From contig CAVVHL010000015.1 in NCBI GenBank assembly GCA_963748065.1, positions 422-64,421 on the forward strand: a DNA stretch of 64,000 bases. Reading direction: 5' to 3'. Numbering within the stretch: position 1 is the stretch's first letter; each line of letters starts with the position of its first letter. Below the pieces are notes generated by a model, which had not been told where the DNA came from, did no database searches, and saw only the letters and a program-made list of their open reading frames with translations. Shown here piece by piece: positions 1-64,000 of this stretch. The DNA is from an uncultured Chloroflexia bacterium (GTDB lineage: Bacteria > Chloroflexota > Anaerolineae > Anaerolineales > Anaerolineaceae). The position numbers and the translations under genes are program-made.

Positions 1-123
1 GCAGAATAAAATAAGCCTGGAAGAAATCCAAAACCATTGCCGACTTTAAATATTTGTAAAAAATAGGTTATGAAGATATATTGCTTTTACACAAACTTAT
101 AAATTACTGGATAAAGGAAACGA

Positions 124-1173
124 CTAAGACTTATTCCTATCCAAACCGACACCGTCCAAGGGTGTACCGCAATTCTCACACTTCCCCTCAGCATCCAGCC
201 CGACGATACGGGTCGCATAGCCGCTGCGGGTGATCAGCTCATTTCCGCAGTTCTTGCAGTTTGTGGTATATACGCCGTAGATATTACCAATATAAATATA
301 GTCCAGCCCAACCTCTTCCCCCATCGCTTTGGTCTCAAAGAGGATGGCGTCTTCGGTCGGCTCACGATCCGACATCTTGTATTGCGGGAAGAACTTACTT
401 AGATGCCAGGGCGTTTCAGGGCCGAGGTCTCGGTAGATAAACTCCGCCAACTCACGTAACTCCGCTGGGTCATCGTTGACGTTCGGAACAATTAATGTGG
501 TGATCTCCAGCCAGATGCCGTATTCCTTCATTAACCGGCAGCTCTCCAGCACCGGCTCCAGTCTGCCGCCCATCAATTTTCGATAGGTTTCATCTTTAAA
601 GGCTTTAATGTCAACGTTGGCAGCGTCCAGATAAGGGTGATAAAAAGCCAACATTTCAGGCGTCATAAAGCCGTTGGTGACATAGACATTCTTGATATCG
701 TTATCCCTTGCTAGGCGTGAGACGTCATAACTATATTCGAAGAAAATGGTCGGTTCGGTATATGTATAAGCAATCGACCTGCAGCCGGTCTCCAATGCTT
801 CAGAAACAACCTGCTCCGGGGATGTTCGTTTATGAATTGGCATTTCCATTTGGCGTGGCATCTGCGAGATCTGCCAGTTTTGACACCAATCACAGCGGAA
901 GTTACAGCCGGGCGTGGCAATGGAATACGCTTTGGAACCGGGATAAAAATGGTAAAGCGGTTTCTTCTCAATCGGATCAATATTCTGAGCAATCAGGTTA
1001 CCATAAACCAGCGTTTCAAGTTTTCCACCCCTGTTTTCACGGACTCTACAAATCCCTCGTCCGCCTTCTTTGATCTTGCAGCGATGCGCGCATAAAATAC
1101 ATTCCACCTGGTTGTCTGCCAGTTGATCGTATAATAAAGCTTCATGAAGAATTGTGTCATCCATATTTACCAT
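124..1173 (-). CDS. amrS: AmmeMemoRadiSam-type radical SAM enzyme (PflA-like activase fold)
   Basis: 349-aa ORF. Radical-SAM CxxxCxxC motif in 'PGCNFRCDWCQNW'. N-terminal Cys cluster 'CILCAHRCKIKEGGRGIC' and C-terminal 'CKNCGNE...CENCG' ribbon, the arrangement typical of this family. Confidence 0.8.
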   Translation of the reverse strand: MVNMDDTILHEALLYDQLADNQVECILCAHRCKIKEGGRGICRVRENRGGKLETLVYGNLIAQNIDPIEKKPLYHFYPGSKAYSIATPGCNFRCDWCQNWQISQMPRQMEMPIHKRTSPEQVVSEALETGCRSIAYTYTEPTIFFEYSYDVSRLARDNDIKNVYVTNGFMTPEMLAFYHPYLDAANVDIKAFKDETYRKLMGGRLEPVLESCRLMKEYGIWLEITTLIVPNVNDDPAELRELAEFIYRDLGPETPWHLSKFFPQYKMSDREPTEDAILFETKAMGEEVGLDYIYIGNIYGVYTTNCKNCGNELITRSGYATRIVGLDAEGKCENCGTPLDGVGLDRNKS

Positions 1174-1230
1174 CCTTACACTTAATCTTATTCGATAAAG
1201 AAACGAGATTCAACTTGACCCGAGGATAAA

Positions 1231-2025
1231 ATGCATTTTTCAATTGGTCTGGTGCAGTTCAATCCTGTGAGACGTGATGTCTCTGCAAACATTCGAAAAA
1301 TCCGCCATTTATTGCATGGCGTTAAAGTAGACCTTATCGTCCTTCCGGAGCTTTCCAACAGCGGCTATCTTTACGAGCGGCCCGAGGACCTTCTTTCCTT
1401 TGCTGAGAACAGGGATGGTGAGGGCAAATTCCTATCATCCTTGAGTGAAATGGCTGGAGAAATTGGCGGTGTGATCATCAGTGGATTTGCTGAGTCGTCC
1501 GGTGTTAATTTGTTTAATTCAGCCGCTGCGGTTTCCAAAGATGGGGTCATTGCGCATTATCGGAAAATCCATCTATTCGACCATGAAAAGGTTTTGTTCC
1601 AATCCGGTAATGAAGGTTTCACTGTTTTTGAATGGCGTGGTGTAAAAGTTGGGATGATGATCTGCTTCGATTGGATCTTCCCCGAATCAACGCGAACACT
1701 AGCCATAAATGGCGCGCAGATCGTCGCACACCCTGCCAATCTGGTCCTGCCCTACTGCCAGGAAGCAATGATCACACGATCCATCGAAAATCACATCTTT
1801 ACGATCACCGCAAACCGTATTGGCAGAGAAAAAATTTCGAACATTAAACTCATATTTACCGGACAGTCTCAGATCACAGACCCCTTTGGTAATTTGCTTT
1901 TTAGAGGTCCGGAGACCAAGCCCACAGTTCATGTCGTCGACATTGATGCTGAACAGGCTAACGATAAGGCTATCAATAGCTATAATGACTTAATTGAAGA
2001 TCGTCATCCTGAGTTTTATAAATGA
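1231..2025 (+). CDS. carbon-nitrogen hydrolase (nitrilase superfamily) protein
   Basis: 264 aa. Glu-Lys-Cys triad contexts 'VLPELSNSGY', 'HYRKIHLF' and 'MMICFDWIFPE'. Confidence 0.8.
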   Translation: MHFSIGLVQFNPVRRDVSANIRKIRHLLHGVKVDLIVLPELSNSGYLYERPEDLLSFAENRDGEGKFLSSLSEMAGEIGGVIISGFAESSGVNLFNSAAAVSKDGVIAHYRKIHLFDHEKVLFQSGNEGFTVFEWRGVKVGMMICFDWIFPESTRTLAINGAQIVAHPANLVLPYCQEAMITRSIENHIFTITANRIGREKISNIKLIFTGQSQITDPFGNLLFRGPETKPTVHVVDIDAEQANDKAINSYNDLIEDRHPEFYK

Positions 2026-2075
2026 TCTCAATAATGGCTATACGAATATCAAAGCTATAATGCCTCATACAAAAA

Positions 2076-2104
2076 ATGACCGGTATATTTACACCGGTCA
2101 TTTT
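2076..2104. terminator. bidirectional intrinsic terminator between convergent genes
   Basis: 9-bp perfect stem atgaccggt/accggtcat (2076-2084 / 2093-2101). An A-run lies upstream (2071-2076) and 'ttttcatttt' downstream. Confidence 0.7.
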
Positions 2105-2132
2105 CATTTTTAGTTTTAATAGTTAATTTGAC

Positions 2133-3359
2133 TTATGCTCCAAATTTTTCAAGTCGTCCAGCATGCGCCATCGCCAATGGCATTAGGTCAAAGGCTGGGA
2201 AACGAATACCTAACCCACCCTGCAGACAGGCGCGCTCTCCAAACGTCATCACCTCATCAGGACGGCAATATTTCGCATGGAATAAAACAGGAACGGGGTG
2301 CCAACTATGAGATTTCATCAATGCCGGGGTGCTGTGATCTCCCGTGATGATCAGCACCGCGGGGTCAAGCGCGAGGATCCTGGGGATCAATGCATCGACT
2401 TTTTCAATCTCGTGGACTTTCGCATCGAAGTTCCCATCCTCACCATAGCTGTCCGTCTTCTTGAAATGCACAAAGAAGAAATCGTATTTATCCCAATTGG
2501 CCTCAAGCATGTCGATCTCTTCATTATAGTCATGGGCTGCGGGCGGACTGTCCATGCCCACCAGTTTGGCAACACCGCGATACATTGGGTACATCGCGAT
2601 CGCGATCGCCTTCAGGTCGTAAATATCCGGGAACTTTGGCCAGGTTGGGAGCTTAGCAAAGCCACGCAAAACCATGCTGTTGGCCGGGTGTTCGTCCTTT
2701 AGGATCTCTTCAGCCTGGCGAACAAATTCCTGCACATACGCTGCAGCCTTTTCTGACGCTTTATCCATCGCCTTGGCAGGCAGCGCTTTTGCGCCGACAA
2801 AACCTGGATCGGTTTCCTGGATGTTTGCATTCAAGCCCTCACCGCGAAGGACCAGCAGGAACCGATAATCCTTCACCGGCCGCAAGAAAACCTCCACACC
2901 CGGGATGTTCACCTTCTCACTGAGCAATTTACAAAGCCGCTCCGTCACTTCAGTCGGGATTTGCCCTGCACGTCGATCGGTGATAATGCCCCGGTCGTCA
3001 ATGGTACAGAAATTACCGCGAGCCGCCACGTCGGAATCATGGAGATCAAAATCGATCCCCAATGCGGATAAAGCGCCCCGCCCCACTTCATATTTGAGCG
3101 GGTCATAGCCGAAAAGACCAAGGTGCGCGGGACCGCTTCCTGGGGTGATGCCGGTGCGAATGCCCTGGTGCAGACCCATCATGCTCGATTCCGCCAACTT
3201 ATCCATATTGGGTTTATTCGCCGTTTCCAGCTCAGTCTCACCACCGGGGGTCATCGGCAAGCCGCCAAGGCCGTCCATGACCACAAGCACGATCTTGCCA
3301 TGGTCAGCGCCATCAACCAAAGACTTTAACACAGTAAAATCCATTTTGTATTTCTCCAT
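2133..3359 (-). CDS. apgM: cofactor-independent phosphoglycerate mutase, archaeal type
   Basis: 408 aa. Blocks 'VLVVMDGLGGLP', 'PGSGPAHLGLFGYDP' and 'IITGDHSTP' are characteristic of the ApgM-type metalloenzyme family. Confidence 0.8.
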   Translation of the reverse strand: MEKYKMDFTVLKSLVDGADHGKIVLVVMDGLGGLPMTPGGETELETANKPNMDKLAESSMMGLHQGIRTGITPGSGPAHLGLFGYDPLKYEVGRGALSALGIDFDLHDSDVAARGNFCTIDDRGIITDRRAGQIPTEVTERLCKLLSEKVNIPGVEVFLRPVKDYRFLLVLRGEGLNANIQETDPGFVGAKALPAKAMDKASEKAAAYVQEFVRQAEEILKDEHPANSMVLRGFAKLPTWPKFPDIYDLKAIAIAMYPMYRGVAKLVGMDSPPAAHDYNEEIDMLEANWDKYDFFFVHFKKTDSYGEDGNFDAKVHEIEKVDALIPRILALDPAVLIITGDHSTPALMKSHSWHPVPVLFHAKYCRPDEVMTFGERACLQGGLGIRFPAFDLMPLAMAHAGRLEKFGA

Positions 3360-3640
3360 TCATATTCTAATCAAATTCCAAATTATTCAAACATCTAATT
3401 ATAAATTGTTATCCGACAATTTGACAAAAAAATCAATTAAATCTGCAAGTTTATTTCAAATTTATTTCATTTTCATAATTAGACATAAATAATTTGCTTT
3501 TTAGCTAAAGACAATATATAATATTACTAAGTTTACCTTATTTAGTAAACTATTGCTTACAGAGATAAACAAAAGATACCAAACAGTTTAAGCATACCAA
3601 AGAAAAAAGTTTAACAATCTAATTAATCCAGGAGAATGCA

Positions 3641-5029
3641 ATGAGAACCAAAAATCCAAATATCATCAAAGTGAGTTTCGTGTTTGTAATGTTTCTAATT
3701 CTGACGCTCGCGTCACCTTATATATTCAATATGAATGTTTCTGCTGACGCACAGGAAACCTGCCCGCATACCGGTGATTGGGTGAAAGTGGATGGAATCA
3801 ATGCCCAATCTTATAACTATTCCGCTCCGGAAGGAAAGCTTGTGGTGGAGGTTTGTTATAAAGCAGGAACGACTGTAAATTATTACAATGTGGATCCGGG
3901 ACAATCCAGTGTGACTGTTACAACCTCTGTCCCGAATCCCAATGATAATGCTTTCCAGGACATCAGCCATGCGAGCTTCCGTTTAGCGACTGAGCCTACC
4001 CCAGAAGTTGAAAATCCATTCGTCCGAATAACATATATCTGTCAAGCAGATGCCGCAGGTGTTGTTGAAGGTTATGGCCTCAACGTCCAACCTGGCGATC
4101 ATATCTGGCGGATTCGTCACAAATCAGGACCCGCGACTGACTTCTCGACTAACTTCCTTTCAGATGTTCAAGGGCATATCAATGTGGGTGAGACGTTATA
4201 TTTTGTCACACCACAGAGTGCAAATGGCGTGAAAGTAATCACATCACCGCTTGATAATCTTTATGGTGGTACGGCCTCTGTCTCCGGATCTATCTGCACA
4301 ATCCCCGAAGAACCCAAAGAAGAACAACCCTTCGTCCGTGTGACATACATCTGCCAGGCAGATGCTGCTGGTATCGTAGAAGGATATGGCCTCAACGTCC
4401 AACCTGGTGATCATATCTGGCGGATTCGTCACGAATCAGGACCCGCGACTGACTTCTCGACTAACTTCCTTTCAGATGTTCAAGGGCATATCAATGTGGG
4501 TGAGACATTATATTTCGTCACACCACAGAGCGCAAATGGCGTGAAAGTAATCACATCCCCGCTTGATAATCTTTATGGTGGTACGGCCTCTGTCTCCGGA
4601 TCTATCTGCTCAGTTCCCGAAGAACCCAAGGGTGGAAGCCTCACTCTCACAAGTGAATGTTTAGGGAATGGCAGTATCCAATGGACAGTGACCAATACTT
4701 ATGAGAAAGAAATGCCATTCAAATGGAAAACAACATCCAATGAAAGTGGAGAAGGTAGCGTTCCTGCAAATTCTTTTACAACTTTTGAGACAACAGTCGC
4801 AGGAAATGAACTTACTCTTTTCTACCTCGTTGATGATCAGGAAGCTGAATTGAGTGACGTAGCAGTCGTTTGTGACTCGCCAAAAACAACTGTTGATGCG
4901 CAACCTGACGTTGCAGCCGGCGGCATGGGACCTTCATTGGTCACCAGCCTGGCACCTTTCGTCACCGGTATCTTCGGTCTCGGTGCAGCATCTATTCTGA
5001 CAGTGAAAAGTAAAAAAGTTACCAAATAG
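3641..5029 (+). CDS. secreted modular protein (gene A): signal peptide, N-terminal domain, 2 x module X, 1 x module Y, 41-aa C-terminal tripartite tail
   Basis: 462-aa ORF with GGAGA 8 nt upstream. Signal peptide ends 'NVSA/DAQ'. Two 104-aa repeats 'FVR.TYICQADAAG.VEGYGLNVQPGDHIWRIRH.SGPATDF...GSIC'. One module 'ECLGNGSIQWTVTNTYEKEMPFKWKTTSNESGEGSVPANS' matches the repeats of 9127..14184. Tail is 'PDVAAGGMGPS', a hydrophobic helix, then 'KSKKVTK'. Confidence 0.85.
   Translation: MRTKNPNIIKVSFVFVMFLILTLASPYIFNMNVSADAQETCPHTGDWVKVDGINAQSYNYSAPEGKLVVEVCYKAGTTVNYYNVDPGQSSVTVTTSVPNPNDNAFQDISHASFRLATEPTPEVENPFVRITYICQADAAGVVEGYGLNVQPGDHIWRIRHKSGPATDFSTNFLSDVQGHINVGETLYFVTPQSANGVKVITSPLDNLYGGTASVSGSICTIPEEPKEEQPFVRVTYICQADAAGIVEGYGLNVQPGDHIWRIRHESGPATDFSTNFLSDVQGHINVGETLYFVTPQSANGVKVITSPLDNLYGGTASVSGSICSVPEEPKGGSLTLTSECLGNGSIQWTVTNTYEKEMPFKWKTTSNESGEGSVPANSFTTFETTVAGNELTLFYLVDDQEAELSDVAVVCDSPKTTVDAQPDVAAGGMGPSLVTSLAPFVTGIFGLGAASILTVKSKKVTK
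4019..4642 (+). repeat. 2 x 312-bp in-frame tandem duplication (module X) inside gene A
   Basis: Copies start at 4019 and 4331. Positions 4073-4297 vs 4385-4609 differ at 6 of 225 nt. The first 54 nt differ at 12 of 54. Confidence 0.95.
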
Positions 5030-5055
5030 TCTCAACTAAATAGTTAAACGGAAAA

Positions 5056-5097
5056 GTACCCGGCTCTCAGTTGATAGACAACTTCAGAGCCGGGTAC
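5056..5097 (+). promoter_or_regulatory. intercistronic stem-loop between gene A and its partner lipoprotein gene
   Basis: Perfect 12-bp arms gtacccggctct (5056-5067) / agagccgggtac (5086-5097). No U-tract follows. The next ATG is 15 nt downstream. Confidence 0.6.
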
Positions 5098-5111
5098 TAC
5101 AATATATAACC

Positions 5112-5906
5112 ATGAAAAAACATCTGAAGCATCTGATCTTCTTATTCGTGATCTTCCTGACAGCCTGTCGGTCAGCTATCCCGTCAGGGACGCCAATTTA
5201 TCGCGGGTCAGACCTTTCAGCGCCAACTCTATCCCCAACGATTGAACAAAGCCAGGCGGTCATCACTACTGAGGAACCGATAATGTCCACGCCCACGCCA
5301 GCAGCCTCGCCCACAGTCAATCCATTTTCTACGTTTTATGATTGTGAAATGCAGATCACATTTACATCAGGTCCTTTGGAATCCAAAAGTACGGATTTTA
5401 AGGTCCTGGGATTGGATTATTTTCAGGACAAAGGTGATAAATTTGAACCCGGAAAAGGGACAAGCATTTATTACGAAGCGCAACGTTATTTCATTATGCA
5501 TTCGTCCTTTGTAAATGGAAACATTCTCCGACCGATGCAAGCTGAATTCCTGCGAAAATATCTTGAATATTGGGGAGAATCAGGGTCAAAATATATCGAG
5601 GGCCAGATCCAAAACCTGATCGGATCAGAAGCCACCTGGGTTTGTGATGGCAAAGTGCTATTCAAAACAAAGATCGATGGCATTGTCCGGCTGTCTCACG
5701 AAGAGACCAATGATGTCTGGCTTAATCCCGAGAACCTGCAGCAGATTTTGTTCAATTCAAAAGTAGATAGTCCTGAACGGCTGGGAGATATGCCGCTTAC
5801 CAACGATCCGCACCTTTATATCGGGTTCTGTGGCTGGGGACCTCAATCTCTTGGTGATCTACGGTTTACGTATTTCCGCTATATTATTCGGTTCATAATT
5901 GAATAG
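5112..5906 (+). CDS. lipoprotein of unknown family (P1), paralog of 7822..8651
   Basis: 264 aa. Lipobox 'LTAC', a Ser/Thr/Pro linker, then a roughly 190-aa domain. Blocks shared with P2: 'FTSGPL', 'HS.F.NGNILRP', 'YLEYWGESG', 'W.CDG', 'IVRLS', 'GFCGWGP'. Confidence 0.8.
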   Translation: MKKHLKHLIFLFVIFLTACRSAIPSGTPIYRGSDLSAPTLSPTIEQSQAVITTEEPIMSTPTPAASPTVNPFSTFYDCEMQITFTSGPLESKSTDFKVLGLDYFQDKGDKFEPGKGTSIYYEAQRYFIMHSSFVNGNILRPMQAEFLRKYLEYWGESGSKYIEGQIQNLIGSEATWVCDGKVLFKTKIDGIVRLSHEETNDVWLNPENLQQILFNSKVDSPERLGDMPLTNDPHLYIGFCGWGPQSLGDLRFTYFRYIIRFIIE

Positions 5907-5978
5907 CCTTTGACCAACTCTTTAGTAAAATCTGTTAATTCTCGATTAATCTCCCCTAAACAATACTAATCAGACATT

Positions 5979-6016
5979 AATCCCATCGCTTTTTGCTTAC
6001 AGCGATGGGATTTTTT
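5979..6016 (+). terminator. intrinsic terminator after P1
   Basis: 12-bp stem aatcccatcgct / agcgatgggatt (5979-5990 / 6001-6012), running into a T6 tract. Confidence 0.85.
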
Positions 6017-6366
6017 GAATTAAGAAATAGATTAATCACCTCTATAAAACCACTACTTTTAAGAAACATTACCATCAAAGACATAAATGAAGTAATTCAT
6101 GATCGATTAATAATATATTTTATATATACTTAATTTGTTTGATTATTTTTATAATTTTCCAAAACATACCAATTGATTTTCGGTTTTTTACAAACAACTA
6201 AAACAATTGTTATATCCGAATCATTACATTGAAATTAATATCACATTAATTGGTATTGATATTTTCTCATCATAAACTTATAATGATATTAAGTTTACGA
6301 TTAGTAAACATTTTTACTATATTAATTTCAATTTAGTGTTCAATCAATGTGAGTGAGGAGACTATT

Positions 6367-7741
6367 ATGAAATCAGGGAAAATCAAGTACCTAGCAATTT
6401 TCGGCGTATTGATGATCTTATTGATCATCGGTACCAGTGCAGTTTTTGCACAAGAAGACCGTGATGCACGAATCTTGACTGAAGTAAATACGTCAACGGC
6501 CAGCGAATTGCAGCATCGTCAATGAAAACCATTATAAAGTCGGAGATCACATTTATCTTCAGATCAAATCTGTTGTTCAATCCCCACAGTCAATTCGATT
6601 GGTGCAATTGACACAACCAACGGTCATCAGCATTTGTACCGGTAACTGGTGACGACTGCACAAATTCTGAGACCATATTGCTACGATACTGGTTATGTGC
6701 TTCAACCTGGCGATGTAGCAATATCTCCGCTTCAAAGCAACTGTATGGTTATAGGTGGTGATTCAAAAACTGAAAACTCCGAGTGACCATCATGAACGAG
6801 CCCAAAGACCAGCGGCGACGTTGTTATTCGTTCACATGCAATCGTGCAGCTGAATCAAAGATATATCGCTGAAATATCATGGCTCAGCCGTGCAAGCCTG
6901 ACGATCAATAACATTTGGTAGCAGAGACATTCTGTCCGACGATCTACCCAAAGGAATTCACATTAGCTATAGGCTTCATTCTCATTCTCATAGTTGTAGT
7001 TTGATTCAGAACACTCTGGAGGCGGAACAGTAACTGGAAATACAGATCCATGCTGTGAACCAAAGAGGAACAGCCCTTTGTTCGAATCACTTATATTTGT
7101 AAGGCTGAGGTGGCAGGGGTTGTAGAAGGATATAATTTAAACGTCCAACCTGGCGATCACATTTGGCGGATTCGGCAGAGAAAAGGCCCAGCGACTAACT
7201 TCACCACCAACTTCCTTTCTGATGTTCAAGGGCATATTGAAGTGGGTCAAACACTCTTCTTCGTCACACAGCAATTTGCGAATGGCGTGAAAGTAATCAC
7301 CTCACCTCTTGAAAATCTTTATAAAGGAACCGCTTCCGTATCAGGAGCAATTTGTAATGTTCCTGTAGAACCGGAGAAAGCATCTGTTTCATTCGTAACA
7401 GATTGTGACTATGTTGACGGTCAATCAATTAATACTGTTGAAATGATTATTGCCAACGCGACTTTGACGATTAACAAAGCTGATTATTCATCGAAAATGA
7501 CACATTAAAATCTAATTCCTCCGGTGACTATCTTATTCATGGGTCCGGTAAGCACGGACTTCATCAGTCAGGTGAGGGTATACTGACCATCGGTACCTGC
7601 AAACCTAAAGAAATTCCGGATGTTGCAGCCGGCGGTATGGGACCTTCATTCATCTCGATCGTTGCCCCAGCCCTACTAGCAGTCTCCGGTATCGCCTTGG
7701 TCTGGGTCCTGATCAAGAACAGGATTAAAGAGACTAACTAA
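6367..7741 (+). pseudogene. decayed paralog of gene A (gene B)
   Basis: A signal peptide 'MKSGKIKYLAIFGVLMILLIIGTSAVFAQE' is followed by a stop after 53 codons. Between 6530 and 7075 the coding-like stretches change frame about every 45 codons, and no ORF of 60 aa or more exists in any frame. One module X survives (ORF 7110..7508, with homology from about 7078). The 41-aa 'PDVAAGGMGPS...KNRIKETN' tail sits in yet another frame (7616-7741). Confidence 0.65.
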
Positions 7742-7759
7742 ACATCTAACCGATCTAAC

Positions 7760-7811
7760 GGACCCGGCAGGCTTACCAATTTCATTAATCATCGGTAAGT
7801 TGGCCGGGTCC
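7760..7811 (+). promoter_or_regulatory. intercistronic stem-loop between gene B and P2 (positional equivalent of 5056-5097)
   Basis: Outer arms ggacccggc (7760-7768) / gccgggtcc (7803-7811). Inner arms cttacc (7772-7777) / ggtaag (7794-7799). Confidence 0.55.
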
Positions 7812-7821
7812 TTTCACGTTT

Positions 7822-8651
7822 ATGATTCGAAACAAAGCAGCTGTCATTCTTTTAAATATCATCTTTATTCTAAGTTCGGTGAGTGCGTGTACATCCGCCT
7901 CCACCGAACCTTTTAGTGTCGATTCCTCGCTTTTGGAAACATCTATCCCCCAAACATCGAAAGAGGTTGGGTCACCAGAATCAATCGGGGCAGAAATTGC
8001 CAATGCCACCTCTGAACCTGAGGACACGCACTTTCACATTCCCGAACTCTATATGGATGTGAAATGGTGATGAAATTCACCTCAGGTCCACTAAAAGGAA
8101 AGAAAAGCAAATTCACCGTCCTGACTGAAGATTATTTTGCCGATAAGGGCGAACGATTTTATCCCGGTGAAAAAACTGCCGTTTACTATGAAGGCCCGCG
8201 TTACCTCATTCTTCATTCCGCTTTCGCCAACGGAAATATCCTTCGTCCCCTCGAAGCGGAATTCATCCGGTATTATCTTGAATATTGGGGGGAATCTGGG
8301 ACTGAATTCATCCAGGATCGGATCGATGAGTTGATCGGCTCCAAAGTTGAATGGACCTGCGATGGCGTGATAATTCTGCAAACAGAAATCAATTCCATCG
8401 TCCGTCTTTCGGCAACCGCATCAAATGAAATATGGGAAGATCCAATATATCTCCGTCAAATCTTACTCAAACACGAGGGTAAAGCAGACGAATGGATCGG
8501 CGAGATGGATCCTTATTTTATGGATACCTTCTTCCTCGGCTTTTGCGGTTGGGGACCAGAGGAAAGTGGAGACGCTCGTTATTATTATTATCGTTACCTG
8601 ATCAATTTCAATATCCTACCTTCGGAAACATTCACAAAATCCGGTAAGTAA
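7822..8651 (+). CDS. lipoprotein of unknown family (P2), paralog of P1; one frame break near 8058
   Basis: ORF 7822..8070 (lipobox 'VSAC') and ORF 8064..8651 join if one T is restored in 'gatgtg'. That gives '...ELYMDCEMVMKFTSGPL', matching P1 '...FYDCEMQITFTSGPL'. Confidence 0.75.
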
Positions 8652-9126
8652 TTCCCTCTTCCGTTTTCAGAATATTTTCATAAATTGCTGAGCAAATAAG
8701 ACTACAAATTTCTAGGTTATTTTCTCAGGTTTTGAATGGTTTTAATCTGTGCCATTAATCAAGATTAATGAATGATGAGTAGTAATTTTGCATATCGCCG
8801 AAAATTTCAATATAATAGCTATTTTTACTTTAATTGATAATTTCATTACAGTAACCATATACCTTTCATTACAATAAGATTAAATTCTGTTTGTAAATCC
8901 AATTTTCCAACGTGCTAAGATACATTAAGTTTAAGATTAAGAAGATAAGATTAGGTAATGATTGTTTACTTTAATATACTTATTAGTTATCAGGATAATT
9001 TAATTGAAAAAGAGGAGATGAATATAGAGAAATATTCACGAATAAATTTTAGGATGATATTTGAGAGAGTAAGACCAAGTAAATCAACGTTCACAATTAA
9101 TCATTAAATAGTAGTGAGGACTATCG

Positions 9127-12100
9127 ATGATTTATCGCGCTAATAACAAGAAAAAAATAAGCACATTTGCTTTATTGGGTTTGTTCATGATCTTCTCCAT
9201 GCTGATGACTTCCACGGTGGAAGCACAGAATTTAGGAGATGGACAAATCACAGAGACCATCGCTGTTGCGAGTCCGAATTTTACGGACACGGTTGGCGAT
9301 GGTGTAACGCCAACAGATGAAAGTACACCATCATCTACACCTACAGACTCCTCCGGACTGGAGCTGACTCCGACAGAAGGGTCGACCACAGAAACACCGA
9401 CCCTCCCCGCCGAAGTTCCAACGATAATTGAGGGTCAGTCAACCGAAGGAACCCAACCGGCTGAGGAAACTCAAACACCTGACCCGGAACAAACGGCGGA
9501 GAGCACCGAAACGCCATCCGGAAATGAAGGTTCGAGCAATCCATCAGCAACGCCCCCAGTTAATCCTACTGAGACAGTGGAAAGCACCGAAACGCCATCT
9601 GGTGATGAGGGTTCGGGTGATCCATCAGCAACACCTCGGTTGATCCTACTGAGACAGAAGATGTTACTGATCCGTCAGCGACACCTTCGCCTGATCCCGA
9701 ATCGACCGAAGCGGTCGTCACTGAAGAGGGAACTTCAACCCCCGAAGATTCCACAGACCGTGCAAGTGGTTCAATTTGGACGACCAATTCAAGCTGCGCT
9801 CCCCAGGACATCAACCATTATGATATTGGTCAGCAAATCTGGATCCGTGCTGCGAATTTTCACCATAATAAAACCTATAACTGGTCTATTACAGAAGCCG
9901 GACAGGGTTTCCCGGTTGTCGTGAGTGGAACACAGAAAACCGATAATAACGGTTATGTCTGTTTTTACGCGTATACCTTCACAGGTTCTGACACGATCAA
10001 TAATCCTTACAAGGCAAATTTTGGCTATAAAAACGACAATTTCAATGTAAACGAACCTAAACCCGAAGACAGCCCATTGGCACTGTCCGCCCAATGCCAG
10101 CTCGATGGCAAACATCAATGGTCGGTCGGCAATCCCAACGACTATGACATCAATTTTTACTGGGAATCAACCAGTGGTGAAAACGGCTTCGGATCCGTTC
10201 CTGCGAATGGAAGCACATCCTTTACAAGCGATAAAAGCGCTCAAACTGTGACCGTTTATTACCAATTCAGTGGTAGGACTGTACACAGCGAGACTGTCTC
10301 TTTATCCGTTGATGCGTGTACTGAACCGATTGATCTCCAATTGGATTATGAGTGCGGTGACGGTGGCAGTCACATCTGGACTGTTACAAATGACAACGAC
10401 TTCGCAATGGATTTCACCTGGGATTCAACCACCGGTGATTTTGGCAGCGGACAGGCTCCTGCAGGTGGAACCGCAACCTTCGAGACCGGCAGCGATGCCC
10501 AAACTGCAACGATCCATTATCAATTCCCCACGACTGTCCGGACTTGGAACCACGATCAGAAATCCGTCAGTATTTACGCTGAAGAATGCAAAGTTCAAGA
10601 AAACATCAATCTCGAACTTGATTATGAGTGCCAGGATGACGCCAGTCACCTCTGGACGGTCACGAACAGCAATGATTTCGCAATTGAATTTACCTGGTAC
10701 TCGAACAAAAATGGGCAGCACGGCAGTGACACGGTTCCCGCAAACGACACCGCCACTTTCACAACTAACAATAAAGCCCAGACCGTCACAATCAGTTATA
10801 AATTCCCTGAGAACTCTCGCTGTGGTGGTGGTTGTGGAGATCCCGACATCATCAAGCTGAGTGTCAGTGCTGAAGAATGCAAGATTGAGAACAAAGACCT
10901 TCAATTAAAATACGACTGCCAGGATGATGGCGATCATCTTTGGACAGTTACGAACAATAATGGTTTCGCCATTGAATATGAATGGACATCCAATGTGGCC
11001 GGTCAGCATGGCAGCGGCACGGTTGGTGCAAACAGTACAGACACCTTTACTACCAACAGCGCAGCCCAAACAGTGACCGTCAACTGGTCCTTCCCGAGTG
11101 GTGACCGCTGCGGCACAGGACGATGCAGTCCTGAACTCCAATCCGTCAGTATTGAAGCCGAAATCTGCAAGGTCGCCATCGTGGACCTCAGTCTCGCGGT
11201 GGAATGTATGCCAAACGGCCAACACAAATGGATCGTTTCAAACAGCAACAATTTCCCGGTCGATTTCAATTGGGAATCCACCGATGGCAGCAGTGACACT
11301 GGCATTCTGTCTTCGCAAAAGGTACGGCTTTCTTTACCACAAGTTCAATTGCCCAAACAGCAACAATCCACTGGGATGACAATGGTGAGGATAAAACCGC
11401 AACAAAATTCGATGATGCCTGTCAGGTTCCGCTTGAAAAACTGGAACTCTCCGTGATCTGTTTATCGAATGGCACCCATCAGTGGACAGTAACCAACAAT
11501 AACGACTTTGCATTAGACTTCAATTGGTCATCAACCACCGGCGAGGGCGATAGTAGAACAGTAAATGCAAACTCAACACGCACATTCACAAGCAATATCA
11601 GCAGCCAAACCGTAACGGTCAAATATACCTATGCTAATGTTGAAAGAACACTCACATTGCAGGATGAAACCTGCAGCGCTCCTGAGCTTTCACTTTCATA
11701 CATTTGTGGTTTTCCTTCGGACACTTCCCTCTTATGGAAAGTGACCAATAACAATGACTTTGCAGTTAAATTCTCCTGGAGTGTTGCCGGTGAAAGTGAA
11801 AGTGGGAGTGGATCAGTTGCAGCAAACAGTACTGCCAAATTCTATACAAGCCTCGGCAATAAAACCATCGAACTCTTCGTTTTGGGCCAAAAAGTCGATC
11901 AGGCAGATGGCGGGGAATCCTGCTATTACTGACCTGACGCTGGAATATGAATGTCTTGAAAACGGCAATCATTATTGGACCGTAAGCAACGACAATGATT
12001 TCGATCTATCCTTCGCCTGGTCATCAACCTCTGGTGCCAGCGGCTTTGAAACAGTTACTGCCCATAATTCAGTGAACCTGACGACCGACATCACTGCTCA

Positions 12101-14184
12101 GACCATGACCATCATTTATGATTATGGCGAATTACCGGAGAGGTCCATCAGCGTTGAAGCACAAGTTTGTGAAGCGCCCAGCCTTCTTTTGACCTATATC
12201 TGCGGCTATCCCTCAGATACGGAACTCATCTGGCGGGTACGGAACGATCATGACTTTGATGTATCCTTCACCTGGGACGTATATGGATCGACCGAAAACG
12301 GAAGCGGCGTCGCCGCAGCGAATTCGGATACATTCTTCACAACTTCCCTGGGTAACAAGACGGTTCGGATCTTCGTCTCCGGCCAACTGGTCAACACGAA
12401 AGCCGGTGGTTCGACCTGCAAGGTCGATCTTGAACTCGATTATTCCTGCCTTATCACTGGTCTGCACGAATGGACCGTTGTCAACGGGAACACATTTGAT
12501 CAGGAATTCGACTGGTCATCAACCTCCGGTGAAAGCGGCACATTGGTTGCGCCGGCAAATGGATCCATAACTTTCATCACCAACCGTGATGCTCAGACAA
12601 TGACGATCACCTATCAAAACTACGTACATCCTGAAAAGACGGTCTCCATAAATGGTGAGGTCTGCAAGTCGCCCACCCTCGAACTGTCCTATGAATGTGG
12701 ATATCCAACCGATGCTAATCTCTATTGGTACGTGACGAATCCTTACGACGTCGATATTGCTTTCAACTGGGAAGTCGTCGGTGATAACGAGAGCGGCAGC
12801 GCAATAGCAAAAGCTAATTCTGATACCTTATTCACCACCTCGACCGGTCTCAAGACCGTCAAGATCATGGTGGAAGGTTACGAAGTGGATTCACAGCAAG
12901 GCGGCGAAAGCTGCATGGTCAAATTGGACCTTTCTTACAGCTGCCTCAGCAATGGCACGCAGGTTTGGACGATAACCAATACCAACAAAGACGATCAAGA
13001 TTTCACCTGGACGTCAACCTCTGGCGCCAGTGGATCGGGTACCGTTCTGGCAGGTGATTCATACAAGTTCACAACGGACAACATCAGTCAAACGATCACC
13101 CTGAATTACCAGTTCGGACCTTTCCCGGCGCAAACCACGACAGCTTCAGGCGAAGTCATGTAAAGTCTCAACCCCCGAACCGCCGTCCTTCTCTTCATAC
13201 AATAGCAGTGGAACCTGCATCGATTGGCTGGTATTCCACACAATGCGTGACGGCAATTTGGAAGTCTATCGCCTGGATGGCATCGAGGGAGTCGGCGACT
13301 ATGTGCTGACCAACCTTTCCAAGAGTGATGCAGTTGACGAACGGCCAAGCCGCTCACCGAACAACGCCTGGGTTGCATTCCAATCCGATCGTGACGGAAA
13401 CTTCGAGATTTATAACACAGATAGCAATGGTAACGCTCAAATGCGGCTGACCGACAATGAAGCCAGCGACATCAACCCGATATTCAGTCCCGACAATACG
13501 CATATCGCCTTCCAGAGCGACCGCAATGGTAACTGGGACCTCTACCTGGTTGACCGGGTTTCAGGTAAAGTCACCCAATTGACCGATAACGCAACTGACG
13601 AGATCAATCCGTTCTTCTCCTCGGATCAGAACTGGCTCGTCTATCAAAGCAATCAAAACGGTAACTGGGATGTCTACATGCTAAATCTTTCAACAGGCAT
13701 GGAATACCAGGTCACTGACAGCGCTCAAGATGAAGTTGATCCCGCCTGGTCACCGACCAGTCAGAAGATCGCTTATCTGTCCCCTGTGGATGGCATCCTG
13801 CAGCTCTTCGTGATCGACATTGACGGCAATAATAATGTACAGCTCACCGATGGTAATGGCGATACCCTGAATCACGCCTGGTCACCGGACGGTACGCGGC
13901 TCGCTTATCAGTCCTCTCGTGACGGGAACCTGGATATTTACTCCTACGATCTCCGTGACGGAAAGGAATATCGAGTGACCACGGACGCCAATGATGACAT
14001 CGGCCCGACCTGGGATTGCGGTGGCGTCAACCTGGCTTACACAGGCAACCCCAACGGCGGCAATACGGATATCTTCCAGGTTTTCTGGAAAGGCGGCGCA
14101 TCAAGCCACCTGACGAACAACCCGGCCATCGATAAATGGTCAGAGTGGTCGCCAACAAAAGAGACCGCTAGCCGTAACAACTAA
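9127..14184 (+). CDS. giant secreted repeat protein (gene C, about 1685 aa reconstructed): signal peptide, Thr/Pro/Glu linker, beta-rich domain, 12 Cys-bracketed modules, TolB-like (PD40) beta-propeller
   Basis: ORFs 9127.., 9921.., 11453.., 11754.. and 13243.. form one reading frame with single-base breaks near 9633, 11305, 11920 and 13157. Protein-like sequence continues straight across each junction in the next frame. The C-terminus has repeated 'SPD....IAFQSDRDGN.(D/E)(I/L)Y' units typical of TolB/PD40 blades. Confidence 0.8.
9499..9680 (+). repeat. 81-bp in-frame tandem repeat (about 2.2 copies) in the acidic Thr/Pro linker
   Basis: Unit 'ESTETPSG(N/D)EGS(S/G)(N/D)PSATPPV(N/D)PTETV' starts at 9499 and again at 9580. 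Confidence 0.85.
10075..13165 (+). repeat. 12 tandem ~85-95-aa modules 'L.L.YEC..dG.H.WTVTN.NDF...F.W.S..G..GSG.v.AN.t.tFtT...aQTvTi.Y ... C'
   Basis: Read directly from the translation. Each module begins and ends with a Cys. From module 6 onward two subtypes alternate. Confidence 0.85.
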
Positions 14185-14212
14185 CACGACAATCACAACT
14201 CCACTATCCAAA

Positions 14213-14242
14213 TTGGGGGTGGGCCAACCCGCCTACCCCCAA
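14213..14242 (+). terminator. probable terminator hairpin after gene C
   Basis: 8-bp stem ttgggggt / acccccaa with a GC-rich interior. The T-rich run starts only 14 nt later, so this is weaker than a canonical terminator. Confidence 0.45.
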
Positions 14243-14470
14243 AAATATTAAAACGTTTTTTATTTGTTATGGGAATTTATCGGTTTTGTTATATAAACAT
14301 TTGTATTAATTGCGATAAACTGTTAAAATAAAATTAGAATAAGATTTAGATTAAAGGGAATTCAAATTCTCTTGACCAGCCAGAGTTGCACCCTAATCTA
14401 AATTCCTTTCGTGCAGCAGCTTACTTTCTGGCAGTCAACCTACTTTAGCAATAGTCCTCACTATTGGTTG

Positions 14471-14502
14471 CCAGGGACGGGATGTAAGTTTCCCGTCCCT
14501 GG
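14471..14502. terminator. strong hairpin downstream of 14542..15444 (convergent-gene spacer)
   Basis: Perfect 12-bp stem ccagggacggga / tcccgtccctgg with an 8-nt loop. No clear U-tract on either strand. Confidence 0.45.
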
Positions 14503-14541
14503 CTCGTTTAACTAAGAGACGATAAAGATATCGTCTAAATA

Positions 14542-15444
14542 TTATGCTTCTATTTCCAATTCCGTTCCAGAAAGTGCTTCAATCACACCCAGAACAGCTG
14601 AATTATCCAATTCCCGCATTCCCATTTCCAACATTGCATTGAAGAGCTGCGTATTCACGGCGGCCGATGGTAAAGAAATGCCATATTCCCGAGCTGTGTC
14701 CATGACAATGCCGAGATCTTTTGCCTGCATGTAAGCTTTGAAACCTGGATTGCGATTTCCAACAAAAAGACGCTGCGGTTTATTATCCAACGCCCAACAA
14801 GCTGCTGCACCGCCTTTGATCGCCTGGACCACCTTCTTGGGATCAGCACCCGCTTTCTGTGCGAGCACAAGCAGTTCTCCCATTGCGACCATCTGAGCAG
14901 CGACCATGATCTGATTCGCCGCTTTGGCAATTGAGCCATCGCCGAGTGCACCGACATGGGTGATCGTTGTACCGACCGCTTCCAGCACCGGTCGTATCTT
15001 TTCCAATGCCTCGGCATCACCGCCAACCATGACGGTCAGCGTGCCTTTTTGTGCGCCGACATCGCCGCCGCTCACCGGCGCATCCAACATGGTCACGCCG
15101 ACCTCCTCCAGCACCTTCCCCACTTTTCGAGCAGTTGCTGGTTTGATGGTGGAGTTATCAACGTAGATCAGTCCTTTATGAGCACCTTCAATGATGCCAT
15201 CTGCACCCAGGGCAACGAGTTCGACATCCGGGGAATCAGGCAGGTTGGTAAAAATAACATCAACCTGTTCTGCAACTTCTGCGGGTGTGAATGCTTCAGT
15301 TGCGCCTTCTGCCACCAATTCGTTCACACTTGCCCGGCTGCGATTATGCACAACGACTGGGAAGCCAGCCTTCATAATATTTCGAGCCATGGCTTTACCC
15401 ATGATACCAAGACCAATGTAGCCAACTTTTAATGTCATGATCAC
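14542..15444 (-). CDS. NAD(P)-dependent 3-hydroxyisobutyrate / tartronate-semialdehyde reductase family dehydrogenase
   Basis: 300 aa. N-terminal Rossmann motif 'VGYIGLGIMGKAMARN'. Length and 'DAPVSGG' block are typical of the HIBADH/GarR family. Confidence 0.8.
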   Translation of the reverse strand: MIMTLKVGYIGLGIMGKAMARNIMKAGFPVVVHNRSRASVNELVAEGATEAFTPAEVAEQVDVIFTNLPDSPDVELVALGADGIIEGAHKGLIYVDNSTIKPATARKVGKVLEEVGVTMLDAPVSGGDVGAQKGTLTVMVGGDAEALEKIRPVLEAVGTTITHVGALGDGSIAKAANQIMVAAQMVAMGELLVLAQKAGADPKKVVQAIKGGAAACWALDNKPQRLFVGNRNPGFKAYMQAKDLGIVMDTAREYGISLPSAAVNTQLFNAMLEMGMRELDNSAVLGVIEALSGTELEIEA

Positions 15445-15474
15445 CTTTCAAAAAATGGATGTTTGGTAATGAAC

Positions 15475-16281
15475 TTATAACCTTCGGAGGTAAGCCTTCG
15501 GGTCCTCCAAAAACGATCGATATAATACAACGTGCGATAATTCATCATACCCTACACGCTTCGGTGGGGAAAAATCAAAATCAAGCAAATCCGCATCAGG
15601 CAGCGCCATCAGGATGGGCGAGTGAGTGGCAAGGATAAACTGACCACCTTTTTCGACCATATCCTTGATCATCGCGATCAATCCTAATTGACTCAACGGA
15701 GAAAGCGCTGCTTCCGGTTCGTCCAGTAAATATAAACCATCCGGTACAAACCTCGATTGAAACAAAGTCAGGAAACTCTCCCCATGGGAATTTGCATCCA
15801 GGTCCGCGCCATAACGACTGTTCATGGAATGGATCGAGGATGCGGCGGGGAGAGAGGCTAATGATTTGGCGTACGCAGAACGCCCTTCATATTCAGTATC
15901 GATCCTCGTAAGCTCATCCTGCATCGATTCTCTCAGAGCCCGTAAACGTTTGATATAACCAAAAAAATCTTCCGCACGCAGGAAGAAGCCACGATGCGTT
16001 TTCTTATTCCACACCAACCTGAGTGCGTTAGCGAGGGGCTGAACAGGATTGAGGGTCTCGTCCGAATCAATCTCAGCGCTTCCGACCGTGATCATACCGG
16101 CGGCTTTAGCCAGCGCTTCCAACATCGTGGATTTGCCGGAACCATTCTCGCCGATGAATATCGTGATCGGTTTTTCGAAGGATAGACGCTCAAAGGATTT
16201 AACCAGAGGGATTGAAAAGGGATAAGCATCCGGAAGATCACCGGTGTCGTTCAGTCTCATTTCGCGCAAATGGATCTTCAA
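15475..16281 (-). CDS. stand-alone ABC/AAA-type ATPase (COG3910-like)
   Basis: 268 aa. Walker A 'GENGSGKST', Walker B 'LYLLDEPEAALS', H-loop 'LATHSP'. No transmembrane or nuclease partner domain. Confidence 0.7.
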   Translation of the reverse strand: MKIHLREMRLNDTGDLPDAYPFSIPLVKSFERLSFEKPITIFIGENGSGKSTMLEALAKAAGMITVGSAEIDSDETLNPVQPLANALRLVWNKKTHRGFFLRAEDFFGYIKRLRALRESMQDELTRIDTEYEGRSAYAKSLASLPAASSIHSMNSRYGADLDANSHGESFLTLFQSRFVPDGLYLLDEPEAALSPLSQLGLIAMIKDMVEKGGQFILATHSPILMALPDADLLDFDFSPPKRVGYDELSHVVLYRSFLEDPKAYLRRL

Positions 16282-16438
16282 TGTAGAAACTCCGGAGTGG
16301 TTAACTCTGATTGTGCTCTTAATTATAAACGAGTTGACCGCCCTATAAATCTACCCGGATGGTCAGCTGGTGTACAAGAAATTAAAACCCACAACAGAAT
16401 TCGTTGTGGGTTTTGAACGGATTAATCTGACAGCCTTA

Positions 16439-17098
16439 TCAGTCCGTCCGATGCACCAGCCCCTGTTCCCAGGCATAGACGGCTGCCTGTGTTCGATCGG
16501 CGAGCTGCAGTTTACTGAGGATATTGCTCACATGCCCCTTGACCGTGTTCTCGGAAATAAACAACTCGTTTGCAATGTCACTGTTAGACATGCCCCGGGC
16601 GATCAGCCGCAGGACTTCCATCTCACGGTTGGTCAATTCAGTAAATGGATTGAAAGCTGCGCCTTTTGCGCCATTGATCTCCTGGATCACTCTTTCTGCA
16701 ACGCGCGGGTGCAGCACCGCTTCACCGCGGGAAGCTTTCCGAACGGCGTCTGCGAGGTCGTCCATCATTACATCTTTGAGCACATACGAGATTGCGCCGG
16801 CTTGCAGCGCGGGGAAAATGAACTCATCCTGATGGTATGAAGTTAGAACGACAATTTGGGTTCGCGGGGTAATATCTTTGATCTTTCGAGTAGCCTCAAC
16901 GCCGCCGATACCGCTCATCACCAGATCCATCAACAACACATCCGGCAGATATTCCATTGCAGCTTCAATTGCCTCCTCACCAGAGGAAGCTTCGCCGATC
17001 ACCCTAAAATCCGGCTGCGCATCCAGATAAGCCTTAAGTCCTTGCCGAACAACTTCATGGTCATCAACAAGCAGGATGGTAATTTTTCGCGTCAACAT
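16439..17098 (-). CDS. NarL/LuxR-family response regulator
   Basis: 219 aa. Receiver domain 'ILLVDDH...LLMDLVM' plus a C-terminal LuxR HTH 'LTNREMEVLRLIARGMSNSDIANELFISENTVKGHVSNILSKL'. Confidence 0.9.
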   Translation of the reverse strand: MLTRKITILLVDDHEVVRQGLKAYLDAQPDFRVIGEASSGEEAIEAAMEYLPDVLLMDLVMSGIGGVEATRKIKDITPRTQIVVLTSYHQDEFIFPALQAGAISYVLKDVMMDDLADAVRKASRGEAVLHPRVAERVIQEINGAKGAAFNPFTELTNREMEVLRLIARGMSNSDIANELFISENTVKGHVSNILSKLQLADRTQAAVYAWEQGLVHRTD

Positions 17099-17099
17099 C

Positions 17100-18716
17100 T
17101 TATAGCTCCAACTTCCGATAAGGATATTTCAATATGATCTTGGTGCCCTGTCCTAAGCGGCTGTCTATCACGAGTTCGCCGCCAATCAATTCAGCTCGCT
17201 CCTTCATGGATTTCAGTCCCATACCAGTCTTCCTGGGCTGATCGACCTGGAAACCTTCACCATCATCGCGGATGGTCAATAACATAAAATCAGACCGGAA
17301 ATTAAAAACCAGATCGACTTTTTTCGCATGGCTGTGCCAGGCGACATTCGCCAGGGCTTCCTGGATGATCCTGAAAATTCCTTTTTCCACCTCCAGCGGA
17401 AGGCTTCGCTCACCCCGGATGTGTGTAATGATCTCAATTTCATTCCGCTTACACCAAGCTCCTGCATAATCCTTGACGGCAGCGATCAGCCCTTTGCCTT
17501 TCATCTCAACAGGTCGTAATTCCTGGATCAGGTCTGTCAATTCCTGCCTCACTTTCCCGATCAGAAGATCCGCTTCAGAAAGGTGTTGGCGGGCTTTTTC
17601 GGGGTTGCTCTCAAAGCGTGACCGGGCCGCGCCAAGCTGGGCGGACGCAGCAAACGCTTGCTGCTTCACACTATCGTGCAGGTCTCGGGCAAGCCGGTTC
17701 CGTTCTTCCAGAACGGAGAGTTCCTGGCGGCGGTCCAGCAAATTCTCTAATTGTTCAGCCATACTGTTCAGGTCGTGGGTCAGCTTCCCGATCTCGTCAT
17801 CACGCTTGTCTCTGACAACGGCTGAGAAATCCCCCCTCGACCATGAATGCGCTGCCTGGGAGACATTTGAAAAGCGTTTGGTCAGGCCGTTAGCGGTCAA
17901 CATACCAAATATGGAACCTAAAATCCCCGCAAATAAAGTGAATATCAACAAAGAACGCCCTAACGTTGATACCAGTTCATTGACCGGGAGGAACTGCCAT
18001 GGAAAACGCTTGGTTGTGAAGACGATTACACCGACCAGGTTTCGTTCGACATCCATCACCGGATCCGGGACGGCAGGGCTTGTTTCTTCGGCTGCCGTGG
18101 GTTCGAAACGAAATACCGGGATCGCGCCGACGATCCGGTTTCCGGGTTCCACCTTGGCGTAAAGTTCATTTTGGTTTTCGACGCCTTTGAGAGCAGCTTT
18201 TAATGGCGTTTCCAAACCATCGAGATAATCATAAGAAATTTGCGAACCGATGTCTTCTTCCGGCACAATATCATGCGGGATCGCATCAACAAGCGTTCGG
18301 TCATTGAGGAGATAATAAAAATTTAAGAAATCCTGGGCTTTCATCTGAAGTTCCAGATTGCCAAGGATTAACAAAGGCCGGGTTTCCAGGACGGATCCCT
18401 GAACGTCTTCAAGGTAGGCTCTTGCGCCATCGACATCGGGGGGTTCTTCGGAGAAAAATTGCTGAACTTGCGGCGTCCATTCAGCTCGCAGATTCGAGAT
18501 CAGCGTTTCGGGTGTCAGATCGAGGTTGTTGACAAAATAAGACATCAACAATATCACCAGAATCAACTCTACAACGACCAACGCCGCGACTGTGACTAAG
18601 GAATAGCTTATCGTTAGGCGCCAACGAAGAGACCTGAATGAAGTCCGTAGGTCTCGGAGAAAGAGAGATTTCCGCTCCTGTCGCTGTTTGATCCTGATCA
18701 CCTGCTGAGTATCCAT
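17100..18716 (-). CDS. membrane sensor histidine kinase (HisKA_3 / NarX-LiaS type)
   Basis: 538 aa. Two TM segments flank a roughly 200-aa extracytoplasmic region. A HAMP-like segment follows, then the H-box 'ERNRLARDLHDSVKQ' and a C-terminal ATPase 'DDGEGF...GMGLKSM'. The stop is 1 nt from the regulator start. Confidence 0.85.
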   Translation of the reverse strand: MDTQQVIRIKQRQERKSLFLRDLRTSFRSLRWRLTISYSLVTVAALVVVELILVILLMSYFVNNLDLTPETLISNLRAEWTPQVQQFFSEEPPDVDGARAYLEDVQGSVLETRPLLILGNLELQMKAQDFLNFYYLLNDRTLVDAIPHDIVPEEDIGSQISYDYLDGLETPLKAALKGVENQNELYAKVEPGNRIVGAIPVFRFEPTAAEETSPAVPDPVMDVERNLVGVIVFTTKRFPWQFLPVNELVSTLGRSLLIFTLFAGILGSIFGMLTANGLTKRFSNVSQAAHSWSRGDFSAVVRDKRDDEIGKLTHDLNSMAEQLENLLDRRQELSVLEERNRLARDLHDSVKQQAFAASAQLGAARSRFESNPEKARQHLSEADLLIGKVRQELTDLIQELRPVEMKGKGLIAAVKDYAGAWCKRNEIEIITHIRGERSLPLEVEKGIFRIIQEALANVAWHSHAKKVDLVFNFRSDFMLLTIRDDGEGFQVDQPRKTGMGLKSMKERAELIGGELVIDSRLGQGTKIILKYPYRKLEL

Positions 18717-19186
18717 ATTTTTTCAAAAGACTAGTACTAATTTTTGAGAGTAATTGTGTCCCAGTATGGTCATAACCCGGAAAAACTTACCCCTATTTTA
18801 CTAGGAAATGGATTAATTTAAACCATTCTGCAGTAGGGTATGAAATAACCCGGTCGAATAATGCTATACATATTTGATTTTGATAAGATAGGTCACAGAG
18901 AGCAATACATCAATTCATTCTCAAACAGAACAAATGGAGAAATCTTTCTGAAACAACGAAACACCTCGGAGTCCAGTCCGAGGTGCTTCTAAGAAGCAGT
19001 GGTGCTCGTGAAAACAACAATGCTCTCTTAATTTAGTATAGTGCAAGGCCTTCTCCCAATCAATAACCTGTTTGAGATTTCAGACGCAGTGTGCGTGGAA
19101 CCAGGAGGTGATGGTAATCCCAATCACAAAAACCTGCAAATCTCAATGTCTCTGGATTTTATTCAATCTATTAGGAGAAGATAAAC

Positions 19187-21184
19187 ATGTTTAAAAAGAA
19201 ACTAATTGTGTTTCTGAGCTTCCTTCTCGTTGCCAGCTTTATTTTGACAGGCTGCAAGACTGCGACGCAAGCACCAACCCAGCAAGTAGCGACCGAAGCA
19301 TCGACGACCACCGAAGATGTTACAGAAACCACTGAAACCGTCCCCGCTGAACAAGGCACCGTCAAAGAATTGGACGTCTACCGCGTAGCAATGCTTGCGG
19401 ATATGACCAGTTCCAATGTTTGGAACCTCTTCGGTCCTGGTGCATCGACCTATAACTATGTTGTTCAGGCGAATTACTGGCCAACCCTTTATGGCTTGAG
19501 CGACAAGACCTTCAGCCTGATTCCCTTCCTTGGTGCTGATTTTGCTTCACCAGTCGAACAAGAAGGCGACTTTTTTGTGACTACAATTCCCTTAAAGGAG
19601 GGTTTCACCTGGTCAGATGGCAGTGAAGTTACTGCTGAAGACATCGCATTCACAGCCCAAGTCGCTAACGACTTCCAACTCGGTGGAAACTGGGGATACT
19701 TCACGAACGGTGTCGATCATATTGAAGCCATTGATTCTAAAACCGCAAAAATTTACTATTCAGCAAAACCTGGCCTGGCACAGCACCAGTACGGCACGCT
19801 CCAGGACACCATCGTTCAGAAAGCATTTTGGGAACCGCTGTTAGTAGATGCTTATGATTCACTCAATGCAATCGCAGATCTGGATCCTGAAAGTGATGAA
19901 TATGTCGCAGGGTTAGCCGAAGCACAAACAATACTTTACAGCGTCCCCGGTGACGGTGAACCGATTGCCGGTCCCTTTGCCTTTGACCAATGGGAAGTTG
20001 GCGCTTTTGTTGAGAACGGTGAGAACAACGACTATTTCTTTAAGGGCACCATGATCGAGCTTTATGATGATGGTACATATCGTGAGGTCAAAGATGGCGT
20101 ATGGGATTTCCAGGCTTACGGTGAAGGAACCGGAAACCTGATCCTCTCCTTCGAAAACGGCCCCCATACCAAAGCAGTTGTTTACAGCATCTACAACCAG
20201 GATGCAGCCGTTTTGGCGCTGCTGAATGGTGAAGTGGATTATATCTACAACCCGAATGGTTACGGCCCTGGTCTTCGCGCTCAGTTGAATGGTAATGAAG
20301 ATGTGGATGTTGTTGAAAATGCTCGCAATGGCTGGCGCTTTATGGCCTTCAATTTCAAACATGCCCCCATGGACGATATTGCCGCACGACAGGCGATCGC
20401 CTGCATGGTCGACAAAGAATTCCTGACCTCGAGCGTATTGCAAGGAGCAGCGATCCCGGTGAACACACCTGTTCCTGTTGGACAACCCTTCTGGTACAAC
20501 CCGGATGTCCCGATCCTTTGCGAAGGCTTGACCGAACAAGAACGGATGGATTGGTCTGTCAATCGCCTGAAAGAAGCCGGTTATACCTGGGATACTGAAC
20601 CCGTGTGGAACGAAGAACGCGGCGGTTCTGTTGACTGGGGTGTTGGATTGAAAATGCCCGATGGTGAATATGTTCCCGAACTGACCCTGCTTGCACCTTC
20701 CGCCGGATATGATCCGCTCCGTGCGACAGCCGGCGTGCTCATCGAACAATGGGCATCAAGTATTGGCTTCCCCGTCCGTGCTCAATTAACCAACTTCAAT
20801 AACATTCTGAACGAAACACTGGGTGGCGGTGGTAACTGGGATATGTCAATCGCAGGCTGGAGTTTGGAGATGTACCCGAACCATTTGTGCCAGTTCTTCC
20901 TGGTTGAATGGGGTACTGAAGTCTTCGCTTTCACTGGTTATACGAGTGATGAACTTTCTGCACTTTGCCAGGACTTCATGACGACCGATGACCTGAACCA
21001 TGCTCAAGAATTGGGGTATGAAATGCAGACGATCCTTGCTACGGATCTGCCGTATTTGTATTTGTTCTCCAATCCTGTTCAGGACGCATACAATGTTGCG
21101 AATGTTGAATATCCATACATTGAAGTATTAGGTGGCCTTGAGAACCTTTATGGCCAACAGATCAACGTCTTTGCAGCGGAGTAA
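19187..21184 (+). CDS. ABC transporter substrate-binding lipoprotein, family 5 (Dpp/Opp/Nik type)
   Basis: 665 aa. Lipobox 'LTGC' and a Thr/Glu-rich linker. 'GFTWSDGSEVTAEDIAF' block is typical of family-5 SBPs. Followed by DppBCDF-type genes. Confidence 0.8.
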   Translation: MFKKKLIVFLSFLLVASFILTGCKTATQAPTQQVATEASTTTEDVTETTETVPAEQGTVKELDVYRVAMLADMTSSNVWNLFGPGASTYNYVVQANYWPTLYGLSDKTFSLIPFLGADFASPVEQEGDFFVTTIPLKEGFTWSDGSEVTAEDIAFTAQVANDFQLGGNWGYFTNGVDHIEAIDSKTAKIYYSAKPGLAQHQYGTLQDTIVQKAFWEPLLVDAYDSLNAIADLDPESDEYVAGLAEAQTILYSVPGDGEPIAGPFAFDQWEVGAFVENGENNDYFFKGTMIELYDDGTYREVKDGVWDFQAYGEGTGNLILSFENGPHTKAVVYSIYNQDAAVLALLNGEVDYIYNPNGYGPGLRAQLNGNEDVDVVENARNGWRFMAFNFKHAPMDDIAARQAIACMVDKEFLTSSVLQGAAIPVNTPVPVGQPFWYNPDVPILCEGLTEQERMDWSVNRLKEAGYTWDTEPVWNEERGGSVDWGVGLKMPDGEYVPELTLLAPSAGYDPLRATAGVLIEQWASSIGFPVRAQLTNFNNILNETLGGGGNWDMSIAGWSLEMYPNHLCQFFLVEWGTEVFAFTGYTSDELSALCQDFMTTDDLNHAQELGYEMQTILATDLPYLYLFSNPVQDAYNVANVEYPYIEVLGGLENLYGQQINVFAAE

Positions 21185-21273
21185 CCGCAAAATGAGATAA
21201 AAGCAATCCCATGGGGAGGGGAATTCATCCCCTCCCCAGATTGTTTAAACCTTTACATATCTGGCAGGCAACA

Positions 21274-22425
21274 ATGAAAAAATATATCTTACGCCGAGTA
21301 ATACAGATCTTATTCACATTGATTATCTTCCAAACCCTGCTGTTTGTTATTCTGGATGCACAACCAGGAGATATTACTAACCTCTATCTCCTCAACCCTA
21401 AAGTGACACCAGAAGCGAGAGAACAAATGCGGGTTGCATTAGGGTTGGATAAACCTCCACTTATCCGGTATAGCCAATGGCTCGGGAACTTTGTTCAGGG
21501 TAACCTTGGAGTCTCCTTTAGCAATTATCCCCGTCCTGTAATGGATATCATCCTGGAGCGTGCACCAAGGACCCTGACCCTCTTCCTCACCAGTCAGTTG
21601 ATATCATTTATTCTGGGATATTTCCTTGGCAAACAATTGGCATGGCATCGCAACACTTTCTTTGAATATTCAATGACGATCGTTGGTGTTGTACTTTATA
21701 CGATCTTCACCCCATGGTTTGGGTTAATGATGATCTACTTGTTCGGAATCCAACTTAAGTTGTTGCCGATAGGGAAATTCCTTGACCCAAGTCTGTGGCG
21801 AGGTGTTGAAATTCCCGCCAACACAATATTCTATTACATGATTCTTTCGATGGTTGTCGCCGCTGTACTCTATGTCCTCCTTTCTTTTCTCACCAGGAAG
21901 ACCAGCCGATTCTTGCGTCAAACGACACAAATTGGCGGATTTTTCATTTTGATCGCTTTGATGATCTTCGTCTGGAGTTTGACGCCATATGGTTACCTTG
22001 CCGGCGATATCGTTAAGCATATGATTCTGCCGGTTCTGGTATCCACCCTGGTTTCCTTCGCAGGTACGATGCTCCTGATGCGTAACACCATGCTTGAGAC
22101 TTTGCGGGAGGACTTTGTTATGGCGGCCCGGGCTAAAGGATTGTCAGAACATGTCGTGCGGGATAAGCATGCAGCACGGAACGCGTTCCTGCCTGTGTTC
22201 ACCAATTTGATCATCGCGATACCCTTTGCCCTAAGCGGTGGCATCATCACTGAAACGATCTTCTCCTGGCCTGGAATGGGTTTGACTCTATTGCAGGCAG
22301 TTAACCTGGAAGATATCCCTCTGGCGATGGGCACGTTGAGCTTCATTGGCGTGCTGGCCCTCAGCGCACATCTGGTTGCGGATGTCGCTTACGCCTTCCT
22401 CGATCCACGCATCCGCTATCAATAG
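21274..22425 (+). CDS. ABC transporter permease (DppB/OppB type)
   Basis: Start taken at the in-frame 'MKKYILRRVIQ' (ATG 21274). Conserved loop 'AARAKGLSEHVVRDKHAARNA'. Ends '...FLDPRIRYQ'. Confidence 0.85.
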   Translation: MKKYILRRVIQILFTLIIFQTLLFVILDAQPGDITNLYLLNPKVTPEAREQMRVALGLDKPPLIRYSQWLGNFVQGNLGVSFSNYPRPVMDIILERAPRTLTLFLTSQLISFILGYFLGKQLAWHRNTFFEYSMTIVGVVLYTIFTPWFGLMMIYLFGIQLKLLPIGKFLDPSLWRGVEIPANTIFYYMILSMVVAAVLYVLLSFLTRKTSRFLRQTTQIGGFFILIALMIFVWSLTPYGYLAGDIVKHMILPVLVSTLVSFAGTMLLMRNTMLETLREDFVMAARAKGLSEHVVRDKHAARNAFLPVFTNLIIAIPFALSGGIITETIFSWPGMGLTLLQAVNLEDIPLAMGTLSFIGVLALSAHLVADVAYAFLDPRIRYQ

Positions 22426-22434
22426 GAGGTCATT

Positions 22435-23384
22435 ATGCAAGCAACCTCGATTCAACCCAAAATAAAAACTCCTCTTTGGCGTGTTCGGTTGAAACTTGCC
22501 TGGAAAAATTTTCAATCTAACTGGAAGCTTTTTACCAAAAACCCGATTGGTGTGATTGGATTGGTGATCATCATCATCTTTGCCCTGATGGCCATCTCTC
22601 ACCCGATTTTGATGAAATATGTCTGGGAGCCGCGTATATATGATCCTGTGATCGGCTATGATTTTGAAATCTTCGCACATCCCTCTCCCCCTTCAGCACG
22701 TCACTTGTTGGGAACAGACCCGTTGGGACGAGATATTCTCAGCCAATTGTTGTATGGCACCCGCTTCAGTTTTGTCCTGGGGATCTCTGCTGCCCTGATC
22801 TCGGTGATCATTGCAACAACCATCGGCGCGGTCTCCGCTTATTACGGCGGTGTCGCCGATATGATCTTTATGCGGCTGGCAGATGTCGTTACCATGATGC
22901 CGTTCATCGCCATCCTGGTGGTGTTATCAGCCATGTTTGAATTCACCGGGTTCACCCTCGCATTGGTTTACGGCCTTCTGGTTGGTTTTGGTGGCCAAAC
23001 CATCGTGATCAAGTCACAAGCGTTGAGCATCAAGGTTAAACCTTATATCGAATCCGCCCGGGCGTCCGGCGGCGGTAACTGGCACATCATCGTGACCCAC
23101 ATGCTGCCGAACCTGCTCCCGATCTCATTCCTCTACATGATGTTCACGGTAACCAATGCCGTCTTTGCAGAAGCTGCCTTATCCTTTTTCGGGTTACTGA
23201 ACATCCGGATGAGTTGGGGAATCATGATCAATACCGCCCAGGCAGCAGGTTATCTGCTGGCGGGACCGGAATATCTTTACCTGTTATTACCCCCTGGCGT
23301 CGCGATCACCCTGCTTTGCTCCGCGTTCTATATGGTCGGCGGGCAATGGATGAGATCGTTAATCCTCGCTTGCGGGAACGCTAA
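22435..23384 (+). CDS. ABC transporter permease (DppC/OppC type); probable frame break near 23342
   Basis: Loop 'ESARASGGGNWHIIVTHMLPN'. The annotated tail 'GGQWMRSLILACGNAKNGD' is atypical. Adding one base at 'ggcggg' gives 'GRAMDEIVNPRLRER*', which stops at 23382-23384, 2 nt before the next ATG. Confidence 0.75.
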
Positions 23385-23386
23385 AA

Positions 23387-24376
23387 ATGGAGACTGACAT
23401 GATAGAAAATATGCTCCAGGTTAAAGACCTGACCATGCACTATAAAACCTCCAAAGGCGAGGTCTCTGCGGTCAACAATGTCTCGTTCAATGTTAAAAAA
23501 GGCCAGTCCCTTGGTCTGGTCGGCGAATCCGGCTGCGGAAAGACATCGATCGCTTTTTCCCTGATCCGGTTGTTGCCGGATAATGCCGTGATCAAAGGCG
23601 GTGAAATTTTACTGGACCACGAAAACATCACGGCAATGGATAAGAAAGAGCTGTTGAAAGTCCGGTGGAAAGATATTTCAATGGTCTTTCAGGCTGCGAT
23701 GAATGCTCTTAACCCAATTTTTAGCGTTGGCGATCAAATCGTCGAAGCGATCCAGGTACATGATCCGAACATCGGCGTTAATGGCGCTAAAGAAAAGGTC
23801 GCTGAGCTCTTCACAATGGTCGGTCTCGATCCGAAGTTGATCGACCGTTACCCGCATGAATTCTCCGGTGGGATGCGGCAGCGCGCCGTGATCGCCATGG
23901 CGCTCGCCTGCAATCCAAAGGTGATCATCGCGGATGAACCCACCACTGCCCTCGACGTGATTGTGCAAGACCGGATATTGAAACAGCTCAAAGAGATCCA
24001 GGAAAATCTGGATATGAGCATGATCTACATTTCTCACGACATCGCCGTGATCGCCGAAGTGAGCGACCGGATCGGCGTCATGTATGCCGGACGGATGGCG
24101 GAACTGGCCGATGCGAATGATATCTTCAAACATCCCATCCATCCCTACACGTTCGCTTTAATGGGCGCTTTCCCAAGCATCATAGGCAGAAAAAAAGAAT
24201 TGATAACCTTGCCCGGAGAACCACCTGACCTGCTGAATCCACCTTCCGGCTGCCGGTTCCACCCGCGCTGTCCGCGTGCTACAGATCAATGCACGCAGGA
24301 AACACCCCCCTTCATCGAACACAGCCCTGATCATTATGCGGCATGCTGGCACCCCATGGAGGTCGAAAATGACTGA
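23387..24376 (+). CDS. ABC transporter ATP-binding protein (DppD/OppD type)
   Basis: Walker A 'GESGCGKTS', signature 'FSGGMRQR', Walker B 'IIADEPTTALD', and a C-terminal oligopeptide-type Cys tail. Confidence 0.9.
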   Translation: METDMIENMLQVKDLTMHYKTSKGEVSAVNNVSFNVKKGQSLGLVGESGCGKTSIAFSLIRLLPDNAVIKGGEILLDHENITAMDKKELLKVRWKDISMVFQAAMNALNPIFSVGDQIVEAIQVHDPNIGVNGAKEKVAELFTMVGLDPKLIDRYPHEFSGGMRQRAVIAMALACNPKVIIADEPTTALDVIVQDRILKQLKEIQENLDMSMIYISHDIAVIAEVSDRIGVMYAGRMAELADANDIFKHPIHPYTFALMGAFPSIIGRKKELITLPGEPPDLLNPPSGCRFHPRCPRATDQCTQETPPFIEHSPDHYAACWHPMEVEND

Positions 24377-25364
24377 AATGAAAAGTCTCGTAAAAGTTGA
24401 ACACCTTGAGAAAAAGTTCCCGGTGAGCTCGGGACTCTTCAAAACCTCAAAATCCTTCATTCACGCCGTGGATGATATTAATTTTGAAATCGGTTACGGC
24501 TCTTCGTTGGGTCTGGTTGGTGAATCGGGCTGCGGCAAGACCACGACCGGCAAACTGCTCACCCGTCTCTATGATCCCACCGATGGTCATATCTTCATCA
24601 ACGATCCAAAGTCCGGACAGGTGGACCTGGCAACACTAAAGGGGAGTGCGCTCAAAGAATTCCGCAGTCGGGTCCAGATCATTTTTCAGGATCCTTATGA
24701 ATCACTCAATCCCCGACGGACGATCTTCGACACCGTGGCTGAACCGCTGGTCGTTCAGGGCATGGGCAATATCACCCAGCGTGAGGAGCAAGTCGCAGCT
24801 CTGCTTGAAACGGTTGGCTTGACACCTGCATCAAGTTTTATGTTCCGTTATCCACATGAACTGTCCGGGGGTCAGCGCCAACGTGTGGCTATCGCCCGGG
24901 CTCTGGTGGTCAATCCGTCTTTCGTGGTCGCGGATGAGCCTACCTCCATGCTGGATGTGTCGATCCGGATCGGTGTGATGCAGTTAATGATGGAACTGGC
25001 GCACAGTATGGATGTCAGCTATCTCTATATCACGCATGACCTGGCTGTGGCGCGCTATATGTGTCAGCGGATCGCCGTGATGTATATCGGCAAGATCATC
25101 GAAAAAGCCCAGACCGAAGAATTACTTTCACACCCGCTCCATCCCTACACCCGGGCGTTGATCTCCGCCGTTCCGGTGCCGGATCCGAGTTATCAGCGGC
25201 AGGCTATCCCGATCAAAGGTGGTGTCTCTGCACCGATCGATCCACCCAATCAATGCCGCTTCTATGCCCGGTGCCCTTTGGCGGATAATTTCTGCCGGGA
25301 CAACCCTCACCCTCCCCTTGAAGACAAAGGCGATGCGCATTTCGTCGCCTGTTACAAAGTCTGA
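24369..25364 (+). CDS. ABC transporter ATP-binding protein (DppF/OppF type)
   Basis: Start taken at 'MTEMKSLVKVEHL' (ATG 24369, an 8-nt overlap with the upstream stop). 'GESGCGKTT', 'LSGGQRQR', 'VVADEPTSMLD'. Confidence 0.9.
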   Translation: MTEMKSLVKVEHLEKKFPVSSGLFKTSKSFIHAVDDINFEIGYGSSLGLVGESGCGKTTTGKLLTRLYDPTDGHIFINDPKSGQVDLATLKGSALKEFRSRVQIIFQDPYESLNPRRTIFDTVAEPLVVQGMGNITQREEQVAALLETVGLTPASSFMFRYPHELSGGQRQRVAIARALVVNPSFVVADEPTSMLDVSIRIGVMQLMMELAHSMDVSYLYITHDLAVARYMCQRIAVMYIGKIIEKAQTEELLSHPLHPYTRALISAVPVPDPSYQRQAIPIKGGVSAPIDPPNQCRFYARCPLADNFCRDNPHPPLEDKGDAHFVACYKV

Positions 25365-25386
25365 TCGTGTTGGTAAATCCAATCAA

Positions 25387-25424
25387 AAAGACCTGCCATT
25401 TCGAATGACAGGTCTTTAATTTTT
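25387..25424. terminator. bidirectional intrinsic terminator between convergent operons
   Basis: 9-bp stem aaagacctg / caggtcttt (25387-25395 / 25409-25417), flanked by A-rich sequence upstream and 'aattttt' downstream. Confidence 0.7.
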
Positions 25425-25432
25425 ACAAATCC

Positions 25433-26164
25433 TTATTTCGGATCATTCCTGAAAACCGGCCCATCAAAGCAGGCCAGCCAACCGGGCGGCAAGGCTGGGT
25501 CGGCGGATTGTGGGACTTCACAGCTCCCACAAAGGCCCATCCCACAACGCATCAGAGCCTCCCAGGAGAGCTGATAGGGGACGTTATATGCCTTACTGAC
25601 CTCAGCAAGCGCAGAAAGCATCCCAGTCGGCCCACAGGCATATAGGGAGTCGATCTTGCCATGATTCAACTGCTCTTCAACGATTTCTGTCACCAATCCC
25701 TGATGCGCACGGCTGCCATCCTCGGTTGCTAGCAGCACCTCACAACCCAATGCAAGAAAGTCTTTTTCGAGCAGCAAACCTTGAACTGTTCTGGCGCCAA
25801 GGCAGACAGTCACATGACATCCCGATGCTGTCGCCTTTTCAGCCAGGGCATAGAGCGGCGCAGCACCATACCCACCGCCAACGAGTAAAACAGACCTTCC
25901 CGAGAGCGCAAACCCTCGTCCGAGGGGCCCTTTGACCCAGACACGGTCGCCAACCCTTAATTGGTGCATGGCATGACTGAACGGTCCGACGTCCACGATC
26001 ATCAGGCTCATCGGTTCGGCAGCTGCGATGCTGAACGGTTTCTCCCCAACACCCGGCAGCCAAACCATCACGAACTGCCCCGGTTCTGTGTCAATATCGC
26101 AATCACAGGAAAGCCAAATGGTTGAATCATTGATGACTTTGACCGATTTGATCTTTAATCGCAC
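25433..26164 (-). CDS. pyrK: dihydroorotate dehydrogenase (class 1B) electron-transfer subunit
   Basis: 243 aa. Flavin-binding 'EKPFSIA' and a C-terminal 2Fe-2S motif 'CGMGLCGSCEV'. Sits directly downstream of pyrD. Confidence 0.85.
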   Translation of the reverse strand: MRLKIKSVKVINDSTIWLSCDCDIDTEPGQFVMVWLPGVGEKPFSIAAAEPMSLMIVDVGPFSHAMHQLRVGDRVWVKGPLGRGFALSGRSVLLVGGGYGAAPLYALAEKATASGCHVTVCLGARTVQGLLLEKDFLALGCEVLLATEDGSRAHQGLVTEIVEEQLNHGKIDSLYACGPTGMLSALAEVSKAYNVPYQLSWEALMRCGMGLCGSCEVPQSADPALPPGWLACFDGPVFRNDPK

Positions 26165-26176
26165 GGAAAGAGCCGT

Positions 26177-27116
26177 TCATGGATGAACCGCCTTTCCGAT
26201 GATGTCAGTGATGTCTTCAATCTGGTGGTCGTTCATAAACTCGATCATTTCATTGGCTATCAAGCTGAAAGCCTCCTGACCACGGTACCAAAGCGCGGAA
26301 CCGACCCCGACAGCAGTAGCACCTGCCATCATCATCTCCACCGCGTCACTTCCGGTCAATACACCGCCGGTGCCTATGATTGGGACCGAAACTGATTGGA
26401 AAATCTCCGCCACGCAGCGCAGTGCAATCGGCTTGAGGGCTGGGCCGGAAATACCGCCAGTACGATTGGATAGCATGGGCATGGCTGCATCTGCGTTAAT
26501 CACCATGCCGGGCATGGTGTTGATCGCGGTGATTGCGTCCGCGCCGGCATCTACCACTGCCTTTGCGATGCGCCCGATATCAATGACATTCGGTGCAAGT
26601 TTCACGGCGATCGGGATCTCACCGACTTCCGCTTTGACGGCCCGTGTAACCTCGGCGGCAGTTTCTGGCCTCGCCGCGAATGGGGTCCCAAAATCATCCC
26701 GCACATTCGGACAGGAGATATTAACCTCGATCAGATCCGGTTCTGCGCCTGCGATAATACTTGCCACCTGACCGAACTCCTCAACCGTTCCCCCGAAGAT
26801 ACTGGCAAACAACGACACGCCCAGCGGTGTAAGCACTTTTTTCGCTGCCCTGAGCAGTTCAACTTCCGCTTCAGCTCCCGGGTTGGTCAGGCCGATCGCG
26901 TTCAGGAGTCCGCTGCCCCAATCCACCATCACCGGGTTCGGATGGCCTGCACGGGGATTGAGACCACAGCTCTTGGCCGTCACCGCCCCCGCGCCGGAAA
27001 GTCGCCACTCGTTTGAGCAACGTTGCACTGGTTCCCATCACGCCGGAGGCCAGCACCAGCGGGTTGCGGAGTGTGAGATTGCCGATCTGGATTGCAAGTT
27101 TAGGTTTCGGTGTCAA
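26177..27116 (-). CDS. pyrD: dihydroorotate dehydrogenase catalytic subunit, class 1B; frame break near 27000
   Basis: N-terminus '[38 protein letters not shown]' (ORF 26871..27116, TTG start, GGAGA upstream) continues in ORF 26177..27028 as '[11 protein letters not shown]...NAIGLTNPG...EVNISCPNV...[24 protein letters not shown]'. Confidence 0.85.
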
Positions 27117-27229
27117 ACAATCTCCTTCGGATATGTAACGATAAATGGCTATACGAATGCTTATCTATCCTTAATAGGTAAAAATCTTGCGGAATTCATC
27201 AATCGCGGTAAAATTATATCCTAACTCCA

Positions 27230-27301
27230 GCGGGCGTCGCCAAGTGGTAAGGCAGTAGCTTCCCAAGCTACTATTCGCGAGTTCGAATCTCGTCGCCCGC
27301 T
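27230..27301 (+). tRNA. tRNA-Gly (anticodon CCC)
   Basis: Folded by hand. 7-bp acceptor stem GCGGGCG/CGCCCGC. Anticodon stem GTAGC/GCTAC with loop TT-CCC-AA. T-arm GCGAG-TTCGAAT-CTCGT. Discriminator T. No encoded CCA. Confidence 0.9.
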
Positions 27302-27316
27302 CTTTTGTTTTAAGGT

Positions 27317-27365
27317 GCTTTCTAAGCCACCAGGACGCTTCCTAACGAACGGAGGCGTATTTTGC
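27317..27365 (+). repeat. 49-nt repeat, copy 1 (partner at 35153..35201)
   Basis: gctttctaagccaccaggacgcttcctaacgaacggaggcgtattttgc. It matches copy 2 at 44 of 49 positions in the same orientation. Confidence 0.9.
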
Positions 27366-27470
27366 AGGTAAACGTTGAATGGAGAAATTTTCTATTCATT
27401 GAACGAGGCATAAGTATTACTTGACAAGTGGCGAAGACTGTACAACATGGAGCAGCCACATAGTTCGCTG
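27321..27470 (+). mobile_element. relic of a DDE (rve-type) transposase C-terminus
   Basis: A single frame reads 'SKPPGRFLTNGGVFCR*TLNGEIFYSLNEA*VLLDKWRRLYNMEQPHSSL'. The second half matches the widespread integrase-core tail '..LNGEIF.sL.EA...i..WR..YN..RPHSSLG'. Two in-frame stops, and no upstream catalytic region. Confidence 0.6.
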
Positions 27471-27782
27471 GTTTTTCATCTCCCATTACCTATGGCTCTA
27501 TTAGTTCAATCTATACATTTTCTATCTGTTGAACTTCATAATGATTGGTACTTATTTGGTGTCAGATCCATCTGACTGAGATCACCCCTCCCCAGCAGAT
27601 GCTTGTGCATAGATGATATTTGGGGTATTGTGAGTATTAGTTCATTCTTGTCCAATTGTCTGTTTTATTTGAATCCCACCTTTTTAAGTCAACCCCTTAA
27701 ATGACAATTGCATATTGTTGCTTCACTGCATAAGGGTCTAACATAACAGCTTAGGTAACTATCCGTTCGTGTTCGACCGGGG

Positions 27783-30658
27783 ATGGTATTCATGTGCCTA
27801 AATAGATCTACTTCTCGTTCATCTTCATTCTTGTTGATCATTACATTGTTATTTGCGTTGACCTTTTCCGCCCAGGATATCATACCTGTTCAAGCGGCAG
27901 GGGTTCGCCATGTCAAACCAGCTGCAAGCGGAACGGGGGATTGTTCCAGTTGGGAGGATGCCTGTACATTACAAACCGCGCTAACCGACGCGATCAGTGG
28001 TGATGAAATTTGGGTCTTTGCCGGGACTTATACCCCTGGTCCACTTCGCACGGATACCTTCCAACTAAAGGCTGGCGTCGGTCTCTATGGTGGTTTCTTT
28101 GGGACTGAGACGGTACGCGATGATCGTATCCCAACAGTTTTTATTACCACCCTCAGCGGTGATATTGGCACGCAAGAAGATAACAGCGACAATTCATATC
28201 ACGTTGTCACAGGCGTAACCGGGGCGACCAGCGCGACGATTCTGGATGGCTTCACTATCACTGGGGGAAATGCTAATGGCGCTACTAGTCCCAATAATTG
28301 CGGTGGCGGGATGTACAACCCTACCAGCAGTCCAACATTAGATGAACCTTACTTTCATCGGCAATTCGGCTGGCATTTGTGGCGGCGGGATGACCAACAC
28401 ATCAAGCAGTCCGTGGCTTACGAACGTTACTTTTGGCAATAATTCGGCTGGGTCGAGAGGTGGCGGGATGTATAACTTTACTAGCAGTCCGCATCTTTGG
28501 AACGTTACCTTCAGCGAAAATTCGGCTGGGTCGGAAGGCGGCGCAATGTACAACGACAACCAGCAGTCCTAACTTTTGGAATGTTACCTTTAGCGATAAT
28601 TCGGCTTGGATCGGAAGGCGGCGGGATGTATAACTTTACCAGCTATCCAATAATCTATAACACGATCTTCTGGGGTAATACAGCTCCTAACGGTGCGCAA
28701 ATTTTCAACGCCACTGCTGGGGCTCCCATTGTAAACGATAGTGTCGTGGAGGGCGGGTGCCCTGCTTTAAGCACTTGTACGAACATCATCATTACTGACC
28801 CCCATCTCGGTCCATTGGGAGATTACGGCGGTTTCACCCCAACTATCCCGCTCATGATGGGTTCATCTGCAATTGACGCGCTCCCAACTGGTACGAATGG
28901 CTGCGGCACAACTATCACAACCGACCAGCGTGGGGTGGAACGTCCGCAAAGCTCTGATTGTGACATCGGCGCGTTTGAGCAAGATGACTTCACCGCACCC
29001 AGTGTGATCTCATTCAACCTGAAGACACCGGCTACAAATCCCACTAATGCGGAGACGCTCACCTTCCTGGCTACATTCAGCGAACGGATGGCGGATGTGG
29101 ATATTGCTGATTTCGTTAATAACTCTTCAAGCACTGCAACAGTCACCGCTGTCTCCTATGTTACCAACGGCATGTATGATGTGACAATCTCTGGTGGCGA
29201 TTTGGCAAGTTTCAATGGTGAGGTCAACCTCAATTTTAGTACGTCAGCAACCATTACAGATCTGGCCGGTAATGTTCTGCCGGTTACCGAACCTGGCATT
29301 GACCAGACCTACGAGATTGATACAATTGCACCGGACACGCAAATTGACACCCAGCCTGCCAATCCGAACAACAGCACCAGTGCCAGTTTCAACTTCTCCA
29401 GTGCAGATGTCTCATCCACGTTTGAATGTTCACTGGAAGGTGGTGTTTATGCTGGCTGCACTAACCCCAAGAACTACACCGGGCTAGAAGAAGGTTCACA
29501 CATCTTCGCAGCCCGCGCCAAAGACACGGCGGGCAATGTGGACGCCACTCCGGCTTCCTACACCTGGGTGGTCGATACAACTGCACCAACGATCACGATC
29601 ACCGAACCTGACACCAGCGCAGCGCTGAGCAAAACCATCACAGCCAGTGCTTCGGACGGCACGTTGACGATGAGCAATACCACCGGTATAACCTGTGATG
29701 GCACCTTGACGTTTGTTACGTATTCCAGCCAGATATTTTCATCTGAGTTCTGATAACGGCATAAAGGTATGTTATAAGGCAGTAGACGCTCTCGCGAATA
29801 CCGCTTACAACCTGTCTGAGGCTATCTCAGGCATCGATACAACTGCGCCGACGATCACGATCGCCCAACCTGACACCAGTCCAGCGCTGAGCAAAACCAT
29901 CACAGCCAGTGCTTCGGACGGCACGTTGACGATGAGCAATACCACCGGTTCAACCTGTGATGGCACCTTGTCGTTTGTTACGTATTCCAGCCAAACATTT
30001 TCATCTGAGTTTGATAATGGCACAAAAGTATGTTACAAGGCAGTAGACGCTCTCGGGAATACCGCTTACAATCTGTCTGAGGCTATCGAAGGTATCGATA
30101 CCACTGCACCAACGATCACGATCACCGAACCTGACACCAGTCCAGCGCTGAGCAAAACCATCACAGCCAGTGCTTCGGACGGCACGTTGACGATGAGCAA
30201 TACCACCGGTATAACCTGTGATGGCACCTTGACGTTTGTTACCTATTCCAGCCAGGTATTTTCATCTGAGTTTGATAACGGCATAAAGGTATGCTATAAG
30301 GCAGTAGACGCTCTCGCGAATACCGTTTACAACCTATCTGAGGCTATCACAGGCATCGATACAACTGCACCGACGATCACGATCACCGAACCTGACACCA
30401 ATGTAGCGTCATACAAAACCATCACAGCCAGTACGCCGGACGGGACGTTGACGATGAGCAATACCACCGGTTCAACCTGTGATGGCACCTTGTCGTTTGT
30501 TACGTATTCCAGCCAAACATTTTCATCTGAGTTCTGATAATGGCACAAAAGTATGTTACCAGGCAGTAGACGCTCTCGGGAATACCGCTTACAATCTGTC
30601 TAACGCTATCGAGGGCATAATTCTATTTACCATATTCCTGCCGGTGTTTCTGCGCTGA
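27783..30658 (+). CDS. secreted parallel beta-helix (Pmp-type repeat) adhesin-like protein with Ig-like domains and 4 x 87-aa repeats; five frame breaks
   Basis: Signal peptide present. Repeats 'GGGMYN.TSSP.L.NVTF..NSAG' span frames 27783.., 28342.., 28433.. and 28497.. (breaks near 28339, 28560, 28608). 'TDQRGVERPQSSDCDIGAFE' block. 'DT.AP' Ig-like units. Extra C at 29750 and 30534. The reconstructed frame ends '...NAIEGIILFTIFLPVFLR*' at 30658. Confidence 0.7.
29574..30618 (+). repeat. 4 x 261-bp tandem repeat in a-b-a-b order (522-bp super-repeat)
   Basis: Units start at 29574, 29836, 30097 and 30358. Copies 1/3 share 'ITCDGTLTF...DNGIKVCYKAVDALANT'. Copies 2/4 share 'STCDGTLSF...DNGTKVCYKAVDALGNT'. 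Confidence 0.9.
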
Positions 30659-31208
30659 AATCTCTGCCAAAAATATGCAGGGAGACTATCCCATCTACCT
30701 GTCTCACTGCCAAAAGGCCTTTCCAGTAATACATATCAACGTTGGCTGTTGACCTTACCCCAAAATATATACCAGCCATTATGATAGTCAAACCGACTGA
30801 ACATGGGTGGGTTGAATTAAGATAGCCATAGGCACAGGGGGTAATATCATAGCGAACCATGTGGTCGAACCTTGATGAAATCCTCACCTCAATAAAGCAG
30901 AATATTCCGATAAATTCGAAGTAAATTTGTCGTAACGAATTATGCTCAAGGTCCTTGAGTAGGCATAAAGAGATTCGAATCAATTATCTCGCGAATCATG
31001 ACATGATTCCAGTAAGTATATAAATAAGGTACTTTATTTAGCATGCATTTTTGTTGATAAAGTCCAACAGAAAAATCTATATGAATTCGGTATATAATTA
31101 GATATATTAAATCCCACACCATCAAGATATAAAAGACACATAAACGCGAATGACTGGGGTAATGAGCAGCCCAAGGTACCGCCTAAGGCTTTACGAGGGG
31201 ATGTTAAA

Positions 31209-33455
31209 ATGGAAATATTAGAAAAAGATATCCTGGAACTCGCCGAGAGCATCATCAATACGATTCGTCACCCTTTGATCGTTTTGGATAAATGACCTCA
31301 GGGTAATCACTGCCAGCCGTTCCTTTTATGAATTCTTTAAAGTAAAACCTGAAGAGACTATAGGGCAACTTGTCTATGACTTAGGCAATAATCAGTGGGA
31401 TATCCCCAAGCTACGAGAATTATTGGAATCCATCCTGCCCAATAAATCACACTTTGATAACTATATTGTTGAACATAATTTTGAAGCTATCGGCAGGCGT
31501 ATCATGGTATTAAATGCCAGCCAGATGCAAGGGTTGCCAGAAAAGGAACAGGTCATCCTTCTGGCCCTCGAGGACATCAGCCAGCGCAGATATTTTGAAG
31601 TTAAATTGGAAAAAGTCCCAATACCATTGGAAGTAGATAATAAATCCATATCAAGATCTCTTGAATACACCCAAGGTATTTTAAACACTATTCGTGAAAT
31701 CTCTAATTGTTTTAGATAATGATCTTAGGATATTGTTTGCCAGCCGTTTCTTTTATGAATTCTTTAAAGTAAAACCTGAAGAGACAATAGGGAAGCTTAT
31801 TTATAACATAGGCAACAATCAGTGGGATATGCCCAAGCTGCGGGAACTGCTGGAATCTATTCTCCCCCATCAAATAACCATTGAAAACTATGAGCTTGAA
31901 CTCGATTTTATGACCATCGGCAAGCGTATCATGCTTATAAATGCCAGGCAGATCCAAGGGTTGCTAGGAAAGGAACAGATCATCCTTCTGGCCATCGAGG
32001 ACATCACCGAAGCGAAACAAGTGGAGGAGGAAAGAATCAGGAGTTTGGCAAGATTCCCTGACGAGAACCCCCACCCGGTTTTAAGGATATCCAAAGAGGG
32101 AAAAATCATTTATGCTAACGAACCCAGCAGAGCTATGCTAAATATGTGGGGCAAATCAGTCGGAGAAAATGTACCTACAAATTGGAAAAATAATATCTCC
32201 AAATCGTTTAAATCTGGTGATATCCTGGAATTTATAGAAATTGTTGAGAGCAATACTTTTTCATTTATCCTTTTACCAATTACAGAAATGGATTATCTCA
32301 ATGTCTATGGGAAGGACATAACCGATACGCGATCGCGCATATCGACTTTTAAATTCCCTCAACGAGGCTTCTACTGCCATGGAGTCAATTCTGGATTTTG
32401 AAGAGGTTTTCAGCGTGATCAATAAGCAACTCAAAGAGTTTGGGTTTTTTACAGTGCTATTTCAGGTTGATGAAACCCAAACCAACATTTCACCACGATT
32501 TCTTTCCATGGAATCAAAAGTATTCAAGGCTTTAGAAAAACTTCTGGGGTTAAAAATGTCGGATTTATGGATTCCGATCGAATCGATTGACGTTTTTAGT
32601 CATGTTGTACAGGAAAAAGAAACTGTTATTTCGGAAAATATATTTCAGTTAATTAAACAGATGATGCCCCACCATTTTAAAAAGATTGTGACTATTGTTC
32701 CAAAGTATCTGAAAGAAATGAATGGTATTTTTGCTCCTCTGATAATTGAAGATGCTGTTAAGTGGGTCCTCGGAGTATCCTCGAAGGACCTTACCAAGGC
32801 AGATATCCAAGCTATCACAGCCTTTGCTCATGAGATGGTAAACACCTGGAATAGAACCAAATTAATACAGGATCTGAAAAAAACCATAGAGGGAACCATC
32901 CACATACTCGCAGCAACCGTTGAAACACGTGATCCGTATACAGCCGGCCATCAGGAAAATGTATCTGAACTGGCTGTCGCCATTGCTAATGAAATGCATC
33001 TTACTGAACAGCAGGTTGAAGGCATTCGTATGGCTGGATTGATCCACGATCTGGGAAAGATCCAGGTTCCAGCAGAAATTCTAAGTAAACCTGGAAAGAT
33101 ATCTGAACTTGAATTTGAATTGATCAAAATACATCCCCAGGTCGGTTATGATCTTTTAAAAGATATTGAGTTCTCATGGCCGATAGCCGATATAGTTCAT
33201 CAACACCATGAGAAGATGGATGGCTCTGGTTACCCGCAGGGGTTGAAAGGTGACGAGATTTTAATTGAGGCCAGGATCCTGACTGTGGCAGATATCGTTG
33301 AGGCCATGTCCTCCCACCGACCATATCGGCCTGCATTAGGCATTAAAAAGGCTTTGGATCAAATCAAGCAAGATAGGGGTGTTCTATTGGATACCCATGT
33401 CGTTGATGCTTGTTTGAAGATATTTAAGGAGGGGTATCAGTTACCGGAGGATTAA
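31209..33455 (+). CDS. PAS-PAS-(PAS/linker)-HD-GYP signalling protein (c-di-GMP phosphodiesterase type); three frame breaks
   Basis: GAGGGG lies 8 nt before ATG 31209. Two 142-aa PAS units 'LIVLD.DLR......FYEFFKVKPEETIG.L.Y..GNNQWD.PKLRELLESILP'. C-terminal 'HDLGK' and 'HHEKMDGSGYPQG'. Breaks near 31286 (aaa where the paralogous unit has aa), 31697 and 32330. Confidence 0.75.
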
Positions 33456-34049
33456 TAATTTCAAGCTTTCTGATCAGGGTGAAGTGATTACTAAATTTAG
33501 GCGAATGGGGGCAATCGCACGGTATTTTTCAAATAAAGAATTTACTTGCGGTATATCAAAAGATAATAATTTCTATGTTATTTTAAGATAAAAGTTATCG
33601 AAACCACACCCTCACGGACTTAGATAAATATCCATATTTGTATACAGAATCATAATCTTCAATATCCTTAGATGCGAACTTCAAACCTGACAGAAGATAA
33701 CTCTATTTTTATGGGATGATATTTTTATGCTAGGGCTCGCGACCGAGCGAATTTTGGAGCGATTCCTATAGGGTTATATTCTTTCATTTATCAGAGAATA
33801 TTTGTATACCAATGGTTTGCGTTACCTGCAGACGGTTTTATCAGACAACTCCTTTGCAATCAATACCTTGCAGGTGAAATGCCTGACCATGCAGTTCAGT
33901 ATCTAGGGGGATTGTGCATTATTAAAAGATTAGTATTGAAATTGTCGTCACGTATGCATATCTAATATATGATATATTGTTATTATATTTAATCGGATCC
34001 CACAAAAGATACATCGAACACAAACACTTAATTTTATGGGGAGGTTTGA

Positions 34050-34799
34050 ATGGTCCATAAAAAATTTTTTATTTTCATTATGTCAATGATTCTGCAAGTA
34101 TTCATGTTAATGGGCTGCAGCTCAACTCCGGAACAGGTTATGCCAACGACCGAACAAACATCTGTTCCTACGGACCAAACGTACCCTACTATTGAAGAAA
34201 CCTCTCTCCCGGCAGATCCAATTACTCCTCCGGTTGAGGACAATTCTCCTACACCGGAAGTATCTAAAGTATGGTCAGATGACTTCGAGGATGAGAATTT
34301 GGACGGGTGGGATACTTGGAATGCAGATGGTAGTTTTTATGTAGAAAACGGCATATTAACATCAACGCTTAGAGGTGATTTATCTCACCTAAGCTCAATA
34401 TTATTTGGAACCTGGAGTTTCGATCTATATATAGATCCTAATGATTCAGGAGCGACGCATGAGTTTCGTTTTACAGAAGGGGTAACCAACTTTCAGAATT
34501 TAGAAATAAGACAATTCCAAAATACTCAGATATGGATCACCACCCAAAACGATTACTCTGAAACATTTCGTACCTATGTGGATTTGGGGGAAAAATTAGA
34601 GGGTTGGCACCATTTTGATATAACGAAAGGTGAGAGCGGTCTGATTAAGGCTTACCTGGATGGTGAATTTCTATTCGGGCATTTCGATGAAAGGTCATTC
34701 AATTCTGAAATCATTAATCATCATGTATTGTTGTAAAGGTCCTGTGTTGGACAATCTGGAAGTTCAAGACCAGATTATTGAAATCTTACCAAATGAATA
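34050..34799 (+). CDS. secreted lipoprotein, possible concanavalin/LamG-like jelly-roll domain; possible frame break near 34710
   Basis: Lipobox 'LMGC' and a Thr/Pro linker. 'WSDDFEDENLDGWDTWNADGSFYVENGILT' is typical of jelly-roll lectin-like domains. The +1 frame continues 'IIMYCCKGPVLDNLEVQDQIIEILPNE*' to 34799. Confidence 0.5.
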
Positions 34800-35152
34800 A
34801 CACAAGAAAAGTGACCTGACTTCATACATGTAACAATCTCTATGAGAGACTAGCGAGTTGGATTTGGTTAGGTCGAAAAAAGATTTTCACGGATTTATTT
34901 GTTGTGTCACACGCCTGAACGTTTAGGTACACATATAGACGGAATACACGTAGTCAGAAGAATTGAGTTGTAATAGCCGGTTAATCAACTTGCTTTAAGA
35001 GTAACAATCTGTACGACGTAAAAACCCCTGGATCATTTTTAATTGATTTCAGTAGGTCTCCAATATAAACGCGACACCGATTCATTGACAATATTAGGAC
35101 ATTAGCTCCACAATATTTTAAATTAAACAATTTTATCCAAAGCGTCCCAGCG

Positions 35153-35201
35153 GCTTTCTAAGCCACCAGGATGCCGCCTAACAAACGGAGGCGCATTTTG
35201 C
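35153..35201 (+). repeat. 49-nt repeat, copy 2 (partner at 27317..27365)
   Basis: gctttctaagccaccaggatgccgcctaacaaacggaggcgcattttgc. The flanks are unrelated to those of copy 1. Confidence 0.9.
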
Positions 35202-35336
35202 TTATAGTGGGTGATCGGCGCTGTTAGTTAAAATCAAAACTAATTCAGAAATCTTTTGAATAGCCGGTTTGGTTTATGGAATGATTTTCTTTATAATCAC
35301 AAATGAAAAGAAAGTTGTATCCCGATCTGGGAAACC

Positions 35337-35864
35337 CTATAGCTCCAACTCCACTAATAACACCCAAGCATTTTGTGATGCTGAACCTAAAAGAAGAATA
35401 ATGATTAATACAATACCATATAAACTGACTTCTTTCTGGAGCAAAATTCCTACTGAAAGTAAAACTAATGCCCCCAGACAAATAATGGGCATAATAAATC
35501 TCGAAGTAATATCGAGCTTTAGCCCTTTCTTTTGTTTATTTCTAGCTTTTCGTTGTTGAAGAATTGTATTAATTCCACCCACAATTCCTAAGATCATTAT
35601 TAAAATTCCTAAACCAATTGAAGTAATATTTGGAATGAGGAAAAGTACAGCCAAGATAAAAATATAAAAAAAGCTATTAAAGGTAAGCGCTGCAAAAAGA
35701 CGTAAATTTCCAGAGAATTTATTCCGAAACAGTTCTACATTTATCGAAATTGCAATAAATAATAATCCAATCAGAGTAACGCCAGCTGTTCCAGTTAGTA
35801 AATAGAAAGTTTCCCATGTGTGTATCGCTTCCGTAAACGTATCCATTTGTTCTTCTTTCTGCAA
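35337..35864 (-). CDS. hypothetical integral membrane protein (about 5 TM segments)
   Basis: 175-aa ORF with five long hydrophobic segments and a central basic loop 'QQRKARNKQKKGLK'. I recognise no family motif. Confidence 0.5.
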   Translation of the reverse strand: MQKEEQMDTFTEAIHTWETFYLLTGTAGVTLIGLLFIAISINVELFRNKFSGNLRLFAALTFNSFFYIFILAVLFLIPNITSIGLGILIMILGIVGGINTILQQRKARNKQKKGLKLDITSRFIMPIICLGALVLLSVGILLQKEVSLYGIVLIIILLLGSASQNAWVLLVELEL

Positions 35865-36254
35865 TCCTGCCTATTTAGAATGATCTAATTCCCCTTCTTT
35901 AAAAGCAGCTTTAGCCGTCTAAATTTTCCTTCTCCTTGACACACTCTCCTTTTGTTAAAGCAGCTTGCTGGCCTCTTTCACTTTCTTGCTTTGACCGATC
36001 TAGATCTTTTTCTCTCGAAGTTTGGTGATGATTTGTTCGGAGGGGATAAAATTGTCTTCTTCCCATTACTAACCTCCAATTTCTCCAAATACTATCACAA
36101 TATCTGGATCAGTTCTTAATAATCAGGTCAATTTTACATATAATTTTGGATTGGTCGGTGCAAAATGGAGAATTCATTTTTGCATTCACTCTAAAACTAT
36201 TTTAGTATGGTTTTAGAGCGGCAACAAATTTGTATTTTTCCTATTAATATGTCA

Positions 36255-37478
36255 TCAATTGGACACCTTCTGGTAACATGGACTTTCATCATCCAAATCT
36301 GAATGCCTGCTTTTATCTCCCCGAGCGGTAATAAATGCACCTACCATAAATAGGCTAGATGTGACACCTAACGCCCACGGACCAAGAGACGAAAGCAGAA
36401 CACCGCCCAAACCGGGTGTAGCTATTTGGGCGAGGGTTTGCATGGAATTTGCTATCCCCAACGTGCCGCCGACATCTTCCTTATAGACAGCTTTTGTGAT
36501 TTGACTGGTGAGAACGGTATTAAGAATTCCAGCACTCAATGCGATGGGAGCCAATACCACCAGCAACAGCCAAATGTTCTTTGTGAGCCCCCAGGCTAGC
36601 AATGTCACAGCCAATAAAATAACGCTGGAGGTGATTAATTGACGCTCTTTGAATTTGTCCGTTAGCTTACCAATTGCAAACCCTTGAACAAGCACCGAAA
36701 GTAGACCTACATAAGTTAAAACCAGTCCTGTATTTTGCACATCGAGATTCAAAACTGATTTTGCATATAAAGCAAAATTCGATTGGAAAAGTGTGAACGC
36801 AAAACTGTAAAATAAGCGTATCATCAACAACGGCCCAACACACGGCCGGCGCAATTCATCGACCAGGTTGGCAAGGTTGAACCGTGTGTGTGGATTGATG
36901 CGCATTTGCTGACGTTCTGAGGGCGGCAACGATTCTGGCAACCAGATGATGATGGCAATCAGATTTAAGAAGGAAAGTACAGCAGCAACAAAGGCAGGGA
37001 CACTCAATCCAATCGTGCTTAAAAATCCTCCCATAACAGGGCCGATGATGAAACCTAGTCCGAAGGCTGCCCCGATTAGCCCCAATCTTTTCGCTCGATC
37101 TTTAGGTTCTGAAATATCCGTAATATATGCTCGTGCTAGAGAAGTGTTGCCTCCCAAAAGTCCATCCACTGCCCGGCTGAGGAAGATCATCCATAGGCTG
37201 TTTGCAAAACCGAGAAGCAAAAAACCAAGAACCGTCCCTGAGACAGCCAGGATCAAGAGAGGTCGCCTGCCGTAGCGATCTGATAACCGCCCAATGATGG
37301 GCGCTGCGATTAACTGTCCTATGGCATTAACTGTACCAAGTAATCCAACTAGCGTGAGGGTTGCGCCGAAATCGCTGGCATAAAAGGGAAGTAGGGGAAG
37401 GATCAGGCTGTAGCCCAGGAGATCCAGGAATACAAAACCAAAGATCAGGATGAATTGTTTGTTTTCAGATTTTTTCAT
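36255..37478 (-). CDS. MFS transporter (drug:H+ antiporter-like)
   Basis: Start taken at 'MKKSENKQFILIFGF' (ATG 37478). MFS motif A 'GRLSDRYGRRPLL'. About 12 hydrophobic segments. Confidence 0.8.
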   Translation of the reverse strand: MKKSENKQFILIFGFVFLDLLGYSLILPLLPFYASDFGATLTLVGLLGTVNAIGQLIAAPIIGRLSDRYGRRPLLILAVSGTVLGFLLLGFANSLWMIFLSRAVDGLLGGNTSLARAYITDISEPKDRAKRLGLIGAAFGLGFIIGPVMGGFLSTIGLSVPAFVAAVLSFLNLIAIIIWLPESLPPSERQQMRINPHTRFNLANLVDELRRPCVGPLLMIRLFYSFAFTLFQSNFALYAKSVLNLDVQNTGLVLTYVGLLSVLVQGFAIGKLTDKFKERQLITSSVILLAVTLLAWGLTKNIWLLLVVLAPIALSAGILNTVLTSQITKAVYKEDVGGTLGIANSMQTLAQIATPGLGGVLLSSLGPWALGVTSSLFMVGAFITARGDKSRHSDLDDESPCYQKVSN

Positions 37479-37680
37479 AAATTTGTTCTCATTGCGGTTT
37501 GTAATGTCAGGACAATTTTTGACTTTTATTGGGATAACCAATTTACTCTATCCACTATCATAAAAACTATACTGCTATTTTTGCTTAATTTTTTGCATTT
37601 GTACAAGCTTGAATAGAAAATTTTCTAACACTAAACTTAGTTAATTACATTGGAGGCTCTTTTCTTTAACCGAATACAGA

Positions 37681-37712
37681 AATGCCCGTCCTATCTTAAT
37701 CGGACGGGCATT
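37681..37712 (-). terminator. terminator hairpin closing the 37.7-64 kb minus-strand cluster
   Basis: 11-bp stem aatgcccgtcc / ggacgggcatt, 28 nt after the stop of 37740..38798. On the minus strand it is followed by 'tctgtattcgg', a weak and interrupted U-tract. Confidence 0.6.
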
Positions 37713-37739
37713 TTGTTTCCTTCGATTTACAATTCTGTC

Positions 37740-38798
37740 TTACATCAGCAGGCTCATCACCGCTTTCTGGGCATGCAGGCGGTTCTCAGCTTCATCAAAG
37801 ATCGCTGAGCGCCAGCCGAGGCCTTCCGTCTTGTCCATCACATCATTGTTCACTTCGTAGCCGCGGTCCGCGGGCAGGCAGTGCATGTAGATGGCTTTCT
37901 TGTCGCAGGTATCCATCAGTTCGCTGGTGGTCTTCCAGTCCTTGAAGGAATCCATGATCTCCTGCGATTTATCGAAGTCATATTCCCCAACCGGGGGCTG
38001 GAACAGGGTCACAGGCGCCCAGGCCTTGGGATAAACGGCGTTCGCGCCTTTGAAACCTTCTGCGAAATCGTTGGTGATCTTGAACGAGCCGCCTGCGTCA
38101 TCGGCGTAGGTCTCGCACTGCTGGATGATATCGGGCGCCAGGTCGAAGCCCTTCGGATGCGCCAAAGTCACGTTCATGCCCAGCATGGTTGCATAGAGGA
38201 TCGCCGACTGTGGGACCGCACGCGGTTTGTGCACGCTGGGTGAATAGGCCCAGGACATGGTGAAGTTCACGCCCTTGAAGCCGCCGAACTCTTCCTTCAC
38301 CGTGAGCATATCGGCCAGACCCTGGAATGGATGGTAAATGTCATCTTCCATGTTCAGGACCGGGATATCAGACCAGCGAGCGAATTCCTGCAGCAATTTA
38401 TGTGAGCCGCCATATTCCCATTCCACCGGGTCACCGTAGCAGCGGATTGCAATGGCATCACCCATTCGGCTGAGCACACGAGCCACATCAGAAACCCGCT
38501 CAGTGCTGTAGGCGACTTCTTTGCCTTCCAGTGCAGGGGTATAGATCTTGTTGGGGTCCAGGAAATGCGCGTGCCCGCCAAGCTGGGTCATGCCCGCCTC
38601 GAATGAGTTGCGCGTGCGCAAAGACTGGTTATAGAACAGCATAAAGAGTGTCTTCGTGCGCAGCAGGTCATCATGGAAAATGCCCATTGCCTTTTGCTGC
38701 TTCAATTCCTCTGCCACATCGAGGATCGTGTTAATCTCCTGAGGCGTGAAATCCGTTTCAGCTAAGAAATCACGACCTTTGAAACCTGTTGTCTTCAT
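37740..38798 (-). CDS. knotted carbamoyltransferase, YgeW / N-acyl-ornithine transcarbamylase-like
   Basis: 352 aa. Carbamoyl-phosphate motifs 'SLRTR', 'HPFQ' and 'HCLPADRG'. 'MSWAYSPSVHKPRAVPQ' and 'VYPKAWAP' resemble the YgeW-type knot region as I recall it. The C-terminal 'DEAENRLHAQKAVM' resembles AOTCase. Confidence 0.8.
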   Translation of the reverse strand: MKTTGFKGRDFLAETDFTPQEINTILDVAEELKQQKAMGIFHDDLLRTKTLFMLFYNQSLRTRNSFEAGMTQLGGHAHFLDPNKIYTPALEGKEVAYSTERVSDVARVLSRMGDAIAIRCYGDPVEWEYGGSHKLLQEFARWSDIPVLNMEDDIYHPFQGLADMLTVKEEFGGFKGVNFTMSWAYSPSVHKPRAVPQSAILYATMLGMNVTLAHPKGFDLAPDIIQQCETYADDAGGSFKITNDFAEGFKGANAVYPKAWAPVTLFQPPVGEYDFDKSQEIMDSFKDWKTTSELMDTCDKKAIYMHCLPADRGYEVNNDVMDKTEGLGWRSAIFDEAENRLHAQKAVMSLLM

Positions 38799-38875
38799 AA
38801 AATTCTCCTTTAATCACAATAATCGATATCATTGGTGGTCGAAACCATCTACCTGCATTGGCTGTTTTCGTAAAA

Positions 38876-41729
38876 TTAACAGATTATTTGTAATAAATTT
38901 CTCCTTTTCACCTCGTTTTGTTTCAAGCAAAATTCAACACGAATTAATCCTTCATTCCGGATCGCTGCGAGGATCTTTTCTTTGGTTGCGGGCAGATCTC
39001 TGATCCAGACCCCAACGGCATCGTGGATCGCATTGATCACGGCCGGCGCGGTCGGTGTGATCGCCAACTCACCCATACCCTTTGCGCCGAACGGTCCCAA
39101 TGGATGCGGTGGATCGACGACCGGGATAGCGACGATTTCGGGAATATCCCTGAAACGCAGCAGACCTAAATCCTTCAGACGAGTTGTTTGGGGGATGCCA
39201 TCCTCGATCTGATACGATTCGCTCAAGGCATACCCCAAACCCTGCACAGCAGCCCCTTCGATCTGGCCGACGACGTTCTTATAGATGATCGGCGTACCAG
39301 AGTCATGCGCAGCAATCACTTTATGCACTTTGACTTCACCCGTCTCCTCATTGACAGACAGGATGATGGCCTGTGCGCCGAAGTCATACGCAAAGTGCAG
39401 TGGTGCGTCCGGCACATCCGGATGTGTTTCCGCGTGGTCTGGCGGAAGCTGTGTGGTCGGGGCGTCATAATGGGCTTCGAATGTGAAATCAATCCCATCC
39501 GCAGCTAGTTCAGCCAAAGAAATCAAATCTCGTCCGTTTTCCGTATCGACGAATTTCTCATTATCAATCGCAAGATTTTCTTTCGGGACCTGGAATTCGT
39601 TTGATATGGCTTCCCACAACTTCTCCCGCAGACCTTCAGCGGCTAGTCGAACGGCATTACCGGTCACAAACGTCGCCCGTGAGGCGGTCGTCATCCCGCC
39701 GTGGGGATCATAGCGGGTGTCTCCGGTGTGTACTCGGACCTTCGACATCGGCACACCAAGTATCCTGCGCTGTGATGGTCGCAGCCACCTGGACGGACCC
39801 CTGTCCCATATCTGCGGCGCCATGACGGATCAGGAATGTGCCATCTTCCTCTAGGCTGGCTCGCGCGCCTGCCTGGTCAGGTATGTTCATGCCAAGGCCA
39901 ACATTTTTATAAGCGCAGCCAATGCCCACACCCAACTTCTCATTTTCACCCACTTCAGGAAGCTCGATTTCAGAGAGTTTTTGTTTCACTGCGGATAAGC
40001 ATTCCACCATCCCAGCGCCAACATTCTTCGTGAGGACATCACCGGTGATGGTCACCTTGCCAATATCCAGAGCATTCTTCAACCGTGCGTCGATGGGATC
40101 CAGACCCAATTCATCGAGCATGTGCTGGACATGAATTTCAGCGGCGAATGTGGACTGCGGACTGCCGTAGCCTCTGAAAGCGCCGCAGGGATTGTTGTTC
40201 GTATGCACCGCATAAGTATTTACTTCCACATTCGGCACTTCATATGGACCGCATGCGAAGGCCATCATCCGGAACAGGACTGCCTCACCGGCAGAAGCAT
40301 AAGCGCCTGTGTCGCCGTAGATATTGACCTCCGCGGCTTTCAGCATACCGTCTTTAGTTATCCCCATCTTGTAATGGAGTTCGGCTGCATGTCGTTTATA
40401 ACTGACCAGGATCGATTCTGCCCGGCTCCAGTGGAACTTGACCGGGCGACCGGTGAGATACGCCGCCAAAGCGGCATGGATTTGTCCGGCCACATCCTCT
40501 TTCCCACCGAAGCCACCGCCCATATACATATGCGCGATCTCAACCTGCTCAACATCGACTCCCATGACATGTGCGACCTGGTGGCGGTCGTCAGTTGGAC
40601 CCTGACTGCCGACATACACCTTGATTGTGCCATCGTCTTCTATGACGCCAATACTCGTTTCCGGCTCCATATAGGCATGTTCAATAAAAGGAACGGTATA
40701 GTCCTGCTCGTAAATCAGGTCCAATTCATCGAATCCTTTTTGGATGTCGCCTTTGCCGACATGCCAGTGGATCAGCACATTGGGTTGTTCCGGATTGGCC
40801 TCGATCAGTCTCGGGTGCAAGACTGGCGCATCAGGTTTGAGTGCATCGGTGATCGTTGCGACCACCGGCAAAGGTTCAATCTCCACCTCGATCGCGTCCA
40901 GCGCTGACTGCACCTGCTCTTCGGTTTCGCCAACCACGAGCGCTAACGTATCGCCAACATAAAGCACCTTTTCGGTACAGAACACACGTTGATCGGATTG
41001 AATGCAGCCAAAGATGTTCTCGCCGGGGATGTCCTTGCTGGTGATGATTCTGACGATCCCGGGCATCTGTTCCGCTTTACTGAAATCGACTTTCTTTACG
41101 ATGCCATGGGGCACTTTGGCGCGCAACGCTTTACCGACAAGCATGTCCTTGAAACTCAGGTCATTGGTATACAACAATTTCCCGGTGAGCTTATCCAGCG
41201 TCAGATATTCATTCGCGGTATCTTCTGCAGTCCAGGTGCTTTCCTCGTCCCCACGCATGATTGCGGCGGCACGTTTGATCGCCTCGTCCATCCGGGCAAG
41301 GCCGACACACCGGCACAAGGTACCCGAAATAGCTCGTTCGATCTCCTGATCGGTCGGGTTGAGGTTCTCATCAAGCAGTGCTTTAGCGGACATCAATGCC
41401 CCTGGCGCGCAATACCCACACTGGAAAATACCGTCCTGGATGACCGTCTGCAGGAGTGGATGTGGCATTTCGGTACCTTCCACAGTCAGGCTTTCAATTG
41501 TCTCCACAACTGCGCCATCGAGTGCTGACATTCTTCGGGTGCAGGAAATTCGCGCCCTGCCGTCGATAATGACCTTGCACAAGCCGCAGGTCCCTTCGCT
41601 GTCACAGCCCTGTTTCGTTCCGGTCAGGCCCATTTTTTCGCGAAGATATTTTAACAATGGCCAATCGAAGTACTTCGGTTCCACCTCGACCGCTTTACCA
41701 TTTATGGTCACTGTCACTTTATCCAGCAT
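38876..41729 (-). CDS. single-polypeptide molybdenum hydroxylase (2 x [2Fe-2S] plus MoCo domains, no FAD domain; MOP/XdhD-like architecture); frame break near 39765
   Basis: N-terminus 'GCDSEGTCGLCKVIIDG...ISC' and 'QCGYCAPG...CRCVG' are the two Fe-S sites. 'GGGFGGKEDV' is the MoCo-domain block. ORFs 39708..41729 and 38876..39823 join as '...VQVAATITAQ / RILGVPMSKVRVHTGDT...'. Confidence 0.8.
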
Positions 41730-41849
41730 TTTTTCTCCTTATCGCCCTGGCTCGAAATCCAAAACCAGAGTCATTACTTGATAGTGGCCAAATCGTACAC
41801 CTGAGATGCAGGATCACTATCGTCTTCTTAGATAAATTCTAACAATAAA

Positions 41850-43355
41850 TTACGACGTCTTTGTAAATTCAGGGCCCATGCCTTTTAGGCGAACCCCTTC
41901 CCGTAAGTGCTGATAAGAGATATGCACAGGGTCCTCAATGATGGCACTGGGCGCATCGACATTAATGATCTCCGAGGCAATCGGACCAAAATCCGCCCGG
42001 TAGTGATTGGCACTTTTCAGGACAAGCACCTTCGTCGCTGAAGGTTCAATCCCCACCGTCTTAAACAAAGACCGGTCAAGAGCCTGCATGCGCTCTTCTG
42101 AGACGACAACACGGACATCCTTATAACGCAGCCGCGCCATCTTTCCAAGATTGAGACGTCTACCTTTGACCATCGGTCCAATCCCGATGAAATCGCCCTC
42201 GAAAAGTTTTTCTACGCGAAATGCAGCCCGATATGGTTTTTGCCCGGGTAGGGACTTTCCGCCAAGGGCAAGTTCCACCACCGCCCCCTCACCAGCTTCA
42301 TGCGCTGCAGCAGCGCTCTCAGGGTCCCAGATCACGCCAACTGCTGCATCTTTCACATTTTGCTTGATCAATTCTTCCAAAAGCCAAACCGTATCGGAAG
42401 GGCTGCCGCCCCCGGCGTTATCCTGGACATCAATGAGCAGCACGGGGCCGATCGCGTTTTTGGCATCTTCTTTCGCTTTCTTCACCGCATCCTTCACGGA
42501 ATACATATTGACCGTGTATTGCGGTTCACGTTCCAGCATCGCTTCCAGTAGGAAATCAGCCGCTTCATTCGCCGCCTCTTGCGTGACGGCATAGGTGAAT
42601 ATCGAAGGTCCCGTATCCGGCAGGTCGCAGGCATTGAAGCCTTCCATGATTGACGCGGATAACACGTCTTCCCGAGCTTCCACTTCCGGTATCAGCGCGT
42701 AGAGTGACTTCGCCGGCTCATTGGTCGTGGGTTGGGTTGTCGCCGGCATCAAGAAGGGCGATTGCCGGAAAGCCTTGAATAGTGGTTTGCCTTCCATCAG
42801 GTAGGCCATCACCTCGGCGCTGCGTTCGCCTACTTCATAGGCGTCGACATGGGGATAGGTTCGGTATCCAACGAGGGCATCCGCCAATGCGAAACACTCC
42901 GGTGTGATGTTTCCGTGCAGATCGAGGGAGACCACGATCGGGATTTTCCCAACGACTTCACGTACCTGGCGTAGAATCTCTGTCTCTCCATCCTGGAGGT
43001 CGCCGAACACCATTGCGCCATGCAGGTCCAGATAGAGCCCATCATAGGGGCCCAAATCTCTTAATTCTCTCAGGATCCATCCCATGATCGTGTCGAAGAC
43101 GTCCTGTGGGACGGTTTGGGACGGCTCCGTTCCACACCAAAGCAGCGGCACAACCGCTAAATCCAGATCATCCGCTTTTTGCATGAAACCACTCGAGGCG
43201 ATATTGATCCGTCCCTCATTCAATTGCAAGATATCTTTACCTCGCATCAAAGCGGGATAAAAACCGCTCTGATTGACAAAATTTTCGAGTGGCGTTGGTG
43301 TATTTGAAAATGTATTGGTTTCATGAATGAAACCGGCCAGGCCGATTTTCTTCAC
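41850..43355 (-). CDS. M81-family (MlrC-like) metallopeptidase/amidase
   Basis: 501 aa. N-terminal 'KIGLAGFIHETNTFS' is characteristic of MlrC-like proteins. The two-domain size fits the family. Confidence 0.7.
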   Translation of the reverse strand: MKKIGLAGFIHETNTFSNTPTPLENFVNQSGFYPALMRGKDILQLNEGRINIASSGFMQKADDLDLAVVPLLWCGTEPSQTVPQDVFDTIMGWILRELRDLGPYDGLYLDLHGAMVFGDLQDGETEILRQVREVVGKIPIVVSLDLHGNITPECFALADALVGYRTYPHVDAYEVGERSAEVMAYLMEGKPLFKAFRQSPFLMPATTQPTTNEPAKSLYALIPEVEAREDVLSASIMEGFNACDLPDTGPSIFTYAVTQEAANEAADFLLEAMLEREPQYTVNMYSVKDAVKKAKEDAKNAIGPVLLIDVQDNAGGGSPSDTVWLLEELIKQNVKDAAVGVIWDPESAAAAHEAGEGAVVELALGGKSLPGQKPYRAAFRVEKLFEGDFIGIGPMVKGRRLNLGKMARLRYKDVRVVVSEERMQALDRSLFKTVGIEPSATKVLVLKSANHYRADFGPIASEIINVDAPSAIIEDPVHISYQHLREGVRLKGMGPEFTKTS

Positions 43356-43419
43356 TGTGAGCTGCTCCTTTGGTTATGCCTTAAGCTACCGTTTCGTTCT
43401 TTCTTTCAAATTCTAAGGA

Positions 43420-44226
43420 CTAAATATCAATCACAAGATCTGTCAGTTTGACGCAATCTCCACCGTCAATGGTCAGGCATTGACCGGTAACAAAACTGGA
43501 CTCATCTGAGGCGAAGTATAGGGCTGCATAAGCCATATCGGCGGGATGGCCCTGCCGGTCAGTCATCGGCTCTTTACGGATCAGGTTCTTTGTCAATGGC
43601 TTAACAACCGGATCCTTGATCGGTTCGTACCAGAACAATCCCGGGCGCAGACAGTTGACCCGAATGCCGTCCTTCAGATAGTCGTTCGCCATGTTCATCG
43701 CCATATCGATCATGCCGGCTTTGGTATAGGCATAAACAGGGTTTGCCATCCGGCGCACATTCTCCGAAGCGGTGACAAAAATGATCGATCCGCCATGCCC
43801 CTGTTTCAGCATCTGAATAACAGCCGCGCGTGAGGTGTTATAGACAGCCATCAGGTTGCTTTCAATAATCCGGTCGAAAGCTGTCGGACTGATCTCATGC
43901 AGTTTCTTATCCAACTCAACCCAACCACCGCCGATGTTGTTATACAACACATCCAGCCGGCCGTAAGTATCCACGGCAATGGAAATCATTTTTTCGACAT
44001 CGTCGGGATTGGTCGCATCCCCCGGTGCGACCGCGACCTCACCACCTTGCCCCCGGATCATGCCGGCTGTTTCTTCCAACACGGCTTCCCGACGGGCTGA
44101 GATAACAACCTTCGCACCTTCCTGGGCGAAGAGCAACGGTGCGCTGCGTCCCATGTGTTCCCCTGCCCCAACAACCAAAACGACTTTATTTTCCAACCGG
44201 TTCATCGGTTCTCTCCTTTCAACCAA
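43420..44226 (-). CDS. short-chain dehydrogenase/reductase (SDR)
   Basis: 268 aa. Rossmann 'VLVVGAGEHMGRS', 'NNIG', and catalytic 'YAYTKAG'. Confidence 0.8.
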   Translation of the reverse strand: MVERREPMNRLENKVVLVVGAGEHMGRSAPLLFAQEGAKVVISARREAVLEETAGMIRGQGGEVAVAPGDATNPDDVEKMISIAVDTYGRLDVLYNNIGGGWVELDKKLHEISPTAFDRIIESNLMAVYNTSRAAVIQMLKQGHGGSIIFVTASENVRRMANPVYAYTKAGMIDMAMNMANDYLKDGIRVNCLRPGLFWYEPIKDPVVKPLTKNLIRKEPMTDRQGHPADMAYAALYFASDESSFVTGQCLTIDGGDCVKLTDLVIDI

Positions 44227-44239
44227 GGGCCTCTTGGCA

Positions 44240-45661
44240 TTACTTCTTCACAATCGATCGCCAGTACGGGCCTTCCTTGGGCCAGGGCGCAGCTAACAGC
44301 GCTCTGGTTTCAGGGCCGGCTATTTCGATCAGGTTCTTGCGGGCTGCCATAGCCTCTTCCAGGACCTGACCTTCATCCATCGTCAGGACTTCACGATCTT
44401 TCATCACAACCTGTCCATCAATAACGGTATGTTTCACGTCACCACCATTGGCCGAATAGATCAGCTTTGGCAGCCAGCGACCGTCCGGAAGCAAATGCGG
44501 TTTATTGAAATCGATGACGGCGATATCCGCCCGTTTCCCGACTTCCAAAGAACCAACCTGCTTCTCCAAACCGAGTACTGCAGCGCCATTGCGGGTCAGC
44601 ATGTTCATGATATCTTCCGCCGTCACTGCCTCCGCATCCAACTGGGGTGCTTTCTGCAGAATCGCAGCCGCTCGCCCGACTTCCAGCATGTCATAGGTAT
44701 AGCTGGCTGCGCCGTCCGTCCCCAGGCCAACTTTGATCCCACGGCTTAGCATATTACTAACCTTGGCGATGCCGTAGCCCAGATAAGCGTTTGCCACCGG
44801 GCAGTGGACGACTTTGGTATCTGTTTCCGCCATGATCGCCAACTCCCGGTCCGACAACCAGACCGCATGGAACATCACACCTTTCGGCCCGGTGAGGCCA
44901 AGTGTATTGAAATGCTCAAGGTCGCGTTCACCAAACCGGCGCATCGTATATGAATTGATCTCAATCCAACCCGCCACGTGGGTGCTGACGTTGATGTCCA
45001 GTTCCTTAGCCAGTTCCACGGTCTTGAGCATCATACCTTCACTGATATCTTCAGTGGAACCCGGTCCCAGAGCAACCGTCGTCCGGCGGGTGTTGTGCCA
45101 CTGTTTGAAGAAACGCCGGGCTTCATTTACCAGCGTATCTTCCTTCTGGATCATGGTCATATATTCCGAATCGGTTCGTTCACCGGCAAAAGTCTGATCC
45201 AGCAAACCAAAAACCATTTGCGCCCGAATACCCGCCTTGTCGAAGGTCTCCGTCACCCGGTAGATATTCTGCATATCGGTGTGCAGGTACCAGTGGTCCG
45301 AAACGGTGGTCACACCATTCTTGATCAATTCAAGCGCCGCCAGAGCCGCGCCGGCCTGGGCGTGCATCGGTTGTATCTTCGAGACCACCGGGAAGAGGAA
45401 GCGCCAGTTCCAGGGATCAAAATGCATGTCGTAACCAATCCCCTCGATCGTGGATTGGTAAACGTGGGTATGCCCATTGATAAAACCGGGCGATACCACG
45501 CAGTTCTCAGCGGACAGGGTCTCTTTGGCTTCATATTCCAGATTCTGCCCAATCTCAACGATTTCACCATCATTGATCGCCACATCACAATTCTCGATCA
45601 CACGATTTTCCGGATCCATTGTGATCACGGCGCCGTTCTTAATTAAAAGGTCTACACTCAT
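44240..45661 (-). CDS. amidohydrolase-superfamily deaminase/hydrolase (TRZ/ATZ, 8-oxoguanine/isoxanthopterin-deaminase-like)
   Basis: 473 aa. 'PGFINGHTHVYQS' HxH motif, 'VSTHVAG', 'HAVWL', and a C-terminal 'GLGTDGA' metal-ligand Asp. Confidence 0.75.
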   Translation of the reverse strand: MSVDLLIKNGAVITMDPENRVIENCDVAINDGEIVEIGQNLEYEAKETLSAENCVVSPGFINGHTHVYQSTIEGIGYDMHFDPWNWRFLFPVVSKIQPMHAQAGAALAALELIKNGVTTVSDHWYLHTDMQNIYRVTETFDKAGIRAQMVFGLLDQTFAGERTDSEYMTMIQKEDTLVNEARRFFKQWHNTRRTTVALGPGSTEDISEGMMLKTVELAKELDINVSTHVAGWIEINSYTMRRFGERDLEHFNTLGLTGPKGVMFHAVWLSDRELAIMAETDTKVVHCPVANAYLGYGIAKVSNMLSRGIKVGLGTDGAASYTYDMLEVGRAAAILQKAPQLDAEAVTAEDIMNMLTRNGAAVLGLEKQVGSLEVGKRADIAVIDFNKPHLLPDGRWLPKLIYSANGGDVKHTVIDGQVVMKDREVLTMDEGQVLEEAMAARKNLIEIAGPETRALLAAPWPKEGPYWRSIVKK

Positions 45662-45694
45662 TATCGTTTATTCCTTTTCTCCAATAAAACTCTT

Positions 45695-47014
45695 CTATTG
45701 TCGTCTTATAAAAATACCCGTGCCGGGTTCGGGAACGATCGTTTCACCGTTCCAGATCTGCATGCCGCGGACCCAGGTACTTTCCACTTTTCCATCGAGA
45801 TGCCAACCCTCATAAGGTAAAAGGCTTGCTCTTGAATTTTCACCATAGGGCGCAACAATCCAGTTCGCATCCGGATTGAAGAGGACAAAATCCGCGTCCA
45901 TCCCGGGAGCGAGCTTGCCTTTCCGCCGATCAAAGCCAAAGATCTTCGCCGGGTTTTCAGATGTAACTTCCAGGAAGCGTGCCATGCTCAAACGTCCCTG
46001 CCCGATGGCAAGATGATAGAGCAGTGGCAATGACACTTCCAATCCAGGTATCCCGGCTTCTTTCTCTTTGAAACCAACCTGTCTTTCAGGGTCGGGCAGT
46101 TCACCCAAATAATGATCGCTGACCACCATATCGATCACACCGTCCGCCAACGCTTGCCAAAGATGTTCCGGGTTGCCTGCCTCCCGCAGCGGCGGCGTCG
46201 TCTTTACTCGTGCACCGTATTTCCGGAAGTCTTCACTGGAGAACGCCAGGAAATGCGGTGTGGTTTCGGCCGTCACATCCGTCCCCCAGCCGCGATATTG
46301 GTCAATCAGGTCAGCCGTCCGGGCTGCGGATACGTGACAGATATGGATCGGCGCGCCGGCTGCGTGTGCCATCTCTAACAGAAATGCTGCTGCAGCCGTT
46401 TCAGCAACCGGTGGTCTTGCGTTGGCAAACCCCAAGGGATCGCTCCAATCGACATCCTCACGCAAGCACGCCGATTCTTCGGCATGTAAAACCAACCGCA
46501 AACCGGTTCTCGCAGCCGTTTTCACCGCACTCCATAACACCTCGCGCGTGACAGGTGGCTCCGCCGGCATGAAGACTTTGAAACCTGCTGCACCGGCTTT
46601 GGCTACGCCATCCAGCCCCACCAGGTCTTGCGGTTCGACCACGATACCACCGTGGATACAAAAATCCGTGACGCAGTTTGCTTCCGCCTTTTCAACCCGA
46701 GCTTCAAATCCTTCTTGGGTCGCGCAAACATGGAAAGGCGGCATATCCACGACGGTCGTGATCCCGCCCACTGCAGCGGCACACGATCCGGGATAAAAGG
46801 TTTCCGCGCCGTCTTCGATATGCGCGTGGGCATCGATCCCGCCTGGTAACACCAGCCAGCCATTGGCATCGATGGTTTCAACATCTTCCGGTATTTGTTC
46901 GTTCGATGGCTCCTTAATCTCGACGATCTTTCCATCTGCGCCAATCAGCATGTCGGCGGTGCGGAATTCACCATCCAGCCATAGTTTTCCATTGATCAGA
47001 TGCTTTTTATTCAA
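45695..47014 (-). CDS. cyclic amidohydrolase (allantoinase / dihydroorotase / hydantoinase family)
   Basis: 439 aa. 'LPGGIDAHAHI' HxH, 'AGAAGFKVFM' (carbamylated-Lys context), 'LHAEE', 'HICHVS', 'VVSDH'. Confidence 0.75.
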   Translation of the reverse strand: MNKKHLINGKLWLDGEFRTADMLIGADGKIVEIKEPSNEQIPEDVETIDANGWLVLPGGIDAHAHIEDGAETFYPGSCAAAVGGITTVVDMPPFHVCATQEGFEARVEKAEANCVTDFCIHGGIVVEPQDLVGLDGVAKAGAAGFKVFMPAEPPVTREVLWSAVKTAARTGLRLVLHAEESACLREDVDWSDPLGFANARPPVAETAAAAFLLEMAHAAGAPIHICHVSAARTADLIDQYRGWGTDVTAETTPHFLAFSSEDFRKYGARVKTTPPLREAGNPEHLWQALADGVIDMVVSDHYLGELPDPERQVGFKEKEAGIPGLEVSLPLLYHLAIGQGRLSMARFLEVTSENPAKIFGFDRRKGKLAPGMDADFVLFNPDANWIVAPYGENSRASLLPYEGWHLDGKVESTWVRGMQIWNGETIVPEPGTGIFIRRQ

Positions 47015-48361
47015 GCCGCCCCCCTTCCCAGCCGCCGCCAGGTATCCGCCCGTTCGAGCAAATCCTGGGCGGCTTCCACCACAAGGGGTTCAGCTGCTTC
47101 CCAATCCAGTGTCAGGATTTCATAATCCTGCATCAGTGCTTCCCCTTCAACGATCGTGGTCATGACATCACCCGCAGAAGCAGAATAGACGATCTGCTCC
47201 AGAACGTTGGTGTTGGGTTCAGGCAGCATCGGATTGAGATGCGGTTTATGCTTGTCAATTATGATGATATCCGCACGTTTGCCGACTTCAATGGAACCGA
47301 TCTGGTCATCCATACCCAGGCAGGAAGCCGACCCCATGGTCGCCATGCGCAGCATTTGTTCGCAGGGTAAAACAGCGGGATCATTCTGGTGCAACTTATG
47401 CAGGAAGGCTGCTAGACGCATCTCTTCAAACATATCCAGATTGTTGTTGCTCAGGTTCGAATCCGTCCCCAGGCCCACCTTCACGCCTGCCTTCATCATC
47501 TCAGGGACAGGTGCGATCCCAGACGCCAGTTTCATATTACTGCTGGGGTTATGGACCACGCCCACACCGCGTTCGGCGAGCAGTTCAATGTCTTCAGGCG
47601 ATAGGTGTACGCCGTGTGCAACGGAAAGACGCGGGCTGAGCGCGCCTACATCATCCAGCAATTGCACGGATGACTTGCCGTACTTTTCTTTGATCTGCCT
47701 GACCTCGTCCTCTGTCTCACAAATATGGGTGTGATACCCGATGTCATACTTTTCAGCGTATTCGGCGATCTTGCCATAAGTTTCAGGGAAGTTGGAATAG
47801 GGTGCGTGCGGCCCAAACCAGGTATAGATGCGGTTAGGGACCCGGTCATGCCAGGCTTCAATGAAACGCAAGATTACTCTCCAAAGTCTCACCCGCGCCG
47901 GCAGGTTCATCGATGATCTGCGGGCAAAAGACGCCCCGCAACCCGGATTGCTCCGCAATTGCAGCGGCTTCCCCCGGGAATCGGAAGATATCGAGGAAGG
48001 TCGTCACGCCGCCCCGGATCAATTCACTCTGGTTCATCAATGCTGCTGCATGGATGTGTTCCGGGCGGATTTGAGCATCCTTGGGAAACATGACCTCGTA
48101 GAGCCAGCGCATCAAAGGCAAATCATCACCGATCCCGCGCAGAAGCGTGGTGTGCATGTGCGCATCCACCAGTCCGGGCAGGACGAGGTTGCCTTTCGCA
48201 TCGATCTCTTTAACGCCTTTTCCGGATAAGCCTGAACCGATGGCTGCGATTGCGCCATTCACCACGCCAATATCCACCGAGGAATATCGGTTTCCCTCGG
48301 CATCCATTGTGATCACCCACCCATTACGGATGATCAAATCGTAGGTCGGTTCAGGCGTCAT
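47011..48361 (-). CDS. amidohydrolase-superfamily deaminase (MtaD/guanine-deaminase-like); frame break near 47869
   Basis: ORF 47858..48361 ('LPGLVDAHMHT') continues in ORF 47011..47958 from 'RFIEAWHDR...YHTHICET...VAHGVHL...HNPSSN...GLGTDS'. A 4-nt ATGA overlap joins it to the downstream gene. Confidence 0.75.
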
Positions 48362-48396
48362 TTCACTTCCTGTCTTTTCAATCTACACGTTCGAAA

Positions 48397-49759
48397 CTAT
48401 GGCGTCGGCCAATCGTTTCGTTTCCACAATTTAACAGCGGTTTCGTGTGATTTGGCGCGCACGGCTTCTTCATCCAATTTGGCAAATTCGCCATTCCGCA
48501 AAATGATCTCGCCATCGATCATGACATCATTCACATCGATCCGTTCGCAGGTTCCAACGATGTAGCTCTTGACGTTCGGTTCGAACAGCGGCACGGTCGA
48601 GCGGTTTTTCAACACAACCACATCCGCCTTCTTGCCCACTTCCAATGAACCGATTTCGTTTTCCTTCTGAAGGCACTTCGCACCTTCGATCGTCGCCATC
48701 CGCAGCACTTCATCATCCTTGAAGACTTCCGGGTTCTCATAGCGGATCCGGTGGATCATCTGCGCAGTGCGCATCACTTCGAAGTAGTTAAAGGTCTGTC
48801 CATCCGTTCCCAACCCAACCGTCACGCCGGCTTTGATCAGCGGCATCATATTCGGCCAGAAACTGAAGATCGCATTCGATTCGGCGTTATGGGCCACTTT
48901 GACATCATAGGCTTTGAAGATAGCCGGATCATCCAAGGGATCGATATAGCTGCAGTGGAACAGGATCAGGTTCGGGCTCAGGAAGCCAATGGATTCCAGA
49001 TACCGGGTTGGGCGCAGCCCGAAACGACGGGTCGTGTCAAAGAGGTGCCAGCGATCATCGAGGTGGTGCATCATATAACCCGCACCCAGTTCATCCGCTG
49101 TGGCTTTCACTTCCTTTAGCAGGTCGGTCGAGCAGGTGTAGGTCGTATGCACGCCGATCCGACCGCTGATCCGATCCAGAGTCTCGCGCCCGACATTTCT
49201 TGATGAAGTTAACATTTTCAGCCAAGCCCATCGCCGCATTCTCTTCGCTGATCCGGCCGGTGGTTTCAAATGAGAGCACAGCTCGTGAACCAGCTTCAAT
49301 GGCTGCCTGATCGACGGCGTCCAGAGCGCCTGGAAGCGCATAAGAGCCTTCAGCCGTATCCGTGGTGGTCGTGACACCGCTGCGAATGTGGTCCATCAGG
49401 TTCGCTAATGTGCCGATGTACATTTGTTCCTGGTCCACCCGATCTTCCAGCAATGGCAGCCAGAATCGGTCCATCCAGGAAACGAACGAGAAATCCGGCA
49501 ATTCGAAACCCGAATAGGGGATACTGCGGACCACTGCACTGTAGAGGTGGTTGTGGCAGCTCACGAACCCGGGAATAACGACCTTGTCCGTCGCATCGAT
49601 CACCGTTGCACCGGGTTTGTCGCCAACAACCAAATCTGGACCAATTTCCTTGATGACCTTACCTTCAATATAGATACTGCCGTTACGAATAATTCGATCG
49701 TCGCCATCGATGGTTACGATTAATCCATTCCTGATAAGTAGTTTTTCCATGCGCTTCAC
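48397..49759 (-). CDS. SsnA-like aminohydrolase; frame break near 49190
   Basis: 'PGFVSCHNHLYSAVVRS...DFSFVSWMDRFWLPLLEDRVDQEQMYIGTLANLMDHIRSGVTTTTD' parallels the E. coli SsnA N-terminus as I recall it. The C-terminal half lies in ORF 48397..49377 ('GVHTTYTC...VAHNAESN...GLGTDG'). Confidence 0.7.
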
Positions 49760-49823
49760 TCCTTTTTACAATTTGATTCAACAAATAACAATCAACCTCA
49801 TATGTATGCAATCCGGCTTTCGC

Positions 49824-50603
49824 TCAGCCGGTCGTATATCCGCCATCAACCGGGATTGCAGCCCCGGTGATGTAAGAAGACTCATCCGACGCCAGGAAAA
49901 GCGCGGCATTGGCGATTTCGATCGGTTCAGCCATGCTGCCTCTCGGGATCACACGATCAAACCGTTCCCGGGCAGCCTTTGGGTCCGGGTCATCATCGAT
50001 CACCTGCTGGGTCATCTCCGTGGCTGTCACGCCGGGACAAAGCGCGTTCACTCGGATGCCATCTTTAGCATAATCAAGGGCCATGTTGCGGGTCAGCTGC
50101 AGCACCGCGCCTTTGGATGCGGTGTACACGGCTAGATTATCCAAGCCCACCAGTGATGCTGAAGACCCGGTATTGATGATCGTGCCTTTCTTTTGGGCGA
50201 CCATAACCGGGATAGTGTATTTACAAGTCAGGAAAACACTCTTGACGTTCACCGCCATCACTCGATCCCAGGCCGTCTCTTCCGTATCAGCGATCTTGCC
50301 GTAATAATTGATCCCGGCATTGTTGTAAAGCACATCGATACGCTGGAATCGCCCTAAAACGGTTGACACCATGTTTTGAACATCCTCAGCGCTGGTCAGG
50401 TCCGTCTTGACAAAGATTGCTTCACCACCGTTCTTGCGCACTTCTTTAGCCGCGGCTTCACCGCTCTGTTCATCGATATCAATCACTGCAATCCTTGCCC
50501 CTTCAGAAGCAAACAGCAGTGCGGCTTGCCTGCCAATGCCCCTGCCTGCGCCTGTGATGATTGCGACTTTCCCAGCTAATCTACCAGTCAATTCTTGCTC
50601 CAA
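49824..50603 (-). CDS. SDR oxidoreductase
   Basis: 259 aa. 'ITGAGRGIGRQ', 'NNAG', 'YTASKGAV'. Confidence 0.85.
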   Translation of the reverse strand: MEQELTGRLAGKVAIITGAGRGIGRQAALLFASEGARIAVIDIDEQSGEAAAKEVRKNGGEAIFVKTDLTSAEDVQNMVSTVLGRFQRIDVLYNNAGINYYGKIADTEETAWDRVMAVNVKSVFLTCKYTIPVMVAQKKGTIINTGSSASLVGLDNLAVYTASKGAVLQLTRNMALDYAKDGIRVNALCPGVTATEMTQQVIDDDPDPKAARERFDRVIPRGSMAEPIEIANAALFLASDESSYITGAAIPVDGGYTTG

Positions 50604-51323
50604 TCAGTTCTCGAACAGGTCAATGACCTGTCCATTCATATTTTTCGCTGCTGGTGAGATCAGGAATCGCACCGCTTCCGCGACATCATCCGGTGAAAGC
50701 CAATGCTGGTGGTCCGCATTCGGATGCAGCGTTTGCATCCTTTCAGTAGACACCGGTCCCGGGCAAACCGCATTCACACGGATTCCATACTTTCCTTCCG
50801 AATCCGCCATTGCCCTTGTCAATCCTATCAAACCATGTTTCAATGCGCTGTATGCTGCAAAATCACCTTCACCGCGTCTGCCAGCTCTCGACGCGATATT
50901 GATGATCGCGCCAGTACCTTGTTCGCGCATCCCCGGTAAGACAGCCCGGCAAAGATAAAATGCGCTGCTGAGGTTGGTTCTGATCATATAATCCCATTCT
51001 TCGTCTGTGGTGCTGACTACCTCTCCAGGTAAACCACGTCCTAGATTGTTCACCAAAAGATCAATCGGCCCTTGTTCTCGAATTATCCGCTCAACGAGTT
51101 TTTCAACCTCATCCGAAACCGTGAGGTCCGCCGGCATGATCACGGCATGCTGTGATAGCGCTCCAAATGAGGTCAACGCTGAGCGCAACTTTTCTTCATT
51201 GCGAGAGGACAATACAACGCGGTATCCCTCCTGCAAGAGCATTCGGGCAATCGCCTTACCAATCCCTTCGCTGGCACCTGATACGAGTGCCGTTCGTTCA
51301 AATCCGTCTGTCATCATATTCAT
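50604..51323 (-). CDS. SDR oxidoreductase
   Basis: 239 aa. 'VSGASEGIGKA', 'NNLG', 'YSALKHGL'. Abuts the upstream SDR with no gap. Confidence 0.85.
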   Translation of the reverse strand: MNMMTDGFERTALVSGASEGIGKAIARMLLQEGYRVVLSSRNEEKLRSALTSFGALSQHAVIMPADLTVSDEVEKLVERIIREQGPIDLLVNNLGRGLPGEVVSTTDEEWDYMIRTNLSSAFYLCRAVLPGMREQGTGAIINIASRAGRRGEGDFAAYSALKHGLIGLTRAMADSEGKYGIRVNAVCPGPVSTERMQTLHPNADHQHWLSPDDVAEAVRFLISPAAKNMNGQVIDLFEN

Positions 51324-51440
51324 TCAATACAGGGCTGTAGCAGTGAAAATAATTTTGTGTTCACTGCTTGTTTTCCTGCTTAATCCTTGCTTGAAATTGT
51401 TCCGTCCAAAAATCCGATCCGTAAATTTTTCTTCGATCCG

Positions 51441-52760
51441 CTAATCCGTTTCGATTTCTGTTGAAGTCAAAGATGCGAAAAACGCACCGGCCTGTTCCAT
51501 TGCCCGATCATCATCAGGCAAGGGAAGAATTTCGGCCGTGATAAAACCTTGAAAGTGATTGGCGATCAAGGTTGACAAATACTGATGGAAAGGCAAATGA
51601 CCCAAACCGGGCGCCAATCGATTGCTGTCGGCAAAGTGGATATATCCGATTTTCTCGGCATAACGCGCCAATGTCTTGTTGATATCAGCTTCTTCGATAT
51701 TCATATGGAAGGTGTCCAGGAGGAGTTTTATTTCCGGATGACCCGCTTCTTCGCAGAATTGGACGCCTTCAGCTGCGGTATTGATGAAGTTGGTTTCATA
51801 ACGATTGATCGGTTCAAGCAGCAGTTGAACCCCTTGTTCCAACGCGTGATTGGCGCATTCATCTACCGAAGCGAGGGCTCTTTGATATTGTTCGCCCATT
51901 TCCGATTCACTGCCTGTGAATCTCCCTCGGATGCCACCGATGATGACAGCTGCATCGAAGCTCGCTGCGGTGTTGATGTGCGCTTTGATGCGTTCTACTG
52001 CGCCTTTTACACCAGCCGGATCAGCGGCGCCCAGGCACATGCCGTCATGCAGGCATGATTGCCCTGTTGCGATTGCTGAAAGCCCCAAACCATATTTGGA
52101 GAGCAGGGCTTCGAGTTGAGGCACGTAGAGGTCTTCCGGGTCGCGTAAGCTTAACTCAACTACGTCAAATCCATACTCAGCAGCTTTTTGCATGCCTTTC
52201 TCAAGATCGCCGGCGAACAACAGCGGTCCGAATACGGATTTATTCGGAGAAAGGGAGACGCCAAACCGGATCTGATTTAAACTTTCTATAATTTGTCTCC
52301 GGTCCAGGTCCAGCGCAGGTTCTGAAATTTTTATTACACGCTGATGATGACGACCGTATTCAAAATCCGCCTTCAGCCATGCATCCATGATACCGACCAT
52401 GCGTTGGGGAGAGACAATCCAGGCGCCCATACAGAGCACATTGGCATCGTTGTGTGCTCGCGCCTGGTGTGCGGTGTAGGGATCGTGACAAAGCGCAGCC
52501 CGAATGCCGTTGACCTTATTCGCAGCCATCGACATACCGATCCCGGTCCCGCATACGAGCACGCCTAAATCCGCTTCGCCAGAGACTACCTTCAGGGAGA
52601 CAAGCTGGGCATAATCCGGGTAATCTACGGAAATCTCGCCGCTGAATGGTCCCAAATCCACGACATCATACCCGTTTTGTCGCAGATATTCACCGACGGC
52701 TTCCTTTAAAGGCAGCCCAACGTGGTCGCTGCCGATGACGTATCTGGGTTTTCTTTCCAT
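51441..52760 (-). CDS. fusion protein: RpiB/LacAB-type sugar-phosphate isomerase plus xylose-isomerase-like TIM-barrel domain
   Basis: 439 aa. Residues 1-150 ('IGSDHVGLPLK...VLVCGTGIGMSMAANKVNGIRAAL...ARAHNDANVLCMG') are RpiB-like. Residues from about 165 to 439 ('GFDVVEL...LLLEPINRYETNFI...IGYIHFADSNR') are TIM-barrel sugar isomerase/epimerase-like. Confidence 0.75.
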   Translation of the reverse strand: MERKPRYVIGSDHVGLPLKEAVGEYLRQNGYDVVDLGPFSGEISVDYPDYAQLVSLKVVSGEADLGVLVCGTGIGMSMAANKVNGIRAALCHDPYTAHQARAHNDANVLCMGAWIVSPQRMVGIMDAWLKADFEYGRHHQRVIKISEPALDLDRRQIIESLNQIRFGVSLSPNKSVFGPLLFAGDLEKGMQKAAEYGFDVVELSLRDPEDLYVPQLEALLSKYGLGLSAIATGQSCLHDGMCLGAADPAGVKGAVERIKAHINTAASFDAAVIIGGIRGRFTGSESEMGEQYQRALASVDECANHALEQGVQLLLEPINRYETNFINTAAEGVQFCEEAGHPEIKLLLDTFHMNIEEADINKTLARYAEKIGYIHFADSNRLAPGLGHLPFHQYLSTLIANHFQGFITAEILPLPDDDRAMEQAGAFFASLTSTEIETD

Positions 52761-52829
52761 CTTTTCTGATCACTCAACTCATCCTAAGATTTCTGAATTA
52801 TTCTCGCAACAATATAAAAAACAATATAA

Positions 52830-53648
52830 TTACTTCCACCACAGTGATTGAGCGGTTTTTCCCATGATCCACTCTAGGTCAGATTCTGTAAAATCCAATC
52901 CATTTGTAAAGACATCAAACATGCCCGTAAATGACCAGTGGTCATTCAATAAATGGAAAGTCCGATCCCCACATGCATCGTCGTGGACCGAACCTGTCCT
53001 TTACGGCTTGAACCAATGCCCAGGTGTCTCGATAAGGTGCTGCTTCCGCCGAATAATAATTCATTCCTGAAAGTTTGATGTAGATATTGTCGTGTTCCGA
53101 TAATTCAAGTAGGTCAATAAAAACTGGTAAATCTATTACGCAGCCTTTTTCCGGCCGGCCGAGGTGGTCAATCACGAAAGGGGTTTGGTATTGATCTGCG
53201 ATCTCTCCGATCAGCGGCAAATATTCCGGCGTCAATTGGAAACATACCGGCAGTGCCAAATTCTTCACAGGCATCCAACAGGTTTGTGAATGTCTCGTCC
53301 TGCCATTGCGTCATCGGCTGCAACTGTAAATTGACCCGCAGCCCATCCGCCCCTGCTTCAGCCAACGTTTTCATTTCCTCTGCTGCCGAATCGGATAGCG
53401 GGTCCACAAGGACAACAGCTTTGAATTTATCAGGATCAGTCCGCTTGCAATCGAGAAGATAGCTGTTATCCCAGCCGTAAGGCGTGGGCTGCACGAACAC
53501 CGCACCGTCTATCCCATTGCGCAGCCATCACTTCCAGATATTGTGCCAGATCCGCATCTTCATCAGGCGTATACCCGCCAATCGGCTGCCAGGGATAATT
53601 ATCAGGGTCATTGACCCAAAGGTGCAGGTGCGAATCAATCTTCATCAT
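52830..53648 (-). CDS. amidohydrolase_2-family hydrolase (LigI / sugar-lactonase-like); three frame breaks
   Basis: 'MKIDSHLHLW' N-terminus, 'FVIDHLGRP', and 'WGSDFPF' C-terminal Asp motif. The pieces 53466..53648, 53168..53500, 52942..53274 and a final 'NDHWSFTGMFDVFTNGLDFTESDLEWIMGKTAQSLWWK*' join with breaks near 53520, 53258 and 52945. Confidence 0.7.
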
Positions 53649-54626
53649 GCGAAACGTATTTCCAATCCGCGAACAACGCGTACGCCCATTTCCAGATAAG
53701 GCACTTCGATGTCATGCTTCTTCGCAAGGTTCCATATATATAAACCGGTGTCATCAATTTCTGTTTTTCGTTCCCGTTCGATATCGAGCAGCATGGCTTG
53801 TTTGTAGCCTTTTCCACCGCGGGCTTCCCACTCCCTGCCATGCTCGATGACATGCTGAACACCTTCGTCAATGGTGCCTTCGCAGCGATCCATTACTTCG
53901 ATGGTGGGGTAATCCCGCACTTCCACACCAAGCGCGTTGGCCGTGCGAACCATATCACGGGTCATCATGACCATGATATATGCGAAATCGGGGGATTGCA
54001 TGACCTCCGTCTGAGGCAAACGGGCCAATACGGCGGAAATAGATGAAGGGGTCCACCAGATCAATTTGCACCATTCAATTTCCTCGATATTGCTGACGGC
54101 TTGGCATGGTAAACCAGCCTTGATTGAACAACTCGGCCAGTTCTTCCACTAACGGGGTGATCCCCTCTTCCGGATTTCCAATCCAGGTCGGGAAGTCATC
54201 ATCGCCGCGTTTCACTCGGCCGTAATTAATCAACGAACCTGCAACGCGACTCACAATCCGCAACACTTCAGCGTCTGGATAGGCTTTTCGAAACCTTTCA
54301 GAGTGACCCAAACCATTTTGGACGGAAGCAACCGCTTTCACATGAACATGAGAAACGCTTTCCAGCGCGGCAGCCGTATCATGGTTCTTTACCGCAACAA
54401 TCATCAGATCAACTTCATCGATTTCATGAGGATCGGTTGTTGCCTCAACCGGAACGAGTACCTCACCCTCCGGTTTCTCGATGACCAGTTTGCCGCCGTT
54501 CTTCTCTATCTCATCGACATGTGCCTGCCTGCGGAACAACATAGTGACATCCGCGCCGGCTTCGGCGAGATATGCACCAACCAATGCGCCCCATCCGCCT
54601 GCACCCAATATGAGAATCTTCATCAT
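53645..54626 (-). CDS. 2-dehydropantoate 2-reductase (PanE/ApbA) family oxidoreductase; frame break near 54118
   Basis: 'MKILILGAGGWGALVGAYLA' Rossmann motif and 'VAVKNHD'. The frame continues as '...NQAGLPCQAVSNIEEIEWCKLIWW...' if one G is removed from 'aaggctgg'. Confidence 0.75.
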
Positions 54627-54662
54627 TCTCCTGTGTCCAAAACGGCCCGAATACGGCTGAAA

Positions 54663-55628
54663 TTATGCCCTTGCAATCTGCACGCTCTCATCATCACCCT
54701 CATCATCGATCCCGGCTTTTTTCCGTCTTTCAGCGATAATCGCGGACAAGAAGAGCACAATAATGGTCATGATATACGGCAGCATCAACACGATCTGTGA
54801 AGGTAATCCGAACTGCTGCAATCTGACCGCCAGGGCGTCGGCAAAGCCGAAGATCAGGCAGGCGATCATACTGGGTACAGGTCGCATTCGCCCAAAGTTG
54901 ATCGCGGCCAATGCCAACCAACCTCTGCCTGCCGTCATATTCTCGGAAAACAACGTGAGATAACTGAGCGAGAGGAAAGTCCCTCCAAGCGCACAAAAAA
55001 GCCCACTGAGCATCAGCCCGATATATTTCATACGCTTTGTGTTGACGCCGATCGATTCTGCAGCATCAATCTTTTCGCCCACCGACCGCAATCTGTATCC
55101 AAAGGGTGTTTGATATAACACCAAATAAGTGATATATACACTGACGAATGAAAGGTAAACGAGTGGGAAGTGCCCACTGATTAGATCACCCAGGATAGGA
55201 ATATCCTTAATGAGCGGGATATCAACCGTATGGAACCCAACGATCAGGTCGGTTTTATAAACACCGTAAACATTCAGAATTGCAGTCAACAAATAGTTCG
55301 TCAAACCGATTGCGACGATGTTCATCGCCAAGCCAACAATAACTTCGTTGGCTTTTAATTCCAAATGCAGGATGGCAAAGACCAGACTGACAACCAGACA
55401 GGCTACAATTGCGTACAACAAGCCGCCGTAGATGCTGCCGGTTTGAACGCTGCCCAGAACGGCAAAGAAGGAACCAATCAGCATGAACCCTTCCAGGGCA
55501 ACATTGAAAATCCCGGTATGGCTGGAGAAGATCCCGCCCATCGTGGCAAAAATGATCGGTGTAGCCATCCGCAGGGCGGCGGCAAAGAGTGAAATTGTGA
55601 GGATACTACTCAGGTCAACGCCAACCAT
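54663..55628 (-). CDS. ABC transporter permease (BMP/nucleoside-type, YufQ/NupQ-like)
   Basis: 321 aa and polytopic. Paired with a second permease, a duplicated ATPase and a BMP lipoprotein. Confidence 0.8.
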   Translation of the reverse strand: MVGVDLSSILTISLFAAALRMATPIIFATMGGIFSSHTGIFNVALEGFMLIGSFFAVLGSVQTGSIYGGLLYAIVACLVVSLVFAILHLELKANEVIVGLAMNIVAIGLTNYLLTAILNVYGVYKTDLIVGFHTVDIPLIKDIPILGDLISGHFPLVYLSFVSVYITYLVLYQTPFGYRLRSVGEKIDAAESIGVNTKRMKYIGLMLSGLFCALGGTFLSLSYLTLFSENMTAGRGWLALAAINFGRMRPVPSMIACLIFGFADALAVRLQQFGLPSQIVLMLPYIMTIIVLFLSAIIAERRKKAGIDDEGDDESVQIARA

Positions 55629-56707
55629 TTTTTGAGTCCCTTTCTAATCTGCTTGAGGAATACAGTCGCTGTCACGAAAAGGACCACTGTCCCCTTGACC
55701 ATTTGAACCACAGCCTGGGGAACACCCGTGATGGATTGCATCGTCAGCGCGCCATTAGCAAGTGCACCGTAGAACAAAGCTGTTGGGAAAACCGCGAATG
55801 GGTTATTCTGAGCGATGATCGCAATCATGAAGCCATCCCAACCATATCCGGAAGAGAAGCCACCCATGAATCGTCCGAAGAAGCCCTGGATCATAATCGC
55901 ACCCCCCAAACCGATAAGCCCACCGCTCATTGTCATCGCCAGGATCATACTCCGTTTAACCGGCAGACCGGCTGCTGCGGCAAATTTTTCATTCAAACCA
56001 ACCATGCGCAGCTCATACCCGATTTTTGTTTTGAACAAGAACCAATACATCAGGAAGACCAGCGCAATTGCGATCAAAAAGCCAATGTTGATCGTTGAAC
56101 CAGGAATCAATTTCGGTAGTTTCGCCGATGCTGCAATGACAGGCGAACCGGCCATAGGAGCAGTCGGATCCTTGAAGGGGAATGCAATCAGATAATCCGT
56201 AAGTCCAATGCCGATATAATTGAGCATTAAAGTGGGCACCAGCTCCGGGACCTTCCAGCGCATCTTGAGATAAAGCACCGGGAGCGTCCACAATGCGCCG
56301 CCGATGATGCCAGCCAGAAGGCATAACGGGATATGGATATAACTGGGTAAATTCGTAAACGTGAAACCAACCCAGGCAGCTGCAAAAGCACCGATATATA
56401 ATTGGCCTTCCAAGCCGAGGTTAATGATATTGGTCTTGAAAGCAATTGCACCGGCAAGCCCAGCCAGGATCATGATGGTTGATCGGTCCAGGGTGTCGGC
56501 AAACCGGTAACCGTTTCCGAATGCACCCTGCCAAAGAGCAGCGTAGGCTTCCCATGGATTTTTTCCTGACAGATACATTACCACTGCGCCGATCATAAGA
56601 GCGATCGCAATGATGATCACATAATTCAACAATTGCGTTGTAACATTGACAATATTTTCTTTCCAATGTGCGGTGTTTTTTGCTTTGCTCATGGACCTCC
56701 TAGTCAT
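55610..56707 (-). CDS. ABC transporter permease (BMP/nucleoside-type, YufP/NupP-like)
   Basis: 365 aa and polytopic. Overlaps both neighbouring genes, consistent with translational coupling. Confidence 0.8.
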   Translation of the reverse strand: MTRRSMSKAKNTAHWKENIVNVTTQLLNYVIIIAIALMIGAVVMYLSGKNPWEAYAALWQGAFGNGYRFADTLDRSTIMILAGLAGAIAFKTNIINLGLEGQLYIGAFAAAWVGFTFTNLPSYIHIPLCLLAGIIGGALWTLPVLYLKMRWKVPELVPTLMLNYIGIGLTDYLIAFPFKDPTAPMAGSPVIAASAKLPKLIPGSTINIGFLIAIALVFLMYWFLFKTKIGYELRMVGLNEKFAAAAGLPVKRSMILAMTMSGGLIGLGGAIMIQGFFGRFMGGFSSGYGWDGFMIAIIAQNNPFAVFPTALFYGALANGALTMQSITGVPQAVVQMVKGTVVLFVTATVFLKQIRKGLKKWLALT

Positions 56708-58224
56708 CGCACAATTCCTCTCCGGATGTCATCAAACAACTCACCCGTCTACGGATATCATCATCGTACGATCCGGCATCGAAGAGCCGACCTTCATAAA
56801 AGACAACGATGCGATCACTCAGTGCCAGGATTTCATCCAGATCGGCTGAAATTACAAATACTGCTGCGCCGCGGTTGGCATATTCCACCAACATCTGCCG
56901 GATTGCTTCTGTGCCAGCGATATCGATCCCACGTGTAGGCTGAGAGGCGATGACGACCTTCGCTTTTTCAGGCCCAAGTTCACGTGCTGCAATGACCCGC
57001 TGGATATTGCCACCGGACAGGTTTGCTGTTTTGACTTCAAGGCCGGGCGTTGATACGTTGAATTTATGTACCAAACCATCTGACATCTGAATGATCTCCG
57101 GCATAATCAGGGAGACACCTTTTGAATAAGGTTGTGAGTAATATTCCCCGGAGACCATATTCTCCCAAATAGCCGCATCGATAGCGACGCCGGCATCGTA
57201 GCGGTCCGATGGGATATAAGCGACACCCGCTTCACGGATATCCCTGGTGTGCAGGTCCTGGATTTCCTTGCCATCAATAGTGATCGTCCCACACCTTACC
57301 GGTCGCAATCCCAGGATCGCTTCGACAAATTCTTCCTGTCCATTGCCATCCACACCAGCGCCGCCGACGATTTCACCCGAAAACAGCTTCAGACTGGCGT
57401 TCTTGACTGCACGCAGATCCCGGTTGTCAAGGACGGTCATATGAATGACCTCCATGACGAGATCGCCCGGTTCAGACTTTTCCCGAAGGCGCCCACCAAT
57501 AGTTTCGCGGCCGACCATCATTTCCGCCAGTTGGCATTCATCCGTTTCCGAACACTTGACAGTCCCAACAAGTTTCCCACCGCGCATGACAGAAATATCA
57601 TCCGATATTTCCAAAACTTCTCTTAATTTATGACTGATAAATAAAATCGTAATGCCTTGCTTCACCAGGTTCTGCAGCATTACAAATAATTCCTTGGTTT
57701 CCATATCCGTCAGGACAGCCGTCGGTTCATCCAAAACGAGGATCTCAACACCACGATACAACGCCTTCAGGATCTCCGCACGCTGTTGTTCTCCCACGGA
57801 AACATCCGCCGTGATCTCTTTTTCATTAATTTGGAAACCGTATTTTTGAGCGATTTCCTGAACGCTCTTATTCAGTTCGTTCTCATCAATGAAAATGCTT
57901 TTCTTTGGTTCCACACCTAGCGCAATATTGTGGGCTAATGTGTATGAAGGTACAAGCTTAAAATGTTGATGCACCATGCCAATCCCCTTGGCGATGGCAT
58001 CTCGGGGACTGGAAAATGAGACTTCTTCATTATTAATGAATATCTTTCCTGAATCTGGTTTCATCAGCCCATAAATGATATTCATCAATGTCGTTTTTCC
58101 GGCACCATTCTCACCCACGATGGCACGAATCGTCCCCTTTTCGATTGAAAGAACTCAAATCGTCATTCGCAACGACACCGGGAAAGGTCTTCGTGATATT
58201 CTTGACGGATAGTGCTTCTGTCAT
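56700..58224 (-). CDS. ABC transporter ATP-binding protein with two fused ATPase domains; frame break near 58150
   Basis: Listed ORF begins at Walker A 'GENGAGKTT'. The true N-terminus 'MTEALSVKNITKTFPGVVANDDLS' (ATG 58224) is in another frame. First-domain 'VLDEPTAVL'. Second-domain 'LSGGNIQR' and 'VIASQPTRGID'. Confidence 0.8.
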
Positions 58225-58300
58225 AAGGATTCACCAACCTTGAATTCAATAGAAAGTGGGCCTTCTCTATCGTGAAAAGGCCCACTTATCATTTTATTAA

Positions 58301-59395
58301 CTACTGAGGACGCTCCACAACGATCTCACCGGATGTGATTGCAGCTTTGATCTCATCAATCTTGTCCTTCACAGCCTGCGGGATTGCATCGCCCATGGCG
58401 GACATATCGGTGATATCCATCACGCCATCAGCAACACCGTAGAGGATCTCGCCGGGTTCGAGGGTACCATCGATGAACCGAGCGATAACGTTATAAACTT
58501 CAACGTCAGTCTTCTTGAGTACGGAGGTCAGGATATGACCGGGTACCTGCTGATCCCAATCAACATCTGCGCCAATACCGTACAGACCTGTTTCTTGAAC
58601 GGCCTCGAAGACGCCAACATCGCCAGGGGAACCGGAAACGGACATGATGATATCGACGCCCTGATCCTGGAACATGGCCTTCGCCAGTTCTTTTGCCTTC
58701 GCCGGGTCATTGAATGAGCCGACATAGGAGATGTTCACCTGGATTTCAGGATCGATATATTTCGCGCCTGCTTCATAACCGCTGAACCAACGAACAACGC
58801 TGGGGACTTCCATGCCACCAACGAAGCCGATGATCTTGTCAGCATTGATGCCGGCCAAATCAGTTTCGGTGGTCATCATAGCTGCCAGAGCACCAGCCAG
58901 GAAGGAACCTTCCTGTTCCTGAGCGATCAAGCCAACGGTATTATCCAGACCGGGATTACCATCCACCAAAGCGAACATGGTGTCCGGGAAATCCGGCGCA
59001 ACGTTCGCAATCGCATCGTTCATGGTATTGCCGACGCCGATGATCAGTTCATAGCCGTCCTGAGCTGCCGTGCGGACATTGCGTTCCCATTCTTCGGCCA
59101 CTTCACTCTCAAGGATGCGCTCTTCAAAACCAAAGTCTGCTGCGGCCTGTTTGTAGCCAACACCGGACAGGTACATGAAGCCTTCCTTGCCGACACGACC
59201 AGCGGGAACCAAAGCGATCTTTGGAGGTTCTTTGGTTTCAACCATTTCTTCTGTCGCGGTCATTTCTTCTGTCGCAACCATTTCCTCTGTTGGTGCCATT
59301 ACTTCTTCTGTTGGCGCAGGGGTCTGGGTCTTGCAAGAAGTCAGAACAGTCATCGCGATCAAAATAGCAACAACTAAGATCCTCATCTTTTTCAT
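58301..59395 (-). CDS. BMP-family (Med/PnrA-like) ABC substrate-binding lipoprotein
   Basis: 364 aa. Lipobox 'LTSC' and a repetitive 'APTEE(V/M)...TEEMV' linker. 'GFVGGMEVP' and 'DVD' blocks are typical of BMP proteins. Confidence 0.8.
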   Translation of the reverse strand: MKKMRILVVAILIAMTVLTSCKTQTPAPTEEVMAPTEEMVATEEMTATEEMVETKEPPKIALVPAGRVGKEGFMYLSGVGYKQAAADFGFEERILESEVAEEWERNVRTAAQDGYELIIGVGNTMNDAIANVAPDFPDTMFALVDGNPGLDNTVGLIAQEQEGSFLAGALAAMMTTETDLAGINADKIIGFVGGMEVPSVVRWFSGYEAGAKYIDPEIQVNISYVGSFNDPAKAKELAKAMFQDQGVDIIMSVSGSPGDVGVFEAVQETGLYGIGADVDWDQQVPGHILTSVLKKTDVEVYNVIARFIDGTLEPGEILYGVADGVMDITDMSAMGDAIPQAVKDKIDEIKAAITSGEIVVERPQ

Positions 59396-59550
59396 AACGA
59401 AATTCTCCTTTTTACCTTCTGGTTTACTGAATATGTTTAATCTACTTATTCATTTACCTTCCAGGCTTTCCGGTGGGCCTCCTTTCGTAAAAATTGTCTT
59501 GCTGACTTTTCCGATAAGTCGTTTCCAATTGACTGAAATATCACAGCACA

Positions 59551-60336
59551 CTATCTAGGCGTCTGTGCAGCCTCACGAAGTTTGGAAATACCGGCTTTTG
59601 CGCCATTGCGGAGAAAGACAATATCATTCGAATAGGTAATGATCTTCATGCCGCGTTTCTGCCATTCAATCAACCACTCCAGGTTTCCGATATGGATACC
59701 GCATGGGACATTGTGTTTAAGACAGGCATCCAATACCTTCTGCATCGTCGGTTCAAGCGCGGCCAGGTAATCCTTCTCATGAATACCCATGCTCAGGCAA
59801 AGGTCATTCGGACCGATCACAACCGCATCGACGCCTTCGACCGTGACCAGATCTTCAATGTTTTCAATAGCCTTTTTCCGTTCAATTTGCAGGATGATCA
59901 TGACTTCTCGGTTAGCCTGTTCTGTGAATTCCCACATATCACCCGGCAGGAAGTTGTTATGCCCTTTTGGCACCGAGCAACCTCTGACACCGATCGGCGG
60001 ATAATGGGTATTGGAGATGATGCGTTCCACCTGCTCCCTGGTTTCAATCCGTGGGACCATGATTCCCATCGCGCCGGCATCCAGAATACGCGCCATCAAA
60101 TGATATTCATCATTCGGTACGCGAACCAAAGGAACAACCTTTGTCAATCGGGCTACCTTGACCATGTCAGTCACAACCCCGATATCATTGGGGCCGTGTT
60201 CCATATCAAAGAACATGAAATCGCAACCGGCTTGCTCCATGATCATTGAGATTGAAGGTGAGCGCGAATCCTGCGCCATCGTACCGTAGATCGCTTCTCC
60301 CTTTTCCAGCTTTAGTCGTAGTGGATTAGGTTCCAT
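59551..60336 (-). CDS. HpcH/HpaI-family 2-keto-3-deoxy-acid aldolase
   Basis: 261 aa. 'FFDMEHGP', 'VRVP', and 'GPNDLCLSMG' divalent-metal/aldolase blocks. Confidence 0.8.
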   Translation of the reverse strand: MEPNPLRLKLEKGEAIYGTMAQDSRSPSISMIMEQAGCDFMFFDMEHGPNDIGVVTDMVKVARLTKVVPLVRVPNDEYHLMARILDAGAMGIMVPRIETREQVERIISNTHYPPIGVRGCSVPKGHNNFLPGDMWEFTEQANREVMIILQIERKKAIENIEDLVTVEGVDAVVIGPNDLCLSMGIHEKDYLAALEPTMQKVLDACLKHNVPCGIHIGNLEWLIEWQKRGMKIITYSNDIVFLRNGAKAGISKLREAAQTPR

Positions 60337-60353
60337 ATATCAAAAATCTCCTA

Positions 60354-61325
60354 TTATTTCTTTTGGTTTAGTACTTCTGGGTTTGCACAATAGAGCGGGG
60401 CTTCACCTTTGAGGACTTTCAGCACATCCTCAACGACCATCATGCCCATTCGCCGGCGGCCCTGATCGGTGAAGCTCGCCAGGTGCGGCGTCAAGACAAC
60501 ATTGTCCAATTCAAATAACGGGTTGTCATCCGATGGTGGTTCAGGGTCATAAACATCAATCCCTGCGCCGGCGATCACGCCATTCTGAAGCGCATCAATC
60601 AGCGCCGCCTCATCAACGACAGGACCGCGTGAGCAGTTAATTAAAATTCCTTCAGGGCCAAGCGCAGCGAGGACTTGCGCATTGATCAATTTGTGTGTAC
60701 TTTCGATGAAAGGAATATGAAGCGATACAATCTCAGATTTCTCCATCAATTCGATCAGGGTTTCACATTTCTCAGCACCTTTAGATGCTATAAATTCGGC
60801 ATTGACGAATGGATCGTAGACATAGACAGTCATATCAAATGCGGCCTTGCACATTTCAGCCAGACGCTGACCGATATGCCCAAAGCCCACAACGCCTAAT
60901 TTCGCATTGAGGAGTTCCCGTCCGACAACTTGGTCACGGATATGGAAGTTCCCTTTCCGAGTTTCACGATCGAGAAACACCACTTTCCTCGCAACTGCCA
61001 TCATTAACATCAAAGCATGTTCCGCTGTAGATTCCGTCGGACCATAGGGTGTAAAAACAACAGGGAGTTCACGGAGAGTTGCTTCGTTTACATCGACGAT
61101 GTCCAGTCCGACGCCGTGCCGACCAATGACTTCCAATTGTGTTGCGGCATCCATTTCATCCGCAAACATCTTCATTCCTGCGCAAAGAATCATCCCTTGG
61201 ATGTCAGGCAACATCTCGAGGATTTCTGCAGGCGATGAAGTGAATGGTGTCAGGACTTCCACTTCCTCAGCTAATCGGTTAAGGGCGTCTTCGTGAATGG
61301 GTTTGTTGACGAGTACTTTTTTCAC
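60354..61325 (-). CDS. D-isomer-specific 2-hydroxyacid dehydrogenase (glyoxylate/hydroxypyruvate reductase-like)
   Basis: 323 aa. 'LGVVGFGHIGQRLAEM' NAD motif. 'NCSRGPVVDE' and 'TPHLAS' catalytic Arg/Glu/His contexts. Confidence 0.85.
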   Translation of the reverse strand: MKKVLVNKPIHEDALNRLAEEVEVLTPFTSSPAEILEMLPDIQGMILCAGMKMFADEMDAATQLEVIGRHGVGLDIVDVNEATLRELPVVFTPYGPTESTAEHALMLMMAVARKVVFLDRETRKGNFHIRDQVVGRELLNAKLGVVGFGHIGQRLAEMCKAAFDMTVYVYDPFVNAEFIASKGAEKCETLIELMEKSEIVSLHIPFIESTHKLINAQVLAALGPEGILINCSRGPVVDEAALIDALQNGVIAGAGIDVYDPEPPSDDNPLFELDNVVLTPHLASFTDQGRRRMGMMVVEDVLKVLKGEAPLYCANPEVLNQKK

Positions 61326-61379
61326 AATTTACCTGCCATCTCCTTGTTGCTCAATGTTTATTGGATGAAAATATTCAGT

Positions 61380-62102
61380 TTAATTTTGTTCAAACTCTTC
61401 GATATAGGGTAAATAATTCCCAAGCGAGAATTCAATCAGCGCTTTCGTTGTCAGGTAAGCATTATCGGCATCGCGATCTCGAATGGCTTCCGCAACAGCA
61501 TGGTGCAGTAACCAGCCTTGTTCAGATAATGGCAAAACCTGGAATAATTTATCCAGGTTTGCAAAGAGTGTTTCGTTAATTTGAAAAAGGAAATTGTTAT
61601 TTGCCATATCGGCAATGTGCTTATGAAAGGCAAGGTCAAGTTCATGCAATTGATCCTGATCACTGTTTTCAAACGATCGTTTTTGTCGTTCAAGGATCTC
61701 GAATAAGTGGTTGATTTGCTCATCCGTACCGTGCTCTGCAGCCAGCCTGGACAATCCGGTTTCAATGACTCGGCGAGCTTCAAAGAACATCCTGATATCC
61801 ATTCCCCCGAGCAGCAGGCTCAACTCGATCAGTTTCTCGCCTGGATTGACCATGTGGTTCGAAACATAAGTTCCCGAGCCATGCTTCATTTCCAGAACAC
61901 CCATCGCCTGCAAGGAATACAATGCTTCTCGCAGCGAGGCCATGCTGACATCCATTTGGCTCGCCATTGCCCTTTGGGAGGGCAAACGTTCCCCGGGAGT
62001 CCAATAACCATCCCCTATCAGCTGCAAAATGTTATCGACGATTCCAGTAGTTACGTCTTTACGATGAATAGGTTGTATTTGGTTGGCTGTCATCATAGGC
62101 AC
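61380..62102 (-). CDS. GntR-family (FadR/FCD subfamily) transcriptional regulator
   Basis: 240 aa. wHTH 'GERLPSQRAMASQMDVSMASLREAL' and a helical FCD-like C-terminal domain. GTG at 62102 or ATG at 62096. Confidence 0.85.
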   Translation of the reverse strand: MPMMTANQIQPIHRKDVTTGIVDNILQLIGDGYWTPGERLPSQRAMASQMDVSMASLREALYSLQAMGVLEMKHGSGTYVSNHMVNPGEKLIELSLLLGGMDIRMFFEARRVIETGLSRLAAEHGTDEQINHLFEILERQKRSFENSDQDQLHELDLAFHKHIADMANNNFLFQINETLFANLDKLFQVLPLSEQGWLLHHAVAEAIRDRDADNAYLTTKALIEFSLGNYLPYIEEFEQN

Positions 62103-62135
62103 CGAATAAAGTCTTCATGTGTTCTGAACAATTCC

Positions 62136-62164
62136 AATATATACAGAAATTCCAATCCTGTCAA
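62136..62164 (-). promoter_or_regulatory. sigma70-like promoter for the GntR gene, overlapped by two 9-nt direct repeats
   Basis: The minus strand reads TTGACA-17 nt-TATATT (-35 at 62159-62164, -10 at 62136-62141). ATTGGAATT occurs twice (plus-strand coordinates 62130-62138 and 62148-62156). Confidence 0.55.
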
Positions 62165-62246
62165 GACTTTAACGATTTATTAATGCTGATTAACGCAAAT
62201 ACCCTTTTATTAACTTGTATTTTTTCTTAGTTAATTGACAAAAACT

Positions 62247-64000
62247 TTAGATTATTTTGCCTAATCCGCGTAAAACACGTTCCGGCGTAAGCGGAAAATC
62301 ATTGAACCAAACACCGGTCGCATCAAATAAGGCATCCGTGATCGCCGGCACCAATGGCATGAACGGCATCTCGCCCATCCCCCTTGCACCAAACGGCCCC
62401 TGGGGGTCGGGATATTCGAGAATGATTGGTACGACTTCCACAGGTACATCCAGTACGGTCGGTATCAGGTAATTTGAAAGCGTATTGGTCAAAACACGAC
62501 CTTCCTGTTGAATGAAATTTTCTAACAGCGCATATCCGGCAGCCTGAACGACGGCGCCATGCACCTGTCCCTCGACCTGCATCGGATTAATGGCTTTCCC
62601 GACATCATTCGAGCAAAAAACCTTGAGAATTCGGATTTCGCCGGTGTCCATATCCACTTCCAGATCAACCACTTCCGCGCTATAACCGTAGGTGATATTC
62701 GGCATACATTGCCCTGTGACCGGGTCGAATGTCGAAGTTTTGGGTGGATAATAGGTAAAATTTGCCTCCGCCGGCCGGTTTTCCTGACGCCATTTTTCAA
62801 GTGCATCAGTTGCCGCTCCACGAATGGCATTTCCTGCCATGAAGGTCATCCGTGACGCTGAAACACTCCCGGCATAATCGGACGTACTCGTATCGCAAAG
62901 ATCAAGTTCAACTTTATCGATTGGAATGCCCAACGCGTCGGCCGTCATCTGCTTAAAGACGGTATGCGACCCCTGCCCCACCTCTGCACCGGAATGATGA
63001 AGAACGGCTTTTTCAATTTCGCCTGCGCCGAACAGCGTCAGTCTTGCATTGCAGTATTCAGGTGCGCCAAAAGAGAACCCGACATTCTTGAAGCTGCAAG
63101 CCATCCCGCGCCCCTGCAGGACTCCGCTATCTTTATTCCGTTTTTTCTCTTTCCCAGCAACATGACCGTTAGTTGGCTGCCAATGACTTTCCTCAGCCAG
63201 TGTCTTCACAACCGGCCTGATCGTCACACCGGGTGGTAAAGGCGTTCCGACGCTCATCAGATCGCCTTCCTCGAACAAATTCTTCATCCTGAATGCCACC
63301 CGGTCCATGCCCAGCGCATCTGCCAGTTTATTGACCTGCATTTCAGAAGCGAATGTCCCTTGCGGACCGCCAAACCCCCTGAACGCGCCGGCGGGAATGT
63401 TGTTGGTATGGACAACTCTGGCATCCAGTTTCACGTTCGGAATATCATACGGACCAACGGACATTAAAGCCGCATTGCCCAGGACAGGCGTAGAGGAATA
63501 AGCGTAAGCACCCCCATCACCGGAAATATCGATTTCAGCAGCCATGATCCTGCCGTCCTTTGTGGCGCCCCATTTTGCTTTGATCGTAAATGCATGGCGT
63601 TTACCATGTCCGATGATCGATTCTTCCCGACTCCAGGTGATTTTCACCGGCCGAGAAATACCACGTTCGCGCAACTTGTGAACAGCCAAAGCCAGGACGA
63701 TCTGAATGGATACATCTTCCCTGCCGCCAAACGCCCCGCCAATGACTGGATAGATCACCCGCACCTGGTCCTCTGTCAGGCCCAGGGCATGCGCGATCTG
63801 GTGCCGGTCCTCATGATTGCACTGTCCACCGACCTGGACGGTAACGCGATCCTGGTCATCAATAAATGCCAAGCCGGCTTCCGGCTGCAGGTAAGCATGT
63901 TCCTGAGCCGGGGTATGATATTCGCCTTCTACGATGACATCGCAATCATCAAACCCCTCTTCCACATCGCCATGTCTGATGTGATACTCGCGAAAAACGT
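62247..64000 (-). CDS. xanthine-dehydrogenase-family molybdopterin-binding subunit (partial; N-terminus beyond the window edge)
   Basis: 'IGGAFGGREDVS' MoCo block and a long conserved C-terminal dimerisation region. The frame stays open to position 64000 upstream of the listed Met. Confidence 0.8.
   Translation of the reverse strand, partial: VFREYHIRHGDVEEGFDDCDVIVEGEYHTPAQEHAYLQPEAGLAFIDDQDRVTVQVGGQCNHEDRHQIAHALGLTEDQVRVIYPVIGGAFGGREDVSIQIVLALAVHKLRERGISRPVKITWSREESIIGHGKRHAFTIKAKWGATKDGRIMAAEIDISGDGGAYAYSSTPVLGNAALMSVGPYDIPNVKLDARVVHTNNIPAGAFRGFGGPQGTFASEMQVNKLADALGMDRVAFRMKNLFEEGDLMSVGTPLPPGVTIRPVVKTLAEESHWQPTNGHVAGKEKKRNKDSGVLQGRGMACSFKNVGFSFGAPEYCNARLTLFGAGEIEKAVLHHSGAEVGQGSHTVFKQMTADALGIPIDKVELDLCDTSTSDYAGSVSASRMTFMAGNAIRGAATDALEKWRQENRPAEANFTYYPPKTSTFDPVTGQCMPNITYGYSAEVVDLEVDMDTGEIRILKVFCSNDVGKAINPMQVEGQVHGAVVQAAGYALLENFIQQEGRVLTNTLSNYLIPTVLDVPVEVVPIILEYPDPQGPFGARGMGEMPFMPLVPAITDALFDATGVWFNDFPLTPERVLRGLGKII

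Follow-up and report, generated by a model that had tools for sequence, protein, structure and literature searches.

Layout of the duplicated cassette

We analysed a 64,000-nt stretch of contig CAVVHL010000015.1 (assembly GCA_963748065.1, Anaerolineaceae, Chloroflexota), hereafter the window. As an earlier note on this DNA had described, the same gene pair occurs here twice, with gene order and strand unchanged. The first gene of each pair (A) encodes a putative substrate, and the second (P) encodes a lipoprotein with a predicted sortase fold.

3641..5029, forward strand: A1, putative substrate, intact, 462 aa
5055-5098, forward strand: hairpin of 44 nt between A1 and P1, stem GUACCCGGCUCU...AGAGCCGGGUAC, -30.1 kcal/mol, z = -6.98
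5112..5906, forward strand: P1, lipoprotein with a predicted sortase fold, 264 aa
5979-6017, forward strand: intrinsic-terminator-like hairpin closing the A1-P1 unit, -19.6 kcal/mol, z = -5.6
6367..7741, forward strand: A2, pseudogene
7760-7811, forward strand: hairpin between A2 and P2, stem GGACCCGGC...GCCGGGUCC, z = -5.8
7822..8651, forward strand: P2, interrupted paralog of P1, predicted sortase fold

The lipoprotein gene had been placed about 80 bp downstream of A, after a long stem-loop; the distance from the A1 stop to the P1 start is 82 nt, and the 44-nt hairpin lies between them. The basal stem of the intercistronic hairpin is conserved, with three covarying pairs in seven sequences, and Rfam contained no match to the intercistronic hairpins. 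A simple terminator scan overlooked the intercistronic hairpins because their loops are too long. The hairpin that closes the A1-P1 unit has a 12-bp stem followed by the U-run UUUUUUG. Most likely, the hairpin between A and P sets a high ratio of A to P expression, via partial termination or transcript stabilisation.

The secreted proteins and their C-terminal tail

The A1 product carries a signal peptide, Cys-bracketed modules and a 41-aa tail, all as previously noted, and its body had no match in Pfam, NCBIfam or PDB sequences. A2 had been called decayed, and this is borne out by stops in every frame from 6463 to 7060 and a change of frame near 7487, so that only three parts can be recognised: the signal peptide, one A1-type repeat, and the last module with the tail.

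A1 residues ~1-35, forward strand: signal peptide
A1 residues ~38-118, forward strand: N-terminal domain
4010-4318 and 4319-4627, forward strand: two near-identical, Cys-bracketed repeats of ~103 aa in A1
~4649-4891, forward strand: third Cys-bracketed module of A1, followed by the C-terminal tail
4904..5026, forward strand: A1 tail, 41 aa, reading PDVAAGGMGPS, then LVTSLAPFVTGIFGLGAASILTV (23 hydrophobic residues), then KSKKVTK
6367-6462, forward strand: A2 signal peptide
6463-7060, forward strand: unrecognisable stretch of A2, stops in all frames
7062-7406, forward strand: A1-type repeat of A2, 74-78% amino-acid identity
7329-7738, forward strand: last module and tail of A2, frame change near 7487
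7616-7738, forward strand: A2 tail, intact, reading PDVAAGGMGPSFISIVAPALLAVSGIALVWVLIKNRIKETN

The tail has the tripartite layout of sortase-type signals, consisting of a motif, a hydrophobic segment and a basic end. In 17 tails from the Brevefilum clade, the D, G, G and P of the motif are invariant. The motif has drifted between clades, from PDxPAGGxGPS (PDx[PA]AGGxGPS when the A1-type form is included) to EPSLGGGxP in candidate division WWE3, but the core [DE]xxxGGxxP is kept in both, as are the TM segment that follows it and the basic end. Motif-bearing peptides read DAQPDVAAGGMGPSLV and TVDAQPDVAAGGMGPSLV on the P1 side and PTEPSLGGGKPES on the WWE3 enzyme side. At least four non-homologous protein bodies bear the tail, and searches of Pfam and PDB with the substrate bodies returned nothing informative.

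PDVAAGGMGPS had not been recognised as a named sorting class, and we reach the same result with curated models: none of the NCBIfam and Pfam sorting-signal models (LPXTG, GlyGly-CTERM, PEP-CTERM, PGF-CTERM and others) matched any of eight representative tails at E≤10. These misses include the LPXTG-type models TIGR01167 and PF00746, although the tripartite layout is present, and the GlyGly-CTERM model. A search of a 5.8-billion-protein database with a tail profile gave no match at E≤1, which is uninformative on the distribution of the tail because the model is too short for a database of that size.

The lipoprotein partner

Both P proteins begin with a signal peptide that ends in the bacterial lipoprotein pattern [LVI][ASTVI][GAS]C, as FLTAC19 in P1 and as SVSAC in P2. 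P2 had been described as a single gene, 7822..8651, which does not hold, as it is not one open frame. Compared with P1, a single T is missing near 8059 (GATTGT to GATGT), and the reading frame is divided into two ORFs, the second of which keeps the His, Cys and Arg discussed below. Intact P2 orthologs are present at four other loci (L002, L004, L005 and L015). As the second copy is broken, the window contains at most one functional pair. The persistence of the pair in the decaying copy had been put forward as an argument for functional linkage; we regard this argument as weak evidence.

5166-5168, forward strand: Cys19 of the P1 lipobox L-T-A-C19 (FLTAC19)
P1 residues 20-74, forward strand: Pro/Thr-rich linker (~55 residues)
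5334-5903, forward strand: predicted catalytic domain of P1, residues 75-264
5499-5501, forward strand: H130 of P1
5829-5831, forward strand: C240 of P1
5877-5879, forward strand: R256 of P1
7822-8070, forward strand: P2 ORF with the lipoprotein signal and linker
8064-8651, forward strand: P2 ORF with the catalytic domain, 195 aa; His, Cys and Arg kept

The Cys at the lipobox position is kept in most P homologs, and the LPAM_1 model matched 7 of 44 homologs weakly. The anchor is either this lipobox or, in variants of ~400 aa, an N-terminal TM segment, and with either one the domain would lie on the outer side of the membrane, which is also the case in sortases.

A predicted sortase-like fold without detectable sequence similarity to sortases

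The earlier note found no family for the ~190-aa domain, and this proved correct for Pfam, NCBIfam and PDB sequences: searches with P1, P2 and ~70 homologs returned nothing relevant, and a profile search of PDB was likewise empty. PF27998 occurs as a precomputed assignment on just 1 of 96 homologs (P0037) and is unlikely to define the family. Among ~70 P members, none was matched by PF04203 or the NCBIfam sortase models (class A-F) at E≤10. Alignment of the P profile with a profile of 15 canonical sortases using hhalign, in local and global modes, gave E = 0.11, a weak negative because the sortase profile is thin (Neff about 3).

In the structure prediction and Foldseek comparison proposed for P1 residues 75-264, only sortases in PDB resemble the domain. 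The AF2 model of the domain has high predicted accuracy (pLDDT 95.2, pTM 0.91), and its 17 best Foldseek matches in PDB are all sortases, of classes A, B and E; the match that follows has a probability of 0.03 and is noise. The best matches are SrtB (1ng5, E = 2.4e-5) and Spy0129 (3psq, E = 2.6e-5), and others include SrtA (1t2p and 1t2w, TM by target 0.49-0.54) and SrtE (9m2n); TM scores among the sortase matches are modest at 0.4-0.54. The full-length P1 model reproduced this result. On the predicted model and the Foldseek matches, the domain has the eight-stranded sortase beta-barrel fold. L,D-transpeptidases, NlpC/P60 and similar Cys/His folds were considered, and no such structures were among the Foldseek matches.

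Conserved residues in P are also predicted to follow the sortase pattern. In sortases, the His, Cys and Arg are placed at beta4, beta7 and beta8. Eight residues (H130, S131, E145, R148, E152, F239, C240 and G241) are invariant in 72 P sequences that range down to ~20% identity, and a ninth, R256, is nearly invariant. In the P domain model, the His follows strand E52-54, the Cys ends E160-167 and the Arg begins E181-189; by secondary-structure order, this predicted placement matches that in sortases, with the His just behind beta4, the Cys closing beta7 and the Arg opening beta8. The spacing from Cys to Arg is 12-16 residues, compared with 13 in SrtA. The Cys of P lies in FCGWGP, which stands in place of the sortase TLxTC signature.

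Tail and P occur together in two distant phyla

Members of the P family are rare (51 representatives in 1.84 billion proteins) and come from Brevefilum/Anaerolineaceae (Chloroflexota) and candidate division WWE3 (CPR). We scanned 469,552 bp (2,448 ORFs) for the tail pattern, defined as [DE]xxxG[GA]xxP followed by a hydrophobic stretch and Lys/Arg. All 33 tail-bearing ORFs had a same-strand P-family ORF within 309 nt, measured between stop-to-stop ORF boundaries, and the tail was found nowhere else. This pairing is far beyond chance. They include 13 loci of the WWE3 clade, whose enzymes are only 25-30% identical to P1, and the His, Cys and Arg are conserved between clades at only 20-30% identity. 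As the pairing of tail and P is found in two distant phyla, it probably represents an undescribed system for processing surface proteins.

These data bear on two other explanations. The tail might be processed by an enzyme encoded elsewhere, such as a rhombosortase, a canonical sortase or an exosortase/archaeosortase, with P unrelated to processing. The Gly-Gly that precedes a TM helix and basic cluster, as in GlyGly-CTERM, would fit this idea, as would xPAGG, which loosely parallels LPXTG/LAXTG (VAAGG can be read as LAXTG-like), and a canonical PF04203 sortase domain lies near the locus in the related genome behind L004. However, this sortase is missing from the syntenic loci L001-L003, the sorting-signal models passed over the tails as described above, no rhomboid or exosortase was named among the neighbours with family scans or precomputed annotations (those near the cassette in the window and those at L001-L004), and P is the sole invariable neighbour of the tail proteins. 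We therefore consider this explanation very unlikely.

Alternatively, the tail could be a permanent membrane anchor with a conserved juxtamembrane motif, and P a non-catalytic or differently acting partner (a chaperone, receptor or wall-modifying enzyme) co-expressed with A. Cleavage of the tail is indeed something we infer, P cannot be tied to sortases by sequence comparison, and at two loci with complete flanks (L005 and L008) the P gene has no adjacent tail protein. Yet an invariant His and Cys and a near-invariant Arg at predicted sortase-equivalent positions would be hard to explain in a non-enzyme, and a membrane-adjacent motif is conserved on unrelated bodies and across phyla. Processed sorting signals are, moreover, typified by the tripartite order of motif, TM segment and basic cluster (Haft et al., PMC3237569; bioRxiv 10.1101/2023.06.07.544157). 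A permanent anchor thus appears improbable.

The earlier proposal of a tail-marked substrate with P as its dedicated sorting enzyme gains computational support from the fold, the conserved residues and the recurrent adjacency. We think it fairly likely that A1-P1, like the decayed A2-P2, pairs a substrate with its enzyme in a very divergent sortase-like system that had not been recognised before. Our literature searches found no description of the P family or the tail motif. The CPR 'Pam pilus', described in a preprint, was considered as a related system, but it works by donor-strand exchange and is unrelated.

Comparison with known sorting systems

Some class B sortases have a dedicated, operon-encoded substrate, as with SrtB and IsdC of S. 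aureus (NPQTN signal) and Spy0129 of S. pyogenes and its pilin. These two enzymes are also the best structural matches of P. As in class B sortases, helices lie in the beta6/beta7 region of the predicted P beta-barrel, the His, Cys and Arg are modelled in the same order on equivalent strands, and the enzyme gene adjoins one substrate gene whose product bears a non-LPXTG motif, a TM segment and a basic tail. Unlike these sortases, P has no detectable sequence similarity to the class, its Cys is in FCGWGP rather than TLxTC, and in its model extra beta4-beta5 helices carry an invariant ExxRxxxE and the beta7/beta8 loop contains a helix. In place of an N-terminal TM helix, P has a lipoprotein anchor, its motif is [DE]xxxGGxxP, and its hosts are Chloroflexota and CPR rather than Firmicutes and Actinobacteria.

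The tail resembles the LAXTG signal of class E sortases (Actinobacteria; PMC5148588) in tolerating Ala at motif position 2 and in the similar spacing of xAAGG/xPAGG, but it has Gly instead of Thr before the putative scissile position, plus a conserved D and GP. A class E structure (9m2n) is among the Foldseek matches of P; SrtE is recognisable as a PF04203 member, whereas P is not. GlyGly-CTERM and rhombosortase are another signal-enzyme pair first identified in silico (Haft and Varghese 2011, PMC3237569), and the tail shares with GlyGly-CTERM a Gly-Gly motif directly before the TM helix and basic cluster. Rhombosortase, however, belongs to the rhomboid serine proteases, is polytopic and usually has many substrates per genome, whereas P is a Cys/His lipoprotein with a soluble domain, encoded beside one substrate. 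The PEP-CTERM/exosortase, PGF-CTERM/archaeosortase and MYXO-CTERM/myxosortase systems (PMC1569441, PMC11980579) likewise combine a tripartite signal, borne on unrelated bodies, with a dedicated enzyme, but these enzymes are polytopic membrane proteins with unrelated folds, and their signals have other motifs.

Proposed mechanism

From the gene anatomy, the predicted fold, the His, Cys and Arg residues and the adjacency in two phyla, we infer a possible course for recognition, cleavage, transpeptidation and the choice of acceptor. A would be exported by Sec and retained in the membrane by its hydrophobic C-terminal segment and Lys/Arg stop-transfer end. P, lipid-anchored via Cys19 at the outer face of the same membrane and extended on its ~55-residue Pro/Thr linker, would recognise the juxtamembrane PDx[PA]AGGxGPS, or family-wide the core [DE]xxxGGxxP. 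The Cys240 thiolate, aided by His130 and Arg256, would attack a peptide bond within or next to the Gly-Gly, forming a thioacyl intermediate and releasing the TM anchor. The intermediate would then be resolved by an amine, which probably belongs to the cell wall or another envelope component, and A would be left covalently displayed; if water were the resolver instead, A would be released.

With the latter outcome, P would be a hydrolase of sortase fold that acts as a sheddase or maturation protease; it would cut the tail and free A from the membrane to the wall, sheath or medium, and no transpeptidation would take place. The evidence from fold, triad and adjacency applies equally to such an enzyme, the sequence points to no acceptor, and sortases that lack an available nucleophile hydrolyse their substrates. 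On the other hand, all characterised sortase-fold enzymes that we know of are physiological transpeptidases, and the long flexible linker and lipid anchor suit an enzyme at the interface of membrane and wall. We regard a purely hydrolytic role as unlikely.

Returning to transpeptidation, a stronger form of the proposal, to which we would give about an even chance, is that P1 and P2 are the founders of a new class of sortase-fold cysteine transpeptidases. Such a class would be lipoprotein-anchored, missed by all sortase sequence models, equipped with its own signal ([DE]xxxGGxxP, TM segment and basic end), paired one-to-one with an adjacent substrate, and common to filamentous Anaerolineae and WWE3/Katanobacteria.

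Implications

For proteins displayed covalently on the surface of Gram-positive bacteria, sortases are the paradigm, and as tools for protein ligation they are in wide use. If the proposal is correct, what is known of the chemistry and specificity of sortases would be extended to a Gly-Gly-centred motif and to enzymes that share their fold and catalytic residues with no detectable sequence similarity, and the enzyme and its tail could possibly provide a new orthogonal pair of ligase and tag. The work also provides one annotation model of the enzyme domain and another of the tail for proteins that are now all labelled 'hypothetical'. To our knowledge, almost nothing has been established experimentally about the envelope types of Chloroflexota and CPR bacteria. 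In these little-studied and largely uncultured lineages, the system would represent a route of surface display whose acceptor is possibly other than the classical lipid II, and it would explain how dedicated surface proteins are attached or released in some Chloroflexota and CPR bacteria.

A tandem gene pair and its damaged duplicate

A two-gene unit, encoding a tail-bearing secreted protein (A1, A2) and a partner lipoprotein (P1, P2), is present twice in succession on the plus strand of the window.

3641-5029, plus: A1, 462 aa, with a signal peptide at its start, an N-terminal domain of ~80 aa, two near-identical repeats of ~103 aa apiece with Cys at both ends of each, a third Cys-bracketed module, and a 41-aa tail (PDVAAGGMGPS - LVTSLAPFVTGIFGLGAASILTV - KSKKVTK)
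5055-5098, plus: hairpin between A1 and P1, 44 nt in the 82-nt gap past the A1 stop
5112-5906, plus: P1, 264 aa, lipobox LTAC19, then a linker and a ~190-aa domain
5979-6017, plus: terminator-like hairpin with U-run, found by folding, at the end of the A1-P1 unit
6367-7741, plus: A2, damaged, with three parts still recognisable
6367-6462, plus: A2 signal peptide
7062-7406, plus: A2 repeat of the A1 type
7329-7738, plus: A2 last module and intact tail, with a frame change near 7487
7760-7811, plus: hairpin between A2 and P2, of the same conserved type
7822-8651, plus: P2, with one T fewer than P1 (GATTGT to GATGT near 8059)

The earlier note had described this duplication, with its gene order, strand, tail and decayed A2, and the sequence bears that description out. 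P2 was likewise correctly placed at 7822-8651, but it is not a single intact frame: the 1-nt frameshift near 8059, which had gone unnoticed, severs the lipoprotein signal and linker from the catalytic-domain ORF (8064-8651), itself otherwise intact. Between 6463 and 7060, A2 contains stop codons in every frame, and the extent of its decay is beyond what error could produce. Single frameshifts such as that of P2 should be taken as real only with caution, given a related locus (L003; ENA ERZ21831104 ctg97500l, a 3.6-Mb contig) in which an MS-channel gene, the A gene and the second P gene are all split although each is intact in loci L001 and L002; these splits look like indel errors of long-read assembly.

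The window also holds, at 9127-14184 (plus), a giant secreted-protein gene that, set against an intact ortholog of 1963 aa in locus L005, is broken into at least five frame segments. It encodes roughly a dozen copies of the Cys-bracketed module of A1 residues ~337-417 and a PD40 beta-propeller at its end, and has no sorting tail. This gene, whose place beside P is conserved in L005, L008 and L020, could be a pseudogene here, or a misassembly of repeats. Elsewhere in the window, positions 30001-36000 have a GC content of 0.37-0.42, versus about 0.50 nearby, and contain a PAS-domain gene and an HD_5 (HD-GYP-like) gene; this stretch may be an acquired island.

The intercistronic hairpin

The long stem-loop noted earlier between A and P was recovered by folding (-30 kcal/mol, z = -7 for A1-P1). 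Among seven A-P spacers of both paralog types (both window copies and those of L002, L004 and L006), the basal stem RYACCCGGY/RCCGGGURY is conserved with three covarying pairs, and the inner stem is variable in sequence and self-complementary in every case. The hairpins have no U-run and no match in Rfam, and none was found in the L012 spacer, the sole more distant one folded. The hairpin probably sets the expression ratio, with substrate high and enzyme low.

A predicted sortase fold outside the sortase sequence family

As the earlier note anticipated, the P domain matches no recognised family: searches of Pfam, NCBIfam and PDB sequences with P1 and P2 were empty. In a set of 5.8 billion proteins P1 has 96 homologs when these are clustered at 90%, every one unnamed or "hypothetical", and an exhaustive HMMER search returned only 51 representatives in 1.84 billion proteins, some with identity as low as 20-30%. 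No family member matches PF04203, a profile search of the PDB gave only noise, and comparison with a canonical sortase profile by hhalign, in which the sortase profile was thin, was not significant.

Structure prediction, which the earlier note had proposed, pointed only to sortases. The ten best PDB matches of the full-length P1 AlphaFold2 model (pLDDT 81.5; the ~55-residue Pro/Thr-rich linker disordered) are ten sortases. A domain-only model from a wider alignment was very confident (pLDDT 95.2, pTM 0.91), and its 17 best Foldseek matches are all sortases, including SrtB 1ng5 (E = 2.4e-5), Spy0129 3psq (E = 2.6e-5), SrtA 1t2o/1t2p/1t2w (target-normalised TM up to 0.54) and SrtE 9m2n; below these, match probability falls sharply to 0.07 or less. 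In the order of modelled secondary structure, His130 lies two residues past the fourth strand, Cys240 ends the long seventh strand and Arg256 begins the last strand. The catalytic His, Cys and Arg of sortases occupy those strand positions (SrtA H120/C184/R197; SrtB H130/C223/R233). Unlike sortases, P has extra helices between beta4 and beta5 bearing an invariant ExxRxxxE, a helix within the beta7/beta8 loop, and FCGWGP in place of TLxTC. P is thus predicted to fold and work like a sortase, the triad being placed by secondary-structure order, yet by the sequence models that define the family it is not a member.

Across a 72-sequence alignment H130, S131, E145, R148, E152, F239, C240 and G241 are invariant, and W242 and R256-Y257 nearly so. 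At position 196, where the P1 lineage almost always has His (RLSHEAS), the P2 lineage (window 8064-8651; orthologs in L002, L004, L005 and L015) has Ala (RLSATAS/RLSAVAS); the P2 lineage retains H130, C240 and R256. Some variants of ~400 aa (P0086, P0088, P0090, P0091, P0094; L008 9103-10329; L020 8571-9424) carry an N-terminal TPR region and a TM segment in place of the lipoprotein signal; those in L008 and L020 adjoin the giant PD40 protein gene, not a tail protein. A third, more distant clade (P0129-P0143) has twin-arginine-like signal peptides with a lipobox, and two of its members are long and multidomain (557 and 899 aa).

The tail is linked to P across genomes

Relatives share the synteny of the locus, in which a radical-SAM gene, a CN-hydrolase and a phosphoglycerate mutase, in that order, precede A and P. 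The order is A-P-A'-P', where primes denote the second-copy type, in the complete Chloroflexota genome CP069394.1 (L004), with four of four genes intact, and A-P-P' in L001-L003. P1-type and P2-type enzymes are old paralogs, each beside its own tail subtype. A one-genome-per-species scan yielded at least 16 loci, all in Brevefilum/Anaerolineaceae MAGs, and a scan of metagenomes using the distant clade gave at least 14. Among the proteins of the latter is one with exact matches in hypothetical proteins from WWE3/Katanobacteria, a candidate division.

We searched 469,552 bp (2,448 stop-to-stop ORFs of at least 60 aa) for ORFs with a C-terminus made up of [DE]xxxG[GA]xxP, then a hydrophobic stretch, then Lys/Arg. 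All 33 tail ORFs found lie within 309 nt of a same-strand P-family ORF, measured between stop-to-stop boundaries, upstream as a rule and downstream at times; none lies away from P anywhere in the searched sequence, including the remaining ~59 kb of the window. The exceptions are P genes without an adjoining tail protein in L005 and L008; L013 and L024 lack the upstream flank.

In the Brevefilum clade the motif reads P-D-x-[PA]-A-G-G-x-G-P-S, whose D, G, G and P do not vary among 17 tails, and the WWE3-clade motif is (T)-E-P-[SK]-L-G-G-[GE]-x-P. Between the clades, enzyme identity is down to about 25%, while the spacing of acidic residue, Gly-Gly and Pro is unchanged. The tail occurs on at least four protein bodies that are unrelated to one another and contain no known domain, and it thus behaves as a modular sorting signal. 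The tail could instead be a permanent anchor with P a non-catalytic partner, a reading hard to square with P's invariant His and Cys and nearly invariant Arg, and with a motif conserved on unrelated bodies.

Processing by an enzyme encoded elsewhere, a rhombosortase or canonical sortase, could also be envisaged. None of eight representative tails matched the curated C-terminal signal models (LPXTG, GlyGly-CTERM, PEP-CTERM, PGF-CTERM and others) at E<=10, in keeping with the earlier view that PDVAAGGMGPS belongs to no named sorting class. The available family scans and annotations of neighbouring genes, covering the near neighbours in the window and L001-L004, name no such enzyme other than a canonical sortase-domain protein encoded near L004. 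P is the only invariable neighbour, and the L004 sortase-domain gene is missing from L001-L003. The product of that gene (L004 1-1097), which lies just 5' of the syntenic block, is 1362 aa long, with fn3-like regions and a C-terminal PF04203 domain (TLITC), so these organisms have ordinary sortases too.

A proposed sorting mechanism and its relation to known systems

Anatomy, fold and linkage, as observed or computed, make processing of A by P the most likely mechanism. After secretion, A would stay in the membrane through its tail, where lipid-anchored P, on its flexible linker, would reach it and recognise the juxtamembrane motif. With the help of His130 and Arg256, Cys240 would then cut within or beside Gly-Gly via a thioacyl intermediate; by analogy with LPXT|G, our guess for the scissile bond is xPAG|G. 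A would pass to an envelope amine, or be released where water resolves the intermediate. P could instead be a sheddase that acts by hydrolysis and not a transpeptidase, the present evidence being compatible with both. Directly 3' of P in the more distant Brevefilum/Anaerolineaceae loci (L007, L009, L011, L012, L014, L017 and L019) lie genes that, judged by sequence, look like ABC-2-type polysaccharide/teichoic-acid exporter genes and dTDP-rhamnose synthesis genes, and this gene content hints at a tie to a wall glycopolymer.

Nearest among known systems are the class B sortases that have a dedicated substrate encoded in their operon; they share with A-P the fold (predicted for P), triad order, gene adjacency and a tripartite non-LPXTG signal. 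The A-P system differs in its undetectable sequence similarity, its active-site signature and extra helices, the anchoring of P as a lipoprotein, a motif centred on Gly-Gly, and its hosts, Chloroflexota and CPR. Full-text literature searches found no description of it, and UniRef and NCBI entries for the family read "uncharacterized" or "hypothetical". We regard A-P as a sortase-like class that is new, as is its signal, rather than as a categorically new system.

Follow-up and report, generated by a model that had tools for sequence, protein, structure and literature searches.

The window, i.e., the whole 64-kb stretch of DNA analysed here, carries two genes, A and B, that encode the same type of C-terminal tail, and each of them has a gene of a second family, X, directly downstream (A-X1 and B-X2). 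Gene A (3641..5029, + strand) is an intact open reading frame of 462 aa coding for a signal peptide, four β-sandwich domains, and the tail; it contains an internal tandem duplication of 312 nt (4019-4629, TRF). The AF2 model of its product consists of a signal helix (6-29), beta domains, a disordered stretch (414-435), and a helix (434-456), and its Foldseek matches were generic Ig/FN3-like adhesins. The X1 gene (5112..5906, + strand) starts 82 nt past the stop codon of gene A, with no terminator-like site found between the two, and encodes a 264-aa lipoprotein composed of the lipobox LTAC, a Pro/Thr linker, and a domain of predicted sortase fold, sortases being the enzymes that cleave tails of this kind and attach the proteins to the cell wall.

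The remnant of gene B (6349..7741, + strand) was delimited by tblastn, the queries being intact orthologues (P0135, P0141, and the B gene of L001). Its B-type signal peptide lies at 6349-6525 (frame 1, 6367-6510), an A-like module at 7062-7487 (frame 3), and the last domain with the tail at 7487-7741 (frame 2); no recognisable coding was detected by tblastn with the intact orthologues from ~6525 to 7062. The X2 gene (7822..8651, + strand; P0093) is a frameshifted paralogue of X1, in which the signal peptide, the lipobox VSAC, and the linker (7822-8070) are read in a different frame from the putative catalytic domain (8064-8651). A surplus of two bases (TA) near 8058 could explain this shift, and X2 keeps the His, Cys, and Arg residues discussed below. 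Further downstream, gene C (9127..14184, + strand) is a giant modular paralogue with at least four frame changes and a PD40/TolB-like propeller at its end. It shares the module W.V.N...F.W with the last domain of gene A and lacks the tail, as do other paralogues with shared modules, and its counterparts in other genomes are intact (1420-1656 aa) and located beside X genes. The frameshifts may stem from faulty assembly, given that the window contains a further split gene; gene B appears to be a pseudogene, unless its reading frames were disturbed during assembly. It should be noted that the cassette A-X1 is intact and that B and X2 are both disrupted, which fits a tail gene and its X gene working as a unit.

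Both tails are 41 codons long from the Pro codon to the stop codon (4904-5026 and 7616-7738). The translation of 4784-5035 ends with AQPDVAAGGMGPSLVTSLAPFVTGIFGLGAASILTVKSKKVTK and that of 7496-7747 with EIPDVAAGGMGPSFISIVAPALLAVSGIALVWVLIKNRIKETN, each followed by a stop. The layout is the same in both cases, namely a short motif, a membrane helix, and a basic end, which follow a flexible linker in proteins with a Sec signal peptide. In tail A, the motif PDVAAGGMGPS (4904..4936, + strand), the putative recognition and cleavage site, falls in a low-confidence linker of the AF2 model; it is followed by the hydrophobic segment LVTSLAPFVTGIFGLGAASILTV (4937..5005, + strand), a predicted membrane helix corresponding to the AF2 helix 434-456, and by the basic end KSKKVTK with the stop codon (5006..5029, + strand). 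Tail B (7616..7741, + strand) is composed of PDVAAGGMGPS, FISIVAPALLAVSGIALVWVLI, and KNRIKETN with the stop codon. The two motifs are identical at 11/11 amino acids and 30/33 nt, all the differences being CCT/CCG, GAC/GAT, and GGC/GGT, whereas the remaining 31 codons (stop included) match at 48/93 nt (~52%). No third in-frame copy of PDVAAGGMGPS is present in the six frames of the 64-kb window, and the pattern shared by tails A and B is far beyond chance. The preliminary description of this DNA had reported tails of equal length with a near-identical motif in otherwise diverged surroundings, a second gene broken by frame changes, and a gene C sharing modules without the tail, and all of this was confirmed.

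Conservation of the tail and the proteins that bear it

A word-indexed search with the tail profile returned one 40-aa fragment only, and an exhaustive search of 1.84 billion representative proteins was used instead. The 41-position profile then matched 38 clusters at E<=1e-3; all the matches ended at most 8 residues from the C-terminus and all were on signal-peptide proteins. Altogether, 83 distinct tails were collected, in every case from Anaerolineaceae/Brevefilum-like genomes, and B-type tails are kept in L001, L121, L134, and L135. The tail is, therefore, a family feature that extends beyond the two window genes, and simple paralogy of these genes, to which the preliminary description would have reduced a motif confined to them, does not account for it alone. 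The consensus of the class is P-D-x-[P/A]-A-G-G-x-G-P-S followed by a membrane-spanning helix and a Lys/Arg-rich end. Within the motif, D, G6, and P10 are found in 100% of the 83 tails, A5 in 99%, and G7 in 98%, these percentages being partly constrained by the regular expression used for detection. A motif-first scan of the DNA of species genomes was mostly uninformative, since 114 of the 119 listed stretches matched by chance and out of frame, in genomes rich in GC; the matches listed included 5 true tails, and all 5 have an X gene beside them.

All the tail-bearing proteins found, 1-3 per locus examined, belong to one BLAST-linked family of modular β-sandwich proteins, which constitutes the whole cargo. 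Of the earlier suggestion of a signal class, the part that stands is a recurrent, unnamed, and separable C-terminal signal-like unit, conserved at the amino acid level in dozens of genomes and always C-terminal; a general class does not, as the cargo is confined to one family. Our literature search found no description of the tail motif or of a Chloroflexota sortase-like lipoprotein.

When the tails were compared with the sorting-domain models of NCBIfam and Pfam, as had been recommended, neither window tail was matched. The NCBIfam LPXTG_anchor model gave weak matches in 3/15 family tails, over the TM and basic part. The tail of P0122 scored 17.3 bits (cutoff 15.9) over profile positions 10-33 of 34, the pentapeptide not being covered, and no LPXTG anchor match (TIGR01167/PF00746) including the pentapeptide was seen in this inspected tail or in the window tails. 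Mapping LPxTG onto the motif by means of this model was abandoned as uninformative on the cut site, because the match comprises the TM and basic part only.

The homologues of the gene A body in other lineages end with LAETG, LAATG, or LPETG followed by a TM segment and basic residues. These more distant relatives carry LAxTG signals instead of the tail. In the MAFFT alignment, [P/A]AGG of the tail occupies the same columns as A[E/A]TG of the homologues.

The X proteins and their predicted fold

The homologues of X form 96 clusters, and H130, C240, R251, and R256 (X1 numbering) are invariant in 51 X sequences. The AF2 model of X1 has a pLDDT of 83.5 (>90 in the core). In the Foldseek comparison of this model with the PDB, ranks 1-17 were all sortases (SrtB, Spy0129, SrtE, SrtA), with E values from 3e-5 (SrtB, probability 1.0) to 0.1, the next matches being at E ~1; the TM-scores for the sortases were modest (0.36-0.51). 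The eight-stranded sortase β-barrel of X1 is, given these scores, a predicted and divergent match. In the model, H130 follows a strand, C240 ends the penultimate strand, and R251 and R256 lie in or before the last strand, so that the putative catalytic residues follow the sortase order and strand placement as far as the predicted strands show, although C240 sits in GFCGWGP and the TLxTC motif is absent. The preliminary description saw no sortase-like gene in the window; this proved incorrect, since each tail is followed by a gene for which a sortase fold is predicted and in which His, Cys, and Arg are invariant.

A signal peptide plus lipobox Cys is conserved in the X family, a TPR subgroup having instead a TM helix ahead of the domain; a Pro/Thr linker comes next, and 6 members match LPAM_1. 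Judging by the lipobox or TM helix and the linker, the X domain is predicted to be extracytoplasmic and membrane-tethered. The sequence searches gave no connection to sortases: the Pfam Sortase profile (PF04203) matched neither X1 nor X2 at E<=10 nor any of the 51 members at E<=1, no model of any kind in Pfam or NCBIfam matched X1 or X2, the X profile had no match in the PDB, and hhalign of X with S. aureus SrtB gave a probability of 0.6%. Sequence methods link X to no sortase; only the fold does. PF27998 is recorded for one X homologue (P0037).

Among the lipoprotein-type X genes with enough flank, ~35 of ~38 have a same-strand tail gene, usually 44-93 nt upstream, although this adjacency is partly inherited synteny and the loci are non-independent observations. 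A tail gene is missing from the surroundings of some X genes (L136, L131/L140), and those of the TPR-TM subgroup often adjoin tail-less DUF7507 and PD40 proteins (L124, L131, L168, L172). Owing to these neighbours and to the X genes lacking a nearby tail gene, the X domain may act on further substrates, besides or instead of the tail.

A further group of proteins, Y, is encoded 0-21 nt downstream of those gene A homologues that end with LAxTG or TAGG (L126, L128, L178). The Y proteins are ~227 aa long and have an N-terminal TM helix and the motifs QLHxHN and ISTCLE..GDxRL..GW. They resemble X in their position after a gene A-type gene, their size, the His...Cys...Arg order, and C-x(4-7)-GDxR near the C-terminus, but differ in the TLxTC-like ISTC motif and the TM anchor. 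No Pfam or PDB match and no sequence link to sortases was found for Y, and hhalign of X with Y gave a probability of 0.2%. The Y family could be a second hidden sortase-type branch.

Proposed processing of the tail

We consider it somewhat probable that the tail represents a new sequence class of sortase-type sorting signal, which is processed by the dedicated sortase-like transpeptidase X. The N-terminal signal peptide would direct the export of the gene A product, which the tail would keep in the membrane. X, a predicted lipoprotein tethered at the outside of the membrane, whose sortase-like β-barrel carries the conserved His, Cys, and Arg, would then act on the tail by cutting within the exposed AGG/GPS motif, likely after the first Gly (A-G|G) as judged from the alignment with the LAxT|G homologues. 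Finally, X would transfer the β-sandwich protein to an acceptor in the cell envelope, e.g., peptidoglycan or a wall polysaccharide. The motif-spanning peptides QPDVAAGGMGPSL and TVDAQPDVAAGGMGPSLVTS are candidate substrate forms for X1. The cleavage, the cut site, the acceptor, and the role of X as the processing enzyme are the steps that we infer beyond sequence and fold, for a system limited to one lineage and one cargo family. As the cargo is a single BLAST-linked family with 1-3 proteins per locus, the system would be a dedicated enzyme-substrate pair, in contrast to a sorting route open to cargo of many kinds. More tentatively, X may form a new branch of the sortase fold that is lipoprotein-anchored, has the active site GFCGWGP, is specific for PDx[P/A]AG|GxGPS, and serves covalent surface anchoring or fibre/sheath assembly in Anaerolineae filaments; we put this forward as a serious possibility, if one that falls a little short of probable.

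Among the known systems, that of sortase and LPXTG (MEROPS C60) is similar in having a substrate that carries a tripartite signal at its C-terminus as well as a Sec signal peptide, and an enzyme with a tethered extracytoplasmic domain (~190 aa in X), a β-barrel (predicted in X), and the His...Cys...Arg order. The best structural matches of X are class B sortases, and we take the order of its secondary-structure elements to match that of SrtB. The enzyme of the SrtB/NPQTN system is encoded beside its substrate IsdC, and X and the tail gene are likewise a side-by-side pair. The alternation of P and A at position 4 of the tail motif mirrors LPxTG vs LAxTG, the latter being class E. The differences are the absence of detectable sequence similarity of X to sortases, the lipobox Cys in place of an N-terminal TM helix, the putative active-site Cys in GFCGWGP, with the sortase TLxTC motif absent, and the host lineage, here Anaerolineaceae (Chloroflexota). 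The tail also departs from LPXTG, since its motif PDx[PA]AGGxGPS is 11 residues long, has Gly at the place of Thr, and abuts the TM helix.

The exosortase/PEP-CTERM and archaeosortase/PGF-CTERM systems, found by comparative genomics, are similar in combining a lineage-specific tripartite signal with a dedicated enzyme, single-target pairs included. They differ in their enzymes, which are polytopic membrane proteins with no relation to the sortase fold.

Sorting signals and their enzymes determine which proteins are on the bacterial surface, and the earlier signal-enzyme pairs (sortase, exosortase, archaeosortase, rhombosortase) opened up envelope biology, the sortases having also become a tool for protein engineering. 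Here, a signal missing from the curated libraries pairs with a putative enzyme family annotated as 'hypothetical' and betrayed by its fold alone, which indicates that sortase censuses based on Pfam profiles can miss whole branches. If the proposal is true, sortase-type anchoring is commoner outside Firmicutes and Actinobacteria than such censuses suggest, and protein ligation gains a new specificity, Ala-Gly|Gly. Anaerolineaceae are abundant filamentous bacteria of anaerobic digesters, the cell surface of which is, to our knowledge, essentially unstudied, and the tail and X offer a testable handle on the assembly of their envelope.

Alternative explanations

The alternative that survives best, although we regard it as unlikely, is that the tail is an uncleaved membrane anchor, the motif being a juxtamembrane hinge or docking site and X a structural partner or a shedding protease, not a transpeptidase. 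Indeed, a TM helix and a basic end suffice for membrane anchoring, X lacks sequence similarity to sortases, and the Pro at tail position 18, within the helix region, is also conserved in the 83 tails, so that conservation exceeds the cleavage motif. However, a passive partner accounts poorly for the combination of a predicted sortase fold with His, Cys, and Arg residues that never vary, and homologous proteins bear true sortase signals (LAxTG) at the aligned position. Moreover, strong conservation of a Gly/Pro-rich motif this close to the membrane, on its outer side, is usual in sorting signals that undergo processing.

It seems somewhat less probable still that the tail is a sorting signal whose processing enzyme (rhomboid/rhombosortase-like, exosortase-like, CPBP-type, or a canonical sortase) has its gene at another site of the genome and that X, for example, cross-links or polymerises the modular gene C-like and DUF7507 proteins. 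The TPR-type X genes located beside tail-less DUF7507/PD40 proteins are in line with such a role, and the Gly-Gly before the TM helix recalls GlyGly-CTERM, an analogy already drawn in the preliminary description. The likeness to GlyGly-CTERM/rhombosortase (TIGR03501/TIGR03902) comprises the Gly-Gly before a TM helix with a basic cluster and the restriction of the system to a single lineage. Rhombosortase systems occur in proteobacteria and act on many cargo proteins that are unrelated to one another, whereas the cargo here is one family and the neighbour X has a predicted sortase fold. None of the GlyGly-, PEP-, PGF-, and MYXO-CTERM models was significant on the tails: GlyGly-CTERM did not match any of 15 tails at E<=10, the best MYXO-CTERM match in these 15 had an E value of 0.35, and PEP_CTERM gave a single sub-threshold match to a divergent tail (15.1 bits vs the cutoff of 16, TM part only). 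The surroundings of ~60 loci showed no gene of the rhomboid family, and the 20 window ORFs scanned (19-44 kb) contain no sortase, rhomboid, or exosortase Pfam domain. The analogy thus gave way to a resemblance to sortase signals, and the tight spacing of 44-93 nt between the tail gene and X as a rule also argues against an enzyme from another site.

The third alternative, plain paralogy with gene conversion, in which the identity of motifs A and B comes from recent DNA exchange and carries no function, is very improbable and appears from the sequence comparisons to be largely refuted, since 83 distinct tails of numerous genomes retain the amino acid motif with synonymous sites free, and the A/B duplication is older than the divergence of those genomes. 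What speaks for DNA exchange is that motifs A and B are identical at 30/33 nt in the window vs ~21/33 nt in L001, and that both window motifs have Met at position 8, with the relatives L134 and L135 having Met in A and Leu in B. The codon table of 14 orthologous and paralogous motifs showed that the synonymous sites vary freely. Motifs A and B of the window match at 7/10 synonymous sites (binomial p ~0.03), a post hoc estimate that is nominally unusual only. Selection or gene conversion at the nucleotide level, to which the preliminary description had attributed the motif identity, was discarded as the main explanation because the synonymous sites are free and no Rfam match was found at the motif coordinates. 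A gene-conversion tract would be at most short and superimposed on protein-level selection.

Position 8 of the motif is occupied by M/M in the window, by L/L encoded by different codons in L001, and by S/S/S (TCA and AGT) in L132. A co-evolution of the paralogous tails within a genome at this position was rejected, as L134 and L135 combine M in tail A with L in tail B.

C-terminal tails of genes A and B and their family

Gene A (3641-5029) is an intact open reading frame of 462 amino acids, the translation of which ends in PDVAAGGMGPS-LVTSLAPFVTGIFGLGAASILTV-KSKKVTK*. The frame of gene B stops at 7741 and gives the C-terminus PDVAAGGMGPS-FISIVAPALLAVSGIALVWVLI-KNRIKETN*. The translation confirmed that both tails are 41 codons long, as stated in the preliminary description, and that the motif is nearly identical in the two genes (11/11 amino acids, 30/33 nucleotides) while the rest of the tail has diverged (48 of 93 nucleotides identical over the remaining 31 codons, stop included). 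No third in-frame copy of the motif was found in the six frames of the window. Comparison with intact orthologues showed that gene B is indeed broken into three pieces in different frames, namely the signal peptide (6367-6510, frame 1), a gene A-like module (7062-7487, frame 3) and the last domain together with the tail (7487-7741, frame 2). The modular paralogue gene C (9127-14184), the reading of which runs across at least four frames in the window, lacks the tail and ends in a PD40/TolB-type propeller. It encodes approximately 1650 amino acids with repeated W.V.N...F.W modules preceding this PD40/TolB-like part.

At E ≤ 10, no sorting domain in NCBIfam or Pfam matched the window tails or the whole gene A protein. 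When 15 tails of the family were compared with the models, PEP-CTERM and MYXO-CTERM gave one sub-threshold match each, LPXTG_anchor (TIGR01167) matched three tails weakly and GlyGly-CTERM matched none, so the suggested likeness to GlyGly-CTERM was not borne out. The only LPXTG_anchor match inspected, that of the divergent tail of the homologous protein P0122, scored 17.3 bits (cutoff 15.9) and spans profile positions 10-33 of 34, which correspond to the membrane and basic part and leave out the pentapeptide. As this match is limited to the membrane and basic part, no existing model significantly covers the motif, and the tail can still be regarded as unnamed. The membrane and basic half of the tail is typical of sortase substrates.

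The 15 tails were made into a 41-position profile, with which 1.84 billion representative proteins were searched exhaustively. The profile retrieved 38 clusters at E ≤ 1e-3, all matches terminating no more than 8 residues from the protein C-terminus and the full-length members beginning with a signal peptide; the tail thus extends beyond the paralogy of two genes. Pooling of these clusters with neighbour genes from approximately 60 loci yielded 83 distinct tails of 38-46 residues. Their consensus is P (84%), D (100%) and x at positions 1-3, P (59%) or A (40%), A (99%), G (100%) and G (98%) at positions 4-7, x, G (94%), P (100%) and S (93%) at positions 8-11, and P (89%) at position 18, the frequencies at positions 2, 5-7, 9 and 10 being somewhat inflated because the detection regular expression demanded P at position 10 and small residue sets at the others. 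A hydrophobic stretch and a Lys/Arg-rich end complete the tail. Co-variation of position 8 within genomes was ruled out by two loci (L134 and L135).

The synonymous sites of the motif vary freely across orthologues (GCA/GCC/GCT, GGC/GGT/GGA/GGG, CCT/CCC/CCA). Selection therefore acts on the peptide and not on the DNA, contrary to the nucleotide-level conservation proposed earlier, and no known RNA family overlaps the motif site. When 185,579 species genomes were scanned at the DNA level with the motif as the starting point, mostly chance matches in GC-rich genomes were listed; among the matches listed, at least five in-frame loci had a membrane helix and a basic end, all of them in Brevefilum or Anaerolineaceae MAGs (Chloroflexota, Anaerolineae). 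Since all tail-bearing proteins, encoded by one to three genes per locus examined, belong to one BLAST-linked set of modular proteins, the signal serves one cargo family. In nearly all of them, a Cys residue precedes the PD motif by 5-20 residues (...GTCKPKEIPD, ...VVCDSPKTTVDAQPD, ...GVCEEDAEPD) and marks the end of the last β-sandwich domain.

The downstream X family and its linkage to the tail genes

The preliminary description saw no sortase-like gene in the window, but X1 and X2, homologous genes each located directly 3' of one tail gene, have a predicted sortase fold. X1 (5112-5906, 264 amino acids) starts 82 nt past the gene A stop, with no terminator-like site in the gap. X2 is frameshifted, the signal peptide and lipobox lying at 7822-8070 and the catalytic domain at 8064-8651, and the shift fits two extra bases, TA (TATAT versus the expected TAT; window 8040-8085). 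The break, of a kind other than homopolymer error, lies precisely where the signal/linker part meets the catalytic domain; taken with the interruptions of gene B, it makes the whole B-X2 cassette look inactivated.

In the X proteins, a lipoprotein signal (LTAC or VSAC) and a Pro/Thr-rich linker precede a domain of approximately 190 amino acids. The proteins have no Pfam or NCBIfam match, and all 96 clusters of homologues are labelled "hypothetical", the sole named one coming from a Chloroflexota genome. One homologue (P0037) has the precomputed Pfam accession PF27998.1, which might stand for a newly defined family that spans a portion of X. Residues H130, S131, E145, R148, W176, C178, S195, C240-G-W, R251 and R256 are invariant in a 51-member alignment.

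The AlphaFold2 model of X1 (pLDDT 83.5, core >90) was compared with the PDB. Ranks 1-17 were all sortases, headed by S. aureus SrtB (4lfd, 1ng5; E 3e-5, probability 1.0) and including class B Spy0129, SrtE and SrtA, with the next matches at E ~1; the TM-scores to sortases were modest (0.36-0.51). The model places H130 behind a strand and C240 at the end of the penultimate strand, while R251 directly precedes the last strand, which contains R256. The succession of secondary-structure elements, with helices separating the middle strands from the Cys strand, presumably resembles that of SrtB. Meanwhile, the X profile found nothing in the PDB, hhalign of X against the verified SrtB sequence gave a probability of 0.6%, and no X member has a Pfam sortase link. 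On the strength of the model, X is best described as a putative sortase-fold family beyond the reach of sequence searches.

The synteny of the window (sigma factor, radical SAM, CN hydrolase, phosphomutase, tail gene, X) recurs in CP069394.1 and in two ENA assemblies. CP069394.1 additionally has a second, B-type cassette of a tail gene and X; at the two ENA loci, the second X gene is present and the B-type tail gene absent. In an ENA contig of 3.2 Mb, two X genes accompany three tail genes. Starting from the tail, X adjoined the tail gene in 5/5 motif-found loci among the matches listed. An X-profile metagenome scan added 45 loci, and the lipoprotein-type X genes with enough flanking sequence were tallied by hand. 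A same-strand tail gene was present near ~35/38 of them, in most cases 44-93 nt upstream, in some shortly downstream, although these counts are not independent observations, as the adjacency is largely inherited synteny. The three exceptions are L136, L131/L140 and the second X gene of L002. The loci nevertheless reveal a pairing that persisted while the sequences diverged widely, with X identities down to ~40%. Intact gene C orthologues (1420-1656 amino acids) also show conserved adjacency to X genes in other genomes.

In the window, cassette A-X1 is intact and B and X2 are both disrupted, as expected of two genes that function together. It should be noted that the frame changes of the window may be assembly error, since a xanthine-dehydrogenase-type molybdopterin enzyme gene (38876-41729, minus strand) is also split into two overlapping open reading frames with MoCoBD_2 divided, either by a frameshift or by an assembly error.

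Linkage is looser in an X subgroup that has a TPR region at the N-terminus and a TM helix (L124:5001-6194, L130:8001-9200, L131:9130-10329, L166:6398-7579, L168:4791-5987, L172:5679-6884). A tail gene is nearby in three cases (L138, L142, L166) and absent from four distinct arrangements (L124/L125, L131/L140, L168, L172), where PD40 giants resembling gene C and DUF7507/CLIPPER proteins lacking a tail are often next to X. The TPR region of this subgroup is cytoplasmic, and the TM helix replaces the lipobox.

Signal exchange among gene A homologues and the proposed tail-X system

More distant homologues of the gene A body (P0111-P0113, P0121, P0123, P0127, P0131) have the N-terminal domain of gene A and its repeated FVRxTYIC... 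module. They carry classical sortase signals, ending in LAETG, LAATG or LPETG followed by a helix and basic residues, whereas the window-type tails carry PDx[P/A]AGGxGPS. MAFFT aligned [P/A]-A-G-G to the columns of A-[E/A]-T-G, and the P/A alternation at tail position 4 parallels that between LPxTG and LAxTG. By analogy, we infer that the scissile bond would be A-G|G.

Homologues ending in LAETG, LAATG or TDTAGG (the last in a variant with the terminus ...TDTAGGNTSS) are followed after 0-21 nt by a gene for a protein of ~227 amino acids anchored by an N-terminal TM helix, Y (L126:2893-3573; L128:1093-1779; L178:6231-6917; partial copy L123:6276-6473). Its conserved motifs, QLHxHN and ISTCLE..GDxRL..GW, suggest that Y is a second cryptic family of sortase-like proteins, but Pfam and the PDB gave no match and hhalign no link to sortases or X. 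The pattern is that of one cargo family always accompanied by a dedicated adjacent His/Cys/Arg enzyme, and the fact that the signal differs by enzyme type supports the tail as the substrate signal of that enzyme.

We therefore lean, by a little, towards the tail and X forming a dedicated sortase-type system. The exported protein would be held in the membrane by the tail, and lipoprotein X would cut in the AGG/GPS motif through C240 and transfer the cut protein to an envelope acceptor. It is rather unlikely that the tail is an uncleaved membrane anchor with the motif as a docking or hinge element; the helix and basic end suit such an anchor, and the change of signal with the adjacent enzyme argues for a substrate. 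Somewhat less probable again is processing by an unlinked enzyme, with X having another role in the locus, which is consistent with the looser linkage of the TPR-type genes and less so with the close spacing of tail gene and X. Paralogy with gene conversion is very improbable, being largely excluded by the 38 C-terminal clusters, the free synonymous variation and the 83 distinct tails. The A and B motifs of the window match at 7 of 10 synonymous sites, which is no more than nominally unusual (binomial estimate p ~0.03, chosen after the fact).

In its architecture, genomic logic and predicted fold, the tail-X system resembles sortase systems, but its signal is new and its putative enzyme family escapes sequence profiles. 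The system occurs only in Anaerolineaceae-like bacteria with a single cargo family, and the chemistry proposed for it is putative. No prior description was found in the literature searched.

The cargo protein and its neighbourhood

The AlphaFold2 model of gene A (pLDDT 77) comprises a signal helix (6-29), four β-sandwich domains, a disordered segment holding the motif (414-435) and a terminal helix (434-456). Foldseek returned only generic Ig/FN3-like adhesin and macroglobulin chains, and gene A is therefore predicted to be a beads-on-a-string surface protein. A 312-nt tandem duplication (4019-4629; 2.0 copies, 92% identical) doubles one β-sandwich module; the close relative P0104 (339 amino acids) is ~120 residues shorter, a difference that would be compatible with one copy only. 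GT2 glycosyltransferases, an ABC-2 exporter and dTDP-rhamnose genes flank many of the loci, thus placing them in a cell-envelope neighbourhood.

Elsewhere in the window, the only tRNA (27230-27301) lies just upstream of two adjacent open reading frames of 219 and 418 amino acids (27783-29753) with no Pfam match. The stretch 30000-37000, which contains PAS and HD-GYP-type (HD_5) genes as well as two open reading frames with no Pfam match (34050-34736 and 35337-35864), has a GC content of 0.37-0.42 versus ~0.50 on either side and may be an acquired island.

Follow-up and report, generated by a model that had tools for sequence, protein, structure and literature searches.

The DNA analysed here (hereafter, the window) is a stretch of 64,000 nucleotides from an uncultured member of the Anaerolineaceae. 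From position 37740 to the window edge, ORF listing, translation and Pfam searches identified 21 homology-supported genes, all on the minus strand and separated by distances of -19 to +155 nt. Plus-strand ORFs inside this region overlap homology-supported genes and have no homology support of their own. The single-strand cluster, its gene order, its tight spacing and its closing hairpin had all been described in an initial annotation and were recovered here; the domain assignments made at that time were upheld by Pfam and NCBIfam profile matches. From the window edge downwards, the features are as follows.

62247..64000, minus: XDH-family molybdopterin-binding subunit, PucD-like (Pfam MoCoBD_1/MoCoBD_2)
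61380..62102, minus: GntR/FadR-type (FCD) regulator (Pfam GntR, FCD)
60354..61325, minus: D-isomer-specific 2-hydroxyacid dehydrogenase (Pfam 2-Hacid_dh, 2-Hacid_dh_C)
59551..60336, minus: HpcH/HpaI-family class II pyruvate aldolase (Pfam HpcH_HpaI)
58301..59395, minus: Bmp/PnrA-family lipoprotein, importer substrate-binding protein (Pfam Bmp)
58255..58286, minus: hairpin followed by UUUCUAUU, between the binding-protein and ATPase genes (-25.4 kcal/mol; z = -7.1)
56700..58224, minus: double ABC ATPase, ATG at 58224, +1 frameshift near 58153 (Pfam ABC_tran, twice)
55610..56707, minus: ABC permease 1 (Pfam BPD_transp_2)
54663..55628, minus: ABC permease 2 (Pfam BPD_transp_2)
53645..54626, minus: ApbA/PanE-family 2-oxoacid reductase in two ORFs, +1 frameshift near 54121 (Pfam ApbA, ApbA_C)
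52836..53645, minus: Amidohydrolase_2 of the LigI/lactonase-like group, three +1 frameshifts near 53524, 53262 and 52944 (Pfam Amidohydro_2 on fragments)
51441..52760, minus: fusion of RpiB and a ketose 3-epimerase-like TIM barrel (LacAB_rpiB, AP_endonuc_2)
50604..51323, minus: SDR oxidoreductase a (Pfam adh_short; NCBIfam generic SDR matches only)
49824..50603, minus: SDR oxidoreductase b (Pfam adh_short_C2)
48397..49759, minus: cog0402 amidohydrolase, "SsnA-like", +1 frameshift near 49181 (Pfam Amidohydro_1)
47011..48361, minus: cog0402 deaminase, "MtaD/DadD-like", +1 frameshift near 47866 (Amidohydro_1; canonical HxH...HxxE)
45695..47014, minus: cyclic amidohydrolase of the allantoinase/hydantoinase/dihydroorotase group (profile and PDB matches)
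44240..45661, minus: cog0402 amidohydrolase, "TRZ/ATZ-like" (Amidohydro_1; HVAG, catalytic Glu absent)
43420..44226, minus: SDR oxidoreductase c (Pfam)
41850..43355, minus: M81 metallohydrolase, DUF1485 and MlrC_C (Pfam; PDB 3IUU, microcystinase C)
38876..41729, minus: fused 2x[2Fe-2S] and Mo hydroxylase, +1 frameshift near 39765 (Pfam Fer2, Fer2_2, Ald_Xan_dh_C, MoCoBD)
37740..38798, minus: knotted carbamoyltransferase of an uncharacterised subfamily (Pfam OTCace_N, OTCace)
37681..37712, minus: terminator-type hairpin ending the run (12-bp stem; -24.8 kcal/mol; z = -5.8)

None of 200 shuffled sequences folded as well as the closing hairpin. The upstream hairpin and the UUUCUAUU that follows it form a possible attenuating terminator, and a promoter-like TTGACA-17-TATATT is present at 62164-62136, near the GntR/FCD regulator gene. 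Orthologues of this regulator adjoin the 2-hydroxyacid dehydrogenase in seven related loci (L001, L002, L007, L019, L021, L068, and L089).

The importer consists of the lipoprotein, the double ATPase, which a tblastn search with the 507-aa L001 orthologue recovers in two frames at 89% identity, and two permeases. AtzT, a base/atrazine binder, is the best PDB match of the binding protein, which also matches Lbp, 4PEV, TmpC, and BmpA. The ribose-contact residues of BmpA/PnrA (Asp98, Asp225, and Lys242) and their aromatic sandwich are nevertheless conserved in the window protein, whereas AtzT is devoid of two of these three residues (PMC13325309). These residues support a riboside-type importer with a predicted ligand, in line with the nucleoside-type importer of the initial annotation. 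The base-recognition loop is divergent (KEGFM, vs D-x-SFN in purine-nucleoside receptors). The riboflavin receptor RfuA (4IIL) is among the Bmp-family matches and, because it belongs to the same family, ribityl compounds may also be ligands.

The cluster encodes two Mo enzymes. The XDH-type subunit is encoded by its first gene, whose 5' end lies beyond the window, and its best NCBIfam match is pucD, below cutoff. In L088 and L097, its relatives (73% identical, about 731 aa) are preceded by unrelated genes, and neither an Fe-S nor an FAD partner was found beside them. The fused hydroxylase has no FAD domain according to Pfam and is 29% identical to E. coli XdhD; its L005 orthologue scores 708.7 against the Se-dependent XDH profile TIGR03311 (cutoff 830). 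Both enzymes carry the XDH-type active-site motifs GGxFGG[KR]E, FRG[FY]G, and GMGE (GGAFGGRE, FRGFGGPQ, and GMGE in the subunit; GGGFGGKE, FRGYGSPQ, and GMGE in the fused enzyme), and their Glu/Arg pair is typical of xanthine dehydrogenases. These motifs make the purine-like base proposed in the initial annotation plausible.

Of the three cog0402 amidohydrolases, only one, the MtaD/DadD-like protein, is a canonical deaminase; the catalytic Glu of deaminases is missing in the two others. The nearest relatives are nucleoside-deaminase-like, namely the MTA/SAH deaminases of P. aeruginosa and C. violaceum and DadD. The SsnA-like protein has a non-canonical HxxD (MHHLDD) and is 92% identical to its intact L001 orthologue and 27% identical to E. 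coli SsnA, while the TRZ/ATZ-like protein is the best-conserved amidohydrolase of the cluster (80.5% identity to its L005 orthologue). The cyclic amidohydrolase remains below the cutoffs for allantoinase (289.7 vs 357.85) and D-hydantoinase (259.6 vs 393), matches L-hydantoinase and allantoinase in the PDB, and is 29% identical to E. coli HyuA. The earlier names "SsnA-like," "YgeW-like," and "TRZ/ATZ-like" are sound at the superfamily level only; none of these proteins reaches a curated cutoff. The M81 gene adjoins the transferase in Pelolinea submarina, L019, and L021, and in L007 its place is occupied by an ArgE/DapE-type M20 enzyme. The Amidohydro_2 gene is divided into four frame segments, and its L001 orthologue matches PDB 2FFI, LigI, and 4MUP.

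Judging from profile scores and residues, the carbamoyltransferase is a knotted transcarbamylase that is neither an AOTCase (267.9 vs a cutoff of 288) nor a YgeW (183 and 174 vs 453 and 500). It shares with Xanthomonas AOTCase (ArgF') and YgeW the SxRT, HPxQ, and HCLP motifs, the extended 120's loop and the proline-rich loop, and retains counterparts of AOTCase E144 and K252, which together bind the second substrate (PMC4581275). At the AOTCase specificity positions N185 and K302 it has Pro and Glu instead, and it has neither the additional terminal helices nor the long 240's insertion seen in YgeW (352 aa vs 396 aa). Public sources name this protein ornithine or acetylornithine carbamoyltransferase. 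It belongs to a single tight orthogroup (69-96% identity across 80 genomes), and a neighbor-joining tree without support values intersperses the window-type transferases among the other members. In 37 other genomes or loci, the transferase is clustered with an SsnA-like protein, a D-hydantoinase and YgeY (each of these two above its own profile cutoff), Fe-S and Mo subunits, a luciferase-like reductase, and a 5'-nucleotidase. These clusters correspond to the form of the reductive urate (2,8-dioxopurine) cluster that has been described in Chloroflexota (PMC12507026). More generally, amidohydrolases or Mo enzymes adjoin the transferase in 36 of 44 well-flanked loci.

The remaining enzymes may act on sugars or carbon skeletons. 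In the fusion protein, which is widespread in Chloroflexota, the RpiB domain exceeds its equivalog cutoff (TIGR01120, 175.8 vs 138.65). The TIM domain scores 261.8 against IolO (cutoff 300), and in the PDB it matches TM0416 best and then L-ribulose and D-psicose 3-epimerases. Matches of the 2-hydroxyacid dehydrogenase to PGDH and glyoxylate reductase are below the NCBIfam cutoffs, and the aldolase reaches about 141 bits with the HpaI and GarL profiles (cutoffs 369-407). The intact L001 orthologue of the ApbA/PanE reductase has 325 aa and overlaps the next gene. SDR b passes the broad "glucose 1-dehydrogenase" subfamily NF005559 (262.3 vs 215), and SDR c is 75% identical to its L005 orthologue, whose gene is located between those for the Mo hydroxylase and the transferase. 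The oxidative sugar-acid route envisaged in the initial annotation is not supported: a sugar-acid dehydratase is encoded neither in the window nor recurrently in any relative, and the genes that do recur beside the transferase in relatives encode transketolase, transaldolase/FSA, and aldehyde dehydrogenase. The fusion points instead to pentose isomerization and epimerization, which fits better. The window also lacks any glycosidic-bond-cleaving enzyme: neither a nucleoside phosphorylase nor a nucleoside hydrolase is encoded, nor is a sugar kinase, so that its genes do not account for the separation of base and ribose.

The neighborhood comparison called for by the initial annotation revealed conserved synteny. 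Window-type neighbors surround the transferase in 13 of 73 loci (10 of the 44 whose flanks each extend 5 kb or more), and 13 or more Anaerolineae-type genomes contain the orthologues together, arranged in four different orders that interleave "sugar" and "heterocycle" genes. Examples are L068 (CT-GntR-2HADH-HpcH-SsnA-like-Bmp-ABC-permeases-SDR) and L007 and L005, which are contiguous on OY969772.1. The operon is thus real and conserved in anaerobic Chloroflexota, and this synteny argues that the cluster is one functional unit.

We see about an even chance that this operon of a Pelolinea-like Anaerolineaceae imports and degrades an N-heterocycle of riboside type, for which a purine nucleoside or something closely analogous is the most likely candidate. 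From the observed gene content, co-location, family-level identities and residue patterns, we infer the following order of steps, with putative substrates throughout. A riboside would enter through the Bmp/ABC importer, be deaminated by the single canonical cog0402 deaminase and be hydroxylated (or dehydroxylated) by the two xanthine-dehydrogenase-type Mo enzymes. Ring opening would then fall to the cyclic amidohydrolase together with the pair of non-canonical cog0402 enzymes. The carbamoyltransferase may phosphorolyse one ureido group of the resulting ureido-acid to carbamoyl phosphate, with a presumed gain of ATP, as does YgeW in the 2,8-dioxopurine pathway, where carbamoyl phosphate and ATP are yielded (PMC12507026), and M81 would hydrolyse a second ureido or acyl group. 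The pentose would be converted by the RpiB/3-epimerase fusion, to which many relatives add transketolase and transaldolase, and the leftover carbon skeleton would pass to the five dehydrogenases, the lactonase-like protein and the pyruvate aldolase.

It is rather unlikely that only a free purine base (urate, xanthine or guanine) is catabolized, with the "sugar" enzymes acting on C3/C2 ring fragments such as tartronate semialdehyde, hydroxypyruvate, and glyoxylate, comparable to Hyi, GlxR/GarR, GhrB, and GarL around the E. coli allantoin/glucarate pathways. The GarL/HpaI-like aldolase, the glyoxylate/hydroxypyruvate reductase-like dehydrogenase, the allantoinase score of the cyclic amidohydrolase (its closest), the top match to AtzT and the absence of a nucleoside-cleaving enzyme are consistent with this possibility, as is the AP_endonuc_2 domain, whose fold is that of hydroxypyruvate isomerase. 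However, the binding protein has all three ribose-contact residues, and the TIM domain is far nearer to ketose 3-epimerases than to hydroxypyruvate isomerase (84.6 vs a cutoff of 353) and is fused to an RpiB domain that exceeds its equivalog cutoff; the recurrence of transketolase and transaldolase in relatives also argues against this reading.

It is unlikely that the substrate is a riboside or ribityl heterocycle other than a purine, such as a glycoside of a pterin or lumazine, a flavin, a deazaflavin, a modified nucleoside, or a nucleoside antibiotic. Such a substrate would account for the KEGFM loop, the RfuA match and the non-canonical motifs of two cog0402 enzymes, and SDRs include pteridine reductases. 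In close relatives, an ECF transporter is inserted whose S component is weakly RibU-like (E = 7e-4), but this match is under the Pfam threshold. Moreover, the Glu/Arg pair of both Mo enzymes and the urate-type clusters in which the transferase orthogroup is otherwise embedded favor a purine.

It seems quite unlikely that the source organism carries the locus as a non-functional remnant undergoing decay. Nine single-base frameshifts affect six genes, which would be inactivated if these were real, and they fall within 26 kb, compared with none in 7.8 kb of neighboring genes comparable with L008; the Amidohydro_2 gene alone has three and is only 66% identical to its orthologue. At 0.35 shifts/kb, however, the probability of none in 7.8 kb is about 0.07, which is not significant. 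All nine are in the same direction, without in-frame stops or larger lesions, and the seven alignable to intact L001 orthologues each consist of one nucleotide inserted in the window. The two sides of each shift show equally high amino-acid identity (e.g., 92%/92% and 89%/85%), and the frameshifted genes, which have intact counterparts in relatives, are no more divergent than the intact ones. Similar split genes exist in related long-read MAGs (L006 and L008).

Finally, a fortuitous juxtaposition of a sugar-acid operon, a nucleoside importer and an arginine-biosynthetic OTCase/AOTCase is highly improbable: the transferase is unusually well conserved, just under the AOTCase cutoff and publicly named accordingly, but components of both halves recur around it in shuffled orders, its AOTCase specificity residues are substituted, it is usually flanked by amidohydrolases or Mo enzymes, and no arginine-biosynthesis family (Pfam or NCBIfam) lies beside it in the four neighborhoods scanned (L022, L045, L063, and L068).

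Apart from the transcarbamylases compared above, three known systems come closest to the riboside-degrading operon proposed here. The importer shares its fold family, its layout (lipoprotein, double ATPase, two permeases), and its Asp/Asp/Lys and two stacking aromatics with the PnrA/BmpD/BmpA nucleoside importers; its N-terminal base-recognition loop differs, and it is located in a catabolic rather than a salvage operon. The Chloroflexota c-type transferase clusters (e.g., L022 and L045) contain an orthologous carbamoyltransferase (74-82% identity) together with UbiD, a luciferase-like reductase, a 5'-nucleotidase, an SsnA-like protein, D-hydantoinase, YgeY, and Fe-S and Mo proteins. A Bmp/ABC importer (25-37% identity to that of the window) is also present in L045, and a GntR-family regulator in L022. 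The amidohydrolases and Mo enzymes of the c-type clusters share only 30-46% identity with those of the window and are thus paralogues, and these clusters do not contain HpcH, the 2-hydroxyacid dehydrogenase, the ApbA reductase, Amidohydro_2, the RpiB fusion or M81, all of which are present in the window.

The third system is the reductive urate/2,8-dioxopurine cluster of E. coli (xdhD-ygfM, ygfK, ssnA, hyuA, ygeW, yqeA, ygeY, and ygeX), also found in Clostridia (PMC12507026; bioRxiv 10.1101/2025.04.24.650524). The window matches it in its types of catalyst and in the roles that these would logically play, with a fused Fe-S/Mo hydroxylase, cog0402 and cyclic amidohydrolases, a metallo-amidase, and a knotted carbamoyltransferase, whose orthogroup is found elsewhere in the Chloroflexota version of that cluster. 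The four component types that the initial annotation named as shared with the ygeW-ssnA-hyuA-xdhD region are present, but with only 27-34% identity; none of the window enzymes matches the E. coli pathway at the orthologue level, and none except the RpiB domain reaches an equivalog cutoff. Homologues of YgfK/UacX, YgeX, YgeY, YqeA, YqeB, and YqeC and a carbamate kinase are absent from the window, in which M81 replaces the M20 enzyme YgeY. The window has, in addition, three cog0402 enzymes, a second Mo subunit, the Bmp/ABC riboside importer, the RpiB-epimerase fusion, five dehydrogenases, a lactonase-like protein, and an HpcH aldolase, and we regard the cluster as a so far uncharacterised form of the anaerobic catabolism of purines or nucleosides.

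The 21 genes that run along the minus strand from 37740 to 64000, separated by intergenic gaps of -19 to +155 nt in the ORF listing, form a real, conserved, and uncharacterized catabolic operon. The single-strand run described in the initial annotation was confirmed by the ORFs and by Pfam, which also bore out each of the domain names assigned there. The genes on which the argument turns are the following:

62247-64000 (-), XDH-family PucD-like protein (Mo subunit), first gene of the cluster
48397-49759 (-), SsnA-like cog0402 protein
47011-48361 (-), MtaD-like cog0402 protein
44240-45661 (-), TRZ/ATZ-like cog0402 protein
38876-41729 (-), Fe-S/Mo hydroxylase (fused Mo enzyme)
37740-38798 (-), knotted carbamoyltransferase, last gene of the cluster

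The nearest relatives are Anaerolineaceae, with transferases 96% identical in an uncultured Chloroflexia MAG, 89-93% in Pelolinea MAGs, and 90% in Pelolinea submarina MO-CFX1, which also has M81 and a different Bmp/Mo set. In two relatives with protein identities of 59-92% (73-92% for most genes), the order from the GntR gene to the amidohydrolases is identical and all genes are intact; in a further locus, L089, the Mo subunit also stands in front of this run. In the much more distant OY969772.1 (53-80% identity), nearly the whole set is contiguous in a different order, with an M20 enzyme instead of M81 and with transaldolase, aldehyde dehydrogenase, and transketolase genes appended. In four loci (L021, L067, L068, and L072), the transferase directly adjoins GntR-2HADH-HpcH-SsnA-like-Bmp-ABC-permeases-SDR, and locus L019 has a fourth gene order. 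Loci of the window's type account for 13 of the 73 around transferase orthologues, and for 10 of the 44 that are flanked by 5 kb or more on each side. The initial annotation had divided the cluster into an importer and sugar-acid half and an N-heterocycle half, whose juxtaposition would be fortuitous if synteny were not conserved. Synteny is conserved, and the genes of both halves interleave across the relatives' gene orders, which argues for a single unit. In the 73%-identical relatives, unrelated genes precede the Mo subunit; this gene is thus the cluster's first, with no Fe-S/FAD partner upstream of it. The source contig, of 65,057 bp, extends past the window by about 1 kb at most.

Three relatives differ in the middle of the operon. 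Five extra genes lie between the gene of the RpiB fusion and that of the first SDR in loci L001 (11332-15534), L002 (11377-15581), and L020; they encode a 310-aa protein that matches nothing in Pfam and the parts of an ECF transporter, namely two ATPases, CbiQ/EcfT, and an S component whose ECF_trnsprt and RibU-like matches are weak. The same loci have a LacI regulator before the RpiB fusion. The window has neither the LacI gene nor the five extra genes.

Several sites within the operon and beside it were also recorded:

62136-62164 (-), TTGACA-17-TATATT, best sigma-70-like match of the region (11/12)
58255-58286 (-), hairpin (-25.4 kcal/mol, z = -7.1) followed by UUUCUAUU, between the binding-protein and ATPase genes
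37681-37712, hairpin (12-bp stem, -24.8 kcal/mol, z = -5.8) that closes the run
27303-37740, low-G+C segment of about 10 kb (0.37-0.44, vs about 0.50 on both flanks)
36255-37541, MFS transporter, within the low-G+C segment
32379-33455, HD_5 (HD-GYP-like) protein, within the low-G+C segment
31694-32401, PAS protein, within the low-G+C segment
19187-25364, peptide/oligopeptide ABC operon (SBP_bac_5, permeases, two oligo_HPY ATPases)

The closing hairpin was confirmed by folding; its 10-nt loop is the reason why a simple terminator scan missed it. The internal hairpin fits partial termination that raises expression of the binding protein above that of the rest of the operon. The TTGACA-17-TATATT site, in the AT-rich gap between the Mo subunit and GntR genes, suggests a candidate second promoter, in a region where sigma-70 consensus matches are no commoner than in shuffled sequence. 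No repeated motif that could be a shared GntR operator was found in ten intergenic regions. The low-G+C segment, which also contains ORFs without a Pfam match, separates the transferase gene from the peptide ABC operon; in the closest relative, L008, the two are about 2 kb apart. This segment may be an inserted island. The peptide ABC operon itself is collinear and conserved with L008 (87-97% protein identity).

Six genes of the cluster are split. The Amidohydro_2 gene is interrupted three times; the others encode the ATPase, the ApbA-type reductase, the SsnA-like protein, the MtaD-like protein, and the Fe-S/Mo hydroxylase. Compared with intact orthologues, the reading frame changes nine times, always in one direction (+1), and each of the seven changes that can be aligned to L001 is a single-base insertion in the window. 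The split genes have no in-frame stops, identity is equally high on either side of each shift, these genes have diverged no further than the unsplit ones, and similar split genes are present in related long-read MAGs. A sequencing or assembly artefact therefore seems more likely than decay. However, no shift occurs in the 7.8 kb of neighboring genes at 19.4-27.3 kb (the portion comparable with L008). The single direction of the shifts points to a technical bias, but they are apparently confined to the cluster.

The nature of the imported substrate is addressed by the binding protein. In BmpA/TmpC, ribose is engaged by Asp98, Asp225, and Lys242, and Phe27 and Phe176 form an aromatic sandwich (BmpA numbering; PMC13325309). 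The Bmp protein has FALVD, GADVD, TSVLKK, EGF, and GSF at the aligned positions and, judged from sequence, keeps all three ribose-engaging residues and both stacking aromatics, as expected of a PnrA/Bmp receptor. In its best PDB match, AtzT, the positions of Asp98 and Lys242 are occupied by T/A and N/W, i.e., two of the ribose residues are missing. Its base-recognition loop is unlike that of purine-nucleoside receptors.

Both Mo proteins carry the motifs of XDH-type purine hydroxylases, GGGFGGKE/GGAFGGRE, FRGYG/FRGFG, and GMGE. We take GGxFGG[KR]E, FRG[FY]G, and GMGE to be XDH Glu802, Arg880, and Glu1261 (bovine numbering), a mapping of motif to residue that is not derived from a structure-based alignment. 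The fused Mo enzyme combines Fer2, Fer2_2, and Mo domains without FAD, the architecture of the XdhD/DOPDH type. It is closest to the Se-dependent XDH family (its orthologue scores 708.7 against a TIGR03311 cutoff of 830); with the XdhD model TIGR03313, the orthologue scores 374 against a cutoff of 1102.

The nearest solved relatives of the three cog0402 proteins are MTA/SAH/adenosine deaminases. The complete deaminase set (HxH, HxxE, His, Asp) is found only in the MtaD-like protein, which is the sole one with a canonical HxxE (HICE); the SsnA-like protein has HxxD (HHLD), and the TRZ/ATZ-like protein, the best conserved of the three, has HxxG (HVAG). Because HxxE is altered in two of these enzymes, the sequences suggest a chemistry different from simple deamination. 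The cyclic amidohydrolase falls below both relevant cutoffs (D-hydantoinase, 259.6 vs 393; allantoinase, 289.7 vs 357.85).

The oxidative sugar-acid route postulated in the initial annotation is not supported, as its dehydratase is missing here and in every relative: Pfam found no domain of the IlvD/Edd, enolase, or DHDPS type in the 21 genes, and no sugar-acid dehydratase is among the gene families that recur in relatives. The RpiB half of the fusion protein scores above the TIGR01120 equivalog cutoff (175.8 vs 138.65). The TIM half reaches the family level only (IolO, 261.8 vs a cutoff of 300); it is nearest to TM0416/IolO and the free-ketose 3-epimerases, with TM0416 as its best PDB match (E = 1e-48). 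From this RpiB/3-epimerase fusion, and from the transketolase and transaldolase/FSA genes that recur beside the transferase in relatives, we infer what resembles a non-oxidative pentose module. A live alternative for the remaining genes is that the five dehydrogenases, the Amidohydro_2 protein, and the HpcH aldolase act on C3 fragments of the ring (tartronate semialdehyde, hydroxypyruvate); the Amidohydro_2 protein is nearest to LigI-type lactonases, and its gene overlaps the reductase gene in relatives. Oxidative N-glycoside cleavage by the TIM barrel, as a 3-keto-glycoside/C-glycoside lyase, was considered but finds no support: structurally, ketose 3-epimerases are nearest to it, and of its PDB matches just one, a weak partial match to an epimerase, is a keto-glucoside enzyme. 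Hydroxypyruvate isomerase scores far below the epimerase reading and was discarded.

The carbamoyltransferase is 69-96% identical to its orthologues across 80 species-level genomes. Knotted transcarbamylases are marked by SxRT, HPxQ, HxLP, a proline-rich loop, and an extended 120's loop (PMC4581275; PMC4016543). All of these are present (SLRT, HPFQ, and HCLP for the motifs), and the 120's region aligns without gaps to AOTCase, with a 10-residue excess over the P. furiosus OTCase; in the alignment, the inserted segment WAYSPSVHKPRAVPQ pairs with WTYHPKPLNTAVAN, the loop of AOTCase. The equivalents of AOTCase E144 and K252 are kept; this pair binds the second substrate, and its equivalents in YgeW anchor the carboxyl group of that substrate (PMC4581275). 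The AOTCase specificity residues are not retained as a set (X. campestris numbering): Asn185 is replaced by Pro and Lys302 by Glu, the Glu92 position is ambiguous in the alignment (T-E vs E-E), and the AOTCase model scores 267.9 against a cutoff of 288. The two YgeW models, whose cutoffs are 453 and 500, give scores of 183 and 174, and the extra length of YgeW is absent. Since the knotted marks are kept, AOTCase residues are replaced, and YgeW length and cutoffs are missed, the sequence places this transferase in an uncharacterized knotted subfamily. A housekeeping enzyme of the arginine pathway, prompted by conservation of 75-92%, was rejected on genomic context and specificity residues.

At 37 loci, the transferase has another set of neighbors: an SsnA-like amidohydrolase (about 32% identical to the window's), one or two D-hydantoinases above the curated cutoff, a YgeY-family hydrolase above its cutoff, separate Fe-S and Mo subunits, a UbiD decarboxylase, a luciferase-like oxidoreductase, a 5'-nucleotidase, and another Bmp/ABC importer. 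In an NJ tree without support values, transferases of the window's type fall at at least four places among the others. The simplest reading of these sequences is that one transferase function is used in several cluster designs.

A third context of the orthogroup was observed at locus L063 (3040-16946), with an FGGY kinase, an ADP-ribosylglycohydrolase-family protein, an AP_endonuc_2 TIM barrel, a sugar-type ABC transporter, the transferase, Amidohydro_3, and formylmethanofuran:H4MPT formyltransferase/GXGXG (Fhc-like) genes. At locus L045, a methenyl-H4MPT cyclohydrolase is nearby. The transferase is here tied again to ribosyl/sugar genes and also to C1-carrier genes. In addition to the orthologous transferase, L045 encodes a second knotted paralogue (567-1604; 42% identical to the window's) that adjoins a YgeY-family hydrolase. 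Some genomes thus use two knotted transferases, possibly one per ureido group.

Anaerobic digesters, sediments, and activated sludge harbor abundant Anaerolineae, which presumably live on cell debris. To our knowledge, their use of nucleic-acid-derived nitrogen heterocycles is not understood, and literature searches on M81/DUF1485 function and on purine degradation in Anaerolineae gave no description of this cluster. Judged by its predicted enzymes, the cluster most plausibly encodes a variant form of anaerobic purine or nucleoside breakdown, which a shared but novel transferase links to the 2,8-dioxopurine pathway. The earlier interpretation is thus supported in part: the conserved single unit stands, and the oxidative sugar-acid route lacks support. 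Nucleoside phosphorylases and hydrolases, sugar kinases, and carbamate kinase are all missing from the window. A bolder proposal, which we regard as improbable, is that a purine-type nucleoside would be dismantled anaerobically, by a route not described so far, without a classical nucleosidase or phosphorylase. Its ring would be opened by the non-canonical cog0402 amidohydrolases with the sugar still attached or in step; energy would be conserved in the form of carbamoyl phosphate by the new knotted-transcarbamylase subfamily, which three different types of Chloroflexota cluster share; and the pentose would be salvaged by the RpiB/3-epimerase fusion, bypassing Rpe. The binding protein (for its ligands), the novel transferase subfamily, and the two amidohydrolases with altered catalytic residues are testable targets. 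Finding the substrate would give a function to families that are numerous in metagenomes, to judge from the searches with the transferase and the RpiB fusion.

The likeness to the E. coli ygeW-ssnA-hyuA-xdhD neighborhood proposed in the initial annotation extends to four component types, but identities are only 27-34%: 34% for YgeW and the transferase, 29% for HyuA and the cyclic amidohydrolase, 27% for SsnA and the SsnA-like protein, and 29% for XdhD and the fused Mo enzyme. The window's cog0402 proteins are 24-27% identical to E. coli SsnA, which has the motif HAAE, and reach 147-223 bits against an SsnA-model cutoff of 444. When the E. coli xdhA-ygfT region was compared by tblastn, YgfK, YgfM, YgeX, YgeY, YqeA, YqeB, and YqeC had no homologue in the whole 64-kb window, which thus has no Se-cofactor trait genes yqeB/yqeC. 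Fe-S/FAD partner subunits, which were also looked for, are absent from the window. Likewise, Pfam found no DHO_dh or YgfK-type gene, i.e., no dearomatizing reductase of the YgfK/UacX kind, in the window, and an M81 enzyme is in the cluster in place of M20. By sequence comparison, the two gene sets resemble each other in their types of enzyme but are not orthologous. In gut bacteria, the reductive urate pathway was worked out only in 2025: YgeW phosphorolyses a ureido group in 2,3-diureidopropionate, after which carbamate kinase yields ATP, and the authors noted divergent Chloroflexota versions (PMC12507026). The Chloroflexota variant is without YgfK/UacX and has a putative F420-dependent "luciferase family" dehydrogenase instead (Li et al., PMC12507026). 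The cluster type of the 37 loci matches this variant, and the locus studied here represents a second, larger Chloroflexota design around the same carbamoyltransferase.
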